64,000 nt of DNA from Octopus bimaculoides (lineage: Eukaryota). This document shows positions 1 to 64,000 of the stretch, piece after piece. A program made the translations under genes and the position numbers. Location: positions 13,701,580-13,765,579 of the forward strand of contig NC_069002.1 of NCBI RefSeq assembly GCF_001194135.2. The letters run 5' to 3'. Under the pieces are notes generated by a model that did no database searches, was not told where the DNA came from, and worked only from the letters and a program-made list of their open reading frames with translations. The stretch's first letter is position 1; every line of letters begins with the position of its first letter.

Positions 1-25
1 CAGTAAAAGAATATAGATTACTTAC

Positions 26-219
26 TTCATGCTAATTATTTCAAATATAGCTGTGAATCCAATAACTAATGCTTGAACGTAAGTTGGCAGAATCCTGCGA
101 GAGATTGCGTATGTTCCAAATGGACAAGCCACCATTGCAGTCAAAACAAAGGACACTTGAATCCAATGTTTGATTTTTGTACCTTTTGGCAACCAATAAT
201 GGCTTTCTTGAAGAGAATA
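26..219 (-). CDS. Coding exon 12 of EGF-7TM-RING gene (post-RING TM hairpin, TM8-TM9)
   Basis: ttttgcag|TATTCT...ATGAA|gtaagt; 194 nt, phase 0 to 2; YSLQESHYWL...FEIISM. Confidence 0.88.
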
Positions 220-3200
220 CTGCAAAATAAATAGTATTATTTCATTAATTTTTCTTTTAACGATGAAATTTTATTTTCATAAATAAAAACCTTCCATGTC
301 TTTTTAAATTGTTCTTGTTTTTTTCCTTTCTTACAGATAGAATTCTTTTCTCTCACCCTTATCTCTTTTTTTCCTTTCTTCCACAATCTTTTCAGACTTA
401 TCTGTTTCACACATACATTGTCTTTTCTCTCTCACACACATCTTCCTTTCTTTCACAAAATGATTTTCTCATACTCATATCTCTTCCCTCCTCCTAAACA
501 ATAAAGTCTGTCAATAGAATTTGGATTCGTCTTTTGTTCAGACAGTTTTGGTTCTCTAAGATATATCTAGTTCTTATTTTATTGAATACTTTGTCAAACC
601 ATTAAGTTATAGGGGAAAATGTTAACAAAGAAACGCATTTATTATAGGATTCAGTATAGTTTCTTATTTCTTTATTGTCCACAAGGGGCTAAACATAGAG
701 GGGGCAGACAAAGGGATTAAGTCGATTACATCGACCCTAGTGTGTAACTGGTACTTAATTTATTGACCCCGAAAGGATGAAAGGCAAAGTCGACCTCGGC
801 AGAATTTGAACTTAGAACGTACCGGCAGATGAAATACCGCTGAGCATTTTGCCCAGTGTGCTAACATTTCTGCCAGCTCGCCAGTATAGTTTCTATCTGC
901 CAAATTTAATTTGCAAGGCTTGCTGACCCAAGGTTATAACATATTTTTCTGAGTAGGATTGAACCTGCAACTACAGTTGCAAATTGAAGTTAACCATTCA
1001 GTTACATCCATTTCATTTTACTTTATCATTTTGGCTATTTGATAGAAAGGTTTTCAATGCAAGAAGGAAAGAAAAAAAAAAAGCTCACCTTTTCCAAACA
1101 AACTCTGCAAGTGGCATTTGCTGCTGTTGATTCACTCTGAGAAGTAAAAGAAACAAACATATTATGTCTAACTTAACAAAAAACGAGTTCCTAAAAACAT
1201 ATTGTTTGGAAGAATCTTCCATTACTCCTCTAACTATAGCACTTCATTCTGCTGATACTGTAATTATGTGAGAGCAGTAGCACACACACTTCATCTCTCT
1301 TTTGTTCAGCCAAATGTCACTCTCCTTGCAACCACTTCCTTTTGCAAGCCATCCTGCATTCTCAATATCATCCCTTACAGCTTTTTCTATTTTCCACTGA
1401 ACACCCCCTCATATCTGCTATCATTATTTCCTCTTCTGCCCAGGCCCACTCCTATTTTCCTTCACTTTTACCCCCAAATTAAGATTCATGCCTTCACACA
1501 TGTTCACCATTCACTTCTATCATCTCTAACCATCTGTCACTCTCACAAATCTTTCGCTTAACCTTCTCAATCCTCTCTGTCCCTATTTTCTTGTGCAACT
1601 TACTTAGAGCTTGTGAGTAAAATGGTGGATAAATTCAAAATGTAATGAGGTCTTAATCAACTTATATTAATTTTCTTTTGTGTGTATTTTATTCTTTTAC
1701 ATGTTTCAGTAAATGAGCTATAGCCATGCAGGAGCACCACTGCATCCTGAAAGTGCTGCAATACCAGATCAACTTGTGGCAAAGAATAAATTTAATATCA
1801 ATGGTCACAAATAGGGACTGCACCACATATTAAACTGATCAGAACAGACACTAGATTTTTATCATATCCAGAACAATCGCATGTCCTCCACTCTCGTCTT
1901 GATATCACACGATGTTTGGAAGCAAACACTGTTTGTTTTCAGTCTTCCATGGAAAATATGTCTGTCTATGAGGAATATTACCTTTCTTGGAAACAGTTGA
2001 GGGTTGACAGCAGGAAGTGCATCCAACTGTAGAAAATCTGCCTCAACTAATTCTGTCTGATCCATGCATGCATGAGAAAGCAGATATGGAAACAATATTG
2101 TGTTCACATGGAGGAGTATGTATGTGCATGTGTATATATACATATACACACACGTGTGTGTAGTGTATATATATATATATATATATTACACACACACATG
2201 TATTTGTGCACATGTGTTTTTCAATATGTCTAGTTGACTTACCTCAACTAACCATTGTCGTAGACAGTCATGGTGCACAGCAGACATGTCCCCTTTACAT
2301 TTGCAGGCTTGAATGAGAGGTCCACAGCTGACATTCTCTGGGTCATAACATATCCAACACAAGAGGTTCTGATCATCAACTGCTGCAAATATATCATAAA
2401 AAAAAAATCTAGCAAAAACCGAAGTCTTAGTATAAGTAGAAAGGCAGACAAATCACAAATCCCTTCAAGTAGATGGCCCTGCTCAATCTGTAGAAAAAGT
2501 GTAGGTAGAAATATGTACCTGGTGTAAGCTATGGACACATAAGAGGTGCAGCAATATCAAAAGAAGGTTAACTGGGAGGATAGATTTAGTGTGTGGCAGA
2601 TGCACAGGGGCAATTAACATCAAAGATGTATAGAAAATAGATTCTATCACATGCCAAGGAAAAAAAACTAGAAGCAGTTGATAGCTTCCGTTACCTAGGT
2701 GAACAAGTGGATGCTCTGAGAGTGTAGCTGCTAGAATAAGAATAGGCTGGGCAAAGTTCAGAGAGCTCCTACCTCTGCTGGTAACAAAGGGCCTCTTACT
2801 TATTGAAAAATAGACTGTATGATGCCTGTGTGTGAACAGCCTTGCTACACGGCAGTGAAACATGGGCTGTGAGTGCTGAGGACCTGTGTAGGCTTGAAAG
2901 GAACGAAGCTAGTATCCTCCGCTAGATGTGCAATGTCAGTGTGCATACAGAACTGTGTAAGTGCCTGCAGAGAAAAGTTGGACATAAGAAGCATCAGATG
3001 TGGTGTACAAGAGAGATGACTGCACTGGTATGGTCATGTGTTATGTATGGATGAGGACAGCTGTGTGACGAAGTGTCACACCCTAACAGTGGAGGGAACC
3101 TGTGGAAGAGATAGATCCAGGAAGACCTGGGATGAGGTAGTGAAGCACAACCATTGAACGTTGGGCCTCACAGAGGCAATGACAGTGACCGAGACCTTTG

Positions 3201-6200
3201 GAGATATACTGTGCTTCAGAAGACCCAGCAAGCCAAGTGGGAATGTACCCTTCAATTGTCAGGCAATATGCTGTGCTTGAGAAGACCTGTTGAGCCAAGT
3301 GTAATTGTAGTCGTGCCACCTAACTGGCACATAAAAAGTACCATTCAAGGGTGGCCGATGCCAGTGGCATGTAAAAAAGCAGTATTCGAGCATGGCTGAT
3401 GCCAGTGCTGCCTGACTGGAAAAATGAGCTAGGAAAAATGTCACTAAAACACACTAACAATTAGTTCTTTGTAAAGGCAGAAAGCTAGCAGAATTCAGGC
3501 AACACATTTAGATCAGTTCTGTATTATTGCTGTCATTCAGGAATTGTCCTTTTAAAAACAATAGAAAAAATGAAAATGAAATATAACAAGATGTTACTCT
3601 ACCTCCTCCAACACAAAAATTAAGTGTGTGTGTGTGTGGGGGGGGGGATACATATAATTTTCAAACTTACCAGAATTGTTTTTGGAGGCTTCTGTGCCTT
3701 CCTGTTGTCTGGTAGCAATGTTTAAGCTGGTTCTCAAACTCTTACCGCGGTCAAATGAAAGGAAAATCTTTTTTGGATTTAAAACCCATAATTCTTCAGG
3801 ACTGTGTAGAGATAACCGATGTTGGTCATTATTGTGATGGTGGTGAAAGTTGATTGAGTCAGAGAAAAATATCGAGAAAATAAGAGAGAGAGAGATTTGA
3901 GTAAAATACATGGTATTTTAATTTATTTTTGCAATATTATAATTTTAAATGGTGTAAAGTATAGCTGTGCTTGTATTTAAAGTTTAACAATTCTTGAGAA
4001 CAGCTTAAGAAAGGAAATTGACATGTTTAACAATGTCTTGGTTATCGTCATTGTTTTAATGTTCACTTTCCATGCTTGCATGGGTCAGATGAAATTCACC
4101 GAGGCAGATTTTATACAACTGGATGCCCTTCTTTGATGACAGGAAGGGCATCCAGTTGCATAAACCTTTTTCCAAGCAAGGTAATATTTTCCTTTGACCG
4201 CACGTTTTCACAGATGGTTGGAAATGAATGATCTCATTTGTATAATGGTGATATTTGTTTTATAAGCATCATAAATGTCAAGACAAGGGGTCAAACACAC
4301 ACACATACATATATATATATATACAATGGGCTTCTTTTAGTTTTCCAGCAACCAAATCCACTCACAAAGCTTTTGGTTAGCTGAAGGTTATAATAGGAGA
4401 CACTTACTCAAAGTGCCATGCAGTAGGACTGAACCTAAAGCCATGTGGTTGAGAAGCAAATTTCTTAACCACATAGCTATGCTTGTGTAAAAAAAACCCA
4501 AAAAACTCCCAGTTAATATGGCACGTATATAAAAAAAAAAACTATGTATGACAGTGAATAGCAGAAGTACAATTATTGCAGATGACTGAATTAAATAAAA
4601 AGTGATTAATATATGAAGCTAACTTACAAAGTCTGTTGAAACATTGGTAACAAATCCGTAAGTTGTAGAATGATTAATGAGGGAGGAATTGGGTACAGCA
4701 GCCAGTATAGAAGTTTAATTTCCAAGAAAGACTGATGATAGTAAGCGGAGAAAGTGGCTGACCATGAAGTATATGGCAGAAACATGCAAAAAGAAATGGT
4801 TATGTTGATGTGAAATAATGTGAATGTATGTTGTTTCAACCCTGTGAGTAAAAAGATAAAAAGGTGATGTAACTGTTATTTCTAGCAGAATGAGCAACCA
4901 TGTAGAGGCTCTAATTTGCTTGATATATTCAAGAATGTTGTATGTACTTCATGTGTATAATGCAAGTAAGTGTATATGTGCATATAAACATGCATGTTTT
5001 TTAGAATATATACATCCATGTTTGAATGCACATTACCAAATGATATGTTTTTTTTTTTTATAAAGACAGTAAGGTGTGATCATCTGATGGAGATTTGGCT
5101 GCTATTACAACCAAATCAAGCAACTGCATTGAAACTCCTTTGTTAGCTTAGTTCATACTTAACGTTGATGACAACAGTGGAAGACCTCTTTGAACTGAAG
5201 TAAATGATGGTTGACCTAAAAAGTAACTGTTAAATCAGACCTGACACTCCTGAACTTGAGTGAACAGAAACGATAATGGGTGGAGAGACACAAAAAGAAA
5301 AAAAAATCATATTAATAAATTGTAGAAATGAATGGGAGAGGAGAAGGGGCAGGGTTTACATTAATGTTAATGTAAACAAAACTGTTGTTATATATTTGTA
5401 ATCTTCCACAGATTTCACCCTTCCCACTGCCTCTACTCTGAGGTAGGCTTCTATATTACATATTCTGTTTTCGTTGTGTTAAGGAATGCATGAGTGTTCA
5501 CGAGGAGTAGAAAATGTCTGTTTCAGCTTACATATGTTTGTGTTTTTAAATCTGATAAAGAAGATTAAGATTTAAAAATCATTTAATAGGTTTCAGCTTT
5601 AAAACTATGGTATTTTGTTTGTCATTTTTCTTCTCACCAGTGATGGGCATGCTTGAGATATCACACGTTTGTGTGTGAGTGTTTGCATTTGTTTTGGGTT
5701 AGGTTTTTATTAAGACTGACAGACGGACAGATACATAGATGGAGTGGTGCGAGAGGGGATGATCTATATTTTACAGGATTAAAACAACACAATATTAACA
5801 AGGTTTTAAGGTTCATCAGAATGTGAGAAACCAAATACTATTAAAGCTGATTATCTCCAGTATTTATTACTGTGCAGACCCAATTTAAAAGCAATAATAA
5901 CTATATCACATAATCACCATTAATGAGGTGAGTTTATTTATTAAAATCCTTCATAATCCAACCCAAGTCATCCCAGAAAGCTCTTACACAGGATTGCTTT
6001 AAATATTTGTTGAATAGGTACGGGCATGGCTGTGTGGTTAAAAGCTCACTTTGCGGCCACATGGTTTTGAGTTCAATCCCACTACATAGCACCTTGGGCA
6101 AGTGTTTTCTATAGCCCCAGACTAATTAATACCGTGTGAGTGAATTTGGTAAACAGAAACTGAGCGGAAGCCCACTGTGTGTTTCCCAACTGCTTGACAA

Positions 6201-9200
6201 CTGGTGTTTGTTTGTTTGTATCCCAGTAACTTAGGGATTTGGTAAAAGAGACCAACAGAATAAGTGTCAGATTTTTAGAAAAAAAAAAATGAAAAAGTAC
6301 TGGGGTAAATTTGACTAAACCCTTCAAGGTGGTGCCCCAGCATGGCTGCAGTCCAATGAATGAAACTAGTAAAAGATACTAAAATGTCAAGTACCTTCCC
6401 CTCTGACACCACTCTGACTACTTCCAGTAAAGAGCTGTATTCTCATTGACATTTCTACCCCTTTTGGGGGGATAGTTTTATAGGTTTTCTAATTGTTTCA
6501 GCATGAATTCATGCATGTATGGTCCAGTCATTCAATTGTGGCCGTGCTGGAGCACCACCTTCGAAAATTTTCACCAATCCTATCAAGTATCAAACTGATA
6601 TAAGCACTAATGTTGTTTTGTTTGTATATGTTGAACGACTAAGTAATGGAGAAACACATCAACACTGGTTGTTGGTGGTTGGCACTCTGTCGGTTACGAC
6701 AACGAGGGTTCCAGTTGATCCGATCAACGGAACAGCCTGCACGTGAAATTAACGTGCAAGTGGCTGAGCACTCCACAGACACATGTACCCTTAACGTAGT
6801 TCTCGGGGATATTCAGCGTGACACAGAGTGTGACAAGGCTGGCCCTTTGAAATACAGGTACAACAGAAACAGGAAGTAAGAGTGAGACAAGGTTGTGGTG
6901 AAAGAATACAGCAGGGTTCGCCACCATCCCCTGCTGGAGCCTCGTGGAGCTTTAGGTGTTTCCGCTCAATAAACACTCACAATGCCCGGTCTGGGAATCG
7001 AAACCGCGATCCTACGACTGCGGGTCCGCTGCCCTAACCACTGGGCCATTGCGCCTCCACTACTGGTTGTTAAACCAGTCAAAACAAAAACATGCACACA
7101 CACGTATAAAATTTATTTTCATGATGGATGCCAACAGCTCCATATAGAAGTGCTGATCTCTCAAAGCGGATGGAACACGTGAAAGTGGGAGACCCAGGAA
7201 GACATGCGATGAAGTACTGAAGAATGATCTCAGGAAGCTGAACCTTTCAGGTGAGATGACAAATGACCAAGATACCTTGCACCAATAATTGCAAGCGTAA
7301 AAAAAGTGGACATTAAATGATTATATTTGCCCACAATGAGATTGAACCCAAAATCATATGGGGAAGCCAACTTTGTAACCATACAGCTATGCCGTCTCCA
7401 TCTTTTGAGGTTATCTCTTTTTTTTCTGACTCTAAAGTGGAGAAGCCAGTCTTTACTATGTTGGGGAAAAACCAGACTATGCTATGTTGATTAGTTGTGG
7501 ACAGTTATAGGATTTGGAATGGTAACAGGAAAGAAACTGCTCATATCACATATGATTGGCTGGTAGGCTGACACCCAGTCCCTCTCCTCCATATATATAC
7601 ACATCACATACTAAGTATTTGCGTGCATAAAAAAAAACCGTTACTAAGGCTACATAACATATCCCCAGCAAAACTAACATGCATAAAACTGTTTGTGAAC
7701 AAATACAAAATGGGTTTTTTTCTCAGTAAATAAAAATGACAAACTCAAAATTCCAAACCAAATAATCTAAAGTAGTCTTTCAAGAGGGTGGCAGAGGGGT
7801 ACAACTTAATTCCAAACAAATCTACCTAAGATCGGTGACATCAGCAGTACATATCCTGTTACTGCACCAATCTATGAAGAGGGCATCCACTTGTCTTAAG
7901 TAGATACTACCCCCTACTGGTAGCTCAATACAGGAATGACTAGAGTAAAGGCTAAAAAATGTCAGCAGAATGGCACCCAGGAATCATGACCTAGATGCAG
8001 CCTGGCTCTCTTAGAGTATAATGAGGGCTGAAACACTTGTTTGGTGGGGTTGTTCTTCTCTGAAGACCTACTGTTCAGCTCTCTTGAGTTTCTTATCACT
8101 TAAGGGGTTAAAAAATTTCTTCATTCTTCAACAACTAGCAAACCCTGAACAAAGCTAAAAGAGACCTGCAACAGTGTGCTGCCTTTTGCATCCAGGCAGG
8201 GGCTGATCGACAGCATAAAGACATCCTACACTGCATTCAAAGAAAGGTCGACCGAATGATAGATCTGCAGTCATTCACAAATGTAGTCCAGCCTCTGACT
8301 CGTGGACATGTTGTCCCCTACTCTCTCTTTCTTTCTCTCCTCTTAACGTTGACCTCTTCTCCCTTGAGCTGTCTAGTCCCATGCTACCACCACCAATCCA
8401 CTCCTGACTTATTTCTCTTCTCTCACCCCACCCATACTGTGATCCTCACCTCACCCATCACTATTCCTGCAGACCATCAATCCCTCAGTAATTCCATCTC
8501 GTGTGTCTTTCAGCAACCGTCAACTTACAATTGTTCAATAAGGAACATTAATTGCATTTATCTTTCCACACTTTCTGCAGGTTCTGAGGTGCCCTGAATA
8601 TCTTGGAAGAGGTAGGGTGGGGAAACACAGCCCTTTCTCCAAACCAAATCAATGTAAAAACAAAACAAAGTAGCTACTCCTTCACAAAGTCCCTAATGTT
8701 GACTCAAGAACTCAATGAAAGCTACCAATGACTTTCAAGGAATCATTATCTTTGGAAATATCCATAAAATGTATTGAAGATATTGAAGAGAAACATTAGA
8801 ATTTTGTATTTTCAATATTCATTTTACAGAAAAAATGGATTACATACATCATCATTATATATACTAACAGAAAGTCTGCTGGTGAGGATCACAGTATGGG
8901 TGGGGTGAGAGAAGAGAAATAAGTCAGGAGTGGATTGGTGGTGGTAGCATGGGACTAGACAGCTCAAGGGAGAAGAGGTCAACGTTAAGAGGAGAGAAAG
9001 AAAGAGAGAGTAGGGGACAACATGTCCACGAGTCAGAGGCTGGACTACATTTGTGAATGACTGCAGATCTATCATTCGGTCGACCTTTCTTTGAATGCAG
9101 TGTAGGATGTCTTTATGCTGTCGATCAGCCCCTGCCTGGATGCAAAAGGCAGCACACTGTTGCAGGTCTCTTTTAGCTTTGTTCAGGGTTTGNNNNNNNN

Positions 9201-12200
9201 NNCAGGAGTGGATTGGTGGTGGTAGCATGGGACTAGACAGCTCAAGGGAGAAGAGGTCAACGTTAAGAGGAGAGAAAGAAAGAGAGAGTAGGGGACAACA
9301 TGTCCACGAGTCAGAGGCTGGACTACATTTGTGAATGACTGCAGATCTATCATTCGGTCGACCTTTCTTTGAATGCAGTGTAGGATGTCTTTATGCTGTC
9401 GATCAGCCCCTGCCTGGATGCAAAAGGCAGCACACTGTTGCAGGTCTCTTTTAGCTTTGTTCAGGGTTTGCTAGTTGTTGAAGAATGAAGAAATTTTTTA
9501 ACCCCTTAAGTGATTCCCATTTCTAATAATTTTAAAATTTTACATCTAATTATTTCTTTGTATAATAGTGCTCACTTGGTTAGTAAATATTGCTTTCATT
9601 ATTCTATCACAGTCATAATCTCTCTTTTTTAAACAAACATCACAACAGTCCAACAATACAGGGAGAAGCAGTTTGTCAAGTTGTACCTTCCTCTCACAGC
9701 AACATAGAGATTTCAATTAAGCAGTGTGTGTGTTTGAGAAAGAGAGAGAGAGAACATTGCAAACAATGAATGAAATAAATATGAAATGAAAAAAAAATCA
9801 TATAAATAGTTTCCATCTACCAAAATCCACTCACAAGGCTTTGGTCGGCCTGAAGCTATAGTAGAAGACACTTGCCTAAGGTGCTGTGCAGTGTGACTGA
9901 ACCCAGAACCATGTGGTTGGGAAGCAAGTGTCTTACCACACAGCCACACCTATATTATATATGTGTGTGTGTATATTTTGTATTCCTTGTCTTGACACTG
10001 TGTATACAATGTTTGTAGGATACTCATATTTTGTTTGCAATCAGTGCAATTCACCATTAAGGAAATTCACCACGAGGAAATTTCACTGCAAGGAAAGTTT
10101 ACCAAAAAAATATATCCATAGTATCTCACCATTAATAGTTAAAAACTTTCCTAACAGTGACCATTCTTTATGGTGAACTTTTCCTGCAGTGAATTAATGA
10201 CAGTGAACTTATCAGACATGAAATTTCATTAGTCGTAATACAACTAAGTATGGTAGACTGTTTAACCAGCAGACTGGATGATGATGATGTACATAGTGGA
10301 TCTTTTAACTTAATAGTAGCAGTCAAACATCTATTTGTACACACAAGACACCATACTACACACACACACATTTCGTTTTTGGATTTGGTTTGCAAGATTT
10401 TTTGTGATTTCGTGTGTTTTGTCTGGGGAGAGTCATTTTCTTATTGTGCCTTAAAATTTAACACACTCACCGGTAAAATTTCCACTTATTTTTTATTTTC
10501 CTAAAATTTTCGTTGCGTCTTGCAACCTTTTCAATAGTCTTGACTCTCTCTCTCTCTTTCTCTCTATCTATATATCTATATATATATATATCCTCCTGTC
10601 ATGTGTGATTGTATAATATCACATGTATGTATGATATTTATAAGATATAATTACCTACAACAGTTCCAGAGAACACACGGAAACCAAAGGGAAACTCCAA
10701 ACTCGATGATTCGAAATCCAATATCAAAAACATTTTGGCTAAGAACAGGAAGTCTGTTTGAAAAATAAATAAATAAGTATAAACATCAAAACAATAATAA
10801 CTGCAACAACAACAACATCAAACTTAATAATGTTGCTCTGGGATGCCAATCAAATATGACTTTAATTACCAACCGACCTTGGACTTATTCAGAAGAGAGA
10901 AATATTAAAAAAACGATAAAAGATAAGGAAAAACATTTGTTGGTTAATCATTCTTCCACATCAGTCTTTTCTGCATGTTTTTATTTCTTTCTATGTATTT
11001 TTTAATTATCTTTTTGCCTTGTTTTTCTTTTATCTTTTTCTTTCACTTTTTTTCATCTTTTCCTTTTATATATTATCTCGTCTGCTTTTCTGTTTTGTGT
11101 TATTTCTCTTTTGATGTTTCTCCCTTTTTCTCTCCCATCATTTATCTGCTGCTATATTTCTGCTTTCTTCCCTTTTCTTTTCTCTCTTTCTCTTTCATAT
11201 CGCACTTGCAAGCAAAGCTTTAGAAGTAGACGGACATTAAACTTTCAACAGTAGAAGAGAAAATAACAGTAGTAGCCACAGTCTTATAACAACTGCAACA
11301 GCAATACTTTCACTAGATACACTATTATCCTCGCCTAAGCTGGTTTATATTAAGACAGCTAGAAGTCTCTGTTCAGAATCAGCTTTACCTTGTTAGACCT
11401 GTTCCAACATCAGTGAAACTAAGAGATATATGGGTAAGGGAAACAAAAAAAAAAATAATAATAATGTTCATTGAGATTACACTGACATAATTAAGAGGGA
11501 GAAATTAAGAGGAGAAAGATTACACAAAGTTACAGTTCAATTAACAGCAATCTTAATTATCACAGAATTTTTTTTTTTTATATTAAATTTTTTACTTGTA
11601 TAACCAGAATAATATTTACATCTAGAAAGAAGTCACTTGATCAAATTTATTGAATCTTCATGCAGATGTAAACATTAAAACATCTTATATATTGCCATGG
11701 CTGTGTGGTAAGAAGTTTGGTTCCGAGTTTAGTCCCAATGCATGGTACCTTGGGTAAATGTCTACATAGTCCAGGGCCAACCAAAGCCTTGTGAGTGGAT
11801 TTGGTAGAAAAAAAAAAAAAATGAAAGAAGTCCATCATATATGCACGTATTAGGTGTGTGGTAAGAAGTTTGCTTCCAAACCACATGGTTTCAGGTTCAG
11901 TCCCACTGAGGTGGCACCTTGACCAAATGTCTTCTACATATCCTTTGGCCAACCAAAGCCTTGTGAGTGGATTTGGTTGAGGCTGAGATGCCACTGCTAA
12001 ATCCTCATTCGAAAATATATATATAATTTTCTAAGTGACACAGTTACTGATCTAATAAATAGAAACATTCAGTAGCAATACTTTAAAGTAAAGGTTATTT
12101 GCCAACCCAATGTGGCAGTCCCGGTTGGGATGAATGGTCGACGAAGGGAAATAACCCTGGAACTGTGCAGTTCACAGATACTGCTTTGTGCTGAGTGGGG

Positions 12201-13870
12201 GTGCTAAACTCCTTCTGTTCAAAAATATAAGGAAACAGATTTTGTGTTGTATAGCCAGCTGGAGACGATGTTTCCTGGGGTTAAACAACAGTAGCATTCA
12301 TCCCAACCAGGACTACCACATTAGGTTAGCAAATAACCTTTACTTTAAAGGGCCGCTACTGAATATCTCTCGTTGAGAGATATAGGAACAATAATGTTTC
12401 TATATATATATATATATATTAGTTTATGTATATATTAATATTATCTCAGTTATTAAAACCTTTGATAATGTAAATATGTTAATAGTTACCAGAGGTAGCA
12501 AAATTACACTAAAAAACAAGATATCACACCCGTTTTACAGGTAGAGAAAACCTAACGGTCACTGACCATGTAACATCTCTGCTCGTAAGTTACCTCATCA
12601 TTTCGTTTTTGTTTTGCTATTATATGTTTTATTATGAACTCCCTGAAGAGAAATATATGAGGAATCCCAGCAGCTCTTACTTCTTTGTGAAAGAGCTCTC
12701 ATTTATTTTGAAACATGTGTAGGAATTAAAGGAACTTTTATTTATATGCGTTTTGCTCCATTTATTATTATTATTATCCATATATATATATATATTTCTA
12801 TATATATATGTGTGTGTGTGTGTGCAAATGATCTCATGATCTGCAACACTAACTTAAAAAAACCAGCCAACCACTTAATCACTTATCAGTCTGTTAAGCA
12901 CATAAGCCAGATTGACTACCTCCTCACCAGACAAAGAGGTAGATGAGTGCTTAAAAATGCAAAGTCTTTCCCAGGTGAAGAGTGTCAGCCCAACATAGGT
13001 TACTAGTCAGTGACTTCAGAATTAGAGCTAGAAAGACTCAATCTGGAAAAGACGATTATGGAATCTCAAAGACCCAGCAAACAGACAAAAATTTACGGAT
13101 TTGCTGATGAAAGAGAGGAAGAGTTGAGGACATATAGCTTCAGAGGACAACTGGGAGTTCTTACAGGACAATCTACTGAGGGCTATGGACGAAACCTGTG
13201 GTAGGTGCAGAGTTCCAGCTAGACCAAGGGTGACATGGTGGTATAAAGGCAAAAAGACAGGCGTGGAAAGACTAGAAAAAAGTGGAAGCAGAGAATTATA
13301 TCAGGTAACCAAAAGGGCAGCTAGATGTCAGGTATACATAGCAAAAGGAGTAGCTGAAGGTAAGAGATATGCAAATGTCCTATAACATGAGGATCAGAGG
13401 CATGAGGTGTTCATGGTTATAAAGCAGTGTATCAGAGGAAATAGAGATGTGGTAGGTGAGAAATGTGTGCGAATGGATAATGGTGTGCTTGTACTTAGTG
13501 ACTCAGAGAAGAAAGATGCATGGAAGTGCCACTATGAAAGGTTACTAAGCATGGAAAATGAATGGGGGAAGGACAGTTTACCAGATATTGAACCAATTGA
13601 GGGACCAGCCATCAGAGTTGATAGCAGCATAATAGATAAGGCAATTAAGGACATGAAGACAGGAAAGCCCTGTTAGAATTTTACGGGGCAAGGAACACAT
13701 TGCTCTCATTCGAAGGTGGAACATTGCTATTGAAGGAAACAGTGACTATGTTGAGAAGTAAGGATGTGATCCACAGAGGACCAGCTTCATTTTGATGTAT
13801 GATACATGTTCCTGTGTTGGTAATTATACCTGTTCTAAACAAAATGGCATTACATTTTGACTCACCCTCG

Positions 13871-13933
<63 letters not shown>

Positions 13934-15139
13934 GTGTGAGTTTGTCATTGTCTGTCCCCACTACTGCTTCACAACTGGTGTTACTTTGTTTGTGTCCCCA
14001 TAACTGAGCAGTTCAGCAAAAAAGACCAATAGAATAAGTACTGAACTTTAAAAATAAGTACTGGGATTGATTTACAGACTAAAAGCCTTCAAGATGGTGC
14101 CCCATATGGCCACATGCCAATGACTGAAACAAGTAAAAGAGGAGTTGAAGGTATGAAAATTTCATGTGGGGGAAAGTAGTTTAGGACATTAGAAAGTAGT
14201 TCGTACTATCAAAGCGATGAGGATATGAACACTCCTGTTATGCAACTGGTTATATAATGTTATACAGTAGTTATATTGTGACAGATTAAATTCCTAAGAT
14301 AAACATCTGAATACATCAATACCCGTTATAATTCAATAATTAATAATAAAACTATATTTATAGAAGACAAACATACAATGTTTACTATATGAATGAAATG
14401 GGGTCAACTCATGAATATTTGTGATTTGGGGTTTATGAGCATCTGATCATTTCATCTATTTGAAATATCTGTTCATTGAAGTGGACAAAGATAAGGGTGG
14501 GTGGGTGAAGAGAGTAAAAATATGATAGAAGCTTGCTTTGCAACAAGGTTTTTTTGTTTAGTCCCACTGCATGACTCACAGGGCAAGTGTCCTACTATAG
14601 GGTGACTAAAAGCCTTGTGAGTAGATCTGATAGACAGAAACTGAAAAAGGCGGCGAGCTGGCAGAAACGTTAGCACGCCGGGCGAAATGCTTAGTGGTAT
14701 TTCGTCTGCCACTATTTATGTTCTGAGTTCAAATTCCACCAAGGTCGACTTTGCCTTTCATCCTTTCGGGATCGATAAATTAAGTACCAGTTACGCACTG
14801 GGGTCGATATAATTAACTCAATCTGTTTGTCTGTCCTTGTTTGTCCCCTCTGTGTGTGGCCCCTTGGGGGCAGTAAAGAAATAAGAAACTGAAAAATACC
14901 TGTCACCCTCTGTGTGNNNNNNNNNNGGGGGGGGGGGGTATGCAGCTGTGTGGTAAGAAGTTTGCTTCCCAACCACATGGTTCCAAATTCAGTCTCACTG
15001 CATGACACCTTAAGCAAATGTCTTCTACTATTGTCTTGGGCTGGCCAAATGCTTGTGAGAGGATTTGGTAGATAGAAACTGAAAGAAGCCTGTCATACAT
15101 ATGTGGGTGCACGAGTCTTACATACACTCACGAATACAT

Positions 15140-15171
<32 letters not shown>

Positions 15172-18100
15172 ATGTATACACACATACAAACACACAAATG
15201 TATATGTGCACATACAAGTGAATATATATACACACACGCAAATATATGTATAAATACATACACATCCAATAAAGATAAACCAAATAATCCCATTACATAG
15301 ATGTGAAGTACTTTTAAAAAAACAAGAAAGCAAAATTCTATGGCATTCTGGGAGATTCCATTCCATTCCAGAAATTTCCATGAGTTGGTTGTGTGTGTGT
15401 GTGCACCTGCTTAAAAACTGTTCCATATATCAAAGTAAATTTTAAATTGTTGGTGGTGAGGTGGGGTTGGTAAGTCTAAAAGGGGAAAAGAGAAAGTGAA
15501 AAAGAGAGACCAGAAGTTAAGATTAGAGAAAGAAAGAGAGAGCTGATTAAAAAACTGAGGAGGAGAAATAAAGAACAACAAGAGAAATAGTGTCAGAAGA
15601 GGGGGGGGAGAAACTGGGGGAGAATATGGAAGAAGTAATTAGGTTGTAAATGAGAACGAGAGTAGATAGTAACAAAATTATTTTAGGATAGATTGAGGAA
15701 TAGACATGGATGAAATAGAAAATATAAGATTTGTTATTAAGATTATTAGAATCCCTAGAGATTACTTGCCAAAATCCAATGAAATAAGAACGTTACCTGC
15801 AATGGCCAACAGAGAAGAACTATTTCTTTAAATGTTATAGAAACTCCTGAGTCAAAGAAATGAATGATTCTACCACATACAGCGTGGGTGTTAACATTTT
15901 CTCTTCCTCCACAACCACCACTGCCATCATCATCTTCATCATCATCTCACCTCTCAATTTAAATTCCTTAGCATTGGTTGGACAGGTCTGCTACACAGTA
16001 AGCTATTACTCCAGTGAATCCCATGTCATTCACCTAAGGGGCCCTAATATCTGACAACTGACTTCATTACTTCTTGTTGCATCTTCTTTTTCATATCAGT
16101 ACCTCTCCTTGCAGTACATACTGCTTGCCCTGCCCCTACTCTACACAGGCATTCATTATATTTTTGTTTTACAAGTCTATGTCATCAGTTGAGGCCTTTG
16201 CTACCCAGCTGTTCCCTCTCTGCTGCCTTATGCTCCATCTTTCATGCAAGTCAGTGTTAAACATTGAATAAATGATTTCTTGAAATAGAGTTAAATGGAA
16301 ACAAATGCTTACTTATCTCTCCAGAATTCCTTAAGGACATCGGACAAAAGGAACAAAGCTGTTATGAGTTGTAAAAGGGCCTGAATAACCAATCCCAGTC
16401 TTGACATATGGAGTTGGCGCTGGTTAACATTACTCTCAGATTGAGCAAATGCTCCTCTCACCTGAAAAAAAAAAATACTTATTGTAGAATTTGATATTAA
16501 CAATAAAGAGATAATAGAGAATAAAAATAAAAAGAGCTATATATATATACATGGGTGCTTTGTTGGCTGTGTTATTGAATTCTATTCTTATTAAAAGAAA
16601 TATTACAGTTATCATTTGTAATCAAGGATGACTAGGTTCCATGATTTTACTAATTGTTTTAGGAGCCCATGAGGAGACAGACATCCTCTCAGTCCTTATT
16701 ACATTTTGACCCAAAAGCACATTCAGGGTGAGACAGCTACAGTAGCGCAGGGCCAGTACTCAATTGGTTGATCGAGAAAGGATGAAAAATCCACCACCCA
16801 CAAACAGAAACAGTCTCTCTCTTAGACTTCCACACAATTTACATCTACTATCAGACATTGAGTTCAAATCCTACCAAGATCATCATTGCCTTTCATCCTT
16901 TTGGGGTCAGTAAATAAAGTACTGGTCCAGCACTAGTGCAGTTGTCTCTCTATCTCTCGAGCTGTCACATTGTAGATGTGACATTAGGTCAAGTGCAGAA
17001 GGGCTGACAGAGTGTCCATGTCTGGTCATGATGACACGGACATCTAAAACAATTAGCAAAACCATGGAAACAAGTCATCCTTGATTGTTGAAGTATTTGG
17101 TTTAATGAGAAAATCAGAGCTAATTTGATAAGTTAATGATGGTAGTGAATCTCAACAATCCATTTAGCCATAAGACAACCTTGAAGACTTTGTGGCATAT
17201 CTAACATAGTAAATATGGAATCTGAAGATACTGGTGAAGTTGTGAGGACATGAATTAGTTAACAGGAAAGGACTGCAAAGCAGTTCAATTGCTGAAAGGA
17301 GTGAAGAATCTGATTCAAGCCTTGCTATATATATATATATATATAAAGAGAGAGAGAGATAGATATGCTGTTTAGCTCAAGGTCAGCCATAATTAAGCAG
17401 GCCTGTTATCAAAACCAGTCCAGTAATGACCAGCCTACCTATTATGTTCAGATATCCAAATATCTTAATTTTAAATTATCCAATATAGTCCCAACAATCA
17501 TCATTTAAAAGACGATAATGTATGATTTAAGAAAAATCTGGCTGCTATTTTGACTTGTAAATAGTCTCCATCATAGTTAGCATGGTAACAGGGTCAATGA
17601 GACATAACATGTTAATGTGTTTCTGTTGTGTTGCTTGCTATGGTTTCTATGGCAGCAGACATTTGGTAAAAACCAAATCCAAATCCATAGATATGAGCCA
17701 ATATTTCACAGCGACAAAGCTAAAACAGAAATAGTAGCAAAGGAAAGAAAAAAGCAAAAGTTAGAGAAGTGTGACTGTGTGGTAAGAAGTTTGCTTCCCA
17801 ACCACATGGTTCCGGGTTCAGTCCCATTGTTTGACACCTTGGGCAAGCATCTTCTGCTATAGCCTTGAGCCAACCAATGCCTTGTGAGTGGATTTGGTAG
17901 ATGGAAATTGAAAGAAGCCTGCTGTGTGCGCGTGCATGCATGTGTGTATGTGTGTGTGTTTCTTTGTATGTCCCCACTGCCACCATCACTTGACAATTGG
18001 TGTTGGTGTATTTACATATCTGTAACTTAACTGATTCTGCAAAAGAGACAAATAAAATAAGTACTAGTCTAAAAAACACTGGGTCGATTCTTTCAACTAA

Positions 18101-19448
18101 AATTTCTTCCAGGCACTGCCCCAGCATGGCCACAGTCTAACGACTGAAACATGTTAAGGATATAAAAAAATTTTTTTTAAATTGGAGTATGAAGCTATGT
18201 CACTTACCTTGAAGTATACCTCAACACCATAGATGAGGAAGAAGACGACCACCAAGAACATGAGGAATGCAAAAAACGCATCAAAGATCTTGTTAATCAT
18301 GTCCTGTTAAGATTAATTAATTAAAAACGTTGAAAATGGCAAATGTTTCATATCAAACCTTAACATTCATAATGAAAAAAAGTGAGAGAGAGAGAGAGAG
18401 ATGTAGAATGTTGATATAAAGTGTTGATAAATTGACCCTTGATCTTTTAAATCTGACTTGAAAGCAGCCCTTTAAGGAAACAATGTTCTTAAGGAATGAA
18501 TGACTATATCACCTCCCCACTTTCCTTTCATTTAAGTTTGTTTATGAACCAATGAGAAAACCCTGTATGGAAGTTCATCATCATCGTTTAACGTCCGCTT
18601 TCCATGCTAGCATGGGTTGGACGATTTGACTGAGGACTGGTGAAACCAGATGGCTACACCAGGCTCCAATCTGATTTGGCAGAGTTTCTACAGCCGGATG
18701 CCTTTCCTAACGCCAACCACTCCGAGAGTGTAGTGGGTGCTTTTATGTGCCACCGGCACGAAAGCCAGTCAGGCGATACTGGCAATGGCCACGCTCAAAA
18801 TGGTGTACTTTACGTGCCACCCGCACAAGAGCCAGTCCAGGGGCACTGGCAACGATCTCGCTCGAAAGTCCTTACACATGCCACGGGCACAAGTGACAGA
18901 AAGGCGACGCTGAGCACAGGTGCCATCACGATTTCGTCAATTCTTCTTCAAGAAATAGCAGTCAATTCTTCTTCAAGAAATAACAGTCAATTCTTCTTCA
19001 AGAAATAACAGTCAATTCTTCTTCAAATTACTCTGTTGCTTACTCCCAATGAGAAACTAAGAGTGATATGTTACATTAAATTTCTTATGGACTTTCCTGT
19101 CATTAAACAATGGGTGCTAGTTCTGTAATTTCTTTCTGAACAACCATACAGATTTATTTGTGATAAAATGTTTTGTGTTCACATAGGCTCACTTGCTCCC
19201 ACCAGCAAATCAAAACTGTCTATACAAGTGCACAAGTGTGACATGCAACAGATGTCAAAATGATTGCAGAACAACATGAAATGAAGTGTTTTGTTCAAGA
19301 ACACAATGCACTGTCTGTTCTGGGAATAGAAATCATGATCTCACGATCATGGGTGCAACACCCTAACCATTAGGCCATGCACCTATATATATATATATAT
19401 ATATATATATNNNNNNNNNNTCGTTCCAGTTAACACGATTTTTGCACT

Positions 19449-19521
<73 letters not shown>

Positions 19522-20279
19522 CATTATTATTATGAAGGCAGTGAGCTGAAAATATCGTTCAAGCGTAGAACAAAATGCTTTGCAACATTGCTTCTGGCTT
19601 TACGTTCTAAGTTCAAATTCCCCCGATGTCGACTTTGCTTTCCATCTTTAGGGGGTCGATGAAATATGTACCAGTTGAGCACTGGGATCCATATAATCGG
19701 CCTGCACCCTCCTGCAGAAACTTTCAGGCATTGTGCCTATAGTAGAAAAATAATGATAATCATTTTATTATTAATTAAAAAATTATAATATTTTAGACAC
19801 ACCAATTTTGAGGGGATGGCATTTGTCAATAGCATGGACCTCAGTAGTTTATATTATAGAACTCTACAGGCAAGGTTGACCACAGCCGGATTTGAACTCA
19901 GAATATAGAATAACCATAATTACATGTCACAAGGCGTTATGACCGACGTTGTAATGATTCTGCCAACCTACCACTGAATTATGACTTCGTCTCACGAGGC
20001 CACATTCGTTAGGAAATACAAAGCTGGCGATGAAATGGATCTCAGTACTTGACTAGTAATAACTTTTACCGGCTTCATAAGAACGACTGAAAAAATTAAC
20101 CTATTTTTTACATTATTATACGTGTGTGTAGTACTATGCGCGCGCGCGTGTGTGATAGAGAGAGAGAGAGAAACAGACACCGAGACAGAAGATAGACAGG
20201 CTGACAGACATACAGACAGGCGGAGTCAGAGACGGAGACAGACAAAGAGAGTGTGAGTGTATGTGCCTTAAATTATATT

Positions 20280-20317
<38 letters not shown>

Positions 20318-20658
20318 ATGCGAAGTGTTCAGATACATGTGTTGGTATATGTATGTGTATGCTGTGCACATATGTTCATATTAATTGATATGTGTATATA
20401 TGTGTGTGTGTGTGTGTATACAGGTTTGTGTGTGTGTGTGTGTGTGGTTGGGTGCATGTGTGAGAAAGTAAATACTTACTGCTTGCTTCTGGTTATTGAT
20501 GATATCAGTAAGGAAGAACCGAGCACCAAACAGCATGTATATGAAAACATTGAAAACTATGAATCCAACGAAGGATTTACTCAGGAACCGTGGTTGTTCC
20601 ACAGGAAGGTTGTTCAAATGAAAAGCCTGAAAGAACAAACTTCACAATTATTATAATA

Positions 20659-20753
<95 letters not shown>

Positions 20754-21406
20754 TGTAAAAAGGATTATTATTGTTATTCAGGTGTCAGTTGGCAGAATTG
20801 TTAGAGCTTTGGACAAAATGCTTAGCAACATTTTGCCAGTCTTTACATTGAAATTCTACCAGGTTGACTTTACCTTTCATCCTTTTGAGTTCAATGAAAG
20901 AAATACCAGTTGAGCACTGGGGGTCAATATAATTGACTATCCCCCTTCCCCAAAGTTTCAGAAGGATAAAGGCAAATTCAGCCACAGTGGGATTTGAACT
21001 CACAACACAGAGGTTCAAGACTAAATACCTCAAAGTATTTGATTGATTACACTACCAAGTCATAGCCCTTGTAATCACATTCTCTAATTATTATTATAAG
21101 TAGTAGTGGTAGAAAGGATTATTATTATTATTATTAGAAAAAGGTAATGTAAGAGGAGAAAGGGCTCTATACCCCTTTCTTATTTTTCTGACCAGGCTCC
21201 CGTGGCTTTTATGGGTTTTTCCATGTGTAACCTTTCGAAGCGCCTCCCCCTATTGGGAGTTTTATTTGTTATATCTTTCTGTTTTTCCTCTGTTTACACG
21301 AACGTTTTCTTCTTTTCGGACAAAACCTTTTGTAACCTTCGTCCTGTTTTTGTCCTTACATGTTTTAAATTTATATTAGCCCTTGTGGCCAATAAAACCA
21401 GAATTA

Positions 21407-21443
<37 letters not shown>

Positions 21444-23187
21444 TGTCAACTGGCAGAATTGTTAGTACACTGGGTGAAATACTAAGTGACGTTTTGTCCA
21501 TCTCTACATTTGGAGTTCAAATTCTTCCGAGCTTGACTTTGCCTTTCATCCTTTTAAAGTCAATGTAATTGACTAGCCCCCTCCTGCAAAGTTTCAGAAA
21601 GATAAAGCCAAATTCAACACACAGCCCAGTCCAGGATTCGAACTCACAACCTCACGATTGTAAGCTCGACATTCTAACTACTGAGCCATGCGCCTTCACA
21701 ATCCTATAAGTAAACAGTATTCTATATAAAGCACCATCTGTAAAGTATATAAAAGAGGGGCATGCAAACAAGGCCGTGAAAAGGCTCTAGTAGGGTAGAG
21801 TGTATGTATGTGTAACCGGATGATAGTTGTGATGGTAACAATGATATGAATAAGACTTACCTCAGCCCAGTAACACACGATGAGTGTAAAACCAGTGAGA
21901 AGTAAAGGGTAATAGGCACACCACAGGTTTGAAAACATCTGGTCTGGAAGCTGGAGCTGAAACTAAATGAACATTGAAAGAAAGAAATAATAGATGTTCA
22001 TTTATAAAGCAATGGTGAGACATGTTAGCTCTGTACAATATCAGAATCTTTTATGAGTATTCTTTCCATGACTCAGGTTTAGCCAAGGAGAGAAGCTTAA
22101 AAGATAAAAAAACTAACAACAGTACATAGCAAAATCCTGACTATTTAAATTTTATCAATATCAAAGACCCTGTAGAAAGACCAAGTCCATGGAACAGTGG
22201 ACAGCTGGCTAAGAAGTTGGTCATTTGGTGCTTGTCGTTGCTACTGAGTTGTGTACATGCATACATACACATTCATTAGCTTACAGCTGTTTCAGCTGTA
22301 ATAAACTGTACACCCAGAGGTGAATGCCAGAACAACATTTTATGACTTCATCAGAACCTTAGCATGAAGTCATGTTAAGGCTCTGATGAAGCTATATCAT
22401 TCTCGCACTCACCTCATGTAACAGTTCCTTATAGCTGAAATAGCTGTAAGCCAATGGTTGTGATTATATTACTCCTGTTCTGTCATTCAATAATTAATGT
22501 GTTTGGTGTGTTGTATGTGCGTATGTTTATACACAACTCAGTGGCAATGACAAAATACAAACGACCAGCCTCCTGGTCTTTCTGCAGTGTCTTTGATAAT
22601 TATTAAGTTTAAATAGACAGGACTCAGCCATGTACTACAGTAGAGACACACACACAAACAGGCTTCTCTCAGTTTCTGTCCATTAAATCCACTTACACGG
22701 TTTGGCCAGTTTGGGACTATAGTAGAAGACACTTGCCCAAGGTGCCACACAGTGGAACGGAACACATTATCATGGGATTCGGAAGCAAACATTTTAACCA
22801 AAACTGCATCCATCTGTCCTCTTTATGTCTGTCTATCTATTAACCTGTTTATATTCATCTTTATTCATCTTTGCTTCTCTGTTCATGTGCAAACATCTTT
22901 AAAGGAGAAAAAGAAAGTGAGAAAAACAAAAGAGTTACATACCTTTGTAAAGAAGTAGATGGCTCTGATGGCTGTGGCACACAGTGTGAGGGCGTACAAC
23001 ATCTTTTGGGTTGTGATCTTAAAAGCACTCCACAAGGACTGCTTCTGTTCTCGGATGTACTGTGACCAAATACAGATACACTGGCAAATATGATAGAAAG
23101 CATTGTGTAACTAATCTGATGATGCTGGGAATTAGAGGTTATTTTACATAGGCATACACACACACACACACATATATATACATATAC

Positions 23188-23224
<37 letters not shown>

Positions 23225-25504
23225 CATACATACACACACAATGTGTATCTTGATGACTGCCATGAGGCAGGAAAGTATACTAGTCCTTATATATTTAATA
23301 CTCAATATTTCATATATTCAATAAGACATTCAATACTTCATTTCATTTTACTATTTATATTATATATTCCATATTCTATATCCCACATTAATTTTATAAG
23401 AATATAAATAAAACATAAAATCTCTTTTAAATAATATATTCCTCTATACACGATCATACAAAACCCTTTTTTATATTTTTTTATTTTTGTTCATATATAT
23501 GTATGTACATAAATGTTTATAAGTGTATGTGTTTAGAAAGAGAGAGAGAAGGCATGTGGCCCAGTGGTTAGGGTGTTGCACTCGTGATCAGAAGATCCTG
23601 GTTCTGATTCCCAGACCAGCAGTGCATTGTGTGTTCTTGAGCAAAACATCCTCATTTCCCATTTCTCCAGGCCACTCAGCCGCAAATAGGTAACTCTGCA
23701 ATGGACCGGTGTTCCATTCAGGCAGAATGTTCACCTGCCCACCTACCTAGCCAGAGCGTGGCATCATTCAAAGTGAGGAAAAGGAGAATGAGGAGGAGAG
23801 TGGTGCTGGTGTTCATGATGATGATGATGATGATGATGATACTTACTAGTTGTACCAAACAAACAACAGCCAAAACAACAAAAAGGGAACCAAATGCCAA
23901 ATAGTATTCTTTGTTGTCTTCTTTACAGGAACCTCCACGAAATTGTACCTGAAGAAAAAAAAATCATTAAACAATTTAATAGTGTTGTAAAAACTACAGG
24001 AATTTAGCATCAAGGAACTGGTTGGTATTGGTAAAGGTGGTACCTCTTACCCCACTGCACAGTACCTTTTATCCTACACAATGCAGGTACATCTTATCCC
24101 AATATAGAATAACAGGATATGAACTACCAACCTCTTGGCTGGTTGTCTGGTATTTTATCAACTCAGCCATCTGCATTCTCTAAGACAACACAGACAAGCG
24201 GCGAGCTGGCAGAAACGTTAGCACGCCGATCAAAATGCTTAGCGGTATTTCGTCTGCTGTTACGTTCTGAGTTCAAATTCCACCGAGGTCGACTTTGCCT
24301 TTCATCCTTTCAGGGTCGATAGATTAAGTACCAATTACACACTGGGGTTGATGTAATCAACTTAACCCCCTTTGTCTGTCCTTGTTTGTCCCCTTGTGGG
24401 CAATAAAGAAATACGACAGGTGACATGAAGTCACTTGCAAAACACACTACAATCTCTGACCTACAGAAGTCCTGTCTCCTTTCTTTCTCTCTCACTTCGT
24501 CCATCTTTACTTGCATTGTAGTGACCTGTCTTCCTCAGAGCTCACTAGTCCCCAGCCACATTCACTAAGACACTCACTCATCTCTTGATCTTTTCATCTT
24601 CCATATTGTACCCTCCCCCGACACCCACATCCCTGCACTAACCACAGAACCCAGTTTTACCTGTATCCATCAACTTCAACGGCTTAAGACAAACGACAAT
24701 GACATTGATGTCATTAGTCTCCAAGGGCCCACAAAGGTTATGGTCACAATCCCATCCTTGGACAAACCAAAGAGAAAACACAATAAAATACAATAATGGA
24801 ACATTAAATCATCATAATACACCATTGTACTCTCTGCCTCCCCCACTTCTCTGTTCATTCACTTATTTTTAAAAAATGGTTAAGATGGTTAAAGATGGTT
24901 AATACCTCTTGCTTATGAAGTAGAAGATATTTGCCTAAGGTGCTTTGCAGTGAACCCAGAACCATGTGGTTGAGAAGCAAACTTCTTAATTACACAACCA
25001 TGCCAGCATCTACAGTCATGCCTAAAAGTCCACAGCACATCCTTGATGCACACCAGTGCACTGAGATGCACAGAAGAGCACCAAAATGCACCATATGTAA
25101 CACATCTCTGCTCAAATGATTCTGTTCATTTATTGATTTATTTCACAGACATTGATCATAGCCTCAGCTAATTTCTCATTAGTTGCAGAGTACTTTCATT
25201 GAATAATTGTCTGAATTAACAAATCAAGATATATCTTATGAGGTTCACCTTTTAAGATATGATAAAGCGAATGATAAAGCAAAAAGAAGCTCTGGATATT
25301 GTTTGCAATGTGCTGGGTGGTGAGGTAGGGCAAGAAGAAAGGGGTGAAGATTATTTGGAATGAACTTACCAAACAAAGGCATTTGCCATCGTTACAAATT
25401 CCATGGCCAGAGCAGTTCAATGGACAATGTACCATGTTGCTCTGGAATGTCGAGATGTGATCTCTGATTATGCTTGTCCAATGTTGTGTAAGCAGTGACG
25501 TCAT
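26..25504 (-). CDS. Spliced gene, 3'-partial: EGF-like + 7TM + RING-CH + 2TM putative membrane E3 ubiquitin ligase (at least 491 aa). complement(join(26..219,1089..1136,2243..2382,3671..3801,10655..10753,16313..16461,18208..18303,20480..20626,21861..21956,22943..23080,23847..23948,25370..25504))
   Basis: All introns are GT-AG, phases match at every junction, and there is no internal stop. Translation: MTSLLTQHWTSIIRDHISTFQSNMVHCPLNCSGHGICNDGKCLCLVQFRGGSCKEDNKEYYLAFGSLFVVLAVVCLVQLCICIWSQYIREQKQSLWSAFKITTQKMLYALTLCATAIRAIYFFTKLQLPDQMFSNLWCAYYPLLLTGFTLIVCYWAEAFHLNNLPVEQPRFLSKSFVGFIVFNVFIYMLFGARFFLTDIINNQKQADMINKIFDAFFAFLMFLVVVFFLIYGVEVYFKVRGAFAQSESNVNQRQLHMSRLGLVIQALLQLITALFLLSDVLKEFWRDKLPVLSQNVFDIGFRIIEFGVSLWFPCVLWNCCSPEELWVLNPKKIFLSFDRGKSLRTSLNIATRQQEGTEASKNNSAVDDQNLLCWICYDPENVSCGPLIQACKCKGDMSAVHHDCLRQWLVESESTAANATCRVCLEKYSLQESHYWLPKGTKIKHWIQVSFVLTAMVACPFGTYAISRRILPTYVQALVIGFTAIFEIISM(K). 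The start codon is less certain than the internal exons. Confidence 0.9.
662..882 (-). mobile_element. SINE family A (GGCGAGCTGGCAGAAACGTTAGC...GTCGACTTTGCCTTTCATCC type)
   Basis: Matches copies at 14649, 24198, 36025, 40035, 42625, 47425, 47890, 50290 and 55445. Confidence 0.75.
1089..1136 (-). CDS. Coding exon 11 (RING-CH C7/C8)
   Basis: cttctcag|AGTGAA...GAAAAG|gtgagc; 48 nt; SESTAANATCRVCLEK. Confidence 0.88.
2243..2382 (-). CDS. Coding exon 10 (RING-CH C1-C6)
   Basis: atttgcag|CAGTT...GTTGAG|gtaagt; 140 nt, phase 1 to 0; CWICYDPENVSCGPLIQACKCKGDMSAVHHDCLRQWLVE. Confidence 0.93.
2420..3245 (+). mobile_element. RTE-clade LINE, degenerate 3' fragment
   Basis: Frame-broken translation with WPCSICRKSVGRN, FRYLG, GWAKFRELLPLL and GRPRKTW-like motifs. 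Confidence 0.75.
3671..3801 (-). CDS. Coding exon 9 (linker between TM7 and RING)
   Basis: ctacacag|TCCTGAA...TCTG|gtaagt; 131 nt, phase 2 to 1; PEELWVLNPKKI...KNNS. Confidence 0.88.
6020..6378 (+). mobile_element. SINE family B (TGGCTGTGTGGTAAG...GCCTTGTGAGTGGATTTGGTAG...GACTGAAACAAGTAAAAG type)
   Basis: Same family at 9805, 11692, 14938, 17775, 27905, 34583, 41375, 48140 and 62780. Confidence 0.75.
6680..7058 (-). mobile_element. tRNA-derived SINE family C, near-intact
   Basis: A box TGGCCCAGTGG and B box GGTTTCGATTCC; body GTACCTGTATTTCAAAGGGCCAGCCTTGTCAC; related copies at 23550, 37278, 57755 and 63690. Confidence 0.82.
8095..9514. repeat. Inverted duplication of about 356 bp; second arm duplicated across a 10-N gap
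   Basis: 8095-8450 is the reverse complement of 8881-9192 plus 9203-9514; identical as far as I can read. Confidence 0.8.
9805..9950 (-). mobile_element. SINE family B, 5' half
   Basis: Reverse complement of the family B head. Confidence 0.72.
10655..10753 (-). CDS. Coding exon 8 (TM7)
   Basis: ttcaaacag|ACTT...GTAG|gtaatt; 99 nt, phase 2 to 2; LPVLSQNVFDIGFRIIEFGVSLWFPCVLWNCC. Confidence 0.88.
11692..11990 (+). mobile_element. Two tandem SINE family B 5' halves
   Basis: Both contain GCCTTGTGAGTGGATTTGG. Confidence 0.72.
12950..13675 (+). mobile_element. RTE-clade LINE fragment (endonuclease-RT linker)
   Basis: NRDVVGEKCVRMDNG...KDAWKCHYERLL...IDKAIKDMKTGK. Confidence 0.72.
13680..13870 (+). 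mobile_element. Mariner 3' end with right TIR
   Basis: LIRRWNIAIEGNSDYVEK* followed by TTTTGACTCACCCTCG|TA. Confidence 0.68.
14649..14885 (+). mobile_element. SINE family A, near-intact copy
   Basis: GGCGGCGAGCTGGCAGAAACGTTAGCACGCCGGGCG head, B-box-like GAGTTCAAATTCC, tail ending AAAGAAATAA. Confidence 0.8.
16313..16461 (-). CDS. Coding exon 7 (TM6)
   Basis: ttttcag|GTGAGA...GATAA|gtaagc; 149 nt; VRGAF...KEFWRD. Confidence 0.9.
17775..18160 (+). mobile_element. SINE family B, full length
   Basis: Head, (TG)n linker and tail all present. Confidence 0.78.
18208..18303 (-). CDS. Coding exon 6 (TM5)
   Basis: cttaacag|GACATG...TTCAAG|gtaagt; 96 nt; DMINKIFDAFFAFLMFLVVVFFLIYGVEVYFK. Confidence 0.9.
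18578..18935 (+). mobile_element. Interspersed repeat family D (CATCATCGTTTAACGTCCGCTTTCCATGC...GGATGCCCTTCCT), probable retroposon
   Basis: Related copies at 1860-2090 (-), 4050-4290 (+) and 61585-61852 (-). Confidence 0.65.
18936..19026. repeat. 25-bp tandem repeat, about 3.6 copies (GTCAATTCTTCTTCAAGAAATAACA)
   Basis: Units start at 18936, 18961, 18986 and 19011; no spacers. Confidence 0.85.
19443..19533. repeat. (TTA)n microsatellite
   Basis: Direct reading. Confidence 0.9.
20480..20626 (-). CDS. Coding exon 5 (TM4)
   Basis: tctttcag|GCTTTT...CAAGCA|gtaagt; 147 nt; AFHLNN...NNQKQA. Confidence 0.9.
20660..20755. repeat. Compound (TTA)n(TAG)n microsatellite
   Basis: Direct reading. Confidence 0.9.
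21861..21956 (-). CDS. Coding exon 4 (TM3)
   Basis: agtttcag|CTCCAG...GCTGAG|gtaagt; 96 nt; LQLPD...IVCYWAE. Confidence 0.9.
22141..22616. mobile_element. MITE-like element with about 43-bp imperfect TIRs and internal palindromes
   Basis: 22141-22183 is an inverted match to 22575-22616; internal ttcatcagaacctta/taaggctctgatgaa inverted repeat. Confidence 0.4.
22943..23080 (-). CDS. Coding exon 3 (end of TM1, TM2)
   Basis: tttgccag|TGTATC...ACAAAG|gtatgt; 138 nt; CICIWSQY...IYFFTK. Confidence 0.9.
23847..23948 (-). CDS. Coding exon 2 (last EGF Cys, TM1)
   Basis: ttcttcag|GTACAA...CAACTA|gtaagt; 102 nt; VQFRGGSCKED...CLVQL. Confidence 0.9.
24198..24413 (+). mobile_element. SINE family A copy
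   Basis: Same head, body and tail as the 14649 copy. Confidence 0.78.
25370..25504 (-). CDS. Coding exon 1 (EGF-like domain); exon probably extends as 5'UTR to 25559
   Basis: ATG at 25504 with A at -3; CPLNCSGHGICNDGKCLCL|gtaagt; strong acceptor at 25560-25561, with in-frame stops between it and the ATG. Confidence 0.8.
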
Positions 25505-26060
25505 TGTCTTTACAGCAAGCTACCACCCCTACTTTCACACAAAGTTTAAGGTCGGAAGTCTGAAATATATGTGAAAATAAAAAAGAAAAAAATATTAATA
25601 TCTGAAATCAGCACTGTCATTATCTTATTACTGTATTTCTGTTGAAACAACACACAGCTTTTGTTTCAATTAATCCTGAAAACAATGCAGAATTTAGTAA
25701 AACAACTTTGTCATTATTAGGCTGGTGTTTTGGAACATTAATTAACACGCAATTTTGATGGAAAGTTTTAATTTAGAACAATTTAAACTGGAACTTTGTA
25801 TCACAGAAACAAGGAGCAGTTTCAGGAAGGCTTGTATTAAAAGGGTTAACGTCTACTTTTCCATGCTTGTATGCATCAAACAGTATGTCGGGGGCAGAGT
25901 TTACTACGGCCAGATGTTTTTTCTACCATCAGCTCCAACTTGTTTTCAAGCAAGAGAATAATCTCCCAGAACAACAAATGACCTGGACAAACTTTTGTTG
26001 CGGACTGCAGGCAACTCCATCGTTTACAACCACTAAGCACATGAGGAGCATGAACACATA

Positions 26061-26886
26061 TATTGGGTTGTCCGGAAAGTTCATGCTGGTTTTTAGCCGT
26101 TCATGTTTCAACACGTTAAATTTATCGACACATATAATATGCTTACACTTCCAGTTCGTGCACACTTCAAACTGTCTCTTGAGAAAGAAAGCTTAAAATT
26201 ACTTTATTCGTGTCAATTTTACATCCCAATAAAAATGGAAGATTATCTGTGCATTTTAGACACTTGATGCTGTTTTATTACCATAAAGTCAAAAATGCCT
26301 AACAAGCAACAAAAAAGATATGTGCTGTGTATGGTGACAGTGCTTTAGTTGACAGAACTGTATGGAAGTGGTTCACTAAGTTTAAAGTTGGTGACTGTAG
26401 CCTTATTGATGAAGAATGCTGAAGCAGACTCCCCACTTCGGATGACAACCAAATCAAGACACTGATTGAGAATAACTTGCATTGCACAATGCGGGAATTG
26501 GCAGAAACACTAAATTTATCAAAATCCACCATCCGTGAGCACTTAGTGAAGCTTGGGTATTCAAATGGCTATGATCTTTGGGTACCACATGATCTGAATG
26601 AAAAGAATCTTTTGGATTGCATTTCTGTCAGTGATTTGCTGTATAAATGCAATGAAAATGCACCTTTTGAAGCAAATTGTGACAGGTGATGAGAAATGGA
26701 TCATTTACAACAATGTTCAGCAAAAATGATCCTGAGGTAAACAACATGAGCCACCATCTTTAGCCAACTCCAAAAGCAGGTCTTCATCCTAAGAAAGTCA
26801 TGCTCTGCATCTGGTGGGACTGGAAAGGAATCCTGTACTATGAGCTTCTGCCAAGTAACCAGTCAACTAATTCTGAGAAATACACA
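26061..26886 (+). mobile_element. Mariner transposase remnant (5' TIR, HTH, start of the DD34D domain)
   Basis: TA|TTGGGTTGTCCGGAAAGTT; MRELAETLNLSKSTI, WVPHDL, IVTGDEKW, HPKKVMLCIWWDWKGILYYELL; contains stops and frameshifts. Confidence 0.85.
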
Positions 26887-26940
26887 TGGACACTGGCTGT
26901 CAAATAGTGAATGGGAATGGGGGACAGACACGGATATATA

Positions 26941-27487
26941 CAAGGTTATTCAAAAAGTATGAATTGATTTCATTACGAAATGTTTTAATAAGGAAAAGCA
27001 ATAGAAAACTCCAGCTAAGTCACAAGTATTTGCTCACAATCAACTTTTATTTCCTGTCTTACAAATGTTCAAAGTGGCCACCACCTGCAGCACGGGCAGC
27101 ATCAATGCGAGAAGAAAATTCCTCCCTGATGCGTATCAGCATATCACAATCCACTGAGTTGATCACTGTTGTGTGACTTTTCTTGTGGGGGATATGTAAA
27201 AGATCATGTTTATGTTCCACTGCTAACCACTAACCTCGATGACCTTAAACATCGAATAACAACAGAGATCAATTCAGTGGATCGTGATATGCTGATACGC
27301 GTCTGGGAGGAATTTACCAACATTGATGTCGCCCGTGCTACAAGTGGTGGCCACAATGAACACTTGTGAGACAGGAAAAAGAAGTTGATTGTGAGTAAAT
27401 ACTTGTGACTTAGCTGGAGTTTTCTACTGCTTTTCCTTATTAAAATATTGGGTAATGAAATCGGTTCATTCTTTCTGAATAACCCTG
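26941..27487. mobile_element. Tc1/mariner-derived fold-back element
   Basis: TA TSD; about 230-bp inverted arms; carries transposase C-terminus CDF..GYVKDHVY...DRDMLIRVWEEF...GGHNEHL*. Confidence 0.8.
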
Positions 27488-28699
27488 TATATATATATAT
27501 ATATATATATATATGACAGGCTTCTTTCAGTTTCTGCCTACTAAATCCACTCTCAAGAATTTNNNNNNNNNNNNNNNNNNNNNNNNNNNNNNNNNNNNNN
27601 NNNNNNNNNNNNNNNNNNNNNNNNNNNNNNNNNNNNNNNNNNNNNNNNNNNNNNNNNNNNNNNNNNNNNNNNNNNNNNNNNNNNNNNNNNNNNNNNNNNN
27701 NNNNNNNNNNNNNNNNNNNNNNNNNNNNNNNNNNNNNNNNNNNNNNNNNNNNNNNNNNNNNNNNNNNNNNNNNNNNNNNNNNNNNNNNNNNNNNNNNNNN
27801 NNNNNNNNNNNNNNNNNNNNNNNNNNNNNNNNNNNNNNNNNNNNNNNNNNNNNNNNNNNNNNNNNNNNNNNNNNNNNNNNNNNNNNNNNTATATATATAT
27901 ATATATATGACAGGCTTCTTTCAGTTTCTGTCTACCAAATCCACTCACAAGGCTTTGTTTGGCCTGAGGCTACAGTAGAAAATACTTGCCCAAGGTGCCA
28001 CACAGTGGGACTAAACCCGGGACCACGTGGTTGGTAAGCAAGCTATTTATCACAGCCACTCCTGCGGCTATGCACACAGCCACTCCTGCGCCTATCTATA
28101 TATATAAAATTAATTTGTGTGTGTGTGCTTCTTTTTCGGATATATGAATCACTGACGTTATATATGGTGGGAGAGGAGGGTCTTTATGTCTATGTTTGTC
28201 CCACCCTCTCCGCTTGACAACTGGTGCTGATGTGTTTACGTCCCTGTAACTTAACAGTTCGGCAAAAGAACCGATAGAATTAGAACCAGGCTTAAAATAA
28301 GTACTGGGGTACATTCATTTGACTAAAAAAAAAAAAAAACGAAGGCAGTGCCCAAGCATGATTGCAGTTTCTATCAAGGCTTTGGTCAGCCAGGGGCTAT
28401 CATAGTAGACACTTGCCCAAGTTCCAAGCAGTCAGACTGAACCGAAAACTACAAGCGGCAAATCAGCAGACTCGTTAGTGCGAAGGACAAAATACCCAAA
28501 CAACAAAGGAGCAATTAAGGAAGATATTGAATAAAACAAGAATTTTTTCCACTTGTAGTGCCATTCTGTAAATCACAAATTATTATTTTTATTAACGTGT
28601 TTTTACAGGAAGAAAAGAAAGAAAAAACATTAAAAGTATAAATAGTTCAGATTGTCGAGAGAGAAAAAAAATCCTAACTACCTCACCAAAGAAAAAGAA

Positions 28700-28990
28700 A
28701 AAAAAAAGAGGGGTATGAAGCAGAAGATGGAAGGGCGGTTAGGAATGGGTTGTACACCCCAGAACAATTGGCGAGTTAAGGCGCGCCTCGCGTATATGAT
28801 TGCAAAAGGTGTTGCCGTGGAGAAAGGCCTAAGACACTCGCTGCAACAGCCATCCCATCACGCGGGGCTCATTTCTATAAACTTTATTGTCATTATGCAC
28901 AAGTCAAGTATTGTTATTTAATTAGCGACGTTAATATACCATATTTGATGACATAAACCGACGGGCATATAAGACGTACCCCAATTTCAG
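28700..28990 (-). promoter_or_regulatory. Putative promoter / 5' region of the EGF-7TM-RING gene
   Basis: CpG-rich non-repeat patch (ggcgcgcctcgcg, cacgcggggc) upstream of the first coding exon, where CpG-poor sequence gives way to CpG-richer sequence. Inference only. Confidence 0.3.
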
Positions 28991-29940
28991 CTGCACATAT
29001 TAAAAATTAAAAAAAGAGCTTTTAGTTCATTAAGGCATGTAGTATCTAAAACAACTTCGCATTGGGACCTGGGGTAATATTTTTGAAAAAAGTGTCTTAT
29101 ATGTCATCATTATAAGCTTTGTACATATAAGTAAAGATCGCCAATATGTGACATTGTTTCTCAAGACATTTTTTCGTAACTAGAACTGTAGCTTTTTCAG
29201 AACATTTTTTTACTATTGGCTTTATTTCCGTTCAATTGTTCAAGCTAGACATCAACTACATTTCTTCTAACTACGCATGAAGGAATCACTAACATTATGG
29301 ACCCAACCTCTCTTCCTCCGATTAATTTCTCAAATTATCGTGATAAAGACAGTATAATATTCGTCAGTTTTACAGTGATGTTATATCAGTGGAATTATAA
29401 AAGAGCTAGGCCTCTATGTGGTTGCTGGAATTATTAGAAAAAGCAGCAAAATCTCTCTCAAATCACAACGCTACAGTCTTAAACAAGTCTGAACACATTA
29501 TATAATTGTAGACCTAGATAGACTACATCTGGAAATAAGACTGGAACGTCTTTGATCGTAAGTCTACCCATTTAAAGAAGGCTTGCTGTTAAACAACAAT
29601 CATCTATTTAGAAATAAGTATATCGTCTCAAGCACCAAAAAAGTGAAACAGCGATCTTGTTCACCCTCATCTCAAGTTGTCCAAGAGCCTCCAATTGAGG
29701 CCTAAATTTACAGCTAGATTTAATACATATGGTTGAATTATATTTATTTATCCATAACCCACTCCGTGAAACTTGGATGATTATGAGATTAAGTGTTTTG
29801 ACTCGAGGCTCGTTATCCGACGAAACACTCATGGGACAAAAGTCTCTCACATCCTCAGCCCTCAACGTGTAAACAAGGATGTAATTCATTTGCTTAAATC
29901 TTTTTTCAACAAAACTTCATTTCTTCGAGAAAAATAATAA

Positions 29941-30588
29941 GGATCTTGTTCAAAACGGGGGCACCAGTTTTCATTTATGTTTTATGTAGTGTTTTTGGTA
30001 CCGAAAGACTTTCAAACTTCGTATACTTATCTATTTTGTGTTATAGAACAGAAAAAAAAATTTGTATTCGGATTTATTTCATGTAAAAAATTGTCTTATT
30101 TCGATAATTTCAACCAGTCACTGACAAGTATTCAGCTGTTTACACTTACTCCTTTGGCACTTTAAGCGGTGTAAAGCGTATTTAATCTCCATTACTTCTG
30201 ACATTTTGCAGAGGCAACACACGTGTGTTCGTTTTCCCTAACTGACTTGCTCCTTCCCTCAAAAACCATGCCTTGTGCCTATAATAGAAAGGTTTATTAG
30301 CTACTGCCAATATGCTTCAGCCATTTTTTGACAAGGAAATAATTTTATCACCACCGCGAATCGTTTGTTTACGTAGTCAGCACTTAATGTATATCGGCTG
30401 AAGGACGTCAGTCATTGGTTGAAATTACAGAAATACGACAACTTTAACATGAAATAACTTGCGATGTACGTTTTTTTGTTAAGAAGACTAAGAGAAAAAG
30501 ATGTTTTATATGACACATTCTACCAGTGTCCCAAGTTTCAAAGTGTTTCGTTAAAAAAATACTGGTGCCCCCGTTTTGAACAAGATCC
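29941..30588. mobile_element. Non-autonomous DNA transposon with perfect 27-bp TIRs
   Basis: GGATCTTGTTCAAAACGGGGGCACCAG at 29941-29967, reverse complement at 30562-30588; AATAA on both flanks. Confidence 0.75.
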
Positions 30589-31673
30589 AATAAGGAAAAT
30601 AATATCGTGTACTAGAATGGTTTCGAATTTTGACACAAGGCCAGCAATTTTAGTGGAGGAGTAAATAGATTACATCAACCCCAGTGTTCAACTGGTCCTT
30701 ATATTATCAACCCTAAAAGGAAGAAAAGCAAAATCGATCTCAGAGAAATTTAAACTCAAAATACAATGCAGTAGTAATAATAATAATGATTTCTTTAAAA
30801 AGCATTAATATATTACTCTTTCACTTTCTATAATTATACTAAACTGAAGATGAAATAGCGAAGGTAAAGAATACGCACACCACCTGTTGTTGGCGTTTAG
30901 GGTTACACCGAAAATGGGTGGTGTGCGTATATTTTACCTCCATCAGATTAAATTATTAATTAATACATTTCACTAATTTTTTTTTTATGATTTATACTTT
31001 TTGAAAATTTTAATTAATACATATTCAATGTTTTTGTTTCTTTAATTTCGGAGTATCTATCCTATTTTATATTTTAAACGCAGGTTGTTTTGTACAAAAG
31101 ACAATGGGTTTGTGGGCCATGAACTCTACACAACAATTACGAGAAACAATTGACTTTTTGGCTGTTTGTCCAATTTCCTAGTGACTAAACCATTTACACA
31201 CACCTCGAACATATATATATTTCAAAAATTTAACACACACACACGCATTAAAGTGTAAGTTTTCATTAAACGAAAAACATTATAGAAGCCCTAACAAAAT
31301 ATGAAACTGAAAAGATTCAACTACAAGATGATATGGGACTGAAAGGAGGGAGAGATTTTTTTTAAAAACAAAAGAAAATATCTTGCCTTATTGAAATATT
31401 TGAGCATGTATGGTGCTACTTTCCATGTTAACAAATACCTCGGTTTGATAACACTGGATTTATCTGTTCAGATAATTTAAATGTTCTCTGCATTTATAAA
31501 TAGACACGAGGTACAAAGTCCACTAGGCCTTCCAGCTGGTTTTCCATTTCGCTCTCTCTTTCACACACACAAATAATTTATTAAAATAGTCCACGAAAGT
31601 TCGAGATTACAGCTCAACGAAAAGAGTGCGCGTGTGTGTTTAAAATGCCTTAGAGTAGAACAAGTGTTTCAAT

Positions 31674-34085
31674 ATGCTAAAAGACCTAGAACAACCACAA
31701 AACATAAACAAACGCATAAAACTTCGAATCCCATTTTCTTGTGGACATTTTGTAACTGCTTTTCTCTATTTATGCTCCTACACTTTCAGCTAGCGAGGAA
31801 AATATTCATGTATTTTATAAGGAGCATAGAAGTATTCTGTCAGTCCCTTTGAATGAGAAGTTGGTTGTGCTAGGTGAGTTTAATGCACGTGTTGGTAGAG
31901 ACTATGGTGCTTGGAATGTACTTGGGCGTTACGGTATAGGAAAGGTGAACAACAATGAGTTGCTTCTACTACAAATGTGCTCTGAGCTTGGATTAGTTGT
32001 TGGGAATACTTTCTTTCATCATAAGTTGAAGCATAAAGTTACCTGGATTCACACAAGATCAAAGCAAGGTCACATGATCGACTTTGTATTGACTCGGAAG
32101 GCTGACTTACAAGATCTGCGCAGTCTCAGCGTATTACGAGGTGCTGATTGTGATACTGATTACAAAATGGTTACGACCAAGTTCAAATCCAGGGTCCGCA
32201 AGAAGATTCGTAGTGCAGGTGTATGAGTACCAAAGAAAATTGGTGTAGAGCAGCTAAAACAGCCACAAGTTTTGCAGTTATTTCAAGAGAGATGCATCAA
32301 TGTTCATTTTGAAGGTTCATGGCAATCTTTTCGAGATGGAATATATAAAATGGGACCAGAGGTGTTAGGTTTTAAAAGGAGACAGTACCGATTCCAATAA
32401 TACGGTGATAAATGAGCTTTTAGCAACAAAGAGGTCTACTCACGAAAAGCTTCTTGACCCAAACTTTAAGAAACAAGTGCAACTAGGAAATTTGTACAAA
32501 TCTCAGAAAGTAGACTTGCAAAAAGAACTCAGGAGGCTTAAAGACACTTGGTGGAGAAATTTGTCTGAGGAAGTACAGGCAGCCTATGACAGGAAAGACA
32601 TTAAAAATGTTTATAGTTTATTGCAGTAAGCTTTTGGACCGCAATCTTCATATGTTCCCTTGAAGTCATAATATGGAAATGAAGTTATTAAAGATCCTCC
32701 TGGAATAATGAATAGATGGAGAGAACACTTTGCAGATCTTTTCCATAATCCGTCTGTAGTGAACATGGACATCATAAACAACATTCCGCAGAGAGAGATA
32801 GTGCAACGATACACCTTCCATTGAAGAAGTAAATCTGGCATTATGTAAACTGAGATCAGGTAAAGCTCCTAGATTGGATGGCATTCCAGTTGAAATTATG
32901 AAAGCAGGTGGGGATTGTATTTCATCTGAAATTCATAGTCTGATGACTCGAGTTTGGAATGAATCTTCTGTGCCACAGGAATGGATAAAAGGCATCCTAA
33001 TCTCTCTATACAAGTATACATTCTAATCTTTCCACTGCATGTGTACATTTCGGACTCACAATTAGTCTTGGAAAAACCAAATAGAGAATAGAGAAGGGAA
33101 GTGTTGCATTTGGAAAGCTCGAAAAGCGAGTATGGGCGGTTACAGGTATTTCCCCGCAGACAAAAGAAAATCGGAACTGTAATCAACAGTGAATATTGGA
33201 TATGTATTATATGTGATCGTGTTCTGTTGTCAAAAGCAGGATACATGAATCATATGAAGTCACGTGAAAATCGAAATGACCAGGGAGATAATAATATTGG
33301 ACACCAACTGCCTCTTACGACTAGTATTATATATCACAAAACTTGTAAGACAATATATGATCTTAAAAGACATATGCTAGTTCTCAAAAACATTCCTTCA
33401 GGATCAGATTCCAAAGGACAAAGATATAGAACAGGGGTGGGGAAATTTTTAGTGCAGCAGGTAAAAAATTTTCAAAGAAAAAGGTCCGCGGGCGGATCAG
33501 AAGTTCTAACTCTTATATCTATGTATAATTCGAGATACATTAATAAAGATAAATTTAAGACATTAAATTAACGCGTAACATTTTCATTAACGCCACCACT
33601 GAATTTAGGACATTTATATTACTTATGAGGTATTCTATATTTTTCAGCTAGAGTTGGGTTTCAAGGGGGTGGTACAAACCTAGCAATATGTGTTTTAATA
33701 GCGAAAACAAAATTTCTATTCAAATGGCAATTACCGGACGATTTTCTGTTCGAATCTAACTGTTTTTAGTCGTAGTGGAAACGCGACCTATTATCGCAAA
33801 TAGGCATACGAATATTGTTTAAGTTTTATAATTGAAAATTTTACTATATTTTGTACATACAAGTATACCAGCCTGCGGGGGCACGGGGGTTTCCCCACCC
33901 CTTATATAGAAGAAACTTGAATAATATCTGCCACTAGTGTTTTATACCCTGTCAGTCAGCAGCTGGTCTTAAAAGTCATCTGAGGGCTCAGCAACAATGA
34001 TTGTGCTGTGTGAAGGGGGTGTGGTGTGTGTGTTGATGGGACGGTTATTTTCTGTCAAGATGAAGCAATCATCATATGTGTGTGC
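31674..34085 (+). mobile_element. RTE-clade LINE, 5'-truncated and internally deleted, with 40-bp TSD
   Basis: Endonuclease motifs YAPT, LGEFNARVG, NTFF, MIDFVL; GKAPRLDGIP; C-terminal zinc-finger remnants; direct repeat 31634-31673 / 34086-34125 with 1 mismatch. Confidence 0.82.
33432..33903. mobile_element. hAT-type MITE nested in the RTE LINE
   Basis: TIR CAGGGGTGGGGAA...TTCCCCACCCCTT; 8-bp TSD ATATAGAA at 33424-33431 and 33904-33911. Confidence 0.85.
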
Positions 34086-34582
34086 GTGTGTTTAAAATAC
34101 CTTAGAGTAGAACAAGTGTTTCAATTTATCGATTTTTTTTTTACTTTGAAAAAATACGGATATATTGAAACACTTACACAATTGTAATAGTCACCATCAT
34201 CATATACACAGGCATCCTCCTCCAAGCACTTACAGAAATTATAAAGTAATATCATTGATTTCGGGGCACAACGTATAATTCTGCCCTTACGAAAACTGGG
34301 TAAGTTTTTACAATTTTAAAGCCTAAAAAAAAAAAAAAAAGAAACCNNNNNNNNNNAAAGCCTAAAAAAAAAAAAAAAAGAAACCGAGCTGCACTTTTAA
34401 CTTCGCCCGCATCCACAACCTCCCCTCAAATTCCCCACCTTCTACATTCGTGTTCAACAGACATTGCTACTAAATATTATCAAGCAGTTCTCTCCATCAC
34501 ACTCGCCCTTCCATTCCTTTCAATTTATCATTTCCGTTTTCGCATTTGAACTCATATGAAAATTACTACTTGGTGATACATA

Positions 34583-34902
34583 GGCGTAGTGTGGTTGTAT
34601 GGTAAAGAAGCTTGCTTCCCAACCACATGGTTCCAGGTTCAGTCCCACTGCGTGACACTTTGGGCACGTGGCTTCTACTTTAGCCTCGGGCCGACCAAAG
34701 CCTTCTGAGTGAATTTGGTAGGCAGAAACTGAAAGAAGCCATCGTATGTGTGTGTCTTTGTGTCTGTGTTTGTCCCCCACCCCGCCATCGCTTGATAACT
34801 GATGCTGGTGGGTTCATGTCCCCGTAACTTAGCGATTCAGCAAAACGTGGCCGATAGTATAAGTACTAGGCTTACAAAGAATAAATCCAGGAGGTCGACT
34901 TC
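34583..34902 (+). mobile_element. SINE family B, CpG-retaining copy cut off by a gap
   Basis: Family B consensus with intact gcctcgggccgacc. Confidence 0.78.
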
Positions 34903-37277
34903 NNNNNNNNNNNNNNNNNNNNNNNNNNNNNNNNNNNNNNNNNNNNNNNNNNNNNNNNNNNNNNNNNNNNNNNNNNNNNNNNNNNNNNNNNNNNNNNNNN
35001 NNNNNNNNNNNNNNNNNNNNNNNNNNNNNNNNNNNNNNNNNNNNNNNNNNNNNNNNNNNNNNNNNNNNNNNNNNNNNNNNNNNNNNNNNNNNNNNNNNNN
35101 NNNNNNNNNNNNNNNNNNNNNNNNNNNNNNNNNNNNNNNNNNNNNNNNNNNNNNNNNNNNNNNNNNNNNNNNNNNNNNNNNNNNNNNNNNNNNNNNNNNN
35201 NNNNNNNNNNNNNNNNNNNNNNNNNNNNNNNNNNNNNNNNNNNNNNNNNNNNNNNNNNNNNNNNNNNNNNNNNNNNNNNNNNNNNNNNNNNNNNNNNNNN
35301 NNNNNNNNNNNNNNNNNNNNNNNNNNNNNNNNNNNNNNNNNNNNNNNNNNNNNNNNNNNNNNNNNNNNNNNNNNNNNNNNNNNNNNNNNNNNNNNNNNNN
35401 NNNNNNNNNNNNNNNNNNNNNNNNNNNNNNNNNNNNNNNNNNNNNNNNNNNNNNNNNNNNNNNNNNNNNNNNNNNNNNNNNNNNNNNNNNNNNNNNNNNN
35501 NNNNNNNNNNNNNNNNNNNNNNNNNNNNNNNNNNNNNNNNNNNNNNNNNNNNNNNNNNNNNNNNNNNNNNNNNNNNNNNNNNNNNNNNNNNNNNNNNNNN
35601 NNNNNNNNNNNNNNNNNNNNNNNNNNNNNNNNNNNNNNNNNNNNNNNNNNNNNNNNNNNNNNNNNNNNNNNNNNNNNNNNNNNNNNNNNNNNNNNNNNNN
35701 NNNNNNNNNNNNNNNNNNNNNNNNNNNNNNNNNNNNNNNNNNNNNNNNNNNNNNNNNNNNNNNNNNNNNNNNNNNNNNNNNNNNNNNNNNNNNNNNNNNN
35801 NNNNNNNNNNNNNNNNNNNNNNNNNNNNNNNNNNNNNNNNNNNNNNNNNNNNNNNNNNNNNNNNNNNNNNNNNNNNNNNTTCCAATAATGTGTTACCCCT
35901 TTTTACATAATGGATCAAGCGGTCTAGTAAACTTAAATATTCGGAGGGTGGAATATATCCCAAAGAACACAACCTTTTTATTGTATCCAATGGATTAAGA
36001 TGTGATAGCTGTCTTCGGGATATATTCTTTTCTACTCTAGGCCCGAAATTTTTGGAGAGGGGGCCAGTCGATTAGATCGACTCTAGTACGCAACTACTAT
36101 TTAATTTATCGACCCCCGAAAGAATGAAAGGCAAAGTCGACCTCGGTGGAATTTGAACTCAGAACATAAAGACAGATGAATGTCATCGGTATATATTATC
36201 TTAGAACTTTGACGGGGTCGGGCTAAACATAATTAGAGAGAGAGAGAGGAAGAGAGAGTATAAAAGTTAGCAGGTATCCTTCATTTGTGAATGACTATGA
36301 CGTAGTAGCGTGTACTATGCTTTCTCTTACTGTTTTCGGTGTCTGTGTGGTCGCGACAGAACACTGTTCTTGGCACTCCCGCCTTTGACACAGATGAACA
36401 TCGTGGACGTATCTGCTGGAGGCGGGAATGAGAACTGTACTAGCAGCAGTTAGCTGGTACTCATTTTCAGGTGACGAGATTGGAGCAACGTGAAATTGTG
36501 TTCTCTGCTCAAAGACAGCACACTACTCGTCCAGGAACCGAACCCACAACTTAATGGTCATGAAGTAAAGATCTTCATAATTCAGCCACGCGCTTTCATG
36601 TTATGAGATGTATAATATACGCTATATACAGAGAGACAGAGAGAACAGAAATTGATATGGAACAAGTTGCACAGAGACACAGCAAAGAATTTTACGGGGA
36701 AAATGAACGTAAATGGACACAACTTCAGTAAAACTTTTCATCAGTTATCGACCGGATGTCACCACAATTTCAACACCGTTTAATAATACTGTTCAATCCG
36801 GCGGTATCGTAAGCTTAGAAGATGCCAAGTTATAAGACGAATACAGACGAAAATAAATCAAAGATAGAAAACCTGTAGATATTGGTATAAAACTGGTCAA
36901 TGTTTTTGTGAACATATATTATCAGTTTAATTTATAGGAAATTATGATTATTTGTTACTCAGACACTCCTAAATAATCATATCTACTTTCACATATCTTG
37001 GGGGCAAATAAGTGAAATTGATCCAATCATATTCTGTACTTTTCTATTATATACTTCCTTCTATGCCACACCGGACACTCCTTTACGAAGATTTTTAAAT
37101 AGTTGACTAATCAATAAACCGACATTACACCCCATTACTTATAAGTGTGCGGTTATGCACACCCATCCACCTGTGTGTGTACACACACGCACACACAAAC
37201 TCCTTAAATTAGCATGCGTTTTTGTTCTTTAATCAAAAATATCCGAATGTTTGTGTGCGTGCTTAGTTGTGTGAAGG

Positions 37278-37592
37278 TGCGTGGCTTAGTGGTTAGGTAA
37301 TTCGGCTTACAATCTTCAGGTCATGAGTTCGATTCCCGGCAGCGCGTTATGTCCTTGAGCAAGACGTTTTAATTCACGTTGGTCCTGTCCACTCGACAAA
37401 ATTGAGTTGTATCTGTATTTCAAAAGGCCAGCCTTGTCATATTTCGTGTCACGCTGAATCTCCCTGAGGGCTACGTTAAGAGTACGCGTGTCTATGGGGT
37501 GCTCAGCCACTTGCACGTTAATTTCACGAGCAGGCTGCTCTGTTAATCAGATCAACTGGAAGACTTGTGGTCGTAGCCGACGGGGTACCAGC
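37278..37592 (+). mobile_element. tRNA-derived SINE family C copy
   Basis: TGGCTTAGTGG and GAGTTCGATTCC boxes, same tail as the 6680 copy. Confidence 0.75.
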
Positions 37593-38059
37593 GTGTGTAG
37601 TAATAGGCATTCTTCTGGTCAATCACTAATCAAAGTTTAACGTCATTCACAAATTGATCCAACATTTGACTTTCGTTTTATTTCCTGAAAGATCTTATGT
37701 GCTATCTCCTGGCAGGTGGATCAGTTAAAGGGTTCGATTAAAATGCCCTGCAGTATCTATTCTCGCTCTTGAGTCTTCTGGCAACAATGCATACAGGGAC
37801 ACAGGTGCCAAACTATATCGGCTGAAGTTGGTGGCCTTTCCCTTCGATAAATATTANNNNNNNNNNNNNNNNNNNNNNNNNNNNNNNNNNNNNNNNNNNN
37901 NNNNNNNNNNNNNNNNNNNNNNNNNNNNNNNNNNNNNNNNNNNNNNNNNNNNNNNNNNNNNNNNNNNNNNNNNNNNNNNNNNNNNNNNNNNNNNNNNNNN
38001 NNNNNNNNNNNNNNNNNNNNNNNNNNCTGTATAGTTAACTGAACCCCACACATTTTTTT

Positions 38060-38450
38060 TTACATTAGGCTCCCGCCTCGCATGCATAAAGAGGTGAACG
38101 GTCAACCTTGACTAATGATGTTTCTTATATTAGTAGGATGAAACCTGTTTATACAGGAGGGATCGAACAAATTCGTCTGGTTGGTAGAGTTTGAGAGAGA
38201 AAAACCAGTCAGAGTAGTGTTAGGTGGAGTATGAACTGTGATTTCAGTGAAGTGCATTCTTTGTCCATTCTGAAGGTGGACTGTTAGGTTGACCACTGTC
38301 AGATGGCGTTGCTAGATGCTAAATTCAAGGAGATTCTCTAGATTTGTTCATAACAGGAGATCCACCGAACTGTACGATATCTTTTGATCACTGCCATTTC
38401 ACCACCACTGGACTCAGCATCAGTAAGCAAATGCGGCCACGTTGCTGTGA
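38060..38450 (-). mobile_element. Helitron Rep/helicase remnant
   Basis: ...LEFSI*QRHLTVVNLTVHLQNGQRMHFTE...PPNTTLTGF resembles the Helitron motif HPTVVHLAVHLENGQRVYF. Confidence 0.65.
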
Positions 38451-38469
38451 TTGTTGATATAAAATAAAA

Positions 38470-38712
38470 ATGCACCCTTTTAAAGCCTAGCCAGGCTCAT
38501 GGGCCCGGTTTCCCGGTTTCAATGGCGTATGTGTTCCCCAGCTGGACGGGACGCCAGTCCATCGCAGCGTTACTCATTTTTGCCAGCTGAGTAGACTGGT
38601 GCAATATGAAGTGTTTTGCTCAAGAACACAACGCGTCGCCCGGTTAAGGAATTGAAACCACAATTTTACGATCAAGAGCCCAACACCCCTAACCACTAAG
38701 CCACATGCCTCT
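38470..38712 (-). mobile_element. tRNA-derived SINE sharing the family C head, different tail
   Basis: A/B boxes and TTGAGCAAAACAC; related copy at 45650-45920. Confidence 0.6.
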
Positions 38713-40034
38713 ACAGGGTATGATATGATCGACGGAGAACACATATGTGTGTGCGTGCGCGCGGTTTGTTATCTGTAATCTGCGACAGATGTCATTTGAA
38801 TGTTTTCTTTGTTTATGGAATAAAACAGTTTGTGTAGCAACGAAAGCTCCAACCGCGATACGGCGATAAGCAACATAACATACAATGCTGTTCGTTTCTA
38901 TATTTTCACCCTAGAACCCGCTTGAGTATTCCTATCGTTGTTCCTCGTCAATAAAAGCACTGATGAAAGGACTTCTCTAAAAGCTACAGTCAGGGTTGAT
39001 TAAAAAAAATCAGGGGTTACTCAGTGGTGGAGGAACTGGGATCACAAATTTTTACTAATATCAGTTGCTGCAGCTAATGAAAGAGGTTCTACGAGGCTAG
39101 GATTGGTAATCAAATCTTCCTCAGATCAAAATCATCATCAAAGGCGTTCCAGCCATGACTATTCGATTGATAGTGTACTTAGAACTATATAATTCAATCT
39201 ATTCTTATTTTTAAGACGGTATAATATAATTTGAGAAAGATTTGGCTGCTATTTCTACCAGTTCGAGTACTCATTTAAAAATTCCCTCAATGGCTTGTAT
39301 AATTGTTTCGCTTCACCCCGGGTCATCTCTGCTCGAAGACTTCCCAACCTTGACCAAGGAACTACATTAATCAGTGTATCATTTTTTAGTCAACGCAAAA
39401 AGTTTACTGTGTGTGCAAATTTTTATCATTCTTTGCAAAGTGCGCATCTTTGAGAGTAACCATTTTCAATTTGCAGAAATTCTGTTTCATCAAGATAATC
39501 TTGTGTGTGCACATTTCCTTTCTTTATGCACTAGTTGTAAAACGTGTGTGCGTGTAAGGCACACAACTTAGAGTAAACAGTGTTCGTGACTAACTTTTTG
39601 GTGGCCATCTGTTACATCAACGCAGTCTGTTGTCACGACATCTTTTATAAGGATTAAATTTATCTTCATCTATTGATGGCTGTTCCACTGAAACAAGTTC
39701 AGGCAAACTCGTGTCTCCTCATCAAGCTGTGTTATTACGTACGTCATAAACAATGAAATCTGAAGCAGTAGCAGATGGCATTAATCAATGTTTGTTTGAA
39801 ACTTGTTTGCCTATTTCAGAAAATGGGCTTATCAAGATTCGTAAATTTCTTTCGATTAATTTTTTTTTGCTGGAGACATTCGACAGTGGCAATTCTGACA
39901 TTATATAAACTTGAATCAAAGTTAACCATTCTGGGATGGTAAAGTTTTAATGCTTGCCTTATTGTTTGAAAACCCTTTCTGTAGCCCCATTCGATCTGTA
40001 ATGAGATGTTGATGATTTTAAAATATTGATTCGA

Positions 40035-40245
40035 AATGTTGGCACAAGGCCATTAATTTCGGGGAAGGGGGATAAGCCGATTACATCGACTCCAGTGCTC
40101 AACTGGAACTTATTTTATCGACCCCGAAAGGATGATCGGCAAAGTCGACGTCGCCAGAATTTGAACTCAGAAAGTTAAGACGAGCGAAATACTGCTAAGC
40201 ATTTTGTCCAGCGTGCTAACGATTTTACCAGTTCGCCGCCTTAAT
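40035..40245 (-). mobile_element. SINE family A copy
   Basis: Reverse complement of the family A consensus. Confidence 0.7.
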
Positions 40246-40799
40246 GATTCTAATATATTGCAATTTATTAAGCTAAGGAATTGCGTTAAAGTGACAAATT
40301 CAGTGCCATTATGAGATACTAAAATGTTTGGTATGTAACATCTTGAGAATACTCCAACAAACCTGCGCTTTACTGTTTCGGCATATCTGTCAGAACAAAG
40401 CTTCAATCCACGAGGAAAATGAGTCAGCAATTATAAAAATGATTTCAATATATTTTGTCTGAGGCCAATCGATATGAATTATTTCCCGACTTTTGCTAAC
40501 GAGCTAGGTGTTGCAGCTTGCTATTCTTGAATATCGAAATTTTCGACATTCCGAACAGGACCATCTTTGCAGTATTAAAGGACTTTGGAAAAAGTCAATG
40601 CACTGAATCCTGTAGTATTTATTGTCAGTAAGCCACAGAATACATAGGTCAGAATAGGCCCCCTAAACCTTTCATCCTGCAGGCAGATCAACTGGCTGGA
40701 CCCCATAGTATTTATTTATTGACAGCAAACCACAGCATACATAGATCAGACTCAGGCCCCCTACATATTTGTTTCGTAGTTTACAGAATCATTTGGGGG

Positions 40800-41030
40800 A
40801 CATAATTTTCGCAAGCCAGGAGGAAGGCGAAACTGACATTTCAGAGTTCTTCGCTTTGAAACCAAAAGAGTTTTACATTGATGGGATTAAAAAGCTTGTA
40901 AATAGATGAAAGGAAGTCATAGATAATTAGGGAAAGTACATTGATGATTAAATTTCAATTAAATATAACATTTGATCACTTGTTTTCTTTATTCAAAATT
41001 CGGACAGAACTTATGGGATGACCTGATATT
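40800..41030 (+). mobile_element. Mariner 3' end
   Basis: EFFALKPKEFYIDGIKKLVNR*KEVIDN*GKYIDD* followed by a TIR-like GAACTTATGGGATGACCTGATA. Confidence 0.68.
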
Positions 41031-41374
41031 TCATCAAATCATTTTCAACACTGAGGGATGTTTTATTTTTTTCTCTTCATGACTTTATCTTTGCCAACTA
41101 CGCTGTCGATTGGCAACTAATTTCAATAACTCACAACTATCGTCTACTTCACCTCAAAAGTTTACATCTGATAATTATGGACCTGTCAAAATAGTCTTAT
41201 CAATTTTAGTTTTGACCCTGATTTTAGTTTTGAGTGTCAGCCTTGAGATAAAAAGTATTGTTTGGTCATCGAATTATGGGTGTGTGTTCTTTTGTTTACT
41301 CGTTTTTTGTTTTCGCCGTTTGTAATGCAAACGGAAAATCCCCCCCCCCCTTAACAAGCTATCCTATATTGTTA

Positions 41375-41690
41375 GGCGCAGGTATGGCTGCATGATTAAG
41401 AAGTTCGCATTGCAACCACGCAAGCGTTTTCTACTATTGTAGCTTCGAGCTGACTAATGTCTTGCGAGTTAATTTGGGAGACGGAAAGTGTATGGCAGCC
41501 AGTCGCGCGTTTTCATCTGTGCTTGTCCTCCCACCGATTGACAACTGGCATTGGTTTAGTTTATTTATGTCCCCGTAACATAGTGGTTCAGCATAAGAGA
41601 CCAATTGAACAAGGAGCAATTTATTCAACTAAAACCTTTCAAGGCAGTGCCTCACCATGGTCGCTATGCATTGGCTGAAACCAGTAAAAT
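41375..41690 (+). mobile_element. SINE family B copy
   Basis: Diverged family B head and tail. Confidence 0.65.
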
Positions 41691-42812
41691 GTAAAATACA
41701 AAAAATAGCACAGCGAATTAAAAAGTCCTCAATTTTGTTGACCCCGTAAAAATGAATGCAAAATCTACCCCATTGAGGCTACATATTGAAGACGTCTTTT
41801 GCGTGCCGCTCTATCAATTCTGCTCATACACCACCGATAAATAATATTGATTTTTAACATAGGTACCAAGACTGAAATGTTTGGGACTGATATAGCTGAT
41901 TAAATCAATCACTGTATTTGACCGAAACTTATTTTACCGACCCCGAAAGGGAAAAAATAAAAAGGGTAAAGCAGAACTCGACGGGATTTGAACTCGGAAC
42001 ATAAAAGAGCTCAGCTAAATACTGCATTGACTTCCAGTTGGTTTCTTCTATTCTTACCACTCGTTTTATTAACTAACATGTATCGTCTGCTTGCCTCAAA
42101 ATGTTTCGTCTGATAAACTTCGAATCTGTCAAAATGTATTATCAGATTTTTGTGACCCTGAACAACAATATCATTACGCAAGTTTTGAATGTTAACTGGA
42201 GATAAGAATATTGTTTGTACTATTCGATATAATTAAATGTTACTTCGCTATCCAATAATCGTTTTATGTTGTATTCAAACAAAAAGGCGCAACCTTGTCC
42301 TAAATTAGCTTCGTGAATAAAAAGAAAACGGATAAACAAACGGTTTAAAATTTTGCCTTATACTTTATTCATCTTTTTCTTTATGTAGCTATTCTGAAAT
42401 TTATATCGAGAATATTTTCACTTTCTTCCGTTACAGTGCGGTGTCAAAAGTTGTATTTCACTGTAATTAAGTAACAATTTACAAGGTTTTCTTTCTTTCT
42501 TTTTCTTCTGTAAACACTTTCTTTGTAACCCAGTGATTACACGAATAATACTGTTGTTGCTGGTACTAACAGAAATAGGCTTACGTCCGGAGAAAACACA
42601 CATACACAAATATTGTTTCTACTATAGGCACAAAACCTGAAATATTGAGGGAAAGGGCTAGTTGATTACATAGGTCTTAGTGCTCAATTGGGACGTATTT
42701 TATCGACCCTGAAAAGATGAAAGGCAAAGTCGACTTCGAGCAGCATTTGAACTCAGAATGCTGCCAAGCATTTTGTCGAGTAGGGTAACGATTCAACCAG
42801 TTCGCCGCCTTT

Positions 42813-42844
<32 letters not shown>

Positions 42845-43721
42845 GGTCAACCCAATGTGGCGTGCAATCGGAAGGATTCCGGAATCATGTGGTTGCAAAC
42901 CCAACTTCATAACAACACAGCCACGTCTGCATCCAGATTGTCTATATATTGCCTACATTGCGGGAATTTAGTTTTATCGACCCTAAAGCGATTAAAAATA
43001 ACTCTCACCTCCGTCATATTGTGAATTCAAGACACAAAGTGTCGAAATAATTCCATCGGCCTCGACGTAGGTAAGAGTTTGGTCCAAATTTTAAAAAATA
43101 GATTTTAAAAAACTGAGTCAGAAGAATAATGCCTGCTAATTATAACACAGTTATAATTGGGTGTCGAAGTATATGACCTCACAAGTCAAACGTTTGACAG
43201 GAATGTCAACTTAAACAGCTTTTCTAAGTGGACTGCTTGACTTATTACATACACACTTAAATTTCCTTCACTAACACTGCCGTGTGCGTCTGTACCTACG
43301 TGTTCATATACGTTTGTGTATGTGCACATATATGTACGCGAGCCGAGAATTTTATTTATAACCGAAATTGTTCCATTCAAACTCTCACACAGGATACACT
43401 CACACGTGCGCATCACGTACATTTTATACACACACATACAGATCTCACGGCACTGACGAGAGGATCGGATGTTGGTATACATCGCTTGTCACAATATGCT
43501 TCGCATTGTTTTAGCTTTCGAATGATGCCACCCCGCTGGTTAGGCGAGCACATTATATATGTATATATATATTGAACAGAGCCGGTTTCAGCTTATGAGC
43601 TGTGGCCATGCTGGGGCACCGCCATTTAGTGTTGGCTACATAACTTTTACTTCACTAATTCAGTTTGGAACTTGACACATTTATAAGTCCTGGGGTCAAT
43701 TCGCTCGACTAAAAGTGGTAC

Positions 43722-43787
43722 TACATACATACATACATATATATCTATATATATATATATCTATATATATATATCTATATATCTATA

Positions 43788-43870
<83 letters not shown>

Positions 43871-44115
43871 ATATATATGTATGTATGTGTATATAATATA
43901 TATATATATATATACATAAATATACATATATACATACAAATACACATATATATACATATACAAATACATATATATACATATACAAATACATATATACATA
44001 TACAAATACATATATACATATATATGTATATATATGTATACATATATATACATATATGTGTATATATATACATATACAAATACATATATGTGTGCATATA
44101 TATATATATATATAT
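43722..44115. repeat. (TA)n/(TACA)n low-complexity tract
   Basis: Direct reading; abuts an N gap. Confidence 0.9.
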
Positions 44116-44273
44116 NNNNNNNNNNNNNNNNNNNNNNNNNNNNNNNNNNNNNNNNNNNNNNNNNNNNNNNNNNNNNNNNNNNNNNNNNNNNNNNNNNNNN
44201 NNNNNNNNNNNNNNNTACATATACGGCAAATAAGAAAGTGGAGGGGATACAAAATCGACAGACATCAGCCATT

Positions 44274-44593
44274 AAACCTTCCAGTATGTTTATTTATTCC
44301 AATGTGTTTGATGAACACATACACGTTTATTAGTAGTACAGAATATCAAATAGAAAGAGGTGGTAATTGCAAGAACAAAGGTGTAGAATCATATAATCAT
44401 ATAAGAACAGGTGATTAATTATTCATTTGCTCATTTACTCAATCACCTGTTCTTATATGATTATATTCTTCCACACCTTTGTTCTTGCAATTACCACCTC
44501 TTTCTATTTCACATTCTGTACTGCTAATAAACGTGTTTGTGTTCATCAAACACATTGGAATAAATTGGAATAAAGAAACATACTGGAAGGTTT
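44274..44593. repeat. Long inverted repeat (about 145-bp arms, 24-nt loop)
   Basis: 44274-44416 is the reverse complement of 44441-44593 with a few indels and mismatches. Confidence 0.88.
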
Positions 44594-44869
44594 CATTTAA
44601 AAAAATTTTTTTTTTTAGTATGCATACCTTATTAGTATTTCCTCGTAAGCTCTATATACTCCGGGAATGTATTGAAGCCCTTTTCAGGGCTACTTTATTT
44701 GAATTCTTACTATTGGTTAACTAATTCTAACTTCATATTTTGGGTATTCATAACTTATTGGGAGTTCCTAAAAACAAGATCCTGTGCAAGACAGTTTGGT
44801 ATTCTCTGTAAATGTGCAAAAACCGTTTTCAGGGCTACATACTTTGAGAAAAAGAGAGAGGGAGAGGTT

Positions 44870-44883
44870 ATGTATGTATGTAT

Positions 44884-44937
<54 letters not shown>

Positions 44938-45025
44938 NNNNNNNNNNNNNNNNNNNNNNNNNNNNNNNNNNNNNNNNNNNNNNNNNNNNNNNNNNNNNNN
45001 NNNNNNNNNNNNNNNNNNNNNNNNN

Positions 45026-45076
<51 letters not shown>

Positions 45077-45250
45077 CACATTTATATACATATACATATA
45101 TATATATATATACACACACACATACATACACATCCATCTCTGTATGTATGTATATACATATATGTATATGTAGATCTAGTATGTATATATATATATATAA
45201 TATATATATATATATATAAATATATATACATCTATATATGTGTGTGTGTG
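44870..45250. repeat. (TA)n low-complexity tract spanning an N gap
   Basis: Direct reading. Confidence 0.9.
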
Positions 45251-45301
45251 TATCACACACATACATAACCTCTCTCACATACCCACACACCAACACCATT
45301 A

Positions 45302-45332
<31 letters not shown>

Positions 45333-47424
45333 TTCACACACACTAACAAAACTTCACATACACACCACACTTTCTGTCTCGCACACCCCATTAAACACAC
45401 ACACTTGAATTCTTCCGCTTCACGCCGACTTCAAAAGATCCCGTCGCTCCCCCCACTCATTAGTAAAAAAATAATTTTTAACGGAAAGCGACGATCTTGT
45501 TCAGAAACATAAACAGATAGCACGTGGTCTACATTTGACAATTATGATACTTATATTGATTGTTTGCCGAAAATGTTTTGATTCAGCCGACCGTGACTCA
45601 TTCTCTCGTCAATCAGAATTTCTTCGTTTTGAAAGGAAGAAATTGTTATACACCGCTGGTTACAATACGCTTCATCGCATTGTTGTAGCTTTCGAATGAT
45701 GCCACTCCGCTGGATAGGCTGGCAGGACAACATTCCCCTTGAATGGATTGCCAGTCCGTCGAAGGGTTACTAATTTACAGCTAAGTGAACTAGAACATCA
45801 TAAAATGAAGTGATTTGCTTAAGAAAAAAAGACAGCACGCACCGCTGGTCTGTGAATCGAAAGTACGATCTTGATGTCGTGAATACAACGCCCTAATCAC
45901 TTGGTCAAGCGGCTTCACATACATCTTGGTTCAGCAAAGGGACCAATTAAGTTTCAGGGTTTTGAGGAGTGTGGAACCACGTCTCAGCCACTATTGTTCC
46001 CAGGTCTTTCCTAACGAGGAACAGCAGCACCTGTCTGGTTCCTAGTTATGGATTTATTGGCATTTTATGGACGAAACTCCAAGCACAAACCCTAACTGCC
46101 TTGTAAGTGAATTTTTAAAAAAATTTTCAGATTTATATTACATATTTTTGAAGAAACATAATTTCAGATATTTGAAACATAAATCTGAAAGAAATTTTCA
46201 AAAAAGGTAGATATCTATGTATCATACTGAATGTATACACACTATTTGATAGACCAGTTAATGCAGTATTTGTCCTGAGATAATAGCTCTTATAAATGTG
46301 CTGCGTTAAAAATAATAATTATCAGAGAGAAATGAAAATTCGTCCCAGCAGCGGCGAACGCCAGATGTATTTCGGTCTTCTAGGAACTTATTCAATGGTG
46401 CTTACTGGCAGTCAGCCACAAGTACGGACGAAAATTCGTCTGCTTTTATACAGGAAAAAGTGAAGAAAACGTTTGATTTAAAATCCGGTATGTGCAATTA
46501 AGGTATTATTTAATTAGCAATGGTTATTTTAATACTGCCTCAAGTGCGTGTAACGGATTTTCAACAAAGTCAGAACTGGAAAATTACGGAAAAAAAGAGA
46601 AAAAGATGAGGCGAGGTAAATAAAAATGTCCGTCCCATACCTCCTTGCGCAGAATCGTTAGCACGCTGGGCAAAATATTTAGCGGTATGTCGTCCGTCAC
46701 TCGTTTTTGTNNNNNNNNNNNNNNNNNNNNNNNNNNNNNNNNNNNNNNNNNNNNNNNNNNNNNNNNNNNNNNNNNNNNNNNNNNNNNNNNNNNNNNNNNN
46801 NNNNNNNNNNNNNNNNNNNNNNNNNNNNNNNNNNNNNNNNNNNNNNNNNNNNNNNNNNNNNNNNNNNNNNNNNNNNNNNNNNNNNNNNNNNNNNNNNNNN
46901 NNNNNNNNNNNNNNNNNNNNNNNNNNNNNNNNNNNNNNNNNNNNNNNNNNNNNNNNNNNNNNNNNNNNNNNNNNNNNNNNNNNNNNNNNNNNNNNNNNNN
47001 NNNNNNNNNNNNNNNNNNNNNNNNNNNNNNNNNNNNNNNNNNNNNNNNNNNNNNNNNNNNNNNNNNNNNNNNNNNNNNNNNNNNNNNNNNNNNNNNNNNN
47101 NNNNNNNNNNNNNNNNNNNNNNNNNNNNNNNNNNNNNNNNNNNNNNNNNNNNNNNNNNNNNNNNNNNNNNNNNNNNNNNNNNNNNNNNNNNNNNNNNNNN
47201 NNNNNNNNNNNNNNNNNNNNNNNNNNNNNNNNNNNNNNNNNNNNNNNNNNNNNNNNNNNNNNNNNNNNNNNNNNNNNNNNNNNNNNNNNNNNNNNNNNNN
47301 NNNNNNNNNNNNNNNNNNNNNNNNNNNNNNNNNNNNNNNNNNNNNNNNNNNNNNNNNNNNNNNNNNNNNNNNNNNNNNNNNNNNNNNNNNNNNNNNNNNN
47401 NNNNNNNNNNNNNNNACGGAAATA

Positions 47425-48070
47425 TTCTTTTCTACTCTAGGCACAGGGTTCGAAATTTTTGGGGAGGGGGGGCAGTCGATTAGCTCGACCTCAATACGCA
47501 ACTGGTACTTAATTTATCGACCCGGAAAGGATGGAAGGCAAAGTTGATCTCGGTGGAATATGAACTCAAAACATAAAGACAGACGAAATACCGCTAAGCA
47601 TTTCGGCCGGCGTGCTAACGTTTCTGCCAGCTCACCGCCTTTTTAAAACAATTATTTCTACTCTAGGCACATGGCCTTGAAATTTTGGGATTTTTTTGGG
47701 GGGGGGGGCTAGTCGATTACATCAACTCCAGTGCGTAACTGGTACTTATTTCATTGACCCAGAAAGGATGAAATGCAAAGTCGACCTCGGCGGTATTTGA
47801 ACTCAGAGCGCAGCGGCAGACGAAATAATATTTTCGGGAATATTGCATTACATATTATGATTATTATTAATATTAATTTAGCACGCTTGGAGAAATGCTT
47901 AGCGGTATTTCGCTTGTCGCTACGTTCTGAGCTCAAATTTCGCCGAGGTCGACTTTACCTTTCATCCTTTCGAAGACGATAAATTAAGAACCAGTGAAAC
48001 ATTGGGATCGATATAATCGATTAGTCCCCTCCCAACAAATTTGAGGCCTTGTGCTCCAACAGAAAGGATT
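47425..48070. mobile_element. Cluster of three family A SINEs: (-) 47425-47640, (-) 47655-47820, (+) 47890-48070
   Basis: Repeated GTCGACCTCGGCGG..TTTGAACTCAG core in both orientations. Confidence 0.72.
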
Positions 48071-48089
48071 ATTACTATTATTACTAGCA

Positions 48090-48910
48090 GAGATACCCGG
48101 CGTTGTACAGGATTAAAATAGCATAGTTTTTTCTTTTGTTTATCATGTGACTGCGGCCATGCTGTAGTGCCACCTTTAGTCGAACAAATCGACCCTAGGA
48201 TTTATTCTTTGTAAGCCAAGTACTTATTCTATCGGTGTTTTTTGCCGAACCGCTATGTTACAGAGACGTAAACACAGCAACATCGGTTGTCAAGCGATGA
48301 TGGAGGTACACACACACGCACACAAATATACGTATATATACGACAGTCTTCTTTCAGTTTCCGTCTACGAAATCCACTCACAAGGCTTTGGTCGGCCTGA
48401 GGCTACTTATATACATAGATTAAGCACATGTATTAAATGTTAATTTAAGGGTTAATATGTAACTGCAAATACCTTGCAACGTTGCAACTATTACGATAGT
48501 TATTAACTGGTATTTGAACGGTAAATGTGTAAAATAAGTTGGTCTTAAAATTAAAAGTGAAAGTGAAAGAATAAACAGTGAAACTATTAAAAGTGAAGCA
48601 ATATTATATCACATTACAATAGAGATGTTATTGTTTCACTTTTGACACGTAATATCGAAACAGTCTAAGAGAGTTCTCTAGGTTAGCATTAAGCAAGAGG
48701 TTGAAATTTCTTTGGGTCCATGAGACCCATGACACTCCATGGACCCTAAGTAATACATGTGTAAAATTTGAATGAAATCGGTAGGGTAGTTCTCAAGTTT
48801 TAGTGATGCACACATACAGACAAACAAATACATATTCTCACTTTTATATATATACTAGTTGAGATATCCGGCATTGCTCGGGATTAAAATGGCATAGTTT
48901 GTATATGTTG
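48090..48910 (+). mobile_element. Helitron/Helentron-associated non-autonomous element(s), tandem junction
   Basis: TACTAG..GATACCCGGCGTTG termini at about 48083 and 48853; DINE-1-like end GAAATCGG...ACAGACAAACA...TTTTATATATA. Confidence 0.5.
48140..48402 (-). mobile_element. SINE family B, 3' part
   Basis: Reverse complement of the family B tail. Confidence 0.7.
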
Positions 48911-49149
48911 AAACAGGTGATATGGGAAAGTGCAGCATTGACAACAAAACATTTGTGGAGTAAACGATGAGCTAATTCGATTAATCAACATGCTATGCGT
49001 CCGTTTGGAGTATTTCAGGCCTTAACCTGTCATGGAAAATTGGGGGTGGAGGTTCTGTGATTTTTGAACGCACCGAAAGGCTGTCAGTAGATATACTCTC
49101 TTTTGCAGAAGTCTGCGCTTTGTCTAACAAGACCCATCATCTGAAATTT

Positions 49150-49560
49150 TGACACCTCCTTCGAGTTTGATGTCTTACATCACTCATAAAGTAAAGTTGG
49201 AGGAACTGTGGTTGTTCATTTCTGGGTAACAGGGAACCAATGAGGTCGGCGTAAATTCATCTTTAAGTATCTTCTTAGATGCAGTAAACGATGTCATTTG
49301 AAATCCAGAGTTGTATTGTCTGATATTGTTTAAAAAATCCTTTGACTGGATGTAAGTGCCTTCTAGAAGATCCATAAGAGGTTGAGAAAAGAGCTGGTAT
49401 TGCTGGCAATCTTACCTGAGCAGCACATGCCATTTGTTTCATTTGAAAAATTTAAAGCTCTACAGAAAAGTCTATTTGTGTTTAGCACACCAATTTGGAC
49501 AGAGTTATTATTTTTAAAAGAATGGGATGGATATCTGAAAGCAGCTCCAGGAGTTGCGAA
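49150..49560 (-). mobile_element. Helitron Rep N-terminal remnant
   Basis: CRALNFSNETNGMCCSGK and LLEGTYIQSKDFLNNIRQYNSGFQMTSF. Confidence 0.72.
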
Positions 49561-52500
49561 GAACNNNNNNNNNNNNNNNNNNNNNNNNNNNNNNNNNNNN
49601 NNNNNNNNNNNNNNNNNNNNNNNNNNNNNNNNNNNNNNNNNNNNNNNNNNNNNNNNNNNNNNNNNNNNNNNNNNNNNNNNNNNNNNNNNNNNNNNNNNNN
49701 NNNNNNNNNNNNNNNNNNNNNNNNNNNNNNNNNNNNNNNNNNNNNNNNNNNNNNNNNNNNNNNNNNNNNNNNNNNNNNNNNNNNNNNNNNNNNNNNNNNN
49801 NNNNNNNNNNNNNNNNNNNNNNNNNNNNNNNNNNNNNNNNNNNNNNNNNNNNNNNNNNNNNNNNNNNNNNNNNNNNNNNNNNNNNNNNNNNNNNNNNNNN
49901 NNNNNNNNNNNNNNNNNNNNNNNNNNNNNNNNNNNNNNNNNNNNNNNNNNNNNNNNNNNNNNNNNNNNNNNNNNNNNNNNNNNNNNNNNNNNNNNNNNNN
50001 NNNNNNNNNNNNNNNNNNNNNNNNNNNNNNNNNNNNNNNNNNNNNNNNNNNNNNNNNNNNNNNNNNNNNNNNNNNNNNNNNNNNNNNNNNNNNNNNNNNN
50101 NNNNNNNNNNNNNNNNNNNNNNNNNNNNNNNNNNNNNNNNNNNNNNNNNNNNNNNATACATTTATATTTACAGATATATCCAACAAAACTGAAAAATGGA
50201 AAATAATATAATAGGTGTAAAATAATGTGTAGTAAACGAATATGAAAACAAATGCGCGCCGACGAACGTGGGAGAGGAGAGGACTTGGAAAATTCACATC
50301 GAAAATTTATCGATCACGAAAGGATGAAAGGCAGAGTCGACCCCGGCGGTATTTGAACTCAGAACGTATTTTGTCCGGCGCAGTAACGATTCTGCTAGCT
50401 CGCCACCTTACATCAACTTAATAACGACAGTTATTTTATGTAATTCATTATTTTCAAAATCCCGGTGCTTTGCAACAGAAATATGGTAACAAAAGAGTTA
50501 AAGAAATTAAAAATGACAAAAAGAAAAGCGCTAGACACGTACCTCGAATATTAGATGCGTTCATAGGTAAATCCTTGCATAACAAATAATTTTGATGAGA
50601 CAGCGTTCGAGATATAACGTAAGGGTGAATTTCAACGTGTAAATGAGGAAATGTACTGGTGTGCGTGAGCAGAGAAGACAAATTATGAAAGAGATAAGAG
50701 GAGAGAGGTTGTCATGTGTCAGGAAGTGTGTAAGTGTTATGTGTCAGTGAGGTCGTGTTAGTGATGTGTGAGAGGAGGGACAGTGCGTGAGTTTGAAAGA
50801 GAGAGAAGGAAGAAGGCAAATAAAATATGTATAAAAATATAGGGGAAATTCCGAGCATAGTCGAGGAAAGAAAGGATGTGTTATAGGCGAATGCCTATAT
50901 ACATAGTTTATATTATACACGCACGCAGCTAGCTAGATTCACAAGTTTTGGTACATCAGATTATTGAATCGTCAAAACATTTAGATAATCAAGGGGAAAA
51001 AACGACAACATGCTGTCACGTGTACGAAGTATTAAGATAAAAGGTCAATAGCATTAAATTTAGTGAGACCCGATATCTCCGCATGTATCAGTATGTATGT
51101 GTTAGGTACGCGCGCGCTCACACATTGTATATTCTCGTGTGTGTGCGTGTGGTAATCTTTCGTTTTATGATCACAATGTGAAAGTGTGGTACTATTCAGT
51201 GGTAAATTATAGTCTGCATTTTGTGGTTCCCAACGATGCCTGGATGCACACAAACACTTTAGAATGCCACACCTGGACCAAGATAAAAGACAAATATCGC
51301 ACCAGGCACGAGATGTGCAGACCACTGAAGGCAGCCACTTTAAATATGTTAGTTTACTGCCGTCGAAGGTATGTTACGTTTAAGGAGAGGAACAGTCCAC
51401 ACCACTGGTTGACCACAACTGTATGTAGAATAACTATACCCAGTAAATGTGTGTTAGTGTGGTTTTTTGTGTGTCTGTAATAGAGATCACTGTATAGTGG
51501 ATGTAGCTTATGGTAGTCGGGGCTCGAAGTCTCTTAAGCGGCTTGTAATAAAAAGTTTGGGATCCACACATTTTGATAACAATAACTGGTTGTTCTTGTC
51601 TGTCCCCCTCCGAGTTCAAACCTCGCCGAGGTCAACGAAAATATTAAAGACATATCCTCTCTCTTATGTTGGTACAGAGCAACTTATCTATAAAGAGGAC
51701 AAGTTCTCCACTCTTTTACATGTCCGCGTTCATATTTCCCTGGACTTCTTTGGTTTTTGTTTTACCACAGCTCATAATATATTCCCTATACAGTACTAGT
51801 GAATGTTAGATATAGTTATGATGTCTAAGTGGAATGTAAGACATCAATAAATTATTTATTGGTCCTATGTTCCCTTTTCATTTTGGACGCTAGCATTGAG
51901 AGACGAACCTTTTGTGCGAACATAACCATTTGAGAGGTCATCATTTCTAAACTACCCTTTGCTTTATTTTCTGACTTTAAACTCCTGCGACAAAAATTCA
52001 TAATACATCTTTGATTTCTCTTGAACATAGTCTATTTGTTCTTAAATAGCGATGGGTTATTTTGACGTCATTTTGTTTTCCCCCCAAACGCTGGCTATTT
52101 CTCATCTACGCTCTAGATAATCATTATTTGAATACTATATTTTAAGTGTATTAAATCACGTGTAGGTCATGAAACTAATTGTATTTACTGGTTTATTAGC
52201 TGTATCAATGGCATATACTGGAGTTGTGTGCACACTTCTAACAGACTTTGTATTATGGATTTACTGCAAGGCTAGCAGTAGAACTTGATCTTCCTGTTAT
52301 TATAAGACTTAGCACTGTCGTGTCACCGTAGTCTGAATGCTTAGATTGTATCAACAAACCTTCTGACTTTCCTTTAACTGTCTATAGACTACGTGGTGTT
52401 ATTTTCTATTACCGAGTATGCTAAATGCTTTATGGGTTAGAAGTGTCGACCATCACGGTTTAACCGTTTTAATCATCTGTAAAATGCTTGAGATCCGTTT

Positions 52501-53049
52501 CACCGAGATCTCGTAACAAAATTGTTCACTTAAAGAAATTAATTAGTCTCTTTTATTGAGTGCCCCTTCTAAGAATATGCTATGGGTTCTTGGTTACTGT
52601 TTATGCATTTGAAGAGGACGCTTCAGTTTTTGACCTGCTAACTTAGGCACATAATCTTTGAACAATTATATTTAGAATGAGTCCTTATTTTAAAATTTTA
52701 TTTCCGTTCTCTTCTCGTCTTCGTTCCAATTTCCTTAAAAGAAAAGAAGAAAGAAAGACAGAAAGAAAGAAACGATCAAATCTGCAATGAAGATCTTTCT
52801 TCAGCAAACTTCAAGTTTGTTATCTTATTGCAAATTAAACTTCCTGCATAATTACCATCTTACTCTGCGAAAACAATATAACACACGCAGGCACAAAACT
52901 AAGCGTAATTGGTCATTTTCTTATACATCACTTACAAAATTTTCCCTTTTTATAGAATTGATCGGGTGAAGAAGCTGTACCCATAGTTTTTGTAGGTACT
53001 CGGAGAGTAGTAAGATCAATGCGGGTAAATATTCATCTTGAACAATTAC

Positions 53050-53590
53050 AAGTAAATGGCTGCAGAAAGAGAAATTATGTGTGGTATCTGGGAAGAACAC
53101 AATACGGGTGATGAAAAGTGGAGAAAAACGGATATATTAGGGGTGGCTGAGTTGAGATGGCATGAGATCAGCCAACTCAGAAGCAGATACGACTGTAGAA
53201 GCGGTAAAAGATAGGATAAAGTACGTCCTTTAGGTTGAAAGAGGAAAATACGAGCTGCTTGCAGAGTTTGTGTGCAGCAGCAATGTGTGGGGAAAACTGA
53301 ACCAGGGGCCGGAATAAATATTGCAGCGAGAGATCCCTAATGTTGACTCTCAATCGTTGGGTCGATCTCTGTACAGTTGATCATATTTCTTTACATAGGT
53401 ACTGATCTTTGGATCTATAGTGGAGGGGTGGATAAAGAAGAGTCTGATGTTTAGACATTTCCAAAATATATCAGCAATGACTGAGAGACGAGATATTCTC
53501 TACTTGTTGGAATGGGAAAAAATCCTCTCTTACGTCTTTCAAACATACTCCTGTGTCAGTTACTTTCGATTAACGGGGAATGGATAACTC
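53050..53590 (-). mobile_element. Degenerate CR1/L2-like LINE 3' fragment
   Basis: FYRFYSRIC..ELADLMP-like C-terminus; shares TCCCTAATGTTGACTC with the 8500-8760 region. Confidence 0.4.
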
Positions 53591-54890
53591 TAAACGTTAA
53601 CTTTAAATTCAAATAGTTATCGCTACCGTACTTCACAACTTCAACATTAACAACGATAACAATAACATTTTAACAAGTATGACAATAGTAACAACAGCCA
53701 CTGGAGATTGAACAACATTTATATAATCTCATTAATATTTATCTCCCAAAGGAGTATAATTAACAGTTGAAGTCAGTCAGTATCTTCGCGTTACACGTCA
53801 TCTCAGATAACGACAATTAAGATGAATACATTCATTTAATATGTAAACAACAATTATCACCACCACCACCCATCTACCGCTCACCACCTTCATCATCATC
53901 GTCATTTCCATTACCGACCACTTTTATTTTTATCTTCCTACAAACGCCACTAAACATAAGATAATCTAATCCTAGAAACAGTGTTTGAATATATGTGTGT
54001 GTGTGTGTAAACAGGATACCGGATGGCATATGAGACTAGGTGTGCACGATCGGAATTGATCTGGGGCCAAAGAACAACAGCAACAAGAATCAACGGTCAG
54101 ATGTTCATAAGACAAACAACTAATCACATATCTCCTAAAGATAAAAAGGTTATCAACACTTGATTTTAATTATTTCTTTGAGAGTTTGTGTGAGGTGAAA
54201 TGACGAAAACAAAGTAAAATATTTAAGAGAGAGAGAGAGAGAGAGATATTACTTCTCTTCACGTGTTTGCTCTTGACATAAAACCTTGTGTTAGAAATAA
54301 TTGTTTTAAAATTAATATGTTCGAGTCGTCAAAAGTTACCCAATGAAAGTTGATAATTAGAAGATCAGGAAATGATTTTTTTTCTGCTTGGCTGCACCTG
54401 TGGGAAATTTTGAAATTTGGTGTATTAATGTAATTTTCCACGCTGAATTTCAGGAGATAATTCACTTTTTCCAGAAATTTTTTTTTTTAAAGTTATAGAG
54501 GTTTAAGGTTTGATCACTTTTACCAAGTCAAAACAGGATTTAGAAGTTGTTATTTTATTTAAAAAAAAATTTTTTTTGCGCGACATCACGTGTTGTCAAC
54601 TGTAAAGAAATGAAATATTGGCGGTATGCTGCTTTACGCACGCCATATAACTCCATTTTCAGGCACAGGAAGAAACTACAATTATGCTGTTATCGAGCAG
54701 TCACTAAGAGAGCCACAGCACCCTGCATTAGGTGGCTGCAGATGTTTAAGCCAAAGTCAGCTCTAATTGTACAAATCTTATTATCAAAGACATTCCAGTA
54801 GTGACCATTGCGTCTTTTTCCTGTATACAAAATATAATAATGATAATAATAATAACAATAATAATAATAATAATAATTATTATTATTATT

Positions 54891-55255
54891 GCCTTTGCAC
54901 AGCTTCTAACGCTGGAGATGTACTACGGTGTCAGCTGTTCACTACCAGTGAACTAAAGTAACACCCTTTATTTTTCGAGCACCATCCGGAGTATTTGAGC
55001 GGTTCCAAGCAGTGCTGTTTTCTGCAAGTGCTCCACCCTTATTGCAGCCCCTATTTGTTCCATGTCATCTACCAGGCTGCTCAGGTAGTAACACTCCATG
55101 ACCACAGCATTAATTTGCTTGCTGCATCTATGCTGTGTGTGGTGGTCCCTTTCTGGATATCGACAGGCTGGAGCCGGACCAGGATCTCTGAGCCTGCCGG
55201 GTGCAACACTGTCACCATCATTGGCTTCAGTTTCATTACCACTGTTATTCACAAT
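54891..55255 (-). mobile_element. R4/Dong-like non-LTR 3' end
   Basis: IGAAIRVEHLQKTALLGTAQILRMVLEK*; ends in a (TAA)n tract. Confidence 0.6.
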
Positions 55256-55444
55256 ATTTTGTTTTTTTCATTTCCACTCATATGAGATAGCGATTATCAG
55301 GTTGCGCAATTACCAGTGTTTTTATTGTGACACCATCACTAGATGTATCATTAATCAGTTCATGGGAGCTTCACCCGTTTCCTTTCATTATTATTATTAT
55401 TATCATCACTGATATCATTGATATTATTATTATTATTATTTTAA

Positions 55445-55628
55445 TAATCCTTTCTACTATAGGCAGAAGGCCTGAAACTTCCGGGAAGGAGATAGTCGAT
55501 TACACCAATCGTAGTGTTTCACTGGTACTTAAATTATCGACCTCGAAAAGATGAAAGGCAAAGTAGACCTCGGCGGAATTTGGACCCAGAACGTAGCGGC
55601 GGGCGAAATAGCGCTAAGCATTTCGTCC
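55445..55628 (-). mobile_element. SINE family A copy
   Basis: Reverse complement of the family A body. Confidence 0.68.
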
Positions 55629-55643
55629 AGTAATAATAATAAT

Positions 55644-56037
55644 AGGTGGTATAAACATGTGCCAAACGAGGTACAAAACAACGATATGCCGGTTCAAACC
55701 GACAAAGAAATAAAAGCTAATCACCCAGATATGATAGTCAAGGACTGGGGAAAAACCACATGCTTATTGATCGACATTGTAATCCTTTCTGATCAAAATA
55801 TTGTCCAAAAAGAAGTGGAGAAATTGTCAAAGTACAAAGACCTCGAAATTGAAGTATTCAAGATGTGGGACATGGAGGTAAAAACAATACCAATAATAAT
55901 TGGAGCATTGGGCATAATAAAAAACACATGAACAAAAACGTAGAAGGCCTATCTGGATCCTTAACACTACACCCTATCCAAAACATAGCCCTGCTAAGAG
56001 CAGCCCACATCCTGCGCAAGACATTATCAATTCAATA
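55644..56037 (+). mobile_element. R4/Dong-like non-LTR fragment, restriction-like endonuclease domain
   Basis: HPDMIVKD...LLIDIV...KEVEKLSKYKDLEIE...IIIGALG...ALLRAAHILRKTL. Confidence 0.75.
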
Positions 56038-57224
56038 ATACAACCTAAACAAAACAACCCACAAACACAAGACATACTCTATACAGTAATTTATCCAGTG
56101 AAATAAACTTCCACCAGCAATCCGTTAAACCATCGCATTGCACACTCAACATCCAATACAAGCAGTAACACAACAAAAGACTATATCATGCCTCAAGAGA
56201 AAAAAAAAAAAACTAACGCAATACAATACTGGGAAGAGTTTGTACACTCCCAACAACAAAAAAGAACACAGTGCTGCCTACACCCTCGACANNNNNNNNN
56301 NNNNNNNNNNNNNNNNNNNNNNNNNNNNNNNNNNNNNNNNNNNNNNNNNNNNNNNNNNNNNNNNNNNNNNNNNNNNNNNNNNNNNNNNNNNNNNNNNNNN
56401 NNNNNNNNNNNNNNNNNNNNNNNNNNNNNNNNNNNNNNNNNNNNNNNNNNNNNNNNNNNNNNNNNNNNNNNNNNNNNNNNNNNNNNNNNNNNNNNNNNNN
56501 NNNNNNNNNNNNNNNNNNNNNNNNNNNNNNNNNNNNNNNNNNNNNNNNNNNNNNNNNNNNNNNNNNNNNNNNNNNNNNNNNNNNNNNNNNNNNNNNNNNN
56601 NNNNNNNNNNNNNNNNNNNNNNNNNNNNNNNNNNNNNNNNNNNNNNNNNNNNNNNNNNNNNNNNNNNNCAAAAACAAAAAGTTAGCGTATTAATATTACT
56701 GATATTGTACACTCCCAACAACAAAAAAGAACACAGTGCTGCCTACACCCTCGACAACACAGAGATGTAGCAGGTGATGCCGTAGAAATTTGTCTCAAAC
56801 TAGCAAATGTGAACAATTATAAAATGATGATAATAATAATAATAATGATTTCTTTTAGTTGTCATCAGGGCGAAACATTTAAAAGCACAAAACGAACGCC
56901 GTCACCACTCACTGTCTCTCTCTCTTTCTCTCTCACTCTCCCTTTCTCACTTGTTCTCTTACTTCTTCTCTGTCCTCCTCTCTCTCTCTCTCTCGCTTTG
57001 CCACTTCTTTGAAGTGTGACGCACACAACAGGTACGTACAAAAACAAAAAGTTAGCGTATTAATATTACTGATATTAATAAAAATGGTTTGGTAAGACTG
57101 ACGGGTCAGTCTACTATAGTCACTGCATCATCCTCCCTCAATTCGCCCTACAAAGATTTTAGCATTCCAATAAATAATAAATAAATGAAAAATATGACGG
57201 CGATTGTCTGCTGGTATCTGTGTG

Positions 57225-57480
57225 CGTGTGTGTGTGTGTGCATGTAACTGTATGAGATTGTGTGTTTCAGTGTTTGTGTATGTACGCGTAACTGTATGTG
57301 TTTGTGTGTGCGTGTAACTGTATGAGACTGTGTACGCGCGTGCGCACCTGTGATTGCGTGTGTGCACATAACTGTATGAAACTATGCGCACGCGCGCGTA
57401 CCTGTATGAGACTGTGTGTTTTTAGGTGCGCCGTGTAACTGTGTGAGACTCTGTGTGTTTGTGTATGAAATATTAACTGA
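57225..57480. repeat. Degenerate minisatellite with core TAACTGTATGAGACTGTGT
   Basis: Core recurs about 6 times among TG/CG runs. Confidence 0.55.
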
Positions 57481-58239
57481 ATGTGTATGTTGGTATCTGA
57501 ATATTCAACATACAGATTGCGTATGGAATGTCTGCTGATATCTGTGAGTGTGCGAATTGCTATCTGTGTACGTTTGTGTAACAATATCAAACTATAATTG
57601 TCAGCTGATATGTGCATATGTGTGTGTTTATATATGTAAACATGCGAGTATGTGTACGTAACAATATGTGACTGTGTTCGAGTGTGTATGCTCGTATGTC
57701 GTTATCTGTATGTTTGTGTAATAATAGGAAATTATGCAATTGTCAGCTGGCATCCGCTGGCGCGTGGCTTAGAGGTTAGGCTATTCGGCTCACAATCGTG
57801 AGTTCGAAAACTAGCGGCGCGTTGTTACACGGTACTCCTCCAGTGCACTCAGCTGGCAAAAGTGAGTTGTACCTGTAATTCACAAGGGTCAGTCTTGTAA
57901 ATAAATAAAAATCAAATTATCCATTGAATTGCTTTTTAAGATTGTGTGTGTGTGGGTGATTTAAGGAAGATTTAACTGCAATTTGTGACAGATAGAGAAA
58001 CTATTATAGCCCTACTCCTCATTTCCCTCACTGGTTCTGGGGTATTTCGCGGGGCGAGGTTTTCTGCAACAATAAACTGTGCTTCTCACATAGCCAGGTA
58101 TAATTTTGCTTCGTTGAGCAGGTGATATATGGGAATGACCTGAATACATTCGATAATGATACGCAGTACACTGCTGTGTTTTTTTTTTTATAGTGTACTT
58201 GGAAATGCTGCATAAAGGTCGATGACCTAGGTAAAAACT

Positions 58240-58655
58240 GGCATACTTTCTGATGGATCTAATGTATTACTTGTACATTATTGTTGTCGTTTATTTCACT
58301 TGGTTCTCTCTTTCTCCGACTATTCAAAACAAACTCTATTATTTTTATATTGTAGAAACGATTAGGTCCCGACAACTCGAATCCTTGACATTGGCTCGAT
58401 TTCTCGAACTCCTTCTCGCACTTTTTGCCGCTAATATCTTTGAGAAAGGTAGGAAGACGATACAGTTTCGTTTCACACAAGAATAAATTGATTTTGATCG
58501 TGATATTAAAAAAAAAATCATTATTAAATATCACATTATTATTACTATTACTTTTGTTATTTTATAGCATATCTAATCAGCATAACAACCACAGCGGCAC
58601 ATGTTTTATTGTCTGTTTGATGATATAAGCGACTTAAGGTGCGCTGAAGTAAAAC
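58240..58655 (+). promoter_or_regulatory. Putative OGG1 promoter / 5'UTR region
   Basis: CpG-retaining unique sequence directly upstream of the ATG; possible UTR exon near 58356-58449 (tgtag|AAACG...AAAG|gtagga). Confidence 0.3.
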
Positions 58656-58738
58656 ATGGCTAGACAGTGGCATCGCCTACCTTGTACTCGCCTCGAAGTG
58701 CAGTTGGATATTGTTTTAAGTTGCGGACAGTCATTCAG
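58656..58738 (+). CDS. OGG1: OGG1 coding exon 1
   Basis: MARQWHRLPCTRLEVQLDIVLSCGQSF + AG|gtagta; not in the ORF track. Confidence 0.9.
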
Positions 58739-61700
58739 GTAGTAAGCCAAGTGGTTTATAACTCTTAACGTAAATAGGGAAAGAGAGATAAGGATAGCAA
58801 AGATAAGTTTCCTTGTGCAGGTTTCCTCGTGCATTAAACACGTGTCAAGGTAGATAACTCCAAGGGTTAAAAGTAAACTTGAATATGTTGCTTCCACAAT
58901 CAGGTTACCAAACCAAACCAAACGGGAGTTATTTTTACTTGAGAAAAACCAATGCAGTTATATTTATAGATCAGATAAACAAAAATACCCATTCACATGC
59001 AGCATAAACTTATAATCATGACTGTATTAAATATTGATTTACATTAAATATTCCCGATAGAGTAAAAGTTTCTCTGGCGGTTAAACTGTGCAGTACTTCT
59101 ATATGTATACGTGTGTCTCTGTAATCGGTTGAGCATCTAAACTTGTATTTAGTTGCTGTTCAGTCCAACTTATCACTGATCAAGCAGACACATGATCAAG
59201 GACGTTCTAAGCGTGGAAAACTACATTATTTAATGTAGCCTTCCTTTAATTATTTAATGTAGCCTTCTTTCTTCCAAGACGACATAGCTACAGTTTGATC
59301 CCCCTATCTTGACTTTGTTTCCTCATAACATACTTAAAAACACGTATTTTTAAAGCAGAATCTTGCAGAGATGCTTTCGGTGGTGTAGACTACAATTTTT
59401 TCTTTAAAATCCTACGTTTTCACAGTTGGGAGAGAGGTTTCGAACGCATATTTTTGAAAACTTAAATTTTGTTTTATCGACGCAGTCGTAATCTGCATCA
59501 CCGAAAGGTGTCTGTGAAAAATTTCAATAAAAGATTTTCCATTTATGAGAAAGTCATGAGGAAGCAACATCGTTGGTGATACCAAACTGTAGTATAATCC
59601 TAAAGAGCACCACCTTGAAGGTTTAGTTAAATCAATCAATCTCATTATCTTTGTCGTAATGTCTGGTACTTGTTCTATGGGTCTCTTCTGCCAAACCGCT
59701 AGATTACAGGGACGTAAACTAGCACGGGCTTGTCAGGCGGTGGTGGAGGTCGAACACACACACACACACATATTTAACGGACTTCCACAAAGTTTCTGTC
59801 TATCAAATACAGTGACAAGACATTGGTCAGCCCAGGGCTATAGTAGAAGACACTTGCCTCCCCAGGTCATTAAAATACTGAGCCAATGTATATAAATGTA
59901 TATACGAGAGGGTGCTGAAAAGTTACTGACTTTAAGGGTATTACGAAAGGCCTGGTTGGAGGCCCAACCTGAGTTCTTTTACAGGGCTCAGAAGAATTGA
60001 AGGATTTGCTGCAATAAGTGTGTGAATCTGAGAGGCAAATATGTTAAATAAAATCATAATTAACTGATTCTCCTGTATTTTTTTGTTACCCAAAGCCAGG
60101 AACTTTTTAACACCCCCTTGTATGTGTGTGTGTGTAATTATTATTATTTTCCTTTTGTTTCTTTTCCCCTATGTAGATGGAGCAAAACAAGTCCTTCTAC
60201 ATGGACCGGAGTATTTGCCAGCAGACTATGGCACCTTAAACAAGAAGAAGACAACATAATGTACCAAGTATCGAGTGGAAACCAAAACGACTGCGAGCAA
60301 GAATTAAGGAATTATTTTCAACTCCACATTAGTGTGAAAGACTTGTATGAAAAATGGCGTTTAACTGATCCTGTGTTCTGCAAAACAGTTGGAACGAAAT
60401 TCCAAGGGATACGTGTACTACGACAGGATCCTGTGGAAAATCTGTTCTCTTTCATTTGTTCATCAAATAACAACATAGAACGAATAACTTTAATGATTGA
60501 TAAACTCTGCTGTCATTATGGAGAGGAAATTGGCAGTTTTGAAGGGAAAACCTATTATAACTTCCCCACTGTGGATGCAATGTCTGTGTGTGGTGTTGAA
60601 GAAAAGTTAAAGGAACTTGGTTTTGGTTATCGAGCTGGTTATATCAGTAAAAGTGCTAAATATATTGCTTCTTTGGAAAATGGTGTCAACTGGTTATATA
60701 ACCTTCGTAATGTGTCATATGAGAATGCTAAAGAAGAACTTCAAAAATTAACAGGAGTTGGTGCCAAGGTAATTACAATCATTTTTTTTCTTTCCCTTTC
60801 TCTTTTGTTGTATTTGAGCTATCCAGAGAACTGCTGATGGTTAAGTTCAGATCTCTGAATTCAAATCTTTCATCCCTTCAAAGGCAGATTAGTGGTATTA
60901 TTATCAGAACATCAGATTAGACATCTCATAGTGTTTGATCCAGCTCTTTGCTTTGAAGTTCATGGGTAGTAGAATTAATCCATTGCCCAGCTTAATACTG
61001 CCACCTGATTCTTTGGTACTTTTAGTGGAATTCACTCTGTTACAAGATTTTGAGCCAAATCTCCAGTTTGAGGATAACTGCCTCCCTTTCTCTACACCAG
61101 TCTTTGAGGCTCTGCAAGAATAAAAGTGTCAGGGTACTGACCTTCCCCTCTGGCTAAGAGGCAAAGTCAAAAATTCATTTTCCTGCCAATAAAAACTGGA
61201 GTTTATCATTGTTCCTATGAAGTCTTTTGATTCAGAAAGGATGAAGTTTCTCGTATAATTCATATTTGTTCTATAGCTTAATCATTGGATGAAGGGCTGC
61301 ACCTATTAACCTCTTGTTTGGCTTACAGTCTCCAACATTAATGGGAGGAAGTTAACATCAGACCAGAGACCTTGACCAAATACTTGCAACAGGATGGATT
61401 CTCCTAAAGGCACCCAAGATCCAGGTGGTGGTGCTACTGGTCCACAGATTAAATCTAGACCATCTATTGGTGCAGACAATGGTCACAACAAAGCAGGAAA
61501 AAAATAAAATAGATTAAACATTCACCAAATGGTATTTGAAACCCTCATCTCCTTTTATGTTCTCTGATGTATTTGTTAACCATAAATAAAGCTATGAGCT
61601 GAAATATTTCCAACCAAGGTACCACATAGAAAGCATTGCTACTGGTGTCACATAAAAAGCACTGGTGCCATGTAAAAAGTATTGGTGCCATGCAAAAGGC

Positions 61701-63527
61701 ACCCAATACACTCTGTGAAGTGCTTGGTGTTCGGAAGGGCATCCAGCTGTGGTAACCAAGCTAAAACAGACAATGGAACCTAGTTCAGCCCCCTGGCCTT
61801 GCCAACTCCTGTCAAGTTGTCCAACCCATATCAGCATGGAAAACAGACGTTAAAGGATAATGGTTTCTTTCCCTGCACAATAGGATGTCTTGAGATGTTG
61901 TTCAAGTCTGTTTTGATTTTCTCTTTCTCCCACAGGTTGCTGACTGCATATGTCTAATGTCTCTGGACAAAACTGGTGCCATTCCAGTGGATACCCATGT
62001 TTTACAAATCACTAGTCGAGATTATTTGCCAAAACTTCAAGGGAAAAAAACACTTTCCACGAAAAGCTGCAATGAAATAGGTTCGTTCATTATTTTACTT
62101 GTTCATTGGGGTGATATCTATATTGTGTGTGATAGTGGTGTGTTGTTATAAAGGCTCACATAGAAATTAATGTCATATTATGTTAGAAGATAGTAGTTCA
62201 GACATCCACAACACTCACAGTAAACTATACAATTGTATACTGTGTAAATTTGATTAAATCTTTATATGCGGTAGATGTGTGTGTGTGAGAGATAGAGAGA
62301 GTGGGGAGAGAGAGAACATGCATAAGTGTCACAAGTATGTTCAAAGAAAAGAGAAAAATATTAAACTGATTAAAGTAAAACAGATGTAAATACATCTTGT
62401 TATTCTCTTGATACACAAAAATAAGGAGATTATCCTCACGTGTTTCATGAATGATTGGCTACTTCTTGGAAGATTAAAAGCTCCTCAGAGGATAAAGTAC
62501 TCCTCATTCCTCTATCTCTGAAGAGAAGTGAATAACAAATAGTATTTAACTCAAACTACAAATTTGGAAGTAACTGAAATAGAAAAACTAATTTACATAT
62601 CATGCAGTTGTCAGTGGTATGATTAATTAATAAACGATTATTTTTCATTTAGCTATTTCAGGTACATCTTAATTTGTAATGTGTTTTTTAAACTATGCAC
62701 TGTTGTAATGAAGTAGTATGATGTAATTTGATCTGCAGGTATGCAGTGAATGGTGCATTTTCATTTATGTACACCCTATAGGTGCAGACATGGCTGTATG
62801 ATAAGAAGCTTGCTTCCCAACCACATGGTTCCGGGTTCAGTCCCACTGTGTGACACCTTGGGCAAATGTCTTCTACTATAACCTCAGGTCAACCAAAACC
62901 TTGTGAGTGGATTTGGTAGATGGAAACTGAAAGAAGACCATCCTGTCTATCTATCTATATATGTATGTATGTGTGTCTTTGTGTCTGTGTTTGCCCCCCT
63001 TCCACCACTTGACAACTGGTGCTGGTGTGTTTACATCCCTGTAACTTAGTGGTTCCACAAAAAGAGACCAATAGAATAAGTACAAGGCTTAAAAAATAAG
63101 TCCTGGAGTTGATTTGTTTGACTAAAACCCTTCAAAACAGTGCCCCAGCATGGCCGCAGTCAAATGACTGAAACAAGTAAAAGATACTGCATCAATCTCA
63201 TGTAAGGATCTTACTTTTCGTTGTTTCATTCAAACTCTACAGGATGACAAAATGGCAGAAACATTCTATGTTCAAATCCTGCCAAAGTCAGCTTTGTTGT
63301 TAACTTCCAAGCTTGAAAAAATAAAGTACCAGCCAAGCACTGGAGTCACTGGTATTATACTAACCCCTCCCCTCAAAATTACTGGCCTTGGGTCTGAATT
63401 AGAAACCACCAGTCAAACTACAAAATCTGTTCTGATATTTGGACCAAGTTTTCCTCTTATATTTTTTCCTCTTTCAGGTGACCATTTTCGAAATATTTGG
63501 GGAGAATATGCTGGATGGGCTCAAGCA
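58656..63527 (+). CDS. OGG1: N-glycosylase/DNA lyase OGG1, 3'-partial; join(58656..58738,60177..60768,61936..62080,63478..63527)
   Basis: Motifs GQSFRW, VLRQDPVENLFSFICSSNNNIERI, LGFGYRA, HhH-GPD LTGVGAKVADCICLMSLDK..IPVDTHV (catalytic Lys and Asp) and WGEYAGWAQA. GT-AG introns in phase. Confidence 0.96.
59905..60120. mobile_element. Mariner MITE in OGG1 intron 1
   Basis: TA|CGAGAGGGTGCTGAAAAGTT ... AACTTTTTAACACCCCCTTG|TA. Confidence 0.78.
60177..60768 (+). CDS. OGG1: OGG1 coding exon 2
   Basis: atgtag|ATGG...GCCAAG|gtaatt; 592 nt, phase 2 to 0. Confidence 0.95.
61936..62080 (+). CDS. OGG1: OGG1 coding exon 3
   Basis: ccacag|GTTGCT...ATAG|gttcgt; VADCICLMSLDKTGAIPVDTHV... Confidence 0.93.
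62780..63185 (+). mobile_element. SINE family B, full length, in an OGG1 intron
   Basis: Head, linker and tail present; CpG sites decayed. Confidence 0.78.
63478..63527 (+). CDS. OGG1: OGG1 coding exon 4
   Basis: ctttcag|GTGAC...CAAGCA|gtaaga; GDHFRNIWGEYAGWAQA. Confidence 0.92.
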
Positions 63528-63689
63528 GTAAGATTTTTATTTTTTTCTGAGTGCCATCTTTTTCCATTGTCTTTTAAAATTCCTCCAGAACCACCTTTGC
63601 CTTCAATTCCTCTTGGTTCATCAAAAAGAAACATCACTGAAATATTGGGGGTTAATTAAACTACCTACACCCTCTGCCACCTCCTAAAA

Positions 63690-64000
63690 ACTGGAACTCT
63701 GTTGGTTATGACAATGAGGGTTCCAGCTGATCCGATTAATGGACCGGCCTACTTGTGAAATTAACATGCAAGTGGCTGAACACTCCACAGTTATGTGTAC
63801 TGTTAATATAGATCTTGAGAAGATTCAGTTTGACACAGAGTGTGACAAGGCTGACCCCTTTCAAATACAGGTACGACTCAGTTTTACCATCTGAGAGGAC
63901 TGAAGTAATGTGGAATAAAGTGTCTTACTCAAGGACACAATGTGCTGCTGGGAATTGAACTCATGACCTTACAATCATGAACCGAATACCCTTAGCCACT
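63690..64000 (-). mobile_element. tRNA-derived SINE family C copy, runs off the window
   Basis: Reverse complement of the family C body. Confidence 0.72.

What the first reader, a model, noticed from the sequence alone, without database searches (positions are those of the whole stretch)
26..25504. Receptor-like membrane E3 ligase: EGF + 7TM + RING-CH + 2TM in one polypeptide
Seen in sequence: 12 exons splice in phase into at least 491 aa. The domain order is a six-Cys EGF-like module (CPLNCSGHGICNDGKCLCLVQFRGGSC), seven hydrophobic helices, an intact RING-CH (C-x2-C-x14-C-x-C-x7-H-x2-C-x16-C-x2-C, with the LxxW helix), then two more TM helices. Established: RING-CH followed by a TM hairpin is the MARCH1/8-type E3 layout that ubiquitinates membrane proteins, and RNF43/ZNRF3 and MEGF8/ATRN-MGRN1 couple an ectodomain to a RING. 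Inference: with the N-terminus outside, 7 TMs place the RING in the cytosol. The protein would be a GPCR-shaped sensor fused to a MARCH-like ligase, possibly ligand-regulated. I know of no vertebrate protein with this architecture. My unverified recollection is that an uncharacterised insect gene (possibly Drosophila CG2991) is similar, so the family may be conserved but functionally undescribed. The RING exons are missing from the ORF track.
Basis: partly seen in the sequence, partly recalled or inferred. Interest (0 to 1): 0.88.

Follow-up and report, generated by a model that had tools for sequence, protein, structure and literature searches.

The report
Seven-helix receptor fused to ubiquitin ligase
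A real octopus gene, already predicted in databases but never studied, encodes a nine-pass membrane protein that joins a small EGF ectodomain and a GPCR-shaped, TOM1-type seven-helix bundle to a MARCH-like RING-CH ubiquitin ligase; the design is conserved from protists and sponges to amphioxus and was not found in vertebrates.

Summary
On the minus strand, 12 GT-AG exons (25504 to 26) splice in frame into 493 codons. These are 100% identical to residues 1-493 of the RefSeq model 'uncharacterized protein LOC106874178' of Octopus bimaculoides (548 aa). A 13th exon lies about 3.3 kb beyond the window's left edge. The three assembly gaps are all intronic.

The domain order is confirmed: a six-Cys EGF, seven helices, an intact C4HC3 RING-CH, then a two-helix hairpin. 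Pfam scores RINGv at 46 bits and EGF_Teneurin at 26.6 bits. The AlphaFold2 model has pLDDT 81, and all 50 listed Foldseek PDB matches are GPCRs (TM-score up to 0.64).

Three findings put the N-terminus outside and the RING in the cytosol: a disulfide EGF with a conserved NCS sequon, a family-wide positive-inside charge bias, and no signal peptide in any of 92 members.

Animal members reach Pfam THH1/TOM1/TOM3 only marginally (27 bits). Colinear proteins from the protists Diphylleia and Rigifila reach it clearly (42-48 bits), so the fusion predates animals. It occurs in sponges, cnidarians, protostomes, echinoderms, hemichordates and amphioxus. No vertebrate member was found, and every named member is 'uncharacterized'.

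Function is inferred, not shown. The most likely role is a membrane-embedded E3 ligase whose 7TM and EGF module selects or senses targets. I rate it a new variant of a known kind, of moderately high interest.

The parts
25370..25504 (-). Exon 1 (aa 1-45): start codon, variable N-tail, EGF Cys1-5 including the NCS sequon
   Evidence: Exact spliced mapping to P0001. An in-frame stop lies 5 codons upstream of the ATG. Pfam EGF_Teneurin 26.6 bits against a cutoff of 24.3.
23847..23948 (-). Exon 2 (aa 46-79): EGF Cys6 and the first part of TM1
22943..23080 (-). Exon 3 (aa 80-125): end of TM1, basic cytosolic loop 1, TM2 (R118)
21861..21962 (-). Exon 4 (aa 126-159): short outer loop 1 and TM3, ending in the invariant C-x-W-A-E motif
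20480..20626 (-). Exon 5 (aa 160-208): cytosolic loop 2 (PRFLSKS), TM4, outer loop 2
18208..18303 (-). Exon 6 (aa 209-240): TM5 with the conserved FFLIYGVEVYFK cytosolic end
16313..16461 (-). Exon 7 (aa 241-290): variable cytosolic loop 3 and TM6
10655..10753 (-). Exon 8 (aa 290-322): TM7 (invariant N297, E307, W313, C316, W319)
3671..3801 (-). Exon 9 (aa 323-366): highly conserved post-TM7 segment SPEELWVLNPK, then a disordered, unconserved linker
   Evidence: pLDDT is below 50 for aa 345-367.
2243..2382 (-). Exon 10 (aa 367-413): RING-CH ligands C375, C378, C393, C395, H403, C406 and the L407/W410 helix
   Evidence: Pfam RINGv 46.4 bits against a cutoff of 21.6. Aligns to K3 (1vyx), MARCH8 (2d8s) and Doa10 (2m6m).
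1089..1136 (-). Exon 11 (aa 414-429): last RING-CH pair C423-x2-C426
26..219 (-). Exon 12 (aa 430-493): invariant Y430, TM8, short outer loop, most of TM9. The donor is AA|GTAAGT at window position 25. Exon 13 (the last 54 aa and the stop) lies outside the window.
9193..9202 (.). Assembly gap inside intron 8, flanked by an exact 268-bp direct duplication (8925-9192 = 9203-9470)
14917..14926 (.). Assembly gap inside intron 7
19411..19420 (.). Assembly gap inside intron 5, between (TA)n and (AAT)n microsatellites

Best explanation
This is one genuine protein-coding gene (O. bimaculoides LOC106874178). It encodes a nine-pass membrane RING-CH E3 ubiquitin ligase.

Shown here:
- The N-terminal ~55 aa (variable tail plus one disulfide EGF module) precede a THH1/TOM1/TOM3-type seven-helix bundle with a GPCR-like fold.
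- A disordered ~35-aa linker follows, then an intact RING-CH, then a MARCH-like two-helix hairpin and a short tail.

Strongly inferred:
- The EGF faces the lumen or exterior. The RING, all the conserved loop motifs and the C-tail face the cytosol.

Inferred mechanism:
- The RING-CH recruits a ubiquitin-charged E2 at the membrane surface.
- The TM bundle plus hairpin, and possibly the EGF on the far side, pick out neighbouring membrane proteins. MARCH-family ligases are reported to recognise at least some substrates through transmembrane-domain contacts.
- The ligase ubiquitinates the cytosolic lysines of those targets and sends them to endolysosomal or proteasomal turnover.
- The cytosolic half of the 7TM bundle and the post-TM7 segment are the most conserved parts outside the RING. 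They most likely form a fixed docking platform that positions the RING-E2 or the substrate tails, rather than an outward-facing ligand pocket.
For: - Gene model. 12 in-phase GT-AG exons are 100% identical to the RefSeq model. The window is identical to the chromosome assembly.
- Single transcript. Colinear full-length homologues sit on intron-free contigs or transcripts.
- Domains. RINGv 46.4 bits and EGF_Teneurin 26.6 bits. THH1_TOM1-3 scores 27 bits in coral and lobster members and 42-48 bits in protist members. Those protist proteins match the animal 7TM profile at 1e-39 and 6e-32.
- RING competence. The Zn ligands, I377, P392 and W410 are >=90% conserved. The domain aligns to solved K3, MARCH8 and Doa10 RING-CH structures.
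- Fold. AlphaFold2 gives pLDDT 81 for the full protein and pTM 0.79 for the 7TM alone. All 50 listed Foldseek matches are GPCRs, with TM-score 0.55-0.64.
- Topology. Mean K+R is 5.9, 3.5, 5.3 and 4.9 in the predicted cytosolic loops against 0.6, 0.6, 1.3 and 2.8 in the outer ones. The NCS sequon is present in 75 of 92 members, and none of the 92 has a signal-peptide-like segment.
- Conserved face. 46% of positions in the cytosolic halves of TM1-7 are >=90% conserved, against 15% in the outer halves. Post-TM7 scores 8 of 18.
- MARCH precedent. Most MARCH proteins have a RING-CH followed by two TMs, and the MARCH8-IL1RAP interaction requires TM segments (PMC4897099).
Against: - No experiment exists on any family member: no expression, localisation, E2 pairing or substrate data.
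- I could not inspect octopus RNA-seq junctions. The single-transcript evidence comes from homologues and from the RefSeq prediction.
- The octopus protein itself does not reach the Pfam THH1 threshold.
- Foldseek E-values are weak (4e-4 to 3e-2) at 8-15% identity, so the GPCR likeness is at fold level only.
- The subcellular compartment (plasma membrane, endolysosome or ER) is unknown.
Confidence: 0.6

Rival explanations
1. It is a ligand- or lipid-gated 'receptor ligase'. A conformational change of the 7TM bundle switches the attached RING-CH on or off, giving G-protein-independent signalling by ubiquitination. The trigger could be an EGF-bound partner, a membrane lipid, or an ion or proton at the buried R118/E307 site.
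For: - The bundle has a GPCR-like fold.
- The EGF ectodomain is conserved.
- The charged intramembrane residues R118 and E307 are invariant or nearly so.
- The conserved TM3-end (WAExFH), TM5-end and TM6-start motifs sit where GPCRs transmit activation.
- The RING is tethered directly after TM7.
Against: - Outer helix halves and outer loops are poorly conserved, and the outer loops are very short (3-4 unstructured residues in outer loops 1 and 2 of the model).
- No E/DRY, CWxP or NPxxY motifs are present (sequence).
- The ~35-aa linker between post-TM7 and the RING is disordered and unconserved, which makes a poor allosteric transmitter.
Confidence: 0.2
2. It is an ER or endomembrane quality-control or lipid-homeostasis ligase in the manner of Doa10/MARCH6 or the sterol-sensing TRC8/RNF145. 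The polytopic domain would sense membrane composition or engage misfolded membrane proteins, not surface cargo.
For: - The family profile's best PDB sequence match is the Doa10 RING-CH (E=3e-8).
- The protein is polytopic (nine TMs).
- It has no signal peptide.
- It is ancient and close to single-copy across eukaryote lineages, as housekeeping ligases are.
Against: - K3 and MARCH8 RINGs match about as well as Doa10.
- There is no similarity to the Doa10 TD domain or to sterol-sensing domains. No PDB sequence match falls in the 7TM region, and the fold matches are GPCRs only.
- A conserved glycosylatable EGF module is more typical of proteins that work at the cell surface or in post-ER compartments.
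- A core housekeeping ligase would not be expected to be lost in vertebrates.
Confidence: 0.12
3. The main function is that of the TOM1/THH1-type 7TM protein, for example an endolysosomal or tonoplast-like scaffold. The RING-CH would serve only to auto-ubiquitinate and set the protein's own turnover.
For: - The 7TM region is homologous to stand-alone plant TOM1/THH1 proteins.
- RING-less isoforms exist for some MARCH genes, such as MARCH9 (PMC4897099).
- A midge, Contarinia, has 314-341-aa isoforms that cover only the 7TM part.
Against: - The RING and the hairpin are as conserved as the 7TM, from protists to octopus.
- Such strict retention of a complete MARCH-like module is more than is expected for self-turnover alone.
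Confidence: 0.06
4. The architecture is an annotation artefact: two neighbouring genes, a 7TM gene and a MARCH-like gene, wrongly joined by the gene predictor.
For: - The intron between exons 8 and 9 is 6.9 kb and contains an assembly gap.
- Octopus transcript evidence was not inspected here.
Against: - The same colinear fusion occurs in hundreds of proteins from many phyla.
- It is present on an intron-free 2116-nt contig and in de novo transcripts of sponges and protists.
- All splice phases match.
Confidence: 0.02

Closest known systems
MARCH1/8-type membrane-associated RING-CH ligases and viral K3/MIR
   Same: Both have a C4HC3 RING-CH with the conserved CWIC...VH..CL..W signature, followed closely by a 'KY' strand, a two-helix TM hairpin with a short outer loop, and a cytosolic tail. 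Sequence matches to the solved K3 and MARCH8 RINGs reach E=8e-7 and 9e-6.
   Different: Here the RING is internal: an EGF module and seven TM helices precede it. It is not the orthologue of any vertebrate MARCH, because no vertebrate protein appears among the full-length hits. No substrates are known.
Plant TOBAMOVIRUS MULTIPLICATION 1/3 and THH1 (Pfam PF06454; not the ESCRT adaptor 'Target of Myb1')
   Same: The seven-helix domain is homologous. Family members exceed the Pfam cutoff of 25 bits, at 27 to 47.6 bits.
   Different: The plant proteins are ~290-aa stand-alone 7TM proteins with no EGF and no RING. All open literature on PF06454 concerns plants. The octopus sequence itself is too diverged to hit the Pfam model.
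Doa10/MARCH6 (TEB4)
   Same: Both are polytopic RING-CH ligases. The Doa10 RING is the family profile's best PDB sequence match.
   Different: Doa10 has an N-terminal RING and 14 TMs with a TD domain. No similarity was found outside the RING.
G-protein-coupled receptors (class A/B/F folds)
   Same: The seven-helix bundle has the same topology. Foldseek TM-scores reach 0.64 (CB1), 0.61 (AT1R) and 0.59 (ACKR3).
   Different: Identity is 8-15%. The E/DRY, CWxP and NPxxY motifs are absent. Outer loops are very short. There is no evidence of G-protein coupling.
Receptor-like E3 systems: RNF43/ZNRF3 and MEGF8-MGRN1 (from general knowledge)
   Same: The concept is shared: an ectodomain-bearing membrane protein delivers RING activity to the cytosolic tails of membrane receptors.
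   Different: Those are single-pass proteins (RNF43/ZNRF3) or a two-protein complex (MEGF8-MGRN1), with RING-H2 or C3HC4 RINGs. They show no homology to this protein.
Sterol-sensing polytopic ligases TRC8/RNF139 and RNF145 (from general knowledge)
   Same: A multi-TM sensing domain is fused to a cytosolic RING in one chain.
   Different: The TM fold is different (a sterol-sensing domain) and the RING-H2 is C-terminal. No sequence or fold match was seen here.

Membership tests
RING-CH / RINGv zinc finger (PF12906) | C4HC3 ligand order with RING-CH spacing | tested here: met
   C375-x2-C378-x14-C393-x-C395-x7-H403-x2-C406-x16-C423-x2-C426, read from the spliced product. The ligands are invariant or >=90% conserved in 92 sequences.
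RING-CH / RINGv zinc finger (PF12906) | Profile score above Pfam's gathering threshold | tested here: met
   46.4 bits against a cutoff of 21.6, aa 375-426.
RING-CH / RINGv zinc finger (PF12906) | Conserved hydrophobic E2-contact residues (Ile after Cys1, Trp in the helix) | tested here: met
   I377 is >=90% conserved and W410 is invariant. Both align to K3, MARCH8 and Doa10.
RING-CH / RINGv zinc finger (PF12906) | E2-dependent ubiquitin ligase activity | not testable with these tools
   Needs biochemistry.
MARCH-type membrane ligase (MARCH1/8 layout) | Cytosolic RING-CH followed by a two-TM hairpin | tested here: met
   TM8 at aa 445-470 and TM9 at aa 475-510 follow the RING. Charge bias puts the RING side in the cytosol.
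MARCH-type membrane ligase (MARCH1/8 layout) | RING-CH at the N-terminus, ahead of all TM segments | tested here: not met
   An EGF module and seven TM helices (aa 27-318) precede the RING.
MARCH-type membrane ligase (MARCH1/8 layout) | Orthology to a named vertebrate MARCH | tested here: not met
   No vertebrate protein is among the 120 best hits to the amphioxus member (all E<=1.6e-136), or among the 21 full-length representatives out of 28 that could be named. The automatic names 'MIR1', 'MIR2' and 'MARCH5' on three members reflect RING similarity only.
THH1/TOM1/TOM3 7TM domain (PF06454) | Profile score above Pfam's gathering threshold (25 bits) | tested here: inconclusive
   The octopus protein gives no hit at E<=1. 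Colinear homologues do: Porites 27.3 and Homarus 27.1; Diphylleia 47.6, Rigifila 42.1, P0315 34.7 and P0187 27.6. The link to octopus is transitive, through the animal 7TM profile (E=1.3e-39 to Diphylleia) and a direct BLASTP match (E=3e-60).
THH1/TOM1/TOM3 7TM domain (PF06454) | Seven transmembrane helices | tested here: met
THH1/TOM1/TOM3 7TM domain (PF06454) | Interaction with TOM2A-like or ARL8 partners, and tonoplast or lysosome-type localisation (from the plant literature, recalled) | not tested
   No tool was available for this; it is a lead only.
G-protein-coupled receptor | Seven-helix bundle with GPCR topology | tested here: met
   All 50 listed Foldseek PDB matches are GPCRs. TM-score normalised to the query is 0.40-0.64, and about three quarters of the matches are at or above 0.5.
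G-protein-coupled receptor | Class-defining microswitch motifs (E/DRY, CWxP, NPxxY) | tested here: not met
   The TM3 end reads C-x-WAE-x-FH, TM6 has no CWxP, and TM7 reads LWFPCVLWN (consensus).
G-protein-coupled receptor | Coupling to heterotrimeric G proteins or arrestins | not testable with these tools
   Needs experiments.
EGF-like domain | Six cysteines in EGF spacing, and a profile hit | tested here: met
   C-x3-C-x5-C-x4-C-x-C-x8-C. EGF_Teneurin scores 26.6 bits against a cutoff of 24.3. The family profile matches the EGF repeats of reelin and teneurin.

The most novel reading that the evidence does not exclude
The family could be an ancient, pre-metazoan class of 'receptor ubiquitin ligases'. 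In this reading a GPCR-fold TOM1-type bundle is gated by an EGF-bound partner, a lipid, or an ion at a buried Arg-Glu site. It would transduce that signal directly, without G proteins, by switching its own built-in RING-CH ligase. That would also reveal the long-unknown cellular function of the plant TOM1/THH1 family.
Probability: 0.2. Interest if true: 0.85.

Novelty: new variant of a known kind. Interest (0 to 1): 0.6.

Why it matters
- Membrane RING-CH ligases (the MARCH family and viral K3/MIR) are central regulators of surface-protein turnover. How they choose targets inside the bilayer is still poorly understood.
- This family hard-wires a complete MARCH-like unit to a GPCR-fold seven-helix domain and an ectodomain. 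It has kept that design from protists and sponges to amphioxus, so the combination must do something specific and important.
- No paper in the searchable literature describes it.
- It offers a natural system for studying how a polytopic sensing or recognition domain is coupled to ubiquitin transfer.
- It may give the first clue to the native function of the TOM1/THH1 domain, which is known so far only as a plant host factor for tobamoviruses.
- Its apparent loss in vertebrates probably explains why it has been overlooked.

Tried and rejected
- CG2991 orthology. I had no access to the Drosophila protein. Five of the six papers that mention CG2991 were checked. They say only that it is of unknown function, ring-gland enriched, or 'an E3 ubiquitin ligase'. 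The question stays open.
- Protist query. Using the Diphylleia protein as a query in the word-indexed database gave only 12 hits and no further protists. The wider eukaryotic distribution remains unsampled.
- Remote relatives hidden. The 7TM-profile search lists only the best 150 of 490 hits. The remote stand-alone TOM1-like relatives, with E-values between 1e-18 and 1e-3, could not be inspected.
- Literature. Searches for RINGv+7TM, THH1+RING, PF06454/DUF1084, MARCH evolution in invertebrates, and LOC106874178 found nothing on this family.
- Rfam found no RNA family anywhere in the window.
- Two merged genes: rejected on the evidence of the cDNA-like contigs.
- N-in topology: rejected. It would put a disulfide EGF in the cytosol and the RING in the lumen, and it contradicts the charge bias.
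- A cleavable signal peptide: rejected. None of the 92 members has an N-terminal hydrophobic stretch.

Full report

Yes. I recovered the closest database protein with a draft concatenation of the open segments. It is P0001, NCBI 'uncharacterized protein LOC106874178 [Octopus bimaculoides]', 548 aa, called 'RING-CH-type domain-containing protein' in UniRef.

I then mapped P0001 exactly onto the window. There are 12 exons: 25504-25370, 23948-23847, 23080-22943, 21962-21861, 20626-20480, 18303-18208, 16461-16313, 10753-10655, 3801-3671, 2382-2243, 1136-1089 and 219-26. All have AG acceptors and GT donors. All are in phase. Together they translate to residues 1-493 of P0001 without a mismatch.

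The window is 100% identical over 27 kb to chromosome CM046622.1 of assembly GCA_001194135.2. In that assembly a 13th exon (166 nt with the stop codon) lies about 3.3 kb beyond window position 1. An in-frame stop sits five codons upstream of the ATG at 25504.

**2. The assembly gaps**

All three flagged gaps are intronic: 9193-9202 in intron 8, 14917-14926 in intron 7 and 19411-19420 in intron 5. They cannot disturb the reading frame. The first gap is flanked by an exact 268-bp direct duplication (8925-9192 = 9203-9470), which is the signature of unmerged contig ends. The third lies between microsatellites.

**3. Domain anatomy**

- Pfam places RINGv at aa 375-426 (46.4 bits, cutoff 21.6) and EGF_Teneurin at aa 27-55 (26.6 bits, cutoff 24.3).
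The eight ligands, I377, P392 and W410 are invariant or at least 90% conserved across 92 family members.
- The octopus RING aligns ligand for ligand with the solved RING-CH domains of KSHV K3, MARCH8/c-MIR and Doa10.
- Hydropathy gives 7+2 hydrophobic segments.
- AlphaFold2 run on the 92-sequence alignment gives mean pLDDT 81 and pTM 0.66. It shows seven long helices, a disordered linker (aa 345-367), a folded RING, and two more long helices.
- Foldseek against the PDB lists only GPCRs among its 50 best matches, for the full model and for a 7TM-only model with pTM 0.79. TM-scores reach 0.64 (CB1), 0.61 (AT1R) and 0.59 (ACKR3).
- Foldseek E-values are weak (about 1e-3 to 3e-2) and identity is 8-15%. 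'GPCR-shaped' is therefore true at fold level only. The E/DRY, CWxP and NPxxY motifs are absent (consensus).

**4. Is it one polypeptide?**

I could not inspect octopus RNA-seq. The fused order is, however, not an artefact of gene prediction.

- P0007 is 49% identical and colinear with the octopus protein over 537 residues, from the EGF to the C-tail. It is an uninterrupted ORF (nt 86-1798) on a 2116-nt contig assembled from run SRR23453231.
- Many other members sit on 2-3-kb contigs.
- Trinity transcripts from sponges and protists carry the same order.

**5. Topology**

Three independent lines put the N-terminus outside and the RING in the cytosol.

- The EGF module needs disulfides. Its NCS sequon is present in 75 of 92 members.
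- Across the family, mean K+R in the predicted cytosolic segments is 5.9, 3.5, 5.3, 4.9, 2.6 and 3.0. In the predicted outer segments it is 0.6, 0.6, 1.3, 2.8 and 1.2.
- A RING has to meet cytosolic E2 enzymes.

None of the 92 members has a signal-peptide-like stretch. The short N-tail is presumably translocated by TM1, as in many GPCRs; that step is inference.

**6. What the seven helices are**

- The octopus sequence does not itself reach the Pfam THH1/TOM1/TOM3 model. Coral and lobster members do, marginally (27 bits, cutoff 25).
- A 7TM-only profile searched against 1.84 billion representative proteins found 490 hits at E<=1e-3 and 77 at E<=1e-30.
- The more divergent full-length representatives are from sponges (Ephydatia, Oscarella, Sycon, Corticium) and from two non-animal CRuMs protists, Diphylleia rotans and Rigifila ramosa.
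- The two protist proteins carry EGF plus THH1_TOM1-3 plus RINGv. Their THH1 scores of 47.6 and 42.1 bits are well above the cutoff.
- The Diphylleia protein aligns colinearly with the octopus protein from the EGF to TM9 (31% identity, E=3e-60).

So the seven-helix domain is a true TOM1/THH1 homologue, and the whole fusion predates animals. One caveat is that the protist sequences come from transcriptomes. Their lower identity to animals than any animal-animal pair argues against animal contamination.

**7. Distribution**

Named members come from the following groups:

- molluscs, brachiopods and nemerteans
- priapulids, chelicerates, crustaceans and collembolans
- several insect orders: Hymenoptera, Orthoptera, Odonata, Hemiptera and Lepidoptera, plus a midge
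- cnidarians and sponges
- echinoderms, hemichordates and amphioxus

No vertebrate or tunicate appears among the 120 best hits to the amphioxus protein (all E<=1.6e-136). None appears among the 21 nameable full-length 50%-identity representatives out of 28. Loss in vertebrates is therefore well supported, though not proven.

Every informative name is 'uncharacterized' or 'RING-CH-type domain-containing'. The few names such as 'MIR1', 'MIR2' and 'MARCH5' are automatic transfers from RING similarity.

**8. Clues to mechanism**

Conservation is strongly asymmetric.

- In the cytosolic halves of TM1-7, 46% of positions are at least 90% conserved, against 15% in the outer halves.
- The model leaves only 3-4 unstructured residues in outer loops 1 and 2.
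- Outside the RING, the most conserved stretches are the TM3 end (C-x-WAE-x-FH), cytosolic loop 2 (PRFLSKS), the TM5 end (FFLIYGVEVYFK), TM7, and the post-TM7 segment SPEELWVLNPK.
- The linker to the RING is disordered and unconserved. Only about 18 residues separate the RING from TM8, so the RING is held at the membrane next to the hairpin.
- R118 (TM2) and E307 (TM7) are near-invariant and invariant charged residues inside the bilayer.

My best reading is a membrane-embedded E3 ligase. The C-terminal half is a complete MARCH-like unit that recruits an E2. The TM bundle and hairpin, and perhaps the EGF, select neighbouring membrane proteins. The conserved cytosolic face positions the RING-E2 or the substrate tails. 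The MARCH review supports the precedent: most MARCHs have a RING-CH followed by two TMs, and the MARCH8-IL1RAP interaction requires TM segments (PMC4897099).

It is weakened by the poorly conserved outer half of the bundle and by the floppy linker. ER quality-control or lipid-sensing roles (Doa10, TRC8/RNF145 style) and a purely self-regulatory RING are lesser rivals.

**9. Comparison with what is known, and novelty**

- It works like a MARCH ligase. It fails the family's layout criterion of an N-terminal RING, and it has no vertebrate orthologue.
- It contains a TOM1/THH1 domain, but it is not a stand-alone TOM protein.
- It has a GPCR fold but none of the GPCR motifs.
- The gene and its domain hits are already visible in RefSeq, UniProt and Pfam.
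- Six full-text searches found no description of a 7TM-RING-CH family. All papers that mention PF06454 or DUF1084 concern plants.
- Whether Drosophila CG2991 belongs to the family could not be tested. The papers say only that it is of unknown function or 'an E3 ubiquitin ligase'.

I classify it as a new variant of a known kind. The architecture is uncharacterised, ancient and widely conserved, and its function is entirely inferred.

**10. Verdict**

The mechanism is inferred. Confidence is about 0.95 that this is a single real gene with this architecture, about 0.85 for the topology, and about 0.5-0.6 for the substrate-selecting E3 model. Interest is 0.6.

Noticed in passing
window 60118-60837 (+), and probably 63252-63659 (+): These are exons of the neighbouring gene OGG1 (8-oxoguanine DNA glycosylase). 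Pfam gives OGG_N 79.7 bits and HhH-GPD 29.7 bits. The downstream ORF ends '...GEYAGWAQAV', which looks like an OGG1 C-terminal exon but had no Pfam hit. OGG1 lies head-to-head with the ligase gene, about 35 kb away.
   Followed up: partly
window 8925-9192 and 9203-9470: An exact 268-bp direct duplication flanks the 10-N gap at 9193-9202. It is most likely two overlapping contig ends that the assembler did not merge. It lies in an intron and is harmless to the gene model.
   Followed up: yes
window, e.g. 4342-4477, 6027-6161, 9808-9946, 14945-15080, 17769-17907, 27923-28063, 34589-34730, 62791-62928: A ~140-bp SINE-like interspersed repeat has at least 15 copies (74-86% identity, both orientations). 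Most copies lie in introns of the ligase gene. It accounts for the recurring pseudo-peptides such as 'HMVLGSV...TLGKCLLL' in the six-frame translation.
   Followed up: partly
window 31849-33571 (+) and 55551-55931 (+): These are degraded retroelement-like ORFs. One looks by eye like a non-LTR retrotransposon endonuclease fragment but had no Pfam hit. One has a weak, sub-threshold C2H2 zinc-finger match. One is a 126-aa ORF that by eye resembles retroelement remnants and has only a weak, sub-threshold Pfam match.
   Followed up: partly
window 43700-45350 and next to most N runs (27563-27889, 34903-35879, 46711-47415, 49565-50155, 56292-56668): Long (TA)n, (CA)n and (AAT)n microsatellite tracts abut the large assembly gaps in the intergenic half of the window. 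No Rfam family is present anywhere in the window.
   Followed up: no
protein residues R118 (exon 3, window ~22965) and E307 (exon 8, window ~10700): R118 is conserved in at least 90% of members and E307 is invariant. Both are charged residues inside TM2 and TM7. They may form a buried pair or a binding site.
   Followed up: no
homologues P0179 and P0358-P0360 (Contarinia nasturtii), not in the window: A gall midge has 314-341-aa isoforms that cover only profile positions 1-247 of the 7TM region. They could be RING-less isoforms or a truncated gene model in Diptera, which bears on the open CG2991 question.
   Followed up: no
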